A DNA stretch of 40,000 bases, taken from Prolixibacteraceae bacterium (GTDB lineage Bacteria > Bacteroidota > Bacteroidia > Bacteroidales > Prolixibacteraceae). The notes under the pieces are model-generated. The model searched no databases and had not been told where the DNA came from. It saw only the letters and a program-made list of their open reading frames with translations. The stretch spans positions 510,094 through 550,093 of the forward strand of contig CAXXHP010000004.1 of assembly GCA_963662675.2 (NCBI GenBank), read 5' to 3'. The translations under genes were made by a program, and so were the position numbers. Below, piece after piece: positions 1 to 40,000 of this stretch (position 1 is the stretch's first letter; each line of letters starts with the position of its first letter).

Positions 1-111
1 TTCAACAATAAAATGAGTGATTGAGTGGATGATCTCTTTATGATGATCAGGGATAACTGTATTTAATTCACTTTCGCCCAAGGTGATTGGGATCAGATAA
101 AGATTTGCCAT
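1..111 (-). CDS. SAM-dependent methyltransferase-like protein (RsmI/tetrapyrrole-methylase fold), N-terminal fragment running off the window
   Basis: Minus-strand ORF with ATG at complement 109-111. Translation MANLYLIPITLGESELNTVIPDHHKEIIHSITHFIVE resembles N-termini of this family. Only 37 codons are visible. Confidence 0.4.
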   Translation of the reverse strand, partial: MANLYLIPITLGESELNTVIPDHHKEIIHSITHFIVE

Positions 112-190
112 GGAACAATTTTTCTTCAAAAATAATTAATTTAAGCTGGGACTGCTAAAAAATCATTTTTTTGTAGTTTTGACGTTATCA

Positions 191-970
191 ATGAATCATC
201 CTTCAAAAATAAAAATTGAATTTTTAGGAACAGGCACTTCACAAGGAGTTCCTGTTATTGCATGCGATTGCCCGGTTTGCCTTTCGGTGAATGAAAAGGA
301 CAAACGGTTACGCTCGTCTCTTTTTATTGAAATTGATGCCACAAAACTGGTAATTGATGCAGGTCCTGATTTTAGGCAGCAAATGTTACGTATTAACTTG
401 CATCAGCTTAATGCTATTTTGCTAACTCATGAGCATACCGATCATATTTTTGGGTTAGATGATATTCGTGCCTTTAACTGGGTGCAGGGGCATCCTACAG
501 ATATTTATGCAGAAGAAAGGGTGCAGGAAGCAATTAAACGGGTATTTAGTTATGTGTTTGCCAAATACCGATATCCGGGCATTCCTCAAATGAACCTTCA
601 CCAAATCGAGAATAAGCCATTTTTAATAGATAACGTAGAGATTACACCCATTCGGGGTTATCATTATAAATTGCCTGTTTTTGGCTATCGGGTGGGAGGG
701 ATGGCCTATTTGACAGATATAAACTCGGTTGACCAGGTAGAGAAGGGCAAGCTGCAGGGATTAGATGTGTTGATTGTGAATGCACTCAGAAAGGAGAAGC
801 ATATTTCACATTTTAATTTGGAAGAGGCTTTACAATTAATTGATGAAGTGAAGCCAAAGAAAGCATTTTTAACACATGTGTCACATATGTTGGGTAAACA
901 TGAAGATGTTGAGCACCTTTTGCCTAAAAATGTTTATGTAGCTTATGATGGGTTGGTGTTAAATGTTTGA
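191..970 (+). CDS. MBL-fold metallo-hydrolase (PhnP-like)
   Basis: The ORF track gives 179..970 with a TTG start; the ATG at 191 gives MNHPSKIKIEFLGTGTSQG. HEHTDH (HxHxDH) metal-binding motif and GTGTSQGVP N-terminus are typical of the family. Confidence 0.8.
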   Translation: MNHPSKIKIEFLGTGTSQGVPVIACDCPVCLSVNEKDKRLRSSLFIEIDATKLVIDAGPDFRQQMLRINLHQLNAILLTHEHTDHIFGLDDIRAFNWVQGHPTDIYAEERVQEAIKRVFSYVFAKYRYPGIPQMNLHQIENKPFLIDNVEITPIRGYHYKLPVFGYRVGGMAYLTDINSVDQVEKGKLQGLDVLIVNALRKEKHISHFNLEEALQLIDEVKPKKAFLTHVSHMLGKHEDVEHLLPKNVYVAYDGLVLNV

Positions 971-2136
971 TTTTGTCGCTTCCAGAGTGGGATCATGCTT
1001 AATAATGCACTAATTAGATATCCTAGTCCTGCAATCCACAAAGCCGTACTTAAACTAAAGTTGTCGGTAAAATACCCTAAAATTGGTCCAATTACAGCGA
1101 AATTAATACGAATGACAAAATTGCGAATTGACAGAATTGTCGCTCGTACATCTGAATCTGTATATTGATTGATGTAATCTTTTAATATTGGGTGTGCAAT
1201 ACCTCTTACCAAATAAAAAAGAAAGAGAAATCCGATTCCCATTAAGCTAACTTTCCACGCTGATAGAAAATAGCCAATACTTAATCCTAAAATGATAAAA
1301 AGCAGTGAATTGCGTGCCCCCAGTTTTCGTTCAATTTTATAGGAGAACATAGACGAAAAACCAACCGATAAGTTTAGCAGTGTCCACATTATACCAAACA
1401 TGGCAATGGGTAGATCTACTTCTTCGAAAAAAGGTTGTACAAGCCATGCAAAGGTAAGTGATGCCGTTCCTGTAAATGATGAAACAAGGATAGCAGATCT
1501 TAACTCTTTGTGGCGATATGTTTTTCTTACTGTTTGTAGAATATGGGTTAGGTTGTTAGCGATTTTCTGAACCGGTATGTGAGGCTCTTTCAAAAATAAG
1601 GCGGCTGGAATTGCAATAGATGCAACTGCAAACTGAAAATAGAAAGGCATACGCAGACTAATGGCTGCCAATAAGCCTCCGCACACACCAGCTAATGCCT
1701 CCGCAAAGTTGCCGGACGACGTAATCCAACCTTCCTGTTTAATATATTCCTTCTCTTGTGAATTGACCTTAAGGGTGTCGTAAAGCAAGGCTGAGTCAGC
1801 TCCGGATATATAGCTGTGACCAATACCTAAAACCACTTCGGCAATAGCAAAAGCCCAAAAGCCATACGAAAAGCCATACAGGGCAAATCCGGCAGAACCG
1901 AGCAGTGCGCCTATGAGTAGAGTTTTCTTTCTTCCCCAAATATCGGCCATATACCCGGAAGGGATTTCCATGATAACAATAGCTATTGAGTAGATGGATT
2001 TTAGCCAAAAGATGTCCTGCATGCTTAGTCCGTTGTCCTGATAAAAAAGGACAACAACAGGCATGACCAGATTAAACCACTTGGCAAATTTGATGAGATA
2101 AAGATTAATAATATTTGAGTGAAAGATTTTTCTCAT
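943..2136 (-). CDS. MFS transporter
   Basis: 397-aa highly hydrophobic multi-TM ORF. The GYMADIWGRKKT loop motif matches the MFS TM2-TM3 signature. Converges on and overlaps the upstream gene by 28 nt. Confidence 0.75.
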   Translation of the reverse strand: MRKIFHSNIINLYLIKFAKWFNLVMPVVVLFYQDNGLSMQDIFWLKSIYSIAIVIMEIPSGYMADIWGRKKTLLIGALLGSAGFALYGFSYGFWAFAIAEVVLGIGHSYISGADSALLYDTLKVNSQEKEYIKQEGWITSSGNFAEALAGVCGGLLAAISLRMPFYFQFAVASIAIPAALFLKEPHIPVQKIANNLTHILQTVRKTYRHKELRSAILVSSFTGTASLTFAWLVQPFFEEVDLPIAMFGIMWTLLNLSVGFSSMFSYKIERKLGARNSLLFIILGLSIGYFLSAWKVSLMGIGFLFLFYLVRGIAHPILKDYINQYTDSDVRATILSIRNFVIRINFAVIGPILGYFTDNFSLSTALWIAGLGYLISALLSMIPLWKRQNQTFNTNPS

Positions 2137-2326
2137 GTGTCAGCAAAAATAAGAAAATCGGGTTTGGATTGTTTGGTTTTTCGATGAGCAAAAACAGCAA
2201 ATTCGTGTTTCTGTTTTATAAAACAGTATATATTTGAATAGGATCTAAGATTCTTTCTATTTTTAACCCGAAGAAATTATTATTTGAATAAGACTTGCCA
2301 AAGTGGGCAACAAACACAATCGAATT

Positions 2327-3361
2327 ATGAAATTGTATATTCCAAAGAATTACAAGTCTCATCTGGACTTAAAACAGACGGAAAAGGCGATTAAATTGGT
2401 AAAGGATTTTTTCCAACAGGATCTGTCATCTGAATTGAAATTAAGCAGGGTCACAGCCCCATTGTTTGTTATGAAGGGGACAGGTATCAATGATGATTTA
2501 AATGGTGTTGAGCGCCCAGTATCTTTCCCGGTAAAAGAACTTGAAGATAAAACAGCCGAAATTGTACATTCATTGGCAAAATGGAAACGAATGGCATTAG
2601 CCGATCTTGATTTTGAACCTAGTTACGGATTATATACAGATATGAATGCCTTGAGACCGGATGAGGAGTTGGATAATATTCATTCTATTTATGTTGACCA
2701 ATGGGATTGGGAACGCGTAATCACTGGAGAAGAGCGAAATCTGGACTTCTTGAAAAAAATTGTTCGAAAATTATATACTGTCCTCTTGCGTACTGAATTC
2801 TATGTGTATGAGCACTATCCTCAGGTTAAGCCTATTCTTCCTGAAGAAATTACTTTTTTCCATACTGAAGAGTTAGCTGAGATGTACCCAAATCTAAGCT
2901 CTAAAGATCGGGAAACAGAAGTGGCTAAAAAGTACAAAGCCGTATTTATTATTGGTATAGGTGGTGAAATGCCAAATGGAGAGGTTCATGATGGACGTGC
3001 TCCGGATTATGATGACTGGACAAGCGAAACTATAAACGGTTATAAAGGGTTGAATGGAGATATCGTAGTTTGGAACCCTGTATTAGAAAGTGCTTTTGAG
3101 CTTTCGTCGATGGGAATTCGAGTTGATGCCGAAGCTCTAAAACGGCAACTTAAGATTGCGAATAAGGAAGATCGGAAAGATTTGTATTGGCATAATCGCT
3201 TACTCAATGGTGATTTTCCATTGTCAATTGGTGGTGGAATAGGCCAGTCTCGTATTTGTATGTATTTTTTGCAAAAAGCACATATTGGTGAAATTCAGTC
3301 GAGTATATGGCCTGATGAAATGATTAAGCAATGTAAGGCAAATGATATTCACTTAGTGTAG
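2327..3361 (+). CDS. asnA: aspartate--ammonia ligase (asparagine synthetase A)
   Basis: The ORF track start at 2303 is GTG; the ATG at 2327 gives MKLYIPKNYKSHLDLKQTEKAIKLVKDFF. Length (~344 aa) and C-terminal GGGIGQSRICMYFL motif are typical of AsnA. Confidence 0.8.
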   Translation: MKLYIPKNYKSHLDLKQTEKAIKLVKDFFQQDLSSELKLSRVTAPLFVMKGTGINDDLNGVERPVSFPVKELEDKTAEIVHSLAKWKRMALADLDFEPSYGLYTDMNALRPDEELDNIHSIYVDQWDWERVITGEERNLDFLKKIVRKLYTVLLRTEFYVYEHYPQVKPILPEEITFFHTEELAEMYPNLSSKDRETEVAKKYKAVFIIGIGGEMPNGEVHDGRAPDYDDWTSETINGYKGLNGDIVVWNPVLESAFELSSMGIRVDAEALKRQLKIANKEDRKDLYWHNRLLNGDFPLSIGGGIGQSRICMYFLQKAHIGEIQSSIWPDEMIKQCKANDIHLV

Positions 3362-3438
3362 ATATTACATCTTAAAAATTAGTACTGTCGGGGTTGATTT
3401 TCTTGATATTTTTTTATCTTTGCACCCGCATTAAGGAT

Positions 3439-3512
<74 letters not shown>

Positions 3513-3526
3513 CTTATTACACAAAA

Positions 3527-3569
3527 GAACCCCTCGTTGTCTTTGAGATAGCGAGGGGTTCTGATTTTT
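3527..3569 (+). terminator. Rho-independent terminator after the tRNA
   Basis: 10-bp stem GAACCCCTCG (3527-3536) / CGAGGGGTTC (3552-3561) followed by TGATTTTTA. Confidence 0.7.
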
Positions 3570-4383
3570 ATTCAGACAGATATTCGGACAAATTAAGGGA
3601 TCAGTTTAATTGGATCAATTGCTATTTACGGTGACTAGTTTTTTTAAAGTATCGATTTCAGTTCATCTTCAATAAGATTTCGAATTTCATCACATACCTT
3701 TCAAATTATCCCTTTAATGAGATGTTTCCCGAAACAAACATCTTGGCTGTCTCTTTTTTCATTAGGTGGGATAACTTCAACTGTAAGTATTAATGGTAAA
3801 GTCCCCATTTTGCCGTTAGGTGAGAAGTATGGCCTAGGGAGGTTTTGGATCAGAAAACAAGAGCGAAAATTAGGAGAGGGTAGAATTTTAATCATTAAAA
3901 AAAATGAATTGAAATATCTAAAATTTCAGTACTACAATATGAATAAGCTTTTAATTATGTACTTGAATTGTTCATTAGCCGTTTTTATATGCAAAAATGG
4001 ACTAGCTTTTTATGTCAAAACTAATGGATGTTAAAGTTAGGAATCATGCTGGAATTAAATAGGGCGGATAGATTATGTTGAACTATTATTTCATGAATTT
4101 GGTTTTCGAAGCTTTCTGTTACTTCAATGTCTACAACTTTTTTTACCAATAACGGCAAGCCGGTAATATTAAACATGGCAGTAAATAACCGTCTCCATTT
4201 AGAGTTTGTCAATAAGGTAATATATTCCGTAAGAGTTTTAAAGATTAATTCAGTAAGATTCAAAATGAATTGAACATCAGTTTAAATTCATGTAATACAA
4301 TACACATAAGAAAAATTTTATGTTGTATTCTCGCTTGAGATAATATAATTATATTGTAAATTTGATCTCGAAAACCAAACCGA

Positions 4384-5517
4384 ATGAACCAAGGTAAAAC
4401 CATTACACTTACAACCTCCCTGCTGCGGCAAATGCCGGTGATTTGTATTGGTTTTGGGTGCGACAGTGAACTGGCAGCCATTGTTAAACAATTTGAAGGT
4501 ATACACTGGAGCCAGACACTTAAAACCTGGTATATGCCGAAAGAGCAATTTGACCTGAATATTATTTTTAAAACATTTAGGGGTATTGCGTGGGTAGATT
4601 ATTCAAAACTAAAGGTGAACCCGGTTTGTCAAACTAATTCAGAAAAGGAAAATAAAGATTACACACACAGAAAAAATACAAAACTCCCCAAAGGATACCT
4701 TGAGAAATTAGAGCAAAAGCGTTATAGCTCAAATACAATCAATACATATTCGGCATATTTCAAAGATTATATGCATTTTTTCAAGGACAGAGATTTGTCT
4801 CATATTCAGATTCAGGAAATCAATGATTATATTCTGTCTTTAATTCAATTGGGGAATATTTCTGGGAGTGAACAAAATCAACGGATCAATGCCATCAAGT
4901 TTTATTATGAGAAAGTATTGGGGCGGGAAAAGCAGTTCATACATATAGAAAGGCCACGAAAAGAAAAGATACTTCCAGATACGTTAAGCAAAACCGATAT
5001 ACAAGCGATTCTGGTAAAAACCGCTAACTTAAAACACAAGTGTTTACTTGAGTTAATTTACTCGGCAGGATTAAGAAGGAGTGAAGTTTTAACGATGAAA
5101 TTAACTGATATTGATTCGAAAAGGATGTTGATAAAAATACGAGGAGGTAAAGGGAAAAAGGATAGGTATTCTCTTTTATCGACAAATGTACTTGAGCATT
5201 TGAGGCAATATTTTCTTGCATATAAGCCTAAAGATCTACTATTTGAAGGACAGGGTGGCAACCAGTATTCGAGTACCAGTATTACCCGGGTGTTAAAAAA
5301 ATCGGCCGAAAAAGCAGGAATAAAGAGAAGGGTGCATTTACATATGTTGCGACATTCATTTGCCACTCATTTGCTTGAGCAGGGAACAAACCTGAGGGTA
5401 ATACAAAATCTGTTAGGGCATGAGAGTATACAAACAACAGAGATTTATACACATGTTTCAAATTTGGAAATACAAAAGGTTATCAATCCGATTGATGAAA
5501 TTATAAGCAAAACATGA
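4384..5517 (+). CDS. tyrosine site-specific recombinase (Xer/phage-integrase family), candidate cassette-array recombinase
   Basis: 377 aa. Catalytic signature readable: R in AGLRRSEV, GGKGKKDR, HMLRHSFATHLL (HxxR), LGHESIQTT, EIYTHV (Tyr). SAM-like core-binding domain (NTINTYSAYFKDYMHFF) plus a ~100-aa N-terminal extension. The stop codon lies 94 nt before the first GTTAGGT crossover-type site. Confidence 0.85.
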   Translation: MNQGKTITLTTSLLRQMPVICIGFGCDSELAAIVKQFEGIHWSQTLKTWYMPKEQFDLNIIFKTFRGIAWVDYSKLKVNPVCQTNSEKENKDYTHRKNTKLPKGYLEKLEQKRYSSNTINTYSAYFKDYMHFFKDRDLSHIQIQEINDYILSLIQLGNISGSEQNQRINAIKFYYEKVLGREKQFIHIERPRKEKILPDTLSKTDIQAILVKTANLKHKCLLELIYSAGLRRSEVLTMKLTDIDSKRMLIKIRGGKGKKDRYSLLSTNVLEHLRQYFLAYKPKDLLFEGQGGNQYSSTSITRVLKKSAEKAGIKRRVHLHMLRHSFATHLLEQGTNLRVIQNLLGHESIQTTEIYTHVSNLEIQKVINPIDEIISKT

Positions 5518-5617
5518 AATGTGTCATTTACAACGCTAATTTATTGGAAACGACACATTTTGTTACATATATAGAAAATATAATGTGCATAAATGTCCCA
5601 CTACACCTACGTTAGGT
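5518..5617 (+). other. attI-like / first recombination site of the array
   Basis: GTTAGGT at 5611-5617 preceded by ...cccactacacctac, like the L'/R' end of the attC sites. The following nt (GTTAGGTGGC) are the reverse complement of GCCACCTAAC at 7040-7049. Inverted repeat AATGTGTC 5518-5525 / GACACATT 5552-5559 lies just after the recombinase stop. Confidence 0.55.
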
Positions 5618-5684
5618 GGCATTTAAAAAAACTCTCCACTTGATGAAAATTAGATATGATTTATTGAATTAGATAAAATACAAT

Positions 5685-6344
5685 ATGAAAAAATTTATAG
5701 AATTTGAAATAAGAAATTCAGAAACAAAGCTCATTGAGCTATTGAATTTGCTTAAATCGTCGGAAACAAATAAATGGAAATTTGAAAAAAAATTGACAAA
5801 AGATTATGCCTCGAATATTTCGCTTGCGGAAGAAAATGTTGCCTGTTTTAAAGCAAATTCCACAAAGTATTTTGAAGCAACAATATGGATTGTAATAAAT
5901 GACAGTGTTTTAAAGGTCTCAAATATAGTATCAAGGAAAGTTCCCTACTTAGGAAAAGATATTTACAATCTCATTGTAACTGATTTTCACAAAGAATACG
6001 TGAGTAAATATATCACTAAAGAATATGACATTAATCTAACTTCGAATGAGGTAACAATAGAAGAAATTGCGAATAAAGAAACTGCTGACAAACTTAAAAA
6101 GTGGGAATCACTTTGTAATCGCTCGACTGGAAATTCTCATCCTTATGATAGAGAACGTTGGTTTGAATTTATCAAAACTGCTGTTGATACTAACTCTGAG
6201 TTAATGGTTGGTGATTTGGAACAATGGTTGACAGAAGAAAAAAATTGGTTTGTCGATGAAGAAAATAGTGTAACTGAGAGAATTGTTCTTGATTTTGAAT
6301 ATGGTATTGATTTATTGAAATATTATGTTGGAAAAAGTAACTAA
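5685..6344 (+). CDS. hypothetical protein (cassette 1, gene 1)
   Basis: 219-aa ORF that overlaps the next ORF by 20 nt. No motif I recognise. Confidence 0.6.
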   Translation: MKKFIEFEIRNSETKLIELLNLLKSSETNKWKFEKKLTKDYASNISLAEENVACFKANSTKYFEATIWIVINDSVLKVSNIVSRKVPYLGKDIYNLIVTDFHKEYVSKYITKEYDINLTSNEVTIEEIANKETADKLKKWESLCNRSTGNSHPYDRERWFEFIKTAVDTNSELMVGDLEQWLTEEKNWFVDEENSVTERIVLDFEYGIDLLKYYVGKSN

Positions 6345-7035
6345 GAAATCAGTAGAAAAATTTATTTCTCAATTAGAGGTTCCAGAACCTGTCTTTCTTT
6401 TTTGGGATACTTGTAGTTTGCTTGATATTATTCGCTTACCGTTCAGAACTAATTCAAAAAGACACTTAGATTTTTATCAACGAATTAAAACACTAATTGA
6501 CGAAGGTCAAATTATCTCAGTTGCTTCTGAGCTGACAATAGCCGAACTTGGTTATAACTTTCAAAAGGTTGAGCTTGAATATGATAATTACTTAAAGAAA
6601 CTGCAAAGAGATTTTAATCTTCACCAAGACTATCTAATACAATGCAATAATATAGATGAACCAATTCTTCCTTTTACATTAAGTGAAAAAGGACTAAAAC
6701 AGTATTTACTTAAATTGTTTAATGAAATAGTTTCAAAAACAACCTTTATTTCGGAGAAACAGGCATTTAATAAGTTTGCGCATTTTAGGGTTTCTTATCA
6801 TATGGCTCCTGCTCAAAAGAAAGGTGAATATAAAGATTGTTATATCTGGGCAACTTGCTTAGAGTTAGCAAAAGAGACTCCCGAAAATAGTCAAATCTAT
6901 TTTTTCACAAGAAATAAAGATGACTTCTTTGAAAATGGAAATTTATTTGAATTAATTGAAAATGATTGTAATAACACTGCAATTGACATTAAATATGAAG
7001 TTGGAGACTTATTGGGTGATATCCTGAATAATTAA
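6325..7035 (+). CDS. PIN-like domain protein (cassette 1, gene 2)
   Basis: 236 aa. Acidic residues are spaced as in PIN-like nucleases: FLFWDTCSLLD near the N-terminus, SELTIAE, KDCYIWATCLE, FFTRNKDDF. Assignment is from motif pattern only. Confidence 0.5.
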   Translation: MLEKVTKKSVEKFISQLEVPEPVFLFWDTCSLLDIIRLPFRTNSKRHLDFYQRIKTLIDEGQIISVASELTIAELGYNFQKVELEYDNYLKKLQRDFNLHQDYLIQCNNIDEPILPFTLSEKGLKQYLLKLFNEIVSKTTFISEKQAFNKFAHFRVSYHMAPAQKKGEYKDCYIWATCLELAKETPENSQIYFFTRNKDDFFENGNLFELIENDCNNTAIDIKYEVGDLLGDILNN

Positions 7036-7039
7036 AAAC

Positions 7040-7233
7040 GCCACCTAACAAAGTGTCATATGTAATGCGGGTTTCAGCGGTTTTTTAGGCTGCGGCACGT
7101 TGTTGCAACACCGCCAATTCGTCTTTGACGATTTGACGTAAAAATTGAAATACTGAATAAACGAATTGGCTACGTGCGTAATTGAAAGTTTCGTACTTTT
7201 AATCCCGCACTACACATACACAAACCGTTATGG
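7040..7233 (+). other. attC site 1
   Basis: R'' GCCACCTAAC 7040-7049. Arms aaagtgtcatatgtaatgcggg / cccgcactacacatacacaaacc. R' GTTATGG 7227-7233. Unusually long (194 bp) with an extra inner hairpin gccaattcgt...acgaattggc. Confidence 0.8.
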
Positions 7234-7260
7234 GCAAGGTTGAAAAAAGCAAAATAATGA

Positions 7261-8019
7261 ATGGACACCTTTGATTTAATTATATCGATAATTTTTATAA
7301 TTGGGATTGGATTAGTCCTTTATTTGATTTTGCGCAACCCAGTTTACATGTTCAAGACTTTTCTACGTGGACTAAAATCTCATCCCAATTGGGCTGTAAA
7401 AATTGTTTTCTCACCTATTTGGTTACCAGCCTGGTTAATTGACAGAATCTTTGGACTCAAATTATTCATTGAGGAATTTGAGGACGCTTCAAAACCAACT
7501 AAAATTTCATTCTCTGAATATGACAAGTACATATTCGTTAACTCGGCAAATTTAGTGCACATTGAGAAAGTGTTACATTCATTTGAAAGTGATTTCGACC
7601 CGACTGAGTTTAATTACCGATTGAATGGTTGTAAAATAAAAACATCTGAGTTCGGAGAAAATTTGATTTTAAAACTGGAAGGCGAAATTGAATTTAAAAG
7701 TTTCAATAGCCTTGTTCATTATCTTGACAATTCAGCTCCCAAAGACAAAGTTTACAATGTGAAAGGGATTTTGATTAATAAAAATACTAAGCCAGATTCC
7801 TATTTCATTTTTAACGACACTGCATTCACATTGAAGTTGATTGGAAAAACATATAAAAACAAAAAAATGTATGTTGACATCAATCCAGAAACTGAATTAA
7901 ATGACACGATTTTCTTTAATTCAAATATGGATTATTTTAAAAATTTCGACTTTGACAAATTTAATAATGAGATATATAGATTAAAATTAAAAGAATTGAA
8001 ATTAAAACCCAGCCCATAA
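7261..8019 (+). CDS. membrane-anchored hypothetical protein (cassette 2)
   Basis: 252-aa ORF with hydrophobic N-terminal segments (IISIIFIIGIGLVLYLIL; VFSPIWLPAWLI). The TAA stop (8017-8019) lies inside the R'' box CCATAAC. Confidence 0.6.
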   Translation: MDTFDLIISIIFIIGIGLVLYLILRNPVYMFKTFLRGLKSHPNWAVKIVFSPIWLPAWLIDRIFGLKLFIEEFEDASKPTKISFSEYDKYIFVNSANLVHIEKVLHSFESDFDPTEFNYRLNGCKIKTSEFGENLILKLEGEIEFKSFNSLVHYLDNSAPKDKVYNVKGILINKNTKPDSYFIFNDTAFTLKLIGKTYKNKKMYVDINPETELNDTIFFNSNMDYFKNFDFDKFNNEIYRLKLKELKLKPSP

Positions 8020-8146
8020 CAAATTGTAAATTGCATTGCGGGGTTCGTAGTGTGTCGTTCGCTGGATTCTCGTTTCGCAGTTCAGTCCTATCGGACATGA
8101 ACGCTCTTTGAAATCCGCAACGACAACTTACAAGTGACCGTTATGT
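8012..8146 (+). other. attC site 2
   Basis: R'' GCCCATAAC 8012-8020 (reverse complement of GTTATGGGC 7227-7235). Arms TTGTAAATTGCATTGCGG / CCGCAACGACAACTTACAA. R' GTTATGT 8140-8146. 135 bp. Confidence 0.85.
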
Positions 8147-8755
8147 TTCATTTAGAAAAAAGAGATTTTAAAATAAAAATTGCCATTATTTGTAAACGCA
8201 AGCTTTCTACTTTACATTTAAATAACTATTTTTAAAATCACAATTTAATTACTGAAACCCCCAACACACTAGGATAATATGAAAAGGTTTGTGCAGTTGA
8301 TTTTATCTAAAACGTTGGTCATTGTCTAAGTTCTTTGACTGGAATACGAAAATCGATACTTAAAAGCAGCCTAAAAAAGAATGGTTGGGGCAGATCTCGG
8401 TTTGTAAATAAAGTGCAGTCCGAAAACGAATTTCCAAAAACAGCTCTCCCACTCTTTAGTATCTGCTAACGGAATGATGAACAGCATTCTGAAACTAAGT
8501 CAATTCAGGCTGATTGATTTCTAAAATTGCCAAAGTTCAATAAAAAAAGTAGTTGCTCTCTAAGATGGTCAGCATTACAAAAATACGTTCTGAAAAGAAT
8601 ACAGAACCAGCATACATAAAAAACGAAAACATAACATATTGTCATATGGCAGGCGGGCGCTTTAGCGGTTTGACTAGTCAAACCAGTATTGCAACGTCCT
8701 TCCGGTCTGACAGGATTTCTTTGGGAAATCCCGCCCGACCACATACAAGTAACCG
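8141..8755 (+). other. ORF-less cassette 3 (615 bp)
   Basis: Bounded by G|TTATGTTT (8140) and attC3 ending G (8755). The only ORFs of 60 aa or more overlap the attC palindrome. Confidence 0.7.
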
Positions 8756-8761
8756 TTGGCG
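8627..8761 (+). other. attC site 3
   Basis: R'' AAACATAAC 8627-8635 (reverse complement of GTTATGTTT 8140-8148). Arms tatggcaggcgggcg / cccgcccgaccacata. R' GTTGGCG 8755-8761. 135 bp. Confidence 0.85.
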
Positions 8762-8862
8762 GTAATGTGAAAAAAGCCGAAAACGATTACAACAAGGCAA
8801 GATTTGACTAAAATTATCGGCTAAATACTATGGAACTTTGCATAAATCAAAAACAGATAATT

Positions 8863-15939: not shown

Positions 15940-17882
15940 ATCGAATAGCCCGCCCCGCTAGCAAATACTAGCAGGGAGAGGCTTTCACACCACCATACGT
16001 ACGGGTCTCGTATACGGCGGTTCGTTAAGTCATAGGAAACAAAACCGTACTTGGTTTTACTTGATTGTAGAGTTCCAGTAAAGAAACGTAACCACGCAAT
16101 TTCAATCTATCAACCGTAATGGTAGTACCCAGAATTGGGCTTTGTGCAATTGCCCATCCACCCATTCTGGAACGACTCCATGCATAGGCTTGACCCTGTT
16201 CAACGCCCAAACGAATCAGGTTCTTCCTTTTTCGCTCAGGCTTTTTCCAGTGGTGCCAAATGCAATAGCGAAGTCGGTTCCGCAGCCACCCATCCAGTTC
16301 AGCCAGCTTGTTTTGGATGCTTGCCATTCGGAAAGCATTAATCCATCCTCGCTGCACCTCGCCCAACTTTTCGATACGTTCATCAAAACTCATGGGAGTG
16401 GTTTTTCGGGTGAGGACTTTTAGCTTTTGCTTCAAGCTCGTCCAACTCTTTTCGGATACAACCAGTTGATATTTGCCCCGTTCGCCTTTCTTATAAGTTG
16501 GCACAAAGCCAAATCCTAAGCAGGTGAAATGTACAGGTCTGCGGATGCCGCTTTTCTCCCAATTGATCGTTAGTTTCAACTTGTTTTTAAGAAACTTAAA
16601 AATGGTGTTGCCAACCTTTCGGGCTGTTGTCTTCGTTTTAACGTAAATGCTAAAATCGTCGGCATAGCGGACAAAACGCAAACCTTGCCTTTCCAGTTCC
16701 CTGTCCAGTTCGTGCAATACGATGTTGGACAGTAAAGGACTTAATGGGCTGCCCTGCGGAACTCCCTTTCTGCGTTTGACCAGTTTCCCGTTTATTTGTA
16801 TCGGGGAACGCAGCCATTTGCGGATAAGGCGCAAGGTTTCGCGGCAGTTGATTTTGCGGTAAAGCAGTTGCAGCAGATAGCAATGGTCTACTTCATCGAA
16901 AAAGGTTTTTAGGTCAATATCTACAATGTATTGAAACCCTTGGTTGATGTAAGCCTGTGCTTTTAGGACTGCCTGACCAACGCTCCTGTTGGGACGGAAC
17001 CCAAAACTGGAGTCTGAAAACCCAAACTCGAAGCGTGCAGTAATTACTTGTAAAACCGCTTGTTGTAGCAGGCGGTCGGTTACGGTGGGAATACCGAGTA
17101 ACCTTGTTTTCCCTTTTCCTTTTAGAATTTCCACTCCTAAAATGGCTTGTGGCAAATACTTTCCCGAACGAACCTTGGCTGTCAGTTCTTCCTTGTCAAT
17201 AGACAGGAGTTCTGACAGTTTACATACGGGCATGCGGTCGACTCCTGCTGAACCGTGGTTCCGCTGGACTTTGTACATGGCCTGTAACAGGTTCTTTCGT
17301 GTTAGAATTTGATCAATCATTTTAGTTTCAATTCATTGTTTCCATGTCCCGCCTAACGCAAAGCTAGATCCTGCTCACGCAGAAAGCTTCTTTGCAGCAT
17401 TTGGGACAACTTATCGTTCAGCCCTTCAGCTTTTCTGTGAGTCCTCTGCCTTTTCTATGACAGCTCGTTTCCAAAGCCTACTATGGCCTCTGCTGACTTC
17501 TCAACTGTCCTTGCGGAAAGTTGAGACCTCCCCAGGTAAGAGCATCTTCCTTCCTCCAATCACTGCTGGATCTACTACGGAACGATTTTGGTATTCGTTG
17601 GACGTTACAATGATGTGCTTGCTTATCCTCGTCTCGTAGCCTCGTATCCAATTTCTGTTCGTCAGTACCGGAGTTTGCCGGTTGGCTTCCTTCACTGCAT
17701 ACCTCACGGTAAACCAGCTTGCCACTTGCTAACGGTTCGAAGCGTTACCTCCGCCCGTAAGGGACTTACACCCTCTGGAATAATTTCAAGATACACTTTA
17801 TTGTTTAGTAAGAAAAAGTCGTACTTTACATTCTTTTTTAAACATTGAATAAAGTGGGCACATGCTCATGCTGGGCACACAC
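15940..17882 (-). mobile_element. group II intron copy 2 (1943 nt)
   Basis: Same ends as copy 1. Inserted between ACCGCTA (15933-15939) and ACGCGGTATAGCC. A few substitutions are confined to the AT-rich 5' leader (17780-17854). Confidence 0.9.
16025..17320 (-). CDS. group II intron reverse transcriptase/maturase
   Basis: 431-aa ORF identical to copy 1. Confidence 0.95.
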   Translation of the reverse strand: MIDQILTRKNLLQAMYKVQRNHGSAGVDRMPVCKLSELLSIDKEELTAKVRSGKYLPQAILGVEILKGKGKTRLLGIPTVTDRLLQQAVLQVITARFEFGFSDSSFGFRPNRSVGQAVLKAQAYINQGFQYIVDIDLKTFFDEVDHCYLLQLLYRKINCRETLRLIRKWLRSPIQINGKLVKRRKGVPQGSPLSPLLSNIVLHELDRELERQGLRFVRYADDFSIYVKTKTTARKVGNTIFKFLKNKLKLTINWEKSGIRRPVHFTCLGFGFVPTYKKGERGKYQLVVSEKSWTSLKQKLKVLTRKTTPMSFDERIEKLGEVQRGWINAFRMASIQNKLAELDGWLRNRLRYCIWHHWKKPERKRKNLIRLGVEQGQAYAWSRSRMGGWAIAQSPILGTTITVDRLKLRGYVSLLELYNQVKPSTVLFPMT

Positions 17883-18004
17883 ACGCGGTATAGCCAATAA
17901 GGGTTTAAGTGGTATGCGAAAGGTTGTAGCCCGCTTCAACTTTTCGTGTAACTTGACAGGAAATTGCCCGCATTTCCTTACTGGCCATACCGCCAACGTT
18001 AGCC
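17883..18004 (+). other. attC site 8, right part (left part 15933-15939; split by intron copy 2)
   Basis: Rejoined R'' ACCGCTAAC is the reverse complement of GTTAGCGGT at 15111-15119. Ends ...ccataccgccaacGTTAGCC (R' 17998-18004). Closely related to attC7. Confidence 0.8.
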
Positions 18005-18027
18005 ACAATTAACAAAACCAATTCCTA

Positions 18028-18771
18028 ATGAAAGACACTAAAAAATCATATCGTAATGAAGAATGGTATCGATTTGCTAATAGTGTAAAGAAAAGAGATG
18101 GATATAAATGTACAAAATGTGGAAGAAAAGAACCAGAAGTAATATTACAAGTACACCACACAGAATATAAGAAAGGCTTAGAGCCTTGGGAATATCCTCT
18201 AAGTAATTGTATAACTGTATGTAAAGGATGTCACGCAAGAGAACATAACTTAATAGAACCGAGTAGAGGTTGGACATTAATATCAATTGAAGATTTAGAA
18301 GGTCTATATGGAGTATGTGAAAGAAAAGGTTGTGGAAGTGAAATTAGATATGAACACATAATATATCACCCTCAATGGGGATATAAATCGGTAGGTAGTA
18401 CTTGCGTTGAGTACTTAACTCAAGAAGAACAAGAATTAAGTAAAGATATTTTAAAAGTATTCAAAAAGATAAATGATTTTGTTAGTAGTTCATATTGGGA
18501 AAATGGAATAACAAAGAAAGGAAATAGCTTTATCACAACGACTCATTCTCATAATATTATTAGAATATACGGAAAAGAAAAATATTATTCTTTTCAAATT
18601 GCACTTAAAGAAAAAGGAAAAAAATGGTATGATTGGGAAAAACCGATTAAAGCCTATAATAAAGATTTGTCAACAGTTAAAGAACTAAGTTATATCGTAT
18701 TGAAAGGATTAACAAGTTATGACAATGAGGAAGTGGAAATTTTAAGAAATATATATAAGAAAATGATATAA
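18028..18771 (+). CDS. HNH endonuclease domain protein (cassette 9)
   Basis: 247 aa. N-terminal CTKCGRKEPEVILQVHHTEYKKGLEPWEYPLSNCITVCKGCHAREHN (CxxC...HH...N...CxxCHxxH). The C-terminal ~170 aa is unassigned. Confidence 0.7.
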   Translation: MKDTKKSYRNEEWYRFANSVKKRDGYKCTKCGRKEPEVILQVHHTEYKKGLEPWEYPLSNCITVCKGCHAREHNLIEPSRGWTLISIEDLEGLYGVCERKGCGSEIRYEHIIYHPQWGYKSVGSTCVEYLTQEEQELSKDILKVFKKINDFVSSSYWENGITKKGNSFITTTHSHNIIRIYGKEKYYSFQIALKEKGKKWYDWEKPIKAYNKDLSTVKELSYIVLKGLTSYDNEEVEILRNIYKKMI

Positions 18772-18781
18772 ACTGTGGCTA

Positions 18782-20754
18782 ATCGAATAGCCCGCCCCGC
18801 TAGCAAATACTAGCAGGGAGAGGCTTTCACACCACCATACGTACGCGAGCTATGCTCCTTCCTTTCGCTTTACTCAGGAACATATACGGCGGTTCGTTAA
18901 GTCATAGGAAACAAAACCGTACTTGGTTTTACTTGATTGTAGAGTTCCAGTAAAGAAACGTAACCACGCAATTTCAATCTATCAACCGTAATGGTAGTAC
19001 CCAGAATTGGGCTTTGTGCAATTGCCCATCCACCCATTCTGGAACGACTCCATGCATAGGCTTGACCCTGTTCAACGCCCAAACGAATCAGGTTCTTCCT
19101 TTTTCGCTCAGGCTTTTTCCAGTGGTGCCAAATGCAATAGCGAAGTCGGTTCCGCAGCCACCCATCCAGTTCAGCCAGCTTGTTTTGGATGCTTGCCATT
19201 CGGAAAGCATTAATCCATCCTCGCTGCACCTCGCCCAACTTTTCGATACGTTCATCAAAACTCATGGGAGTGGTTTTTCGGGTGAGGACTTTTAGCTTTT
19301 GCTTCAAGCTCGTCCAACTCTTTTCGGATACAACCAGTTGATATTTGCCCCGTTCGCCTTTCTTATAAGTTGGCACAAAGCCAAATCCTAAGCAGGTGAA
19401 ATGTACAGGTCTGCGGATGCCGCTTTTCTCCCAATTGATCGTTAGTTTCAACTTGTTTTTAAGAAACTTAAAAATGGTGTTGCCAACCTTTCGGGCTGTT
19501 GTCTTCGTTTTAACGTAAATGCTAAAATCGTCGGCATAGCGGACAAAACGCAAACCTTGCCTTTCCAGTTCCCTGTCCAGTTCGTGCAATACGATGTTGG
19601 ACAGTAAAGGACTTAATGGGCTGCCCTGCGGAACTCCCTTTCTGCGTTTGACCAGTTTCCCGTTTATTTGTATCGGGGAACGCAGCCATTTGCGGATAAG
19701 GCGCAAGGTTTCGCGGCAGTTGATTTTGCGGTAAAGCAGTTGCAGCAGATAGCAATGGTCTACTTCATCGAAAAAGGTTTTTAGGTCAATATCTACAATG
19801 TATTGAAACCCTTGGTTGATGTAAGCCTGTGCTTTTAGGACTGCCTGACCAACGCTCCTGTTGGGACGGAACCCAAAACTGGAGTCTGAAAACCCAAACT
19901 CGAAGCGTGCAGTAATTACTTGTAAAACCGCTTGTTGTAGCAGGCGGTCGGTTACGGTGGGAATACCGAGTAACCTTGTTTTCCCTTTTCCTTTTAGAAT
20001 TTCCACTCCTAAAATGGCTTGTGGCAAATACTTTCCCGAACGAACCTTGGCTGTCAGTTCTTCCTTGTCAATAGACAGGAGTTCTGACAGTTTACATACG
20101 GGCATGCGGTCGACTCCTGCTGAACCGTGGTTCCGCTGGACTTTGTACATGGCCTGTAACAGGTTCTTTCGTGTTAGAATTTGATCAATCATTTTAGTTT
20201 CAATTCATTGTTTCCATGTCCCGCCTAACGCAAAGCTAGATCCTGCTCACGCAGAAAGCTTCTTTGCAGCATTTGGGACAACTTATCGTTCAGCCCTTCA
20301 GCTTTTCTGTGAGTCCTCTGCCTTTTCTATGACAGCTCGTTTCCAAAGCCTACTATGGCCTCTGCTGACTTCTCAACTGTCCTTGCGGAAAGTTGAGACC
20401 TCCCCAGGTAAGAGCATCTTCCTTCCTCCAATCACTGCTGGATCTACTACGGAACGATTTTGGTATTCGTTGGACGTTACAATGATGTGCTTGCTTATCC
20501 TCGTCTCGTAGCCTCGTATCCAATTTCTGTTCGTCAGTACCGGGGTTTGCCGGTTGGCTTCCTTCACTGCATACCTCACGGTAAACCAGCTTGCCACTTG
20601 CTAATGCTTCCAAGCGTTACCTTGGCGCATAAGGGACTTACACCCTCTGGAATAATTTCATGCTACACTTTATTGTTTAATAAGAAAAAGTTGTACTTTA
20701 CATTCTTTTTCAAACCTTTAATAAAGTGGGCACATGCTCATGCTGGGCACACAC
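18782..20754 (-). mobile_element. group II intron copy 3 (1973 nt; domain V apex variant, domain I variant B)
   Basis: Same ends. Inserted between GTGGCTA (18775-18781) and AATGGCTCATAGG. A 38-nt segment at 18845-18882 replaces the 8-nt gggtctcg of copy 1. Covarying substitutions at 20601-20636. Confidence 0.9.
18897..20192 (-). CDS. group II intron reverse transcriptase/maturase
   Basis: 431-aa ORF identical to copy 1. Confidence 0.95.
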   Translation of the reverse strand: MIDQILTRKNLLQAMYKVQRNHGSAGVDRMPVCKLSELLSIDKEELTAKVRSGKYLPQAILGVEILKGKGKTRLLGIPTVTDRLLQQAVLQVITARFEFGFSDSSFGFRPNRSVGQAVLKAQAYINQGFQYIVDIDLKTFFDEVDHCYLLQLLYRKINCRETLRLIRKWLRSPIQINGKLVKRRKGVPQGSPLSPLLSNIVLHELDRELERQGLRFVRYADDFSIYVKTKTTARKVGNTIFKFLKNKLKLTINWEKSGIRRPVHFTCLGFGFVPTYKKGERGKYQLVVSEKSWTSLKQKLKVLTRKTTPMSFDERIEKLGEVQRGWINAFRMASIQNKLAELDGWLRNRLRYCIWHHWKKPERKRKNLIRLGVEQGQAYAWSRSRMGGWAIAQSPILGTTITVDRLKLRGYVSLLELYNQVKPSTVLFPMT

Positions 20755-20879
20755 AATGGCTCATAGGCAATGGCGGGTGGATGCTCGGTTCGCAGGTCGG
20801 ATTCCCGCACTGACTTTTGTGTCGTACCGACAGAAAGTCGCACGCAATCCGCCACTGCCCATAGCCGAGACCGTTATGT
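20755..20879 (+). other. attC site 9, right part (left part 18775-18781; split by intron copy 3)
   Basis: Arms ggcaatggcgggtgg / ccgccactgcccatagcc. R' GTTATGT 20873-20879. GTGGCTAA is the reverse complement of TTAGCCAC at 17999-18006. Confidence 0.8.
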
Positions 20880-21494
20880 TTCATTGTGTAAACAGCAGGC
20901 TAAAAACAGTCACAATTACTGTATCTTTTAAAGGATGCTAAAATGTTTTTTGAAAACCTTGGGGTTAAAAAAAATGCTGAACGCATTTTGGTTTCAGGTC
21001 TTGGAACGGTAGGACCGTGGAAGCTTGCTTCTGACGTCTGATCGACGAAAAGACCTGTCAAAGTTCCCATTTTTGTGGGACAAAGTCAAGGGGTGTAAAA
21101 ATGGAAGGACTTTTAACCCCAATTTTTCAAACAATTTTATCTTGGAAGTGATTGAAAATTTCAAGACCAAATAATGAAAAGCCTTCGGCTTTGTTGATGA
21201 AAAAATAAAATTTTCAATGGCCATCATCCATTAACGTACAGACAATCCATTCGACTATCCTTATACCAGTATAAAGTGAATAGATGGATCTTAAAGTGAC
21301 TGTTTAAAGAAAGGCCTGTTTTCACAACGCCGTTGGTTAAATAAAAAATGATAAATTTAACAACATAAACATAACAATGTGCGATATACCATAGTGGGGA
21401 CAGTGCCTCCAAGGCATCTGTTTTCCGCCCGATTGTCTTTCGTCCTGCGGACGGACAATCACACGTAAAACCACTATGGTACATGCACTATACG
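20874..21494 (+). repeat. ORF-less cassette 10 (621 bp), copy B of the duplicated cassette
   Basis: Identical to 10794-11414. Sequence diverges immediately after the GTT at 21494-21496 (GTTGTAGCGC versus GTTAACGAAC). Confidence 0.9.
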
Positions 21495-21500
21495 TTGTAG
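21367..21500 (+). other. attC site 10 (identical to attC5 up to the crossover)
   Basis: R'' AAACATAAC 21367-21375. R' GTTGTAG 21494-21500. Confidence 0.85.
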
Positions 21501-21513
21501 CGCATTAAAACAG

Positions 21514-22644
21514 ATGAGACATATAGAACAACCGAAATTAACAGAGACCTTAAAAGAGGTAATCAATCCTAAAAATGTAGCAGGAAGTGAAGCTTATAAG
21601 GTTAACACGTTTAGAGAGCTTGTCGAACATGTAGCCAAACTGGCTTATTTAAATAAAGACTATATGTTATTCTTTCGTGGACAAGGAAACGATTACAAAA
21701 ACAGGTCTGGAAATTCCAGTTTCTACCCTTCAATTTATAGAGGAGATTACTTGTCACAAGCAGAACTGAATTATAGATTTGATATACTTAATAAGTCCTC
21801 GAAAAATTTAGCTAAAATATTTGAGGAGGAACAGATTGAAGGATATAGTGAATTGAAAAGAAAGAAGTTGATTCAATGGAGTATTCTTCAACATTATGAA
21901 GTGTGTGGTACGCCATTAATGGATTTTACCCAATCACTTAGAGTTGCTTGTTCTTTTGCTCACATGGACAATGAAAATGGTAATGCATACATTTTTGTAT
22001 TTGGTTTACCATATTTGACAAATAGAATATCAACAAATTCGGAACAAGACCTATTAACAATTAGGCTTTTGAGTATTTGTCCACCAGAAGCTCTAAGACC
22101 ATATTTTCAAGAGGGGTATTTAACAGCAACGGAAGACATAACGAACGAGTATGAATCTAAAACAGAACTTGATTTTAAAAATAGGTTGATTGCAAAATTT
22201 GAAATACCTAAGACTGAGAGTTTTTGGGGCGAAGATTTCAAGATAATTCCCAAAAGTGCACTTTACCCAGACAATGATAAAGTTTTAGAAATATGCAGTA
22301 GAATAAAAGATATATCAGAAAAAGAATTATCGCCGGGTCAATTAGGTGAATTTCTATCAATTTGGTCAGAATTAGAAGAATATCTATTGAGTAATATTCA
22401 AAAACAGAATAGTCGGATTTTCAATATGAGAGAAGTTATTAATATACTCTTTAAAGAGGAAATCTTGAATCAAGATGAGTTATATCGATTCGATAGATTG
22501 CGTAAATTTAGGAATGAAGTTGTTCATAAACCCAGTAAAGTTGACTCATCACTTATTCATGAGTTTACAGAGGACTTGAAAATATTAAAAAATGAATTAA
22601 TAACGCGCTACAATCGAATAGCCCGCCCCGCTAGCAAATACTAG
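21514..22644 (+). CDS. FRG-domain protein (cassette 11), C-terminus read through into the intron
   Basis: 376 aa. MLFFRGQGNDYKN...FYPSIYRG matches the eponymous FRG motif. The last 10 codons (from 22615; IARPASKY and stop) are encoded by intron copy 4 sequence. Confidence 0.6.
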   Translation: MRHIEQPKLTETLKEVINPKNVAGSEAYKVNTFRELVEHVAKLAYLNKDYMLFFRGQGNDYKNRSGNSSFYPSIYRGDYLSQAELNYRFDILNKSSKNLAKIFEEEQIEGYSELKRKKLIQWSILQHYEVCGTPLMDFTQSLRVACSFAHMDNENGNAYIFVFGLPYLTNRISTNSEQDLLTIRLLSICPPEALRPYFQEGYLTATEDITNEYESKTELDFKNRLIAKFEIPKTESFWGEDFKIIPKSALYPDNDKVLEICSRIKDISEKELSPGQLGEFLSIWSELEEYLLSNIQKQNSRIFNMREVINILFKEEILNQDELYRFDRLRKFRNEVVHKPSKVDSSLIHEFTEDLKILKNELITRYNRIARPASKY

Positions 22645-24555
22645 CAGGGAGAGGCTTTCACACCACCATACGTACGGGTCTCGTATACGGCGGTTCGTTA
22701 AGTCATAGGAAACAAAACCGTACTTGGTTTTACTTGATTGTAGAGTTCCAGTAAAGAAACGTAACCACGCAATTTCAATCTATCAACCGTAATGGTAGTA
22801 CCCAGAATTGGGCTTTGTGCAATTGCCCATCCACCCATTCTGGAACGACTCCATGCATAGGCTTGACCCTGTTCAACGCCCAAACGAATCAGGTTCTTCC
22901 TTTTTCGCTCAGGCTTTTTCCAGTGGTGCCAAATGCAATAGCGAAGTCGGTTCCGCAGCCACCCATCCAGTTCAGCCAGCTTGTTTTGGATGCTTGCCAT
23001 TCGGAAAGCATTAATCCATCCTCGCTGCACCTCGCCCAACTTTTCGATACGTTCATCAAAACTCATGGGAGTGGTTTTTCGGGTGAGGACTTTTAGCTTT
23101 TGCTTCAAGCTCGTCCAACTCTTTTCGGATACAACCAGTTGATATTTGCCCCGTTCGCCTTTCTTATAAGTTGGCACAAAGCCAAATCCTAAGCAGGTGA
23201 AATGTACAGGTCTGCGGATGCCGCTTTTCTCCCAATTGATCGTTAGTTTCAACTTGTTTTTAAGAAACTTAAAAATGGTGTTGCCAACCTTTCGGGCTGT
23301 TGTCTTCGTTTTAACGTAAATGCTAAAATCGTCGGCATAGCGGACAAAACGCAAACCTTGCCTTTCCAGTTCCCTGTCCAGTTCGTGCAATACGATGTTG
23401 GACAGTAAAGGACTTAATGGGCTGCCCTGCGGAACTCCCTTTCTGCGTTTGACCAGTTTCCCGTTTATTTGTATCGGGGAACGCAGCCATTTGCGGATAA
23501 GGCGCAAGGTTTCGCGGCAGTTGATTTTGCGGTAAAGCAGTTGCAGCAGATAGCAATGGTCTACTTCATCGAAAAAGGTTTTTAGGTCAATATCTACAAT
23601 GTATTGAAACCCTTGGTTGATGTAAGCCTGTGCTTTTAGGACTGCCTGACCAACGCTCCTGTTGGGACGGAACCCAAAACTGGAGTCTGAAAACCCAAAC
23701 TCGAAGCGTGCAGTAATTACTTGTAAAACCGCTTGTTGTAGCAGGCGGTCGGTTACGGTGGGAATACCGAGTAACCTTGTTTTCCCTTTTCCTTTTAGAA
23801 TTTCCACTCCTAAAATGGCTTGTGGCAAATACTTTCCCGAACGAACCTTGGCTGTCAGTTCTTCCTTGTCAATAGACAGGAGTTCTGACAGTTTACATAC
23901 GGGCATGCGGTCGACTCCTGCTGAACCGTGGTTCCGCTGGACTTTGTACATGGCCTGTAACAGGTTCTTTCGTGTTAGAATTTGATCAATCATTTTAGTT
24001 TCAATTCATTGTTTCCATGTCCCGCCTAACGCAAAGCTAGATCCTGCTCACGCAGAAAGCTTCTTTGCAGCATTTGGGACAACTTATCGTTCAGCCCTTC
24101 AGCTTTTCTGTGAGTCCTCTGCCTTTTCTATGACAGCTCGTTTCCAAAGCCTACTATGGCCTCTGCTGACTTCTCAACTGTCCTTGCGGAAAGTTGAGAC
24201 CTCCCCAGGTAAGAGCATCTTCCTTCCTCCAATCACTGCTGGATCTACTACGGAACGATTTTGGTATTCGTTGGACGTTACAATGATGTGCTTGCTTATC
24301 CTCGTCTCGTAGCCTCGTATCCAATTTCTGTTCGTCAGTACCGGAGTTTGCCGGTTGGCTTCCTTCACTGCATACCTCACGGTAAACCAGCTTGCCACTT
24401 GCTAACGGTTCGAAGCGTTACCTCCGCCCGTAAGGGACTTACACCCTCTGGAATAATTTCATGCTACACTTTATTGTTTAGTAAGAAAAAGTTGTACTTT
24501 ACATTCTTTTTCAAACCTTTAATAAAGTGGGCACATGCTCATGCTGGGCACACAC
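22613..24555 (-). mobile_element. group II intron copy 4 (1943 nt)
   Basis: Same ends. Inserted between GCGCTACA (22605-22612) and AAATTGTATATGG. As far as I could compare, the sequence matches copy 1. Confidence 0.9.
22698..23993 (-). CDS. group II intron reverse transcriptase/maturase
   Basis: 431-aa ORF identical to copy 1. Confidence 0.95.
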   Translation of the reverse strand: MIDQILTRKNLLQAMYKVQRNHGSAGVDRMPVCKLSELLSIDKEELTAKVRSGKYLPQAILGVEILKGKGKTRLLGIPTVTDRLLQQAVLQVITARFEFGFSDSSFGFRPNRSVGQAVLKAQAYINQGFQYIVDIDLKTFFDEVDHCYLLQLLYRKINCRETLRLIRKWLRSPIQINGKLVKRRKGVPQGSPLSPLLSNIVLHELDRELERQGLRFVRYADDFSIYVKTKTTARKVGNTIFKFLKNKLKLTINWEKSGIRRPVHFTCLGFGFVPTYKKGERGKYQLVVSEKSWTSLKQKLKVLTRKTTPMSFDERIEKLGEVQRGWINAFRMASIQNKLAELDGWLRNRLRYCIWHHWKKPERKRKNLIRLGVEQGQAYAWSRSRMGGWAIAQSPILGTTITVDRLKLRGYVSLLELYNQVKPSTVLFPMT

Positions 24556-24680
24556 AAATTGTATATGGCAGGCGGGGGTTTTAGCGGTCTGACAAGTCAG
24601 ACCTTGCGCCAACTTTCCTGCGGGTCTGACAGGATTTCTCTTCGAAATCCCGCCCGACCACATACAAGTGACCGTTATAG
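24556..24680 (+). other. attC site 11, right part (left part 22605-22612; split by intron copy 4)
   Basis: attgtatatggcaggcggggg ... cccgcccgaccacatacaagtgaccGTTATAG (R' 24674-24680). Near-homologue of attC3. Confidence 0.8.
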
Positions 24681-24698
24681 CCTATTAAACGAAAGAAC

Positions 24699-25466
24699 AT
24701 GACAGATACATTTGATAATCAAATTCCAAGTGGAAAAATATTTAAAGACAGAGCATTTTGGGTTGGAATATTTTTGGGAGGACCATTAGTTGCAGGATAT
24801 TTATTTTCTGAGAACTTTAAAACATTTGGACAACCAGAAAAAGTTAGACCAGCTTGGATAATTTCAATCATTGTAACAATATTGATTTTTGGATTTGTAT
24901 TTCTAATCCCTGAAAATATTAATATTCCTAATCAACTTATTCCTATTATTTACACTGCAATTGCATATGGATTATTTCATAAAATTCAATCGGAAAGGGC
25001 AACTCAGCATATTAACTCAGGAGGATTAATACATAGTTGGGGCAGAGTAATTGGTGTAGGTGTGATTGGATTATTAATAACAATCTTACCAATTTTTGCA
25101 ATCGCTTATACTTATGACACAGTTGAACAAGCTAATGTTACAACTAAGACCTATGGAGCAACAGTAAAACATGAAATTGATTTTGATAAAAATAATATTA
25201 CAGAAAAGGAAGTAGATTTAATTGCAGACGGTTTTATTGAAACTGGATTTTTTGACTTATCAGTTGCAAAGTATGTTTACGTTGTTAAAAATGAGAATAA
25301 ATATGAATTATATATTTCAGTAATAAGGGGAATAGAGAATGACCAAGTTGCACTTCAACCATTTATTGAATTAAGGTCGCAAATGGATGTTTACATTCCT
25401 AATATGAAAGTAGAAATGAAATTAGTTGTAGATTATATTGAAAATGTAGTAAAAACCTTGAAATAA
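24699..25466 (+). CDS. integral membrane protein, unknown function (cassette 12, gene 1)
   Basis: 255 aa with about four hydrophobic helices in the N-terminal half and a soluble C-terminal half. Confidence 0.6.
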   Translation: MTDTFDNQIPSGKIFKDRAFWVGIFLGGPLVAGYLFSENFKTFGQPEKVRPAWIISIIVTILIFGFVFLIPENINIPNQLIPIIYTAIAYGLFHKIQSERATQHINSGGLIHSWGRVIGVGVIGLLITILPIFAIAYTYDTVEQANVTTKTYGATVKHEIDFDKNNITEKEVDLIADGFIETGFFDLSVAKYVYVVKNENKYELYISVIRGIENDQVALQPFIELRSQMDVYIPNMKVEMKLVVDYIENVVKTLK

Positions 25467-25867
25467 TGAATTTTAGAGCATCATTTTGTGACCCATTCAA
25501 GTCTGACATTATAGAAATGGGCGACTTTGAAAAGGATAAAATAATGGAAACTTTTGAAAAAATTCCATGGAACAAACTTCTTGATGAAATGAAGACGAAA
25601 AAAGAAAGTGAAATACACTACTCGCCTTCATTAGAAATTGAGAATAAGGACAACAAAAATGGACTTTCTGTTTCTGCGGTTGATGGAAAAGAATGGTACA
25701 TCTTTTTTAAAAGACCCAAAATGGTTAAGAAATTTTTCGGATTATCTGAAAAAATGAATAATGATTATTTGACAGATATAAAGGGGCAAACTGAAAATGA
25801 TGTTAAGGAGTGTTTGACCGCTTTAATTAATAATGACTTGGAATTTCTAGAAAGAAAGATAAAATAA
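25466..25867 (+). CDS. hypothetical protein (cassette 12, gene 2)
   Basis: 133 aa. TAATG stop/start overlap with the upstream ORF suggests translational coupling. Confidence 0.55.
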   Translation: MNFRASFCDPFKSDIIEMGDFEKDKIMETFEKIPWNKLLDEMKTKKESEIHYSPSLEIENKDNKNGLSVSAVDGKEWYIFFKRPKMVKKFFGLSEKMNNDYLTDIKGQTENDVKECLTALINNDLEFLERKIK

Positions 25868-25876
25868 CAGGCTATA

Positions 25877-27819
25877 ATCGAATAGCCCGCCCCGCTAGCA
25901 AATACTAGCAGGGAGAGGCTTTCACACCACCATACGTACGGGTCTCGTATACGGCGGTTCGTTAAGTCATAGGAAACAAAACCGTACTTGGTTTTACTTG
26001 ATTGTAGAGTTCCAGTAAAGAAACGTAACCACGCAATTTCAATCTATCAACCGTAATGGTAGTACCCAGAATTGGGCTTTGTGCAATTGCCCATCCACCC
26101 ATTCTGGAACGACTCCATGCATAGGCTTGACCCTGTTCAACGCCCAAACGAATCAGGTTCTTCCTTTTTCGCTCAGGCTTTTTCCAGTGGTGCCAAATGC
26201 AATAGCGAAGTCGGTTCCGCAGCCACCCATCCAGTTCAGCCAGCTTGTTTTGGATGCTTGCCATTCGGAAAGCATTAATCCATCCTCGCTGCACCTCGCC
26301 CAACTTTTCGATACGTTCATCAAAACTCATGGGAGTGGTTTTTCGGGTGAGGACTTTTAGCTTTTGCTTCAAGCTCGTCCAACTCTTTTCGGATACAACC
26401 AGTTGATATTTGCCCCGTTCGCCTTTCTTATAAGTTGGCACAAAGCCAAATCCTAAGCAGGTGAAATGTACAGGTCTGCGGATGCCGCTTTTCTCCCAAT
26501 TGATCGTTAGTTTCAACTTGTTTTTAAGAAACTTAAAAATGGTGTTGCCAACCTTTCGGGCTGTTGTCTTCGTTTTAACGTAAATGCTAAAATCGTCGGC
26601 ATAGCGGACAAAACGCAAACCTTGCCTTTCCAGTTCCCTGTCCAGTTCGTGCAATACGATGTTGGACAGTAAAGGACTTAATGGGCTGCCCTGCGGAACT
26701 CCCTTTCTGCGTTTGACCAGTTTCCCGTTTATTTGTATCGGGGAACGCAGCCATTTGCGGATAAGGCGCAAGGTTTCGCGGCAGTTGATTTTGCGGTAAA
26801 GCAGTTGCAGCAGATAGCAATGGTCTACTTCATCGAAAAAGGTTTTTAGGTCAATATCTACAATGTATTGAAACCCTTGGTTGATGTAAGCCTGTGCTTT
26901 TAGGACTGCCTGACCAACGCTCCTGTTGGGACGGAACCCAAAACTGGAGTCTGAAAACCCAAACTCGAAGCGTGCAGTAATTACTTGTAAAACCGCTTGT
27001 TGTAGCAGGCGGTCGGTTACGGTGGGAATACCGAGTAACCTTGTTTTCCCTTTTCCTTTTAGAATTTCCACTCCTAAAATGGCTTGTGGCAAATACTTTC
27101 CCGAACGAACCTTGGCTGTCAGTTCTTCCTTGTCAATAGACAGGAGTTCTGACAGTTTACATACGGGCATGCGGTCGACTCCTGCTGAACCGTGGTTCCG
27201 CTGGACTTTGTACATGGCCTGTAACAGGTTCTTTCGTGTTAGAATTTGATCAATCATTTTAGTTTCAATTCATTGTTTCCATGTCCCGCCTAACGCAAAG
27301 CTAGATCCTGCTCACGCAGAAAGCTTCTTTGCAGCATTTGGGACAACTTATCGTTCAGCCCTTCAGCTTTTCTGTGAGTCCTCTGCCTTTTCTATGACAG
27401 CTCGTTTCCAAAGCCTACTATGGCCTCTGCTGACTTCTCAACTGTCCTTGCGGAAAGTTGAGACCTCCCCAGGTAAGAGCATCTTCCTTCCTCCAATCAC
27501 TGCTGGATCTACTACGGAACGATTTTGGTATTCGTTGGACGTTACAATGATGTGCTTGCTTATCCTCGTCTCGTAGCCTCGTATCCAATTTCTGTTCGTC
27601 AGTACCGGGGTTTGCCGGTTGGCTTCCTTCACTGCATACCTCACGGTAAACCAGCTTGCCACTTGCTAATGCTTCCAAGCGTTACCTTGGCGCATAAGGG
27701 ACTTACACCCTCTGGAATAATTTCATGCTACACTTTATTGTTTAATAAGAAAAAGTTGTACTTTACATTCTTTTTCAAACCTTTAATAAAGTGGGCACAT
27801 GCTCATGCTGGGCACACAC
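25877..27819 (-). mobile_element. group II intron copy 5 (1943 nt; domain I variant B)
   Basis: Same ends. Inserted between GGCTATA (25870-25876) and ACAGTACATATTG; rejoining gives GGCTATAAC. Standard domain V, but the same domain I substitutions as copy 3. Confidence 0.9.
25962..27257 (-). CDS. group II intron reverse transcriptase/maturase
   Basis: 431-aa ORF identical to copy 1. Confidence 0.95.
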   Translation of the reverse strand: MIDQILTRKNLLQAMYKVQRNHGSAGVDRMPVCKLSELLSIDKEELTAKVRSGKYLPQAILGVEILKGKGKTRLLGIPTVTDRLLQQAVLQVITARFEFGFSDSSFGFRPNRSVGQAVLKAQAYINQGFQYIVDIDLKTFFDEVDHCYLLQLLYRKINCRETLRLIRKWLRSPIQINGKLVKRRKGVPQGSPLSPLLSNIVLHELDRELERQGLRFVRYADDFSIYVKTKTTARKVGNTIFKFLKNKLKLTINWEKSGIRRPVHFTCLGFGFVPTYKKGERGKYQLVVSEKSWTSLKQKLKVLTRKTTPMSFDERIEKLGEVQRGWINAFRMASIQNKLAELDGWLRNRLRYCIWHHWKKPERKRKNLIRLGVEQGQAYAWSRSRMGGWAIAQSPILGTTITVDRLKLRGYVSLLELYNQVKPSTVLFPMT

Positions 27820-27945
27820 ACAGTACATATTGCAGGGCGGGGTTCGGTGGTACGCCAATTGCGGATTCTCGTTTCGCAGTTCCTTGTCCTTCGGACAGGA
27901 AAGCTCTCCGAAATCCGCCCCGACAACATGTACCAACCGTTGGGC
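27820..27945 (+). other. attC site 12, right part (left part 25870-25876; split by intron copy 5)
   Basis: Arms attgcagggcgggg / ccgccccgacaacatgtacc. R' GTTGGGC 27939-27945. The central region resembles attC2. Confidence 0.8.
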
Positions 27946-28062
27946 GTCATTCAAAAAAAGACCTGCGATTACCCAATCAAAAATCTAAATATGAAATTTA
28001 TTTGCAAATATTGATTTATGACGTATCTTTGCCAAAGAATTAAATTTGTAAAAAACGAGACG

Positions 28063-29394
28063 ATGTTAATAGAATTCAATATAGAAAATTTTCTTTCTTT
28101 TAAAGACTTAACAACCCTATCAATGGTTGGAGCTAAGTCATTTAAAGAGCATCAAGAAAGTAATATTACAGAAAGGTGTAAGAATATTAGCTTACTGAAA
28201 TCTGCAATAATTTACGGGAACAATGCTAGTGGTAAGAGTAATTTGCTTGAGGCAATGGGATTTATGAAAGCTACTGTTCTAAATTCCTTCAGAGATGCTT
28301 TAATGGAAAATGGAGAGAGGTCGTTTCCTTTAGAAAAATTTGCCTTAAATACAGAAACTGAAAAAGAAACTAGCTATTTTGAAATTTCTTTTATAAATAA
28401 TGACATCAAATACCGCTACGGCTTTGAAATTGACTATGATAAAATTGTAGCTGAATGGCTTTTTCATACAACTACTAAAGAGGTTTATCTTTTTAAAAGA
28501 GACCATCAGAATATTGAGATAAATAAGTCATCTTTCAAGGAAGGGCTTGGTAAAGAAGAAGATGTTAAAGAAAATGTGCTTTTTTTATCATTACTTGCAA
28601 CACTTGGTAAAGAAACTTCAACAAGTATTGTTGATTGGTTCAAAAGTTTCAAATTTGTGAATGGGATTCACGACCGTGGACACAAACGATTTACTATTGA
28701 TAAACTTAAATCGGATGAACAATTTAATAATTGGGTATTACATTTTATCAAGTATTTGGAAATTTCAAACCTTTCTACAACTGAAGAAGATGTTAATGAT
28801 ATTGACTTTGAAACTCTGAAGACTAAAGAGAAAGACGAAGAGTTTATAAATCTTTTAACGAGTATTCAAAAAATTCAATCCAAACAACCAAAACGAGACC
28901 AGTTGATTACATATCATCGTAAGTATGATGAAAACAATGTACTAGTAGATACCGTTCCTTTTAATTTTGACAAACAAGAGTCTGAGGGAACTAAAAAACT
29001 ACTTTATTTATTAGGGCCTTGGTATGATGCATTGAAAAATGGGAAAGTATTAATAATTGACGAACTTGATTCTAGATTACACAGTCACTTAACTCTTAGA
29101 CTTATTGATTTCTTCCATAAGTTTAATCAAAATAATGCTCAATTAATATGTGCTGTACATGATATTTCATTGCTCAACAAAGAGACATTTAGAAGAGACC
29201 AAATTTGGTTTGTAGAAAAAAATCAATTCGGAGCATCTGAACTATTTTCACTTGGAAATTTTAAAACTGATAAAGTAAGAAGCAAATCAGCATTTGACAA
29301 AAATTATTTAGAAGGGAAATATGGGGCAATTCCTTATTTTAATATTGATGAAAAATTAACTCAATTACTCTATGGGAAAAGGGAAGCAGAATAA
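28063..29394 (+). CDS. AAA/ABC-type ATPase (AAA_15/AAA_21-like) (cassette 13, gene 1)
   Basis: The ATG at 28063 gives MLIEFNIENFLSFKD. Walker A GNNASGKSN, Walker B VLIIDELDSRLH, H-loop-like LICAVHD. The ORF track start at 28018 adds 15 unlikely residues. Confidence 0.75.
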   Translation: MLIEFNIENFLSFKDLTTLSMVGAKSFKEHQESNITERCKNISLLKSAIIYGNNASGKSNLLEAMGFMKATVLNSFRDALMENGERSFPLEKFALNTETEKETSYFEISFINNDIKYRYGFEIDYDKIVAEWLFHTTTKEVYLFKRDHQNIEINKSSFKEGLGKEEDVKENVLFLSLLATLGKETSTSIVDWFKSFKFVNGIHDRGHKRFTIDKLKSDEQFNNWVLHFIKYLEISNLSTTEEDVNDIDFETLKTKEKDEEFINLLTSIQKIQSKQPKRDQLITYHRKYDENNVLVDTVPFNFDKQESEGTKKLLYLLGPWYDALKNGKVLIIDELDSRLHSHLTLRLIDFFHKFNQNNAQLICAVHDISLLNKETFRRDQIWFVEKNQFGASELFSLGNFKTDKVRSKSAFDKNYLEGKYGAIPYFNIDEKLTQLLYGKREAE

Positions 29395-29812
29395 ATTTAA
29401 GTCAAGAAGTGCTGCTTCATACAAAAGAGAAGTAAAGAACACTGAGTTAAGGCAAGGTAGAAAAGAACCTTTAATAGTACTAAGTTTGAAAGATTTTGAT
29501 AGAAATCAAGGTCAGTCTTTCAAGGATTGGGAAATTGATGAACTTTTAGCATTGGCTATTAGTAAATTACACGAAGTCTGTCAGTTGACTGTTGGGCAAG
29601 CAACAGCCCAGCAAATTATTAAACCTTACACTAAAGTTGGTTTTCCTCCAGCTTCTGGATTTGTTCATCCGAAACATATTTTGCCAGATGTAATTTGGTG
29701 TTCTATGCACATTCAAGGAAAAGAATGTGTTATTGGATATTTTGAAGAAAACATTTTCTATCTAGTTTTTCTGGACAAAGAACATGAATTCTGGATATCC
29801 AAGAAAAGATAA
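29372..29812 (+). CDS. hypothetical protein, partner of the ATPase (cassette 13, gene 2)
   Basis: 146 aa. Overlaps the ATPase ORF by 23 nt. Basic N-terminus. No motif recognised. Confidence 0.55.
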   Translation: MGKGKQNKFKSRSAASYKREVKNTELRQGRKEPLIVLSLKDFDRNQGQSFKDWEIDELLALAISKLHEVCQLTVGQATAQQIIKPYTKVGFPPASGFVHPKHILPDVIWCSMHIQGKECVIGYFEENIFYLVFLDKEHEFWISKKR

Positions 29813-29826
29813 AGAACGAACGCCCA

Positions 29827-31848
29827 ATCGAATAGCCCGCCCCGCTAGCAAATACTAGCAGGGAGAGGCTTTCACACCACCATACGTACGCGAGCTATGC
29901 TCCTTCCTTTCGCTTTACTCAGGAACATATACGGCGGTTCGTTAAGTCATAGGAAACAAAACCGTACTTGGTTTTACTTGATTGTAGAGTTCCAGTAAAG
30001 AAACGTAACCACGCAATTTCAATCTATCAGCCGTAATGGTAGTACCCAGAATTGGGCTTTGTGCAATTGCCCATCCACCCATTCTGGAACGACTCCATGC
30101 ATAGGCTTGACCCTGTTCAACGCCCAAACGAATCAGGTTCTTCCTTTTTCGCTCAGGCTTTTTCCAGTGGTGCCAAATGCAATAGCGAAGTCGGTTCCGC
30201 AGCCACCCGTCCAGTTCAGCCAGCTTGTTTTGGATGCTTGCCATTCGGAAAGCATTAATCCATCCTCGCTGCACCTCGCCCAACTTTTCGATACGTTCAT
30301 CAAAACTCATGGGAGTGGTTTTTCGGGTGAGGACTTTTAGCTTTTGCTTCAAGCTCGTCCAACTCTTTTCGGATACAACCAGTTGATATTTGCCCCGTTC
30401 GCCTTTCTTATAAGTTGGCACAAAGCCAAATCCTAAGCAGGTGAAATGTACAGGTCTGCGGATGCCGCTTTTCTCCCAATTGATCGTTAGTTTCAACTTG
30501 TTTTTAAGAAACTTAAAAATGGTGTTGCCAACCTTTCGGGCTGTTGTCTTCGTTTTAACGTAAATGCTAAAATCGTCGGCATAGCGGACAAAACGCAAAC
30601 CTTGCCTTTCCAGTTCCCTGTCCAGTTCGTGCAATACGATGTTGGACAGTAAAGGACTTAATGGGCTGCCCTGCGGAACTCCCTTTCTGCGTTTGACCAG
30701 TTTCCCGTTTATTTGTATCGGGGAACGCAGCTATTTGCGGATAAGGCGCAAGGTTTCGCGGCAGTTGATTTTGCGGTAAAGCAGTTGCAGCAGATAGCAA
30801 TGGTCTACTTCATCGAAAAAGGTTTTTAGGTCAATATCTACAATGTATTGAAACCCTTGGTTGATGTAAGCCTGTGCTTTTAGGACTGCCTGACCAACGC
30901 TCCTGTTGGGACGGAACCCAAAACTGGAGTCTGAAAACCCAAACTCGAAGCGTGCAGTAATTACTTGTAAAACCGCTTGTTGTAGCAGGCGGTCGGTTAC
31001 GGTGGGAATACCGAGTAACCTTGTTTTCCCTTTTCCTTTTAGAATTTCCACTCCTAAAATGGCTTGTGGCAAATACTTTCCCGAACGAACCTTGGCTGTC
31101 AGTTCTTCCTTGTCAATAGACAGGAGTTCTGACAGTTTACATACGGGCATGCGGTCGACTCCTGCTGAACCGTGGTTCCGCTGGACTTTGTACATGGCCT
31201 GTAACAGGTTCTTTCGTGTTAGAATTTGATCAATCATTTTAGTTTCAATTCATTGTTTCCATGTCCCGCCTAACGCAAAGCTAGAATCGTAACCGATAGT
31301 TTCTTTGCAGCATTTGGGACAACGCATCGTTCAGCCCTTCAGCTTTTCTGTGAGTCCTCTGCCTTTTCGATGACAGCTCGTTTCCAAAGCCTACTATGGC
31401 TTCTGCTGACTTCTCAACTGTCCTTGCGGAAAGTTGAGACCTCCCCAGGTAAGAGCATCTTCCTTCCTCCAATCACTGCTGAATCTACTACAAAACGATT
31501 TTGGTATTCGTTGGACGTTACAATGATGTGCTTGCTTATCCGCGTTTCGTAGCCTCGTATCCCACCGCTTCGCTTTTCATTTCGTCAAATGTCCCCCGGA
31601 CATTTGGTTTTACTAACGTAAAACTTTACTCCATTCACTGTTCGTCAGTACCAGAGTTTGCCGGTTGGCTTCCTTCACTGCATACCTCACGGTAAACCAG
31701 CTTGCCACTTGCTAACGGTTCGAAGCGTTACCTCCGCCCGTAAGGGACTTACACCCTCTGGAATAATTTCATGCTACACTTTATTGTTTAGTAAGGAAAA
31801 GTTGTATTTTTCATTCTTTTAAAAACATTGAAAAAAGTGGGTACACAC
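29827..31848 (-). mobile_element. group II intron copy 6, decayed (about 2022 nt)
   Basis: Same 3' end and the domain V apex variant (29890-29927). Scattered substitutions, a ~75-nt replacement/insertion around 31562-31636, and a 17-nt deletion at the 5' end (gtgggtacacac versus gtgggcacatgctcatgctgggcacacac). Confidence 0.85.
29942..31237 (-). pseudogene. group II intron RT/maturase pseudogene
   Basis: TGG to TAG nonsense change (complement of 30731-30733; C to T at 30732 on the + strand) splits the ORF into 168-aa and 230-aa pieces. There are additional missense changes. Confidence 0.9.
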
Positions 31849-31885
31849 AACAGCGTATAAGGCGAGCGGACAAGGACATCCTTGA
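31849..31885 (+). other. attC site 13 remnant (R''/L'' side only), distal end of the array
   Basis: ACGCCCAA (29820-29827) is the reverse complement of TTGGGCGT at 27940-27947. After the intron, aacagcgtataaggcgagcgg resembles other L'' arms. No matching L'/R' (...accGTT) is found in the next ~250 bp. Confidence 0.5.
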
Positions 31886-32135
31886 AGTCTCCATCGAGAT
31901 CATAGAATATGAATGCGGGATTGATGTGCAAAAAAAGTTTTTACCAAAATCACTGGCAACTTTGACCTTAAAGTCTGCCGTAAACTTCCTTCGTGATCTT
32001 GAGACAAATATCCTACTTTATTTTATCAAATTGTTAGCAATGCTTTTAATAAATCTATAATTAATCTATTTTTGTCCACACGTACTAGAAATCTATAATT
32101 AAATCCTCAACACTTAGAGGAATCACTTTTGAAAT

Positions 32136-33941
32136 ATGGAGATAGGAAATGAGGTTGCAGCAATTAAAATGATGAATGGTAACGAAGCAGTTGCCAGAGG
32201 TGCCTTTGAAGCAGGTGTAAAAGTTGCTGCCGGATTCCCGGGAACACCATCCACAGAGGTAATGGATTATACCCAACATAGATACCCGGATATTTATTGT
32301 GAATGGTCAACTAATGAGAAAGTGGGTTTAGAAGTAGCCATTGGAGCTTCGTTTGCAGGTTTTCGTAGCCTGGCCATAATGAAAACAGTGGGTTTACATG
32401 TGGCGGCAGATGCATTGGGTGGAGCTGCCGGCAGTCAGATAAACGGCGGATTGGTATTGGTGGTTGGCGATGATGTAGGGCGTATTGCGGGTGATGATTA
32501 TAATGATGTTCGTCATTATGGTAATATGTTCAATATACCGGTGTTGGAGCCTAGTGACAGTCAGGAGGCCAAGGATCTTATGGTTAAAGCATTTGAGATT
32601 AGCGAAGAATACAGTACTCCGGTTATATTTAAAATTACATCTGTGATATGCAAGACAACCAGTCGCGTTGTTATTGATGAAGACTACGCTTACGAAGTCA
32701 AATACAGAGAAAAATATCCAATAAGTTTCAGTAAGGTCATAATGACAACCATTATGATGAAGGCAAAAGGCTCAGAGCATCCCAAGTTGACCAAATGCTT
32801 TAATGATTTCCCGGCGCATATGAAGCGCTTGGCAGGGGACAGCAATGATTTTGATTTTAACAAACTGGAGTTGAAGGGTAAAAAGATTGGGATAATTACT
32901 GCAGGGACTCCTTACTATTACATAAAAGAAGTATTACCCGAAGCCTCGGTGTTAAAACTAGGACTTGTTATGCCACTTCCGGAAAAAATGATTCGGGAAT
33001 TGGCCGAACACGTGGAGGAACTTTATGTGATTGAAGATGGTCATGATATTCTGGAAAAGAACATCAAGGATCTGGGGATCTCGGTAATTGGGAAAGAATT
33101 ATTCCCCAAATTCCCCGTAATGATGCGTTTCACTCCGGATATTATAGAGGAAAAACTCGTTCCGGGCGCAACTAAAAGAACGCCCCAAGAAGGAATTCCC
33201 TTCAGACTACCAGTTAGTTGTGCAGGCTGTTCTCACCTCTTCATTTCACGAATATTAAAGAAACATAAAATAAAGGCTGCTGCCGATGTCACCTGTGGTC
33301 TAATCGGTTGCTTTCCGCATATGGAGTCCTATTCTCTGCAAAAATGCATGGGGTCAAGCATAGCACTAGCCCATGGTTACAACATTGCCAAAGATCATAA
33401 GGAAAATTTTGTCGCCATGATAGGCGATGGTGGTTTTTGGGCAACAGGAATCAATGGCCTAATGAATCTGATATTCAATGACAGTCAATCAACAGTGATT
33501 ATTGTTGACAATAGCTGCCTTGCCATGACCGGTGGACAGCATGTGGCCTCCAGCGAGTTTGGGTTTAATTACAAACCGGAAAATAAACTGGATATTGCCA
33601 CTGTCTGTAAAGCTATCGGCGTTAAAGATATTGTAACCGTAGATGCATACGAATTTGAAAACCTGGAAGAATCTATCCTCAATGCGGTCAATGCAAAAAC
33701 AAATTCTGTAGTCATTGTTAAAAAACCATGTGTTACAAAATTCAAATTACCTAAAGACACGCCATATTCTATTGATCAGGATAAGTGTACCAAATGTAGG
33801 AAATGTATCGATGTTGGATGTTTAGCTATTGAGAGCAAAAAAGCAAAAGACGGAACGGTTGAAATAGTGATCAACCAAGATATTTGTACAGGCTGCGGAT
33901 TATGTACTACAGCATGTCAGTTTGACGCTATAAAAAATTAA
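32136..33941 (+). CDS. iorA: indolepyruvate:ferredoxin oxidoreductase, alpha subunit
   Basis: 601 aa. N-terminal MNGNEAVARGAFEAGVKVAAGFPGTPSTE and a TPP-binding region GDGGFWATG. C-terminal double 4Fe-4S motif CTKCRKCIDVGC ... CTGCGLCTTAC. Followed by the beta subunit. Confidence 0.85.
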   Translation: MEIGNEVAAIKMMNGNEAVARGAFEAGVKVAAGFPGTPSTEVMDYTQHRYPDIYCEWSTNEKVGLEVAIGASFAGFRSLAIMKTVGLHVAADALGGAAGSQINGGLVLVVGDDVGRIAGDDYNDVRHYGNMFNIPVLEPSDSQEAKDLMVKAFEISEEYSTPVIFKITSVICKTTSRVVIDEDYAYEVKYREKYPISFSKVIMTTIMMKAKGSEHPKLTKCFNDFPAHMKRLAGDSNDFDFNKLELKGKKIGIITAGTPYYYIKEVLPEASVLKLGLVMPLPEKMIRELAEHVEELYVIEDGHDILEKNIKDLGISVIGKELFPKFPVMMRFTPDIIEEKLVPGATKRTPQEGIPFRLPVSCAGCSHLFISRILKKHKIKAAADVTCGLIGCFPHMESYSLQKCMGSSIALAHGYNIAKDHKENFVAMIGDGGFWATGINGLMNLIFNDSQSTVIIVDNSCLAMTGGQHVASSEFGFNYKPENKLDIATVCKAIGVKDIVTVDAYEFENLEESILNAVNAKTNSVVIVKKPCVTKFKLPKDTPYSIDQDKCTKCRKCIDVGCLAIESKKAKDGTVEIVINQDICTGCGLCTTACQFDAIKN

Positions 33942-33943
33942 AA

Positions 33944-34555
33944 ATGCAGGACACAGGAAAAAACATTATAATAGCTGGTGTTGGAGGACAAGGAATACTC
34001 CTTTTCAGCACCCTCTTAAGCAAGTTTTACATCAAACTGGGATACGATTTAAAAATATCAGATGTGATTGGCTTAGGTCAACGCGGTGGTGGTGTAGAAA
34101 GCCATTTTCGATATTCAAATAAACCCGTTCTATCTCCCTTTATCAAAGCAGGAGATGTGGATTACGTGATATCTTTTGAACAAACAGAAACACTCCGTCA
34201 TTTGCATAGCCTGAAAGAGGATGGTGTCATATTTTCGAGTACTTATGAGTTAACCTCTACCAGCGTAAATGCCAGACTAGAAAAACCTATGTCTGAAGAT
34301 AAAACAGAGATAATAAAGAGATCGAAGAACAGGAAATTTATTATTGATATTGAAGAGCACAAAAATCTGGATTTTACTATCAGCAAAATGATGAATGTTG
34401 TGATGCTTGGATATTATGCTGAGTTTAGAGGTTATTCGCATGATGACATGATTCAGATAGTGAGCGAAAATGTTCCGGAAAAGTTTGTGGAAGGAAATAT
34501 AAAAGCATACGAAAAGGGAGTGGCTATTGCCAGTTCCGAACTCGTAGCTAAGTAG
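33944..34555 (+). CDS. iorB: indolepyruvate:ferredoxin oxidoreductase, beta subunit
   Basis: 203 aa. IIIAGVGGQGILL N-terminus is typical of the 2-oxoacid:ferredoxin oxidoreductase gamma/IorB family. Starts 3 nt after iorA. Confidence 0.8.
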   Translation: MQDTGKNIIIAGVGGQGILLFSTLLSKFYIKLGYDLKISDVIGLGQRGGGVESHFRYSNKPVLSPFIKAGDVDYVISFEQTETLRHLHSLKEDGVIFSSTYELTSTSVNARLEKPMSEDKTEIIKRSKNRKFIIDIEEHKNLDFTISKMMNVVMLGYYAEFRGYSHDDMIQIVSENVPEKFVEGNIKAYEKGVAIASSELVAK

Positions 34556-34590
34556 AGTTAGTAGTCAGTAATTGTTAAGCCATAAAGGGA

Positions 34591-34648
34591 ATATTGCCGA
34601 TTGATTAATGCCCGATTGCTATTGGAATCATTAATTTATCGGCAATAT
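34591..34648 (+). other. long hairpin between iorB and the next gene (terminator or regulatory)
   Basis: ATATTGCCGATTGATTAATG (34591-34610) pairs with CATTAAT-TT-ATCGGCAATAT (34629-34648). There is no clear T-tract. Confidence 0.5.
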
Positions 34649-34683
34649 ACTTAGTGCTAACTTCAACGTTAAAATGGTATAAC

Positions 34684-35535
34684 ATGGAATTACCTCAAGG
34701 TGTAGTGTTGCTAGATAGTTTAGGTGATTTACAACCCGGCAATACAAGTCCAATTCTTGTTTGCGGATCCCATTGCGGAGGAAGCAGGGATCTTGCCAGA
34801 AACGTAAAAAACTGTCATGTAAATGCAGTTTTTCTCAACAATGCAGGTGTAGGAAAAAATCAGGCGGGGATCAGAGGTCTCACACATTACGAGGCTGAGG
34901 ATATTCTGGCCTGTGCTGTTGATCACGATAGTGCTGAGATTGGTATTGCCCGCGATACATGGGAGAGTGGAATCATAAGTCACACCAGCCCAAAAGCGGA
35001 AGAAGTCGGAATCCAAATCGGTGATTCTGTGAAAGAGGCCGTTGCCAAAATAATCAATATTATCATGCACCCTTCGTCAACTCAAAAAAGTAAGAATTTT
35101 GAATCTCATATTAAGAATAAAGAGAAGGAAAACTGTAGCAAGGTAGACCTAAAAAAACAAACGCAAACACAAATAAATGGAGTGAGTATCACTGTAACCG
35201 ATAGCATAACCTTCTTAAACGAGAAAAATTCAGGAGATATCGTTGTGTGTGGATCACATGGCGGTTTGAGTGCAGGGGATTATGCACAGAAATATCGAGT
35301 TAAAGCTGTGTTTTTTAATGATGCCGGAATCGGTAAAAATAATGCAGGTGTAAAAAGCCTCGAATCTCTAAGTGATGCAGGAATAATTGCATGCACAGTT
35401 GACTGCATGAGTGCAGAGATTTTTAACGGGCAGGACGTACTTGCTAATGGCATTATCACTGTTTGTAATCAACTGGCAAAGGACAGAAACATCAAAGAAA
35501 AGATGATGGTTAAAGAGGCCATTAAAAATATTTAG
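34684..35535 (+). CDS. hypothetical protein with an internal tandem domain duplication
   Basis: The ATG at 34684 gives MELPQGV; the ORF track start at 34654 is GTG. The two halves share I(L/V)VCGSH(C/G)G ... AVF(L/F)N(N/D)AG(V/I)GKN(Q/N)AG ... AC(A/T)VD..SAEI. Confidence 0.6.
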   Translation: MELPQGVVLLDSLGDLQPGNTSPILVCGSHCGGSRDLARNVKNCHVNAVFLNNAGVGKNQAGIRGLTHYEAEDILACAVDHDSAEIGIARDTWESGIISHTSPKAEEVGIQIGDSVKEAVAKIINIIMHPSSTQKSKNFESHIKNKEKENCSKVDLKKQTQTQINGVSITVTDSITFLNEKNSGDIVVCGSHGGLSAGDYAQKYRVKAVFFNDAGIGKNNAGVKSLESLSDAGIIACTVDCMSAEIFNGQDVLANGIITVCNQLAKDRNIKEKMMVKEAIKNI

Positions 35536-35944
35536 CGTAGTGCATGTTATCGCATGTAGCCACGAAACGTGACGATGATAGTTTCTCACCCTCAATTGCA
35601 AGCACTTGGCCATACCACATGGAGCTAAGCGCAGGTCAAAGTGACCCGTCTAAAAATATGTCTACACAAAACAAGTAGATTTGTATAAAATGATGGAGTA
35701 ACCAGACGTTACAGTGAGGGTTTCAAACTCAATATTTTAGTTGAACTCAGTAAGTTAAATTCAAGAAATACATAGTATTTAAATGCAAAAAAAGAACTAG
35801 AACATGTCTTGTTTGCTTTCAATTATTCAATAGTAAATGTTGATTATTGATTTTCGACTACTACAACTCAGATTATTGAGGCGAAACTAGGTAGATTTTT
35901 TTATTCGATTAATTTTAATAAAATTGCACCACTTGTATTAAAAA

Positions 35945-36511
35945 ATGAAGGCTTCTGTGCAAACAAATCAGATACTTAATAATGTTTCTTCTTTTGAAAA
36001 ATTTTTCAAAAAGAATTACCATTTAGCATGCCTTGTTGCCTTACGTTATTTAAAAGATGAGCAATTGGCAGAAGATGTTGTTCAAGAAACATTTCTATAC
36101 TTATGGCAAAGACGATCTGAATTAGAAGTTCAACGAAACTTGAAACATTATCTTTTAAATGCTGTCAAAAACAGAAGCATAAACCATTTTAATAGAGCGA
36201 AACAATTCGAATATTTGTCAGATATCAATACCGAAGTTTCTACAAGTGATGGATCAGATTCTGATTTTTCAGAAGAAGAATTAGCTATTCAAATAGCGAA
36301 TTCTATTGAAGAATTACCCCCACAGTGCAAAAGAATATTCTTATTAGCCTACACTGAAAATTTGACATATAAAGAGATCGCAGCAACTTTAAACCTCTCA
36401 AAGAACACTATAAAAACTCAAATGGGAATTGCCTATAAAATTTTGAGAGAAGAATTGAAAAATTATTTTCTTATCCTTTTTGTTTTGCCATTCAGACGAT
36501 TACTCCACTAG
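35945..36511 (+). CDS. ECF-type RNA polymerase sigma-70 factor
   Basis: 188 aa. Region 2 AEDVVQETFLYLWQRR and region 4 LTYKEIAATLNLSKNTIKTQM. Followed by FecR and SusC-like genes. Confidence 0.85.
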   Translation: MKASVQTNQILNNVSSFEKFFKKNYHLACLVALRYLKDEQLAEDVVQETFLYLWQRRSELEVQRNLKHYLLNAVKNRSINHFNRAKQFEYLSDINTEVSTSDGSDSDFSEEELAIQIANSIEELPPQCKRIFLLAYTENLTYKEIAATLNLSKNTIKTQMGIAYKILREELKNYFLILFVLPFRRLLH

Positions 36512-36618
36512 ATAAACTCCTTTAAGATCCATTCTAATCGGGTTAATCCAAAAAAAAATAAATAAAGTTGTATTTGAGTTCACCCTCTTACTTCTTTTTT
36601 GTGTCTTTATAATTATAT

Positions 36619-37584
36619 ATGGAACGAAAAGAACAAAACAAGTGGGAAGCATGGTCTTCAATCCTGCATAATCATGAAGTAGGAGGAGAAGGAGATTGTT
36701 TAGCAGATGTTGACAAAAAGGACTTTGATGCCGTTAAACGGATATTTGACGTAAAAAAGAAAGTTAGGCAAACAATGACCTTAGATTCCACTGATGTTGC
36801 GTGGAAGAGAATGAAGGTGCAATTATTGCCACGAGCTCAGAAGTTTGAGTATTTAAAATATGCTGCGGTATTCTTGATTTCATTGTTAGTTACAAGTGCA
36901 TCCTTTTGGGGTTATAATTGGAATAAATTTCGATTAAATGAATATGCCATTATTACTGCTCCCCAAGGGCAAATATCCAACATTACCTTGTTTGATGGTA
37001 CTAATATTTGGCTCAATGCAGGTTCTACCATAAAATACAATCAATCTTTTAATCGAAATAACCGAGAAATATTTCTTGATGGTGAAGCCTTGTTTGCTGT
37101 GAGTAAAAATGAAGAACTTCCTTTTATAGTGCATGCGGGAGATGCTCAAATAAAAGTTTTTGGAACAGAGTTCGATGTTAAAGCTTATAATAATGAGTCC
37201 TATATTGAAACCGTGCTGATTGAGGGCAGAGTAGAATTTACAGCGAATGAAAAAGCAATAAAAATGAGCCCCGGGGAACATTTGCAGTTTTCGAAAAAAA
37301 CTGGCGCTATTGAAAAGAGGAGAGTGCAACCAGAAGAATATACAGCATGGAAAGAGGGTAAAATTTATTTCAATAATGAAACATTGTTGAATCTGACCAT
37401 TCAAATAGAACGCTGGTATGAAGTAAAATTCTTATTTGAAGACGAGGATATTCAATCGTATCGTTTTTCTGGAGTCATCAATAAAGATAAATCGTTGGAA
37501 TATATTTTGGGGATTATTCAGGAGATAAACAAAGTTGAATTCATCTTTAATAAAGAACAGATTATAATAAAGGATAAAAAATAA
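36619..37584 (+). CDS. FecR-family anti-sigma factor / sensor
   Basis: 321 aa. Single TM (AAVFLISLLVTSASFWGY). The periplasmic part with LFDGTNIWLNAGSTIKY ... VFGTEFDVKAY is typical of FecR. Confidence 0.8.
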   Translation: MERKEQNKWEAWSSILHNHEVGGEGDCLADVDKKDFDAVKRIFDVKKKVRQTMTLDSTDVAWKRMKVQLLPRAQKFEYLKYAAVFLISLLVTSASFWGYNWNKFRLNEYAIITAPQGQISNITLFDGTNIWLNAGSTIKYNQSFNRNNREIFLDGEALFAVSKNEELPFIVHAGDAQIKVFGTEFDVKAYNNESYIETVLIEGRVEFTANEKAIKMSPGEHLQFSKKTGAIEKRRVQPEEYTAWKEGKIYFNNETLLNLTIQIERWYEVKFLFEDEDIQSYRFSGVINKDKSLEYILGIIQEINKVEFIFNKEQIIIKDKK

Positions 37585-37685
37585 GCAAGACCGGAATATG
37601 CTGGTAACATAGTCCGGTCTCAAAATAATCTAATACCAATTTTAGACAAAAGGTATTAGCAAGTTTAACACTCAATTACAAATTT

Positions 37686-40000
37686 ATGAAAAAAAAACTA
37701 TTTTCTCCGCGAGAGCGGAAGTGGTATTTATCACTAAAAACCTTGCTACGTATGAAACTAATGGCCTTCCTTTTTTTTGTGAGCATTTTTGCTACAACGG
37801 CAAACTCATACTCACAACAAAGTCGTTTTGACCTAAACGTCAGTAGTGTAACAATTGAAGATGTGATTAATGAAATCAAATCGAAAAGTGATCTTCAGTT
37901 TTTCTTTAGCAATGATGATTTTGACATTAGCCGGAAAGTTGACCTGAAGGTTAAGAACGGCAGCGTGGATGAAATTCTAGATCAGATTCTGGAGTCTTCA
38001 GAAATGAGTTATAAGATTGTTGATAATGCTGTTATTATATCAAAGGCAGAAGTTACCCAGTCTATCAACAATATTCAGCAATCAAAATCAGTAACTGGAA
38101 AAATAACTGATGGAAATGGGGATCCTTTACCTGGAGTAACCATCATTATTAAAGGCACAACACAGGGAACAATAACTAATTTTGATGGGATTTATTCTAT
38201 TTCTGAGGTGCCTAATGGTGCAGCGTTGGTTGCCACATTTATTGGTATGAGGAGTCAGGAAGTCTCAATTAATGGAAGAAGCTCTATTGATTTCACGATG
38301 GAAGAAGAAACAATTGGGTTGGACGAAGTTATTGCCGTTGGATATGGTGTACAAAAGAAAAGTTCTTTGACTGGTTCAATTTCTCAGGTAAAAAATGAAG
38401 ATGTTTCTAACCGTACAATTACAAGTGCAGAGCAAGCCTTACAAGGTAAAACTGCAGGTGTGCAGATTGTAACTACATCTGGTGCGCCTGGCTCTACACC
38501 TCTTATTCGTATCCGGGGTTATTCATCCAACTCAGATATGTCTCCTCTTTATGTAGTAGATGGTATTATTGTTTTAGATATCAGCAATATTGAGCCAAAT
38601 GATATTGAGTCAATGGAAGTGTTGAAAGATGCTTCTGCTGCCGCAATTTATGGTGCTCAGGCTGGAAATGGCGTTGTCTTAATTACAACTAAAAAGGGAA
38701 AAGCCGGAGCGAATGAATGGGGACAAATTTCATATGATTTCCAATATTCGTCACAAAGTGTTGCATCAACTCCAAATTTGATGAATGCGTCACAGTATGC
38801 CGAGTATATGGTTGATGGAGGCTATTTCAGCCAAAGCACTGTTGATACATACTGGGATGGGGTAACAAATACTGATTGGATTAATACCATGTTCAAAAGT
38901 TCTTTAATGAAGAAACATAGTTTATCATTTTCAAATGGAAATGATAAAAGTAGTTTCTATACGTCATTATCCTATTTGGACAACAATGGTATTCAGGTTG
39001 GTGATTTAGATGTTTATACACGCTTAACAGGAATGATCAATGCTGATTATAAAATTAAGCCATGGATTAAAATATCAACGAATAACAACATAGAGCGTGG
39101 AACTACTAAAAATGGTGGTGGAAGTGTGCTGGGGAATGTATTCCTGATGGATCCACTTACAGCTCAGTCATATAGCGAATCTGAGCTACCTGCAAACATG
39201 CAGTCGGTTCTTAATAGCGGATGGAATATTTTACAAAATGAAGATGATGAATATTATTCTATCTCAAACTTCTATGGTTTCAACAACCCACTAGCTTCAT
39301 TAAATACATCTTTAAGTAAAACCCAATCAATTAATCTAACAGGTAATTTTGCAACTGATTTAACACCAATTAAAGGGTTGACAATCACATCTAAATTAGG
39401 TTATGTCTTAGGTTCAACTGCTTCAAATACTTATAACCACGATTATTATGGCTCTCCTCAAAGATATTCCGAATTTGTTACTGCAAGCCAGTCAAATTCA
39501 ACAAGAGTAAACTACCAATGGGATAACTATGTAAACTACTTGACTACAATTGCCGACAAACATGACGTTTCTGCAATGGTAGGACATTCATTTATTAAAA
39601 ACACATATTACAATACCAATGGTGGACTAACAGCAAATGAAGAAGATGCTGTATTAAAAGATGATCCTGAATTGTTTGGATGGTTGGATTTTGCAAGCAG
39701 TTCTGCTTCAAAAACTAACAGTGGCCGCATTTCCGAAAATTCAAGTGAATCGTATTTTGGTCGTGTAAACTATTCATACGATAGTAAATACTTATTGCAA
39801 TTCTCGTTACGTGCCGATGCATTTGACTTATCTAAATTGCCTGTAACAAATCGTTGGGGATATTTCCCTGCTGGTTCTGCTGCCTGGGTCGTTTCTCAAG
39901 AAAACCTTTGGGGTGCTATGCCTGAAAAATTCAAGTTTAGTTATTTAAAACTGAGAGCTTCTTGGGGTAAAAATGGTTCTGTTGGTCCGTTAAGCAATTA
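37686..40000 (+). CDS. SusC/RagA-family TonB-dependent receptor with N-terminal signalling (STN) domain, 3' end outside the window
   Basis: My own translation from the ATG at 37686: MKKKLFSPRERKWYLSLKTLLRMKLMAFLFFVSIFA.... It contains an STN-like segment, a CarboxypepD_reg-like VTGKITDGNGDPLPGVTIIIKGTTQGTITNFDGIYSI, and a plug region. The frame stays open to position 40000; it is absent from the ORF track because there is no stop. Confidence 0.85.
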   Translation, partial: MKKKLFSPRERKWYLSLKTLLRMKLMAFLFFVSIFATTANSYSQQSRFDLNVSSVTIEDVINEIKSKSDLQFFFSNDDFDISRKVDLKVKNGSVDEILDQILESSEMSYKIVDNAVIISKAEVTQSINNIQQSKSVTGKITDGNGDPLPGVTIIIKGTTQGTITNFDGIYSISEVPNGAALVATFIGMRSQEVSINGRSSIDFTMEEETIGLDEVIAVGYGVQKKSSLTGSISQVKNEDVSNRTITSAEQALQGKTAGVQIVTTSGAPGSTPLIRIRGYSSNSDMSPLYVVDGIIVLDISNIEPNDIESMEVLKDASAAAIYGAQAGNGVVLITTKKGKAGANEWGQISYDFQYSSQSVASTPNLMNASQYAEYMVDGGYFSQSTVDTYWDGVTNTDWINTMFKSSLMKKHSLSFSNGNDKSSFYTSLSYLDNNGIQVGDLDVYTRLTGMINADYKIKPWIKISTNNNIERGTTKNGGGSVLGNVFLMDPLTAQSYSESELPANMQSVLNSGWNILQNEDDEYYSISNFYGFNNPLASLNTSLSKTQSINLTGNFATDLTPIKGLTITSKLGYVLGSTASNTYNHDYYGSPQRYSEFVTASQSNSTRVNYQWDNYVNYLTTIADKHDVSAMVGHSFIKNTYYNTNGGLTANEEDAVLKDDPELFGWLDFASSSASKTNSGRISENSSESYFGRVNYSYDSKYLLQFSLRADAFDLSKLPVTNRWGYFPAGSAAWVVSQENLWGAMPEKFKFSYLKLRASWGKNGSVGPLSN

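Follow-up and report, generated by a model that had tools for sequence, protein, structure and literature searches.

A Xer-like tyrosine recombinase without the IntI-specific insertion as the proposed integrase of an integron-like cassette array in Bacteroidota

Results

Recombinase gene, attI-like site and surroundings

The window analysed here is a 40,000-nt stretch of DNA from a genome whose closest relatives are Prolixibacteraceae, which we place in the Marinilabiliales (Bacteroidota). Between asnA/tRNA-Arg and iorAB-like genes it carries an element headed by a tyrosine recombinase gene (4384..5517; features lie on the + strand unless marked otherwise). The gene runs from ATG to stop and encodes a 377-aa Xer-like protein without the IntI-specific insertion, which we propose as the cognate integrase of the cassette array that follows. 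Pfam recognizes a core-binding domain (PF13495, SAM_4, aa 106-182) and a catalytic domain (PF00589, 6.9e-40, aa 203-359), together spanning 4699..5460. The full R-K-HxxR-H-Y active site that the original prediction had read from this protein is intact (R231, K256, H320, R323, H346 and Y355), and all six residues are invariant across a 31-member family alignment. The gene had also been taken for the sole recombinase of the window, and when its six-frame ORF segments of 60 aa or longer were scanned with the family profile, the 4384-5517 gene was indeed the only match.

The protein begins with an extra alpha/beta domain (aa 1-78, 4384..4617) with the order b-b-a-b-b-a-b, modelled by AF2 at a pLDDT of about 85-90 and followed by a disordered linker reaching ~aa 100. 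All Xer/IntI alignments start at aa 102-108, and the N-terminal extension originally put at ~100 aa corresponds to an extra domain of ~95 aa. Neither a Pfam family nor a significant PDB fold match was found for it; weak similarities to HARP and XPB-DRD (E 0.2-0.3) are a lead only. A profile of the domain matched 1987 cluster representatives; of the 150 matches listed, almost every one places the matched stretch at the N-terminus or close to it. Because relatives of ~280-296 aa that lack it also head arrays, the domain is not required, and these relatives rule it out as a general stand-in for the IntI insertion. Judged from the sequences, the extension is common in the family but dispensable.

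Past the stop codon, and not in a divergent promoter region, lies an attI-like site (5518..5617), read from the sequence, with equivalents 3' of the homologues. It contains an inverted repeat (AATGTGTCATTT at 5518-5529 and AAACGACACATT at 5549-5560), a third copy as a direct repeat (AATGTGCAT, 5582-5590) and a core, cactacacctac G|TTAGGT, with a predicted crossover at 5611|5612. The first GTTAGGT had been placed 94 nt beyond the recombinase gene; the site is where it was said to be, at 5611-5617, but the gap after the stop codon is 93 nt. The co-orientation of the gene with the cassette ORFs, likewise claimed, holds. Bare GTTAGGT occurs four times in the window against 3.8 expected, and the bare GTTAGGT/GTTRRRY motif, no more frequent than chance, is uninformative as evidence by itself; significance rests on complementarity at the cassette boundaries. 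The start of cassette 1, at the G|TT of 5611, agrees at 10/10 nt with the reverse complement of the R'' that closes the cassette, from which we infer that insertion happened at the attI-like site.

A tRNA-Arg(TCT) gene (3439..3513; ARAGORN, Rfam RF00005) lies upstream, and the predicted distance of ~870 nt is borne out by the 870 nt to the ATG. As a family feature, however, the adjacency fails: a tRNA gene lies within 1.5 kb upstream of the recombinase in only 4/53 homologue loci, so the adjacency is incidental and the tRNA is context rather than a conserved part of the system. That the recombinase might instead be the integrase of a genomic island beside tRNA-Arg, with the variable downstream DNA as island cargo, is suggested by this distance and by the four other loci with such a tRNA. 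It is scarcely tenable against the 49/53 loci without one, the lack of a tRNA-derived direct repeat bounding the region, and a downstream region made up of 13 units with integron-type boundaries. We reject tRNA targeting, given the 49/53 loci without a tRNA within 1.5 kb upstream.

Cassette array and group II introns

Sites of the attC type were called by a home-made chain procedure and a covariance model (CM R1), not by IntegronFinder's attC model. A duplex-energy scanner was dropped, having recovered ~3 of the window's real sites, whose arms are AT-rich and bulged. From G 5611 to 27939 there is a chain of 12 consecutive cassettes, and a 13th ends in a truncated attC; the GC content of the array cassettes is 33.4% without introns. 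When the R'' 9-mers of the 12 cassettes are set against the cassette starts, 10 are perfect reverse complements and two have one mismatch.

Cassette 1 (5612..7233) carries ORFs 5685-6344 and 6325-7035, the second a PIN_12 protein (Pfam), and attC1 (7043-7233, 191 nt, 55.6 bits with CM R1), whose R'' CCACCTAAC is reverse-complementary to the start of the cassette. Cassettes 2 (7228..8146, with ORF 7261-8019 and attC2 at 8014-8146) and 3 (8141..8761, with no convincing ORF and attC3 at 8629-8761) are each delimited by boundary complementarity and CM R1. Cassette 4 (8756..10799) encodes NmrA-like (8830-9726) and AraC-type (9741-10652) proteins (Pfam) and ends in attC4 (10669-10799). Cassettes 5 (10794..11420, attC5 11289-11420) and 10 (20874..21500, attC10 21369-21500) are duplicates identical at 621/621 nt, and their flanks diverge at the G|TT boundaries, the predicted crossovers. 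In cassette 6 (11415..11846) the attC is unusually long, about 285 nt (attC6, 11561-11846), and is overlapped by a reverse-strand ORF (11415-11762); Pfam gave no match in this cassette.

Five further cassettes have an attC interrupted by an intron. They are cassette 7 (11841..15117; methyltransferase 11891-12514, GNAT protein 12575-13051, attC7 13046-15117), cassette 8 (15112..18004; ORF 15170-15904, attC8 15935-18004), cassette 9 (17999..20879; HNH protein 18028-18771, attC9 18777-20879, its R'' ending in AAA, not AAC), cassette 11 (21495..24680; FRG/HepT-like protein 21514-22644, attC11 22608-24680) and cassette 12 (24675..27945; ORFs 24699-25466 and 25466-25867, attC12 25872-27945). Cassette 13 (27940..31900), with an AAA_21 ATPase (28018-29394) and a second ORF (29372-29812), forms the array end. 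Only the 5' half of its attC is present, from about 29819, split by the sixth intron; its R' was not found, and CM R1 has no match past 27945 in the window. Given the truncated last attC and several degenerate intron-side R'' boxes, the array may by now be partly immobile.

The introns, recognized by Rfam, are six group II copies on the minus strand, all inserted antisense in R''. Copy 1 (13051..14993, 1943 nt; RF02001, RF01998) encodes an intact 431-aa RT/maturase with RVT_1 and GIIM domains and entered at TA|AC of R'', antisense to the cassettes. Copy 2 (15940..17882) is 99.7% identical to it, and identities for the others are 98.0% for copy 3 (18782..20754, 1973 nt), 100% for copy 4 (22613..24555), 99.5% for copy 5 (25877..27819) and 92.8% for copy 6 (29827..31848), which is degenerate and has a broken ORF.

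Position of the recombinase between IntI and Xer enzymes

The original prediction gave an interval of 58 aa between GGKGKKDR and HMLRHSFA, and the same value is measured here: the first motif ends at aa 261 and the second starts at aa 320. In VchIntIA (PDB 2a3v) the matching interval is 101 aa. An IntI interval longer by 35-40 aa had been expected; it is longer, by slightly more, 43 aa against VchIntIA. Because HMMER aligns the recombinase to VchIntIA in two pieces (108-292 with 12-199, and 296-371 with 243-318), residues 200-242 of VchIntIA are left without a counterpart. The interval is 58-59 aa family-wide, and the insertion is absent from 71/73 genome homologues and 118/119 best database matches.

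A bona fide IntI score would have refuted the original prediction; with the insertion absent, the recombinase scores 198.8 against the integron integrase model TIGR02249 (cutoff 265), in a match split in two stretches, and 121 against NF011946 (cutoff 435). NCBIfam ranks XerA_Arch (NF040815; 222.7, cutoff 220) first, and no other model passes its own cutoff. The margin of XerA_Arch is 2.7 bits, the model is archaeal, and its product name itself hedges with "integron integrase". The XerD and XerC models score 195.6 (cutoff 329.6) and 191.3 (cutoff 335). Among PDB structures, the top profile matches of the family are XerA 4a8e and 5hxy, and the best single-sequence match of the recombinase is VchIntIA, which also ties for best fold match. 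Over fold and sequence comparisons together, VchIntIA and archaeal XerA share first place about equally. By these HMM and profile scores, and without a phylogeny, the family appears to be about equidistant from IntI and XerA.

The family could nevertheless be a true IntI lineage that lost the additional domain secondarily, a rival account of its origin that is compatible with the mechanism proposed below and that we consider possible but doubtful. Such a loss would fit the single-sequence and fold matches to VchIntIA, the IntI-type SAM_4 N-domain, the TIGR02249 score reached despite the missing segment, and the remark of Smyshlyaev et al. on an insertion "not fully conserved" within their integron-like subgroup. 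Against it, the family profile favours archaeal XerA (187 and 181 bits) over IntI (175 bits), XerA_Arch is the one model passed, and no insertion-bearing family member was seen among ~190 sequences.

Homologues and array linkage

Four orders (Marinilabiliales, Cytophagales, Flavobacteriales and Bacteroidales) contain homologues 38-57% identical to the recombinase, and behind these come an attI-like site and then co-oriented attC arrays. Homologues never found beside attC arrays, with a canonical intI elsewhere in the genome, would have spoken against the original prediction; across Bacteroidota the attI-like core and the array follow systematically, and co-orientation is the family rule. The attI-like cores are conserved 50-160 nt past the recombinase stop, and such a site together with a cassette array accompanies the recombinase in the window and at no fewer than 27 loci of homologues. 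Over 1.11 Mb, CM R1 found 85 matches, 83 downstream and two upstream of recombinase genes, with 84/85 on the strand of the recombinase gene; matches were also present in 22 loci left out of training. Chains of at least three cassettes occur downstream only (15 cassettes in L058, 11 in L013, 10 in L077, nine in L070, eight in L024 and four each in L067 and L074), and the upstream controls reach a maximum of two.

Of the loci with 5 kb or more of sequence downstream, roughly one in three gave no attC with either detector, L001, L011, L050, L057, L061 and L064 being among the negatives. The chain in L044 was judged spurious, its "attC" sequences not being palindromic. A contig end lies within 1 kb downstream in 32/80 loci and within 1 kb upstream in 4/80. 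The array of locus L042 encodes Imm43, Imm5 and Imm-NTF2, and cassette-boundary complementarity is also present in Bacteroides-type arrays. Plasmid-borne family members and multiple copies per genome also occur. Separately, Acinetobacter plasmids carry a truncated family member immediately upstream of tet(X3); read as a cassette, tet(X3) has an R'' that matches the cassette start at only 7/10 positions.

The array might alternatively be a CALIN served in trans by a canonical IntI encoded elsewhere, with the Xer-like gene as a bystander. With no more than 40 kb of the genome in view, a canonical IntI in trans cannot be excluded, and the best NCBIfam model of the recombinase is XerA. According to the passages of PMC9668308 and PMC4889954 that cite Messier & Roy (2001), moreover, the additional domain of IntI is necessary for integron recombination. 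Yet a bystander would not be expected to keep its position, orientation and distance, together with a co-varying attI-like site, in four orders; cassette 1 is inserted directly 3' of the recombinase gene, and complete IntI-type integrons are reported to be nearly absent from Bacteroidetes. We therefore give service in trans little credence and regard the functional link between the recombinase and its array as strongly supported, by comparison and not by experiment. As the domain is reported to be necessary, a different recognition mode must be assumed for the insertion-less recombinase.

Folding of the attC sites

The attC sites of the family are imperfect palindromes of 50-290 nt whose structure is conserved over sequence and length. 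RNAalifold predicts 16 pairs for 17 trimmed attCs from five genomes, 15 of them with compensatory changes; this set replaced nine untrimmed attCs, whose MAFFT alignment gave no consensus. In 66/75 sites the better fold is that of the bottom strand, not of the top (p = 3.6e-12). Arm mismatches of the A/G type outnumber the reverse by 125 to 25, and they read as G.T pairs in the bottom strand and as A.C mismatches in the top one. Recombination of a folded bottom strand is thereby supported only indirectly, by the stability bias, the G.T/A.C asymmetry and the orientation of the introns.

The enzyme may instead move cassettes by double-stranded Xer-core recombination, like XerC/D-dependent dif modules, without folded strands. 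XerA and XerD work on duplex dif sites, and the Xer-like protein studied here is without the stretch through which IntI contacts extrahelical bases. We consider this unlikely, as the attC sites, 51-290 nt long, keep structure and not sequence or length (15/16 stem pairs with compensatory changes), the mismatch asymmetry favours one folded strand in 66/75 sites, and the sites have been colonised by group II introns of the kind that targets folded attC bottom strands.

Discussion

Based on these observations, we suggest that 4384-5517 probably encodes the integrase resident in an integron-like element that is sedentary and chromosomal, although no experiment has been done. The original prediction of an integron-like platform driven by a non-IntI tyrosine recombinase thus finds support in comparison, from cassette anatomy, attI use and family linkage. 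The enzyme, a member of a large Bacteroidota family, can be thought of as a "simple" Xer-type tyrosine recombinase consisting of core-binding and catalytic domains and an extra N-terminal domain. It would bind its own attI directly 3' of the stop codon, through repeats, inverted and direct, that are specific to the family and precede ...ACAYAYAC G|TTRRRY, and would also bind attC sites, imperfect palindromes of 50-290 nt with RYYYAAC ... GTTRRRY boxes, as bottom-strand hairpins. Strand exchange at G|TT would then insert circular cassettes into attI, and excision would proceed by attC x attC recombination, as in classical integrons. Both the role of the 377-aa recombinase as catalyst of cassette movement and the use of single-stranded attC as substrate are inferred.

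The idea is new only in part. Recombinase-associated acquired interbacterial defence clusters (rAID-1) of Bacteroidales (Ross et al. 2019, bioRxiv 10.1101/471110; PMC12247911) are present in more than half of gut Bacteroidales, and their arrays were called "reminiscent of integrons" in 2019. The publications cover the clusters and their immunity function, not recombination sites or mechanism. A cluster is defined by an XerD-like recombinase at its 5' end, with 44% identity or more to BF9343_RS08045, and at least two co-directional downstream genes with a GC content of at most 41% (Ross et al. 2019); its genes code for orphan immunity proteins of interbacterial defence, and its host belongs to the Bacteroidales. 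The window recombinase is 49% identical (E 2e-103) to that of P. barnesiae DSM 18169, listed in Table S7 of Ross et al. 2019 as a rAID-1 carrier. By this resemblance, the XerD-like recombinase that heads the rAID-1 arrays of Bacteroidales appears to belong to the family described here; an integron-type platform with an integrase other than IntI is in this sense a variant of something already known.

We lean, by a narrow measure, towards the view that a second class of integrons exists throughout the phylum Bacteroidota, with Xer-type integrases that lack the IntI domain, folded attC sites and a G|TT crossover. If true, the gut rAID-1 polyimmunity arrays and versions carried on plasmids would fall into this class, as might the "xerD" found in company with tet(X) tigecycline-resistance genes; the truncated family member beside tet(X3) hints that resistance genes of clinical importance may have left Bacteroidota via such a system. 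It would also offer a concrete mechanism for the "biogenesis" of rAID-1, still called unknown in a 2025 paper. Integron integrases are defined by the extra IntI domain around patch III, regarded as necessary for folded attC; IntegronFinder detects them through it with the intI_Cterm profile, and integrons have been reported almost absent from Bacteroidetes. Surveys that require the domain would then miss a phylum's integrons and label their arrays orphan CALINs, and integron censuses and CALIN interpretations would need revision. Array-linked integrases without the domain would further imply that it is not the sole structural solution for recombination of hairpin sites.

Comparison with known systems

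As in classical integrons (IntI1, VchIntIA), a tyrosine recombinase stands beside an attI and is followed by mostly promoterless cassettes, though no promoter analysis was made here. Here too the palindromes of the attC sites are imperfect and have RYYYAAC ... GTTRRRY boxes, with a spacer left unpaired and a loop that varies; strands cross over at G|TT, and the cassette start is the complement of its own R''. Cargo is of the same kind (GNAT, PIN, HNH, ATPase, regulators), as are antisense group II introns in attC. Unlike classical integrons, the window has an integrase without the ~43-aa IntI-specific domain, below the cutoff of TIGR02249, in which the position equivalent to W157 is not conserved and an extra N-terminal domain, usual in the family, is present. 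The gene is co-oriented with the cassettes here and in all array-bearing homologue loci, whereas the classical intI is divergent, with Pc in intI/attI, and the host phylum is reported to be almost without IntI-type integrons.

Placement antisense in R'' is the known arrangement of group IIC-attC introns in integrons (PMC3001079). Like those, the introns of the window entered the bottom strand where attC begins (its 5' end), run antisense to the cassettes, split a gene from its own attC, and carry an ORF with RVT_1 and GIIM; six copies in one array are unusually many, and membership of the lineage is a suggestion by analogy, without a phylogeny.

The window shares with rAID-1 a recombinase at the 5' end, co-directional short genes of low GC and repeated intergenic motifs, and its 13 cassettes at 33.4% GC meet the gene and GC criterion. 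It differs in its host, which we assign outside Bacteroidales (Prolixibacteraceae), in its group II introns, and in that Pfam detected no Imm families among the window cassettes. Its attC sites measure about 130-290 nt with a G|TT crossover, against 53-57 nt and A|TT in the Bacteroides type.

With Xer enzymes (archaeal XerA; XerC/XerD) the recombinase shares a core-binding and catalytic architecture without insertion. It falls far under the cutoffs of the XerC and XerD models, has the extra N-terminal domain and, unlike a single-dif Xer, goes together with an attI-like site and a cassette array; its family is also multicopy and plasmid-borne. In the direction of its transcription, the window integrase resembles that of integrons with an "inverted" intI, for example in Treponema denticola (Treponema integrons, PMC3607928), where intI is likewise transcribed in the direction of the cassettes; integrases of that type differ in being regarded as bona fide IntI with the additional domain.

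Recombinase protein

The original prediction was of an integron-like platform driven by a non-IntI tyrosine recombinase, and this is the reading we favour after comparison: it is rather likely that a chromosomal integron-type platform, working as classical integrons do, has as its cognate integrase the 377-aa recombinase encoded at 4384-5517 (+), which is outside the IntI family; catalysis by the protein is inferred. The earlier description of the locus is right on every point that could be checked.

Two domains were recognised, SAM_4 (core-binding, aa 106-182) and PF00589 (catalytic, aa 203-359), and the full R-K-HxxR-H-Y active site claimed for it is present as R231, K256, H320, R323, H346 and Y355, all invariant in an alignment of 31 relatives. 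The interval from GGKGKKDR to HMLRHSFA measures 58 aa, as noticed earlier, versus 101 aa in the integron integrase VchIntIA (PDB 2a3v), and HMMER aligns the two proteins in two pieces, skipping VchIntIA residues 200-242, the location of the IntI-specific domain. A bona fide IntI score would have refuted the prediction; the NCBIfam integron integrase model TIGR02249 gave only 198.8 against a cutoff of 265, split over two stretches, and the insertion is absent family-wide, with an interval of 58-59 aa in 71 of 73 locus homologues and 118 of the 119 top database matches. Among NCBIfam models the protein falls far under the XerD and XerC cutoffs and passes only archaeal XerA, barely (222.7 versus 220). 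For the AF2 model (pLDDT 83.8), VchIntIA and archaeal XerA are matches of about equal quality, and a family-profile search places XerA slightly above IntI, with XerD far behind both. Because these scores fit IntI and XerA about equally, the origin of the family, by secondary loss of the insertion or by independent recruitment, remains unresolved.

No Xer/IntI alignment reaches further towards the N-terminus than about aa 102-108, so the predicted N-terminal extension of about 100 residues is indeed extra. AF2 confidently predicts a domain at aa 1-78, for which we found no Pfam family and no structural neighbour of significance; among the 150 matches listed for its profile, nearly all lie at or near the N-terminus. 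Loci whose recombinase has only about 280-296 aa and lacks this domain are nonetheless followed by arrays (L031, L039, L041, L055, L076, L079, and two from Ekhidna, L070 and L077, with 9-10 cassettes and unusually long attC sites of ~234 nt), and the domain is, judged from these loci, dispensable for array association. Some members of 430-620 aa (L061 and L067, from Pontibacter and Rufibacter; profile matches P0187, P0239 and others) each contain two or three matches to the domain profile, which suggests tandem copies.

Cassette array

The distance from the end of tRNA-Arg(TCT) to the recombinase ATG was put at about 870 nt and measures 870 nt. The recombinase might accordingly be taken for the integrase of a tRNA-associated genomic island; however, tRNA adjacency is not part of the pattern at homologue loci, which makes this less likely than a cognate array integrase. 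The intervening 3514-4383 contains only short unsupported ORFs (3717-4034, +; 4021-4263, -) and could be a promoter/regulatory region or a remnant.

Downstream of the gene lies a cassette array, from 5612 to ~31900. Each cassette opens with the reverse complement of the R'' box in its own attC, the decisive signature, which is to be expected if circular cassettes insert by crossover at G|TT; the window enzyme would insert them in this way, as in classical integrons. Starting from G 5611 and seeking a 9-mer complement of the cassette start, then paired arms, we recovered 12 cassettes in a row (5611 to 27939), with R'' perfect in 10 and one mismatch in two. GTTAGGT begins 93 nt past the recombinase stop (94 in the original prediction), and since the first link of the chain joins the recombinase-side site GTTAGGTGGC to attC1 GCCACCTAAC, this site has, as read from the sequence, served as attI. 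A 13th cassette retains the R''/L'' half-site (29819-31900, with an intron); the L'/R' half of this last attC was not found, and the array ends as a truncated site just before iorAB-like housekeeping genes (32136-34555).

As cargo the array carries PIN, NmrA-like, AraC, methyltransferase, GNAT, HNH, FRG/HepT-like and an AAA_21 ATPase, a set usual for chromosomal integrons. Cassettes 5 (10794-11414) and 10 (20874-21494), both 621 nt, are 100% identical up to the predicted G|TT crossover points, beyond which the flanking sequence differs, as expected after a recent site-specific duplication; their ORFs are short and on the reverse strand, with none convincing in the forward direction. Cassette 6 (11415-11846) has only 426 nt and an attC of ~285 nt, where a 115-aa reverse-strand ORF of uncertain reality, without a Pfam match, crosses the attC loop and R''.

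Inserted in the array are six group II introns (Rfam RF02001/RF01998; - strand), at 13051-14993, 15940-17882, 18782-20754, 22613-24555, 25877-27819 and 29827-31848, all at the same TA|AC inside attC R''. Antisense insertion in attC is described for the group IIC-attC introns of integrons (PMC3001079), and the window introns behave likewise. Recent retrohoming is suggested by five of the copies, which share 98-100% identity and an intact 431-aa RT/maturase ORF; the sixth is degenerate. Intron-adjacent R'' boxes often read AAA or ACA in place of AAC.

Predicted folding of attC

In 17 sites of ~130 nt from five genomes, RNAalifold predicted 16 stem pairs, 15 of them with compensatory double changes. 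The spacer is asymmetric in a conserved way: aligning the two arms of 75 sites gives ~3 nt for the '' arm and 5-6 nt for the ' arm. A top-strand A in the '' arm opposite C in the ' arm also recurs (125 cases versus 25 of the reverse). The same positions become G.T wobbles on the bottom strand, which therefore folds more stably than the top strand at 66 of the 75 sites (p = 3.6e-12). These sites were picked with a weak arm-pairing filter, so that covariation is somewhat biased; strand asymmetry lay outside the selection criteria. Duplex recombination in the Xer style could also be proposed for an Xer-like enzyme, but we regard it as less likely than integron-type recombination, in that the attC sites appear to behave as folded single strands, indirect evidence from which a single-stranded substrate is inferred.

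Linkage of gene and array

Relatives of the window protein number in the thousands (at least 8000 candidates scored, all E < 1e-20), with a typical length of 373-379 aa. Scanning one genome per species gave 80 loci at 38-57% identity, in Marinilabiliales, Cytophagales, Flavobacteriales, Sphingobacteriales and Bacteroidales plus a few MAGs with other labels. Whether homologues in other Bacteroidota are systematically followed by arrays was a question raised with the original prediction, and four independent lines of observation link gene and array. Most loci have, 50-160 nt past the stop, an attI-like site of short, lineage-specific inverted and direct repeats followed by a conserved ...ACAYAYAC GTTRRRY core. 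Chains of at least three cassettes occur only downstream of the gene (Chryseolinea 15, Draconibacterium 11, Ekhidna 10 and 9, Marinifilum 8, Rufibacter 4, Flavobacterium 4) and never exceeded two in ~150 upstream control scans. A home-made attC covariance model, R1, trained on the ~130-nt class, gave 85 matches at E <= 0.01 in 1.11 Mb, 83 downstream, 84 on the strand of the gene, and including 22 loci outside the training set. Finally, contigs end within 1 kb of the gene downstream at 32 of 80 loci and upstream at 4, as assembly-breaking repeats would produce. The only two upstream R1 matches (L024, 7954-8144; L018, 2767-2847) could represent the end of a different array, or a second element.

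A canonical IntI acting in trans could also serve the window array. As stated originally, this recombinase is the only one in the window: a family-profile search of all frames of the 40 kb found no second tyrosine recombinase. With the gene family linked to arrays as described, we consider service in trans less likely than a cognate integrase.

Relation to known systems

Bacteroides-type homologues (45-50% identity) are the recombinases of rAID-1 clusters, the interbacterial defence loci of Bacteroidales. P. barnesiae DSM 18169 and Paraprevotella xylaniphila YIT 11841, from which two of our loci come, are in the rAID-1 strain list of Ross et al. 2019 (Table S7). The first of these strains encodes a recombinase with 49% identity to the window protein (E 2e-103), and ten co-directional ORFs come after it, among them Imm43, Imm5 and Imm-NTF2. 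These arrays differ in their short attC-like hairpins (53-57 nt) and A|TT crossover, and have the same boundary complementarity once the crossover base is relaxed to A or G. Five loci (L043, L044, L045, L066 and L040, from Phocaeicola, Parabacteroides, Alistipes, Paraprevotella and a MAG labelled Oscillospiraceae, probably a binning error) are identical from the 3' end of the recombinase gene into its flank as far as 'gatagtataac', immediately beyond which the sequences differ, a pattern that would fit one allele spreading among gut genera, as is also apparent from Table S7.

Family members are also found on Bacteroidota plasmids. On that of Chryseobacterium sp. SNU WT5 (NZ_CP041688.1, 8956-18996), a plasmid-borne version of the system, the annotation of the recombinase reads 'site-specific tyrosine recombinase/integron integrase', and four R1 matches follow downstream on the same strand, in an array with two further features, an IS110 and a group II intron RT in antisense. 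The recurrent adjacency of xerD and tet(X) has been noted in the literature without explanation. In Acinetobacter indicus p80-1-2-tetX3 (NZ_CP041297.1, 5028-7200) the 'xerD/tpnF' directly upstream of tet(X3), in the same orientation, is a 5'-truncated family member (221 aa; 52.7% identity over window aa 146-371), and the same fragment occurs on many Acinetobacter plasmids. An attI-like repeat, ATACGCC-attt-GGCGTAT, with core cacttGTTATGTGCC lies 13 nt before the tet(X3) ATG; past the stop is a possible short attC, whose R'' matches the cassette start at just 7 of 10 positions, leaving the 3' side ambiguous.

The integron as a system type is already known, as is the tie of this protein family to arrays: the rAID-1 papers mention a 'XerD-family recombinase' and call the repeats between the genes 'reminiscent of integrons' (Ross et al. 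2019). Integron surveys list only In0 or isolated cases for Bacteroidetes, and in the literature outside subscription journals we found no paper naming rAID-1-type sites as attC or noting the missing IntI domain. Explicit attI/attC anatomy, spread across the phylum beyond Bacteroidales and immunity cargo, and family-wide absence of the IntI domain appear not to have been combined before. Unlike the classical integrons, the window system has a proposed integrase without the 'defining' IntI domain, an absence that is family-wide.

Follow-up and report, generated by a model that had tools for sequence, protein, structure and literature searches.

Closest described systems

Sedentary chromosomal integrons, such as the superintegron of Vibrio cholerae (IntIA, VCR), are arrays of mostly promoterless, co-oriented and unrelated cassettes. 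Their attC sites have a uniform length of ~130 nt, the architecture R''(..AAC)-L''...L'-R'(GTT..), a G|TT crossover and complementarity between the two ends of each cassette, and their bottom strand forms a hairpin in which the central spacer is unpaired and the terminal structure varies. The superintegron carries defence genes and reverse-oriented small-ORF pairs, and its attI adjoins the integrase gene. In all these respects it is resembled by the cassette array described here, which is located in a 40,000-nt stretch of a Bacteroidota chromosome (the window, to which all positions refer). The array differs from the superintegron in its host phylum, in an integrase gene that lies upstream of and is co-oriented with the cassettes, with attI after the stop codon, and in sites with two conserved G·T wobbles instead of conserved extrahelical bases. 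Its recombinase, unlike IntIA, is devoid of the I2 helix or IntI-specific domain, and most members of the recombinase family have an extra N-terminal domain.

In T. denticola ('inverted' integron, Spirochaetota), intI and the cassettes are located on the same strand. In archaeal integrons, attI directly follows intI (PMC9668308), an arrangement like that of the present array; integrases of both inverted and archaeal integrons have the IntI-specific additional domain (PMC9668308), which the recombinase of the array lacks. I2 is regarded as a feature of IntI alone that cassette capture requires (PMC7790495), and recombinases found close to attC sites have been judged 'not IntI' if they lacked the IntI domain (PMC4889954).

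In CTX-phi, as summarised in PMC7790495, an I2-less Xer-type recombinase acts on a site made by a folded single strand; to the extent of that summary, the action of XerCD on folded CTX-phi DNA implies that hairpin substrates need no I2 in principle. In contrast to the array, CTX-phi mimics a double-stranded dif site, uses the two housekeeping recombinases of its host and has no cassette array, dedicated recombinase or attI. The pdif sites of Acinetobacter plasmids are ~28-bp double-stranded dif-like sites of alternating orientation that are used by host XerC/XerD, and we know of no 130-nt hairpins, attI, dedicated recombinase or circular-permutation signature in pdif modules. These modules share with the array an organization of discrete gene modules between sites for Xer-type recombinases (PMC7399989).

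Results

Cassette boundaries and cargo

A sequence-only reading of the window had reported 12 pairs of complementary strings at the ends of successive units, and all 24 strings were found exactly where that reading had placed them. A 13th pair, which it had missed, consisted of GTTAACGAAC at 11414 and GTTCGTTAAC at 11558 and closed the gap. When complementarity was counted contiguously outward from GTT and AAC, the start of each of the 13 cassettes matched the distal box of the same cassette over 9-10 nt. Complementarity to the physically adjacent box extended over 3-6 nt (mean 4.0), and distal boxes matched all other cassette starts over a mean of 4.05 nt. With six free positions per cassette, each own-end match had a chance probability of ~2.4e-4, so that 13/13 was far beyond chance. 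An invariant C preceded GTT and an invariant A followed AAC at the cassette boxes. The consensus R' box GTTRRRY, as previously suggested, fitted in full in only 3 of 13 cases; its first four positions, GTTR, were conserved. Cassettes 5 and 10 (10793-11413 and 20873-21493) were exact duplicates, with 621/621 bases identical and with identity stopping at the GTT triplets.

All 13 cassettes were read on the plus strand. Cassette 1 (5611-7226; own-end complementarity 10 nt) contained an ORF without family match (5685-6344) and a PIN_12 ORF (Pfam; 6325-7035), and ended in the long-form site attC C1 (7043-7233, 191 nt; model R2, E=3.4e-10). Cassette 2 (7227-8139) carried an ORF of 252 aa without family match (7261-8019) and attC C2 (8014-8146, 133 nt). 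No convincing ORF was found in cassette 3 (8140-8754; attC C3, 8629-8761, 133 nt); a minus-strand ORF at 8505-8744 was rejected as a gene and attributed to translation of attC, because its tblastn matches land on other attC sites. Cassette 4 (8755-10792) encoded an NmrA-like reductase (8830-9726) and an AraC-type regulator (9741-10652), followed by attC C4 (10669-10799, 131 nt). Two small, overlapping minus-strand ORFs in cassette 5 (10914-11147 and 11144-11404; attC C5, 11289-11420, 132 nt) showed a toxin-antitoxin-like layout and had no match in Pfam or NCBIfam. The site of its duplicate, cassette 10, was attC C10 (21369-21500). Cassette 6 (11414-11839), left unpaired in the sequence-only reading, had an own-end complementarity of 10 nt, with its R'' at 11558-11567. 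Its site, attC C6 (11561-11846), was atypical in having a length of 286 nt and an L stem around a central region of ~240 nt, was undetected by both site models and overlapped a minus-strand ORF of 115 aa (11415-11762).

In cassettes 7-9 and 11-13, the attC sites were split by introns (see below). Cassette 7 (11840-15110) encoded a SAM methyltransferase (11891-12514) and a GNAT acetyltransferase (12575-13051), with attC C7 divided into an R'' remnant (13046-13050) and the remainder (14992-15117; model R2, E=3.9e-07 for 14988-15117). Cassette 8 (15111-17997) carried an ORF of 244 aa with a weak PLD-like match (15170-15904; attC C8, 15935-15939 and 17881-18004) and cassette 9 (17998-20872) one for an HNH-domain protein (18028-18771; attC C9, 18777-18781 and 20753-20879). 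The FRG and HepT-like protein of cassette 11 (21494-24673; ORF 21514-22644; attC C11, 22608-22612 and 24554-24680) matched the PADLOC candidate defence family PDC-S15. Neither ORF of cassette 12 (24674-27938; ORFs 24699-25466 and 25466-25867; attC C12, 25872-25876 and 27818-27945) had a family match. Cassette 13 (27939-31885; own-end complementarity 9 nt), at the array end, encoded an AbiLi-like ATPase (28018-29394; PADLOC AbiLi, 1.4e-88; Pfam AAA_21) and a partner of 146 aa (29372-29812). Its terminal site, attC C13, had an R'' remnant at 29822-29826 and, after 31846, only the proximal L'' half without an R' box; its distal end gave no site-model match and no hairpin. As is usual in chromosomal integrons, the cargo comprises phage-defence-like functions (AbiLi-like, FRG/HepT, HNH and PIN), small enzymes, regulators and a reverse-oriented small-ORF pair.

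Structure and strand of the attC-like sites

The sites had been described as palindromes of 131-135 bp with one of 194 bp; six were contiguous, with lengths of 131-133 nt or, for the supposed 194-bp site, 191 nt. At the six split sites, a group II intron of 1.94-2.02 kb divided the AAC box (...A|AC), which explains why the strings reported there had no final C.

Sites were detected with a model derived from the array's own sites, in place of the IntegronFinder covariance model. With 4 sites as input, such a model found 5 more in the window, and no significant match fell outside the array. On alignments fitted to the site-derived model, which leans towards structure, 100% of pair cells were paired in the window sites, with changes on both sides in 13 of 21 pairs, and 96.5% of cells were paired in 57 sites from 21 other loci, with compensatory changes in 18/18 stem pairs. 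The six proximal sites were intact and fully paired. The inner arm of the long-form site attC C1 was conserved and common to sites in other genomes.

The bottom strand gave the better fold in 10/11 sites and in 47/57 sites (p=5e-8). Two bottom-strand G·T wobbles were conserved in 46/57 and 55/57 sites from other loci. Conserved extrahelical bases were looked for in the attC-like sites and none were found.

Recombinase gene and attI-like site

A tyrosine recombinase gene (4384-5517, plus strand, 377 aa) was located directly upstream of, and co-oriented with, the cassettes. The protein comprises an N-terminal alpha/beta domain (aa 1-72), a core-binding and a catalytic domain, matches Phage_integrase and Phage_int_SAM_4 in Pfam, and scored 222.7 against NCBIfam NF040815 (cutoff 220). 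The score against the integron-integrase model TIGR02249 was 198.8, under the cutoff of 265, with an alignment in two stretches, and was nearly equalled by those against XerD and XerC models. In an alignment with VchIntIA (2a3v), query residues 292-296 covered chain residues 199-243, and relative to verified IntI1 ~42 residues were absent, including ALERKYP (K219/Y220). The I2 helix, the IntI-specific additional domain that defines integron integrases, is, by these alignments, absent from the recombinase. Its predicted structure (pLDDT 84.8) had 2a3v as best fold match in the PDB. The ORF was intact, with the catalytic residues R, K, H, R, H and Y conserved, and a tRNA-Arg gene was located 870 nt upstream.

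An attI-like insertion site (5518-5613, plus strand) extended from the stop codon of the recombinase gene to the first GTT and ended in ...CCCACTACACCTAC|GTTAGGTGGC, with its crossover triplet at 5611-5613, ~90 nt past the stop codon. The consensus TACACATAC|GTTR was found at the equivalent position in 31 loci; upstream of it lay a palindrome of 6-8 bp, specific to the lineage, and an ATAA(C) motif. The reverse complement of the attI GTT and six further bases corresponded to the R'' of the first cassette, both here and in 13/17 other loci.

Group II introns in six sites

Six sites were each split at GT|T by a minus-strand group II intron; the six copies were nearly identical and had not been mentioned in the sequence-only reading. 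Copy 1 (13051-14991, 1941 nt), which interrupted R'' at GT|T in the bottom strand, matched Rfam RF02001 and RF01998 and had the ends 5'-GTGTGCCC...TTCGAT-3'. Its intron-encoded protein (IEP; 13136-14431, 431 aa) contained RVT_1 and GIIM domains and scored 355.8 bits against TIGR04416. Copy 2 (15940-17880, 1941 nt; IEP 16025-17320) was 99.7% and copy 4 (22613-24553, 1941 nt; IEP 22698-23993) 100% identical to copy 1; copy 3 (18782-20752, 1971 nt; IEP 18897-20192) had a 30-nt insertion close to its 3' end, and copy 5 (25877-27817; IEP 25962-27257) again measured 1941 nt. Five of the six copies were 99-100% identical. Copy 6 (29827-31846, 2020 nt) was degenerate, with a broken IEP (29942-30634 and 30731-31237), a 70-nt ribozyme insertion and a 5' end 17 nt shorter than in the other copies.

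Group IIC-attC introns enter the bottom strand, in an orientation opposite to that in which the cassettes are transcribed (PMC3001079). Like those introns (S.ma.I2, class 1 integrons), the copies in the array lay on the bottom strand of attC, where they separated the cassette ORF from the remaining attC, were antisense to the cassettes, encoded an IEP of only 431 aa with RT and maturase, and had a 5' exon ending in (T/G)TGT; six copies in an array of 13 cassettes are unusually dense in comparison. Among the 15 IEP matches listed from a plasmid collection, the closest came from Bacteroidota (62-69% identity), with Firmicutes next (43-47%), and none was enterobacterial. The identical intron end was found in attC sites of two other genomes.

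Occurrence in other genomes

In 21 other genomes, 57 further sites were found, all sharing one strand, the opposite strand; 56 of the 57 were located downstream of a homologous recombinase gene (57/58 matches at E<1e-3). Own-end complementarity was also observed in Draconibacterium (10/10), Marinifilum, Chryseolinea and others. Starting from attI, a chain walk that used no site model yielded chains of 15, 11, 11, 8, 7, 7, 5 and 5 cassettes, as compared to 0-3 in mirror-image controls. The order, orientation and spacing of gene, attI and array were repeated in >20 genomes, which belonged to different orders, as well as on small plasmids, and plasmids of 66 kb and 15 kb had the same layout of recombinase, cassettes and introns. 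The variant spans Bacteroidota, on chromosomes and plasmids. Of the homologous recombinase loci for which 10 kb of downstream sequence was available, about half had no array. They belonged mainly to gut Bacteroides, Phocaeicola and Parabacteroides, and the recombinase family is therefore not exclusively array-associated. Two metagenome scans for a close relative that could show cassette gain or loss found nothing.

Discussion

The array is integron-type by anatomy and is not a canonical integron. Folded R''-L''...L'-R' sites with a G|TT crossover as cassette bounds, which the sequence-only reading had proposed, were borne out, as were the circular-permutation signature, the co-oriented, unrelated cargo and the sedentary chromosomal setting. 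The interpretation of the locus as an integron holds for anatomy, for which the adjacent tyrosine recombinase and conserved attI add further evidence, and fails for the defining features, in view of the absence of I2 and of conserved extrahelical bases.

In the mechanism that we propose, based on conserved adjacency, orientation and site architecture, the recombinase would bind attI (TACACATAC|GTT) and the attC-like sites, the latter probably acting in vivo as folded single bottom (minus) strands. The predicted fold consists of an R box (AAC/GTT; 9-10 bp in a free cassette), an asymmetric unpaired spacer (5-6 versus 3 nt), an L stem of ~18 bp with the two G·T wobbles, and a variable terminal region. 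By G|TT strand exchange, cassettes would leave as circles and re-enter at attI; the basis for this step is the circular-permutation signature, carried by 13/13 cassettes here and also seen in other genomes, together with the exact duplication of one cassette. Since I2 helix and conserved extrahelical bases are both lacking, recognition of site and strand must use other features; speculatively, these may be the spacer asymmetry and the two wobbles, which lie ~10-11 and 15-16 nt from the R box, near the usual place of canonical extrahelical bases. From their observed positions, the six introns appear to have reached six R'' boxes by retrohoming into the bottom strand, at GT|T. By analogy with known group IIC-attC introns, they would separate R'' from the hairpin and thereby make cassettes 7-9 and 11-13 immobile.

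Other explanations can be weighed against this mechanism. It is unlikely that the same recombinase performs classical two-strand exchange on double-stranded DNA (Xer/dif, attI x attI), with the palindromes serving as terminators or insulation. Such a mode would fit an enzyme that is Xer-like where IntI has I2, a segment thought to permit single-strand recombination and block the second strand exchange (PMC7790495), and the small perfect palindrome in attI would fit a dimer on duplex DNA. However, it leaves unexplained why R'', 130 nt off, matches its own cassette start over 9-10 nt and why 18 stem pairs covary. The two G·T wobbles, moreover, are kept on one strand only, with A·C mismatches on the other, and introns of this type, which target single-stranded stem-loops (PMC3001079), use the array sites on that same strand. 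An attC cluster left by a canonical integron, with cassettes moved by an I2-bearing IntI from another locus and with a neighbouring island or Xer-type enzyme that has nothing to do with them, appears quite improbable. A canonical IntI may indeed be encoded elsewhere in the genome in the chromosomal cases, and the tRNA-Arg gene marks a typical location of island integrases; the XerD/XerC scores close to the IntI score and the published exclusion of enzymes without the IntI domain (PMC4889954) point the same way. Against it stand the gene-attI-array order, orientation and spacing kept across orders and small plasmids, the first cassette's own R' at the attI crossover in 13/17 loci, and the 15.4-kb plasmid of Chondrinema, on which the array-type recombinase is the only gene annotated as integrase or recombinase.

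We consider it very unlikely that the array is a fossil, whose sites and signature are relics of a platform inactivated in part by the introns. Six of 13 interrupted sites, a truncated last site and one degenerate intron copy would agree with decay, but the recombinase ORF with its catalytic residues and the six proximal sites are intact, five introns are 99-100% identical, and the 100% identical 621-nt duplicate points to a recent event. It is known that class C group II introns integrate behind stem-loops of the terminator type (PMC3001079), and 6/13 hairpins here carry an intron, as would be expected if the repeats were mere REP-like or terminator hairpins used as landing pads. That explanation is hardly credible: such elements would yield no circular-permutation signature, have no reason to occur in a single orientation downstream of one recombinase family at 21 loci, and could not be expected to have the crossover triplet of a conserved attI. 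It is contradicted by own-end complementarity, the match of attI to R'' and the chain walk.

The locus is thus probably a sedentary, integron-like cassette platform on a Bacteroidota chromosome and represents a distinct, phylum-wide lineage with an IntI/Xer-like tyrosine recombinase without I2 helix. From its sequence, the platform looks functional. No description of an I2-less integron variant from Bacteroidota was found in the literature, and an I2-less attC mechanism runs counter to the prior of the field, as published work all ties attC recombination to I2. The recombinase of this array is without the very segment that the integron field regards as indispensable and defining, and this design is repeated across the phylum.

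Cassette Boundaries and Evidence for Mobility

The complementary boundary strings from which the sequence-only reading had deduced an integron-type cassette array were all found at the positions it gave, and re-derivation of the junctions added a 13th pair that it had missed, GTTAACGAAC at 11414 with GTTCGTTAAC at 11558. Complementarity was counted as contiguous pairs outward from the invariant GTT/AAC. The start of each of the 13 cassettes (5611-31885) proved complementary to its own distal box over 9-10 nt (13/13), versus only 3-6 nt (mean 4.0) to the physically adjacent box and a mean of 4.05 for all non-cognate combinations of starts and boxes. With six free positions each, an own-end match has a chance of approximately 2.4e-4 per cassette. 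As far as sequence can tell, this own-end pattern is the circular-permutation signature expected of circle excision and re-insertion via crossover at G|TT. Cassette 5 (10793-11413) also recurs as cassette 10 (20873-21493), with 621 of 621 bases the same and identity stopping at the GTT triplets. The circular-permutation signature and this exact cassette duplication both indicate cassette mobility at G|TT.

Bottom-Strand Structure of the attC-Like Sites

The seven contiguous attC-like sites comprised five of 131-133 nt, one of 191 nt, and one of 286 nt. Folding of the minus strand, which the sequence-only reading had named as a check, yielded the hairpins that it expected, with R box, spacer, and L box. 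In their common design, the arms of the bottom (minus) strand pair AAC with GTT at the base, an asymmetric unpaired spacer of 5-6 nt in the 5' arm versus 3 nt in the 3' arm adjoins this R pairing, and a long stem beyond the spacer leads to a variable central region that closes the hairpin. Imperfect inverted repeats R''/R' and a bottom-strand hairpin with R box, spacer, L box, and variable terminus, all attributes of attC, were therefore present.

Two alignment-based approaches did not recover this design: RNAalifold, run on the sites after plain MAFFT alignment, returned 6 pairs only, because spacer indels shift the columns, and a column-wise Nussinov fold of the bottom-strand MAFFT alignment likewise missed the structure. 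Since plain MAFFT alignment could not capture site structure, a covariance model was built from the sites themselves, seeded with four indel-free sites and a hand-derived structure, and then iterated. With filters off, the model recovered five window sites outside its training set, all on the minus strand (E 1e-7 to 4e-5); its best match outside the array, within the window, had E=0.39. In the alignment of nine window sites, which was fitted to the model and is hence biased towards the structure, every pair cell was standard. Strong evidence came from compensatory changes, with 13 of 21 pairs varying on both sides, and from a slide control, in which moving the partner by 1-3 columns brought pairing down to 31-52%. 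Among 57 sites from other genomes, 96.5% of pair cells were paired, compensatory changes occurred in 18 of 18 stem pairs, and the covariation score was 0.665 versus 0.153 for shuffles and at most 0.10 for slid partners.

The bottom strand was the more stably folded one in 10 of 11 window sites and in 47 of 57 others (p=5e-8). The site core was invariant: AAC is always followed by A, and GTT, on the opposite side, is always preceded by C (55/55). Two bottom-strand positions formed G·T wobbles, which read on the top strand as A·C mismatches, in 46/57 and 55/57 sites elsewhere and in 9/9 and 6/9 sites of the window. Canonical integron attC sites carry two conserved extrahelical bases on the stem, typically G and T. 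Scoring of such bases, also proposed by the sequence-only reading, showed no conserved extrahelical base in the 57 sites, a 3'-arm bulge occurring in 3/57 and a 5'-arm T bulge in 16/57. The T's of the wobbles lie approximately 10-11 and 15-16 nt from the R box, in the R''-side arm, and the canonical extrahelical bases approximately 9 and 16 nt from it (PMC7439510). It is tempting to speculate that the G·T wobbles are counterparts of the canonical extrahelical bases.

Site length differed by lineage, with 67 nt in Rufibacter, 81-168 nt in Chryseolinea, approximately 131 or 190 nt in Marinilabiliales, and approximately 232 nt in Ekhidna. A long form (188-196 nt) was seen in the window (7043-7233), three times in the Draconibacterium locus L013 (11661-11849, 14459-14647, and 18913-19101), twice in the Marinifilum locus L024 (14830-15020 and 16945-17137), and in loci L031 (17969-18164) and L037 (6406-6593). 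These long sites share an extra inner arm, GCCAATTCGT...ACGAATTGGC, in the variable region, with co-varying versions, an indication that the sites include a second, conserved size class whose structure is branched.

Conserved bases were also observed beside the sites. In 55 sites, the 9-10 nt R'' box is bordered on its outer side (-21 to -10 from the C of AAC) by an A-rich tract and by a conserved (A/C)C dinucleotide, and cassette starts read GTTRNNNNN[C/A]A[T/G]; the conserved R''-side flank and cassette-start flank show no mutual complementarity. In the window (1-40000), cumulative GC skew climbs over the flanks. If replication, and not gene orientation, underlies this skew, the leading-strand template would carry the bottom strands of the sites, although the indication is too weak to rely on. 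Such a placement is reported for large chromosomal integrons.

A Recombinase That Lacks the I2 Region

The recombinase gene (4384-5517, plus strand) is an intact ORF of 377 aa, co-oriented with the cassettes, that stops one base before the array start of the sequence-only reading. Pfam assigned Phage_integrase and SAM_4 to its product. The NCBIfam model NF040815 ('site-specific tyrosine recombinase/integron integrase', which also goes by the name XerA) scored 222.7, just over its cutoff of 220, while TIGR02249 (integron integrase) scored 198.8 against a cutoff of 265 and aligned in two stretches. Xer models gave 195.6 for XerD (cutoff 329.6) and 191.3 for XerC (cutoff 335), and the sites next to the recombinase are hairpins of 67-235 nt, not dif-like cores of approximately 28 bp. 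By both sequence and fold, the nearest solved relative was the canonical integron integrase VchIntIA (2a3v), slightly ahead of archaeal XerA.

In the alignment with VchIntIA, the chain passes from residue 199 to residue 243 against only three query residues. The IntI1 reference sequence used for further comparison was checked and is 100% identical to an annotated intI1. IntI1 residues ~190-222, which include ALERKYP with K219/Y220, and 11 more (~42 in total) were missing from seven of seven family members; the columns of R146, K171/K174, H277, R280, H303, and Y312 were invariant in the aligned family. The spacing from the K to the H motif was 67 aa in 31 of 31 matched related loci versus 109 in IntI1. 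K219 and Y220 are located in the I2 helix, the IntI-specific additional domain (PMC7790495). Profile, VchIntIA alignment, IntI1 comparison, and motif spacing thus agree that the I2 region is missing and that the defining feature of integron integrases is absent.

An N-terminal alpha/beta domain (aa 1-72, window 4384-4600; pLDDT ~90 in the structure model) is kept in most Bacteroidota members and doubled in the Pontibacter homologue L061. Short recombinases without this domain (loci L027, L031, L039, and L079) still have attI and arrays, so it is not needed for the association. A fold search with the domain gave no significant match; the top entries, the XPB damage-recognition domain and SMARCAL1 HARP (E ~0.2), are recognition domains for branched or damaged DNA, a resemblance that offers a lead only.

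attI Sites and Cassette Arrays in Other Genomes

Homologues of the recombinase are plentiful in Bacteroidota, the nearest named ones belonging to Sunxiuqinia and Draconibacterium (~70% identity). Eighty genome loci, oriented on the recombinase gene, were scanned with a second-generation site model, which gave 58 matches at E<1e-3 in 21 loci. All were on the strand opposite the recombinase and 57 of 58 lay downstream of its gene, even though more upstream than downstream sequence was scanned. The sole upstream match, a long-form site in the strand orientation of the array, lies 1.9 kb before the Marinifilum recombinase gene (L024, 7954-8145).

Approximately 85-100 nt past the recombinase stop codon, a consensus TACACATAC|GTTR was conserved over 31 loci; ahead of its junction lie an ATAA(C) motif and a palindrome of 6-8 bp whose sequence depends on the lineage. 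The corresponding attI-like site in the window spans 5518-5613. In 13 of 17 loci, the reverse complement of the attI GTT+6 was found at R'' of the first detected site (chance expectation ~0.04 per locus), a recurrence that identifies this GTT as the insertion point of the first cassette and hence the site as an attI. In scans of metagenomes, neither the attI sequence nor any relative of the cassette-5 ORF turned up.

A model-free chain walk, which proceeds from attI by exact 9-mer own-end complementarity, traced 15 cassettes in Chryseolinea (L058), 11 each in Draconibacterium (L013) and Ekhidna (L077), the latter a locus with zero site-model matches, eight in Marinifilum (L024), seven each in Rufibacter (L067) and a further Ekhidna locus (L070), and five each in loci L018 and L020. 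Mirror controls of the walk gave 0-3 cassettes.

The same layout of recombinase and array was found on plasmids, for example one of 66 kb in Chryseobacterium (L081, NZ_CP041688.1, 11956-22081) and one of 15.4 kb in Chondrinema (L082, NZ_CP111070.1, 6870-12219). In both, small co-oriented genes come after the recombinase, along with sites that the model detected and a group II intron in antisense orientation. The Chryseobacterium array also contains IS110 and other transposases; on the Chondrinema plasmid, the recombinase is the sole gene annotated as an integrase or recombinase.

Not every homologue is linked to an array, and part of the recombinase family is without one. Most loci of gut Bacteroides, Phocaeicola, and Parabacteroides showed no array within 10 kb, and the site model, with filters off, found zero sites in L001 and in the Parabacteroides/Bacteroides/Phocaeicola loci L033, L035, and L043; an attI and a chain of three cassettes were present at one Parabacteroides locus, L044. 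Many assemblies stop 0.1-1.3 kb past the recombinase gene (L003, L004, L006, L008, L010, L017, L022, L025, and others), and the contig of L006 ends exactly at the attI GTTA. Such breaks are what repeated sites and introns would produce, and arrays are probably under-assembled and under-represented in draft and metagenome-derived genomes. Short-form recombinases with attI and arrays also occurred in bins outside Bacteroidota, namely L027 (Candidatus Sabulitectum), L020 (Chlorobiales), L079 (labelled Actinomycetes), and L031; the system may reach other FCB-group phyla, or these bins may be mis-assigned.

Group II Introns in the R'' Boxes

Rfam and protein models identified six minus-strand group II introns in the array, with a mutual identity of 97.4-100% (RF02001, 125.7 bits; RF01998, 49.5 bits). 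The encoded protein has RVT_1 and GIIM only, with no endonuclease domain, and scored 355.8 bits with TIGR04416 (cutoff 300). All six copies are inserted in the bottom-strand R'', between GT and T (RYYYA|AC on the top strand). This split of the box explains why the strings of the sequence-only reading lacked a final C at these sites, which, once restored, fold as the rest do. The introns account for the blocks of 46% G+C in an array that otherwise has 30-36%.

Group IIC-attC introns enter the bottom strand of attC sites, between the site and its gene, and run antisense to the cassettes (PMC3001079). The window introns resemble them in their endonuclease-free protein, bottom-strand and antisense insertion, and fixed position in R''. 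Among the matches listed by tblastn against a plasmid collection, the nearest intron-encoded proteins were from Bacteroidota (62-69%), followed by Firmicutes (43-47%). The same intron end was found inside attC sites of loci L005 and L012, and related introns in the plasmid arrays, which points to an intron lineage specialised on this family of sites.

Cassettes 7, 8, 9, 11, 12, and 13 carry introns; the six proximal sites and cassette 10 are free of them. Because the intron parts the R'' box from the hairpin, intron-bearing cassettes should be locked in place. On one reading, the proximal cassettes, among them cassette 5 as a copy of cassette 10, would have been inserted at attI after the intron burst.

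The copies differ by discrete indels at 3' ends (near 13090 and 18825) and at 5' ends (near 14975-14991 and 31830-31846); copy 1 spans 13051-14991. At the start of copies 1-5 is an extra 17 nt (GTGTGCCCAGCATGAGC..), in part a repeat of the 5' end of copy 6 (GTGTACCCAC..). A hairpin close to the 3' end, which may be distal domain V, contains an insertion of 30 nt in copies 3 and 6; copy 6 also has a 70-nt ribozyme insertion and a broken ORF.

Cassette Cargo and Chromosomal Context

Cassette products with family matches were a PIN_12 protein, an NmrA-like reductase with an AraC regulator, a methyltransferase with a GNAT acetyltransferase, an HNH protein, a FRG/HepT-like protein (PADLOC PDC-S15), and an AbiLi-like ATPase with a partner. 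Other cargo consisted of several ORFs without a family match and a pair of small reverse-oriented ORFs. When all cassette proteins were searched by tblastn against 82 loci, only an AraC-type regulator was matched, at 41% identity; the arrays of different genomes have essentially no cargo in common. Expression of the cassettes by read-through from the co-oriented recombinase gene is possible.

Cassette 3 (8140-8754) is without a convincing ORF. A 79-aa minus-strand ORF at 8505-8744 was rejected as a gene, since its tblastn matches land on attC sites of L012 and L013, which marks it as translated attC. The R box of this cassette, GTTATGTTT/AAACATAAC, is common to the unrelated cassettes 5 and 10. 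In cassette 6 (11414-11839; only 426 nt), the 286-nt site (11561-11846) is overlapped by a 115-aa minus-strand ORF (11415-11762) that crosses R'' and has no family match; this ORF may be a real gene within the variable region or may have arisen by chance.

Ordinary chromosome borders the array at both ends, with asparagine synthetase A, an MFS transporter, and tRNA-Arg(TCT) on one side and a 2-oxoacid:ferredoxin oxidoreductase and an ECF sigma/FecR pair on the other.

Discussion

In the mechanism that we propose, a dedicated recombinase would act with the attI that adjoins its gene, each cassette would bring a folded bottom-strand site, and crossover at G|TT would insert cassettes at attI. The spacer asymmetry and the G·T wobbles might be the landmarks by which an enzyme without I2 recognizes the hairpin and chooses the strand; such an enzyme would also have to escape a second strand exchange, which would be lethal. 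If cassettes recombined purely as double-stranded DNA, it would be hard to explain why the stems co-vary, why the wobbles occur on one strand, and why R''/R' complementarity is maintained; in these hairpins, the group II intron makes independent use of the bottom strand as well. Other explanations of the locus were weighed and dismissed, namely repeats of the REP or terminator type, MITEs, pdif modules, and a genomic island linked to the tRNA whose integrase is unrelated. In our judgment, the locus is probably a cassette platform that functions, or did so until recently, through the action of the neighbouring I2-less recombinase on bottom-strand sites in their folded form.

Whether such a platform is called an integron depends on the definition. 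By anatomy and proposed mechanism the locus is an integron; by the field's own criteria it is not, because it has neither the IntI-specific domain nor conserved extrahelical bases. The integron assignment of the sequence-only reading is therefore right as to array anatomy and wrong if a canonical integron was meant, and its account omitted the introns. I2 has been described as needed for cassette capture, as conferring single-strand recombination, and as present in no other protein (PMC7790495), and as the innovation that enabled single-strand attC recombination (PMC7790495; PMC9668308). The standard detection tool demands the IntI-specific domain, and recombinases near attC without it were judged not to be IntI; Cury et al. 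found such domain-less recombinases only scattered, with <3 sites each (PMC4889954). An integron-like recombinase subgroup in which the insertion is 'not fully conserved' was noted by Smyshlyaev et al., with no link to arrays (PMC8138268).

Bacteroidota have been described as almost integron-free (PMC9024848; bioRxiv 10.1101/2024.07.02.601686). IntegronFinder 2.0 found one complete Bacteroidetes integron, in Salinibacter (PMC9024848), and a 2024 preprint lists Bacteroidota among clades earlier found without integrons (10.1101/2024.07.02.601686). A full-text literature search found no description of the system; its coverage excluded most subscription journals, so an earlier description is possible. 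In one Bacteroides paper, the term 'integron' is applied loosely to restriction-modification islands, and that paper was set aside as irrelevant.

The recurrence of a complete platform, with recombinase, attI, long arrays, and all sequence signatures of excision and re-insertion, across Bacteroidota orders and on plasmids suggests that such platforms exist without I2. We put forward only tentatively the wider idea that Bacteroidota, and possibly neighbouring FCB-group phyla, hold on chromosomes and plasmids an unrecognised integron class, whose integrase never had or has dispensed with I2 and in whose attC sites G·T wobbles replace extrahelical bases. If this is true, hairpin-based single-strand recombination of cassettes would not need I2, and the lineage could be the long-sought stage before I2, or else a separate solution reached as integrons evolved from Xer-like recombinases. 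The intron burst would add another, independent example of specialisation on attC hairpins by group II introns.

If functional, the platform would provide a natural test of the need for I2 and extrahelical bases in hairpin recombination and a candidate intermediate for the origin of integrons. It would also mark a blind spot of current annotation and reveal that a phylum of great importance in the environment and the gut has a large store of mobile cassettes, defence genes among them, that is still uncatalogued.
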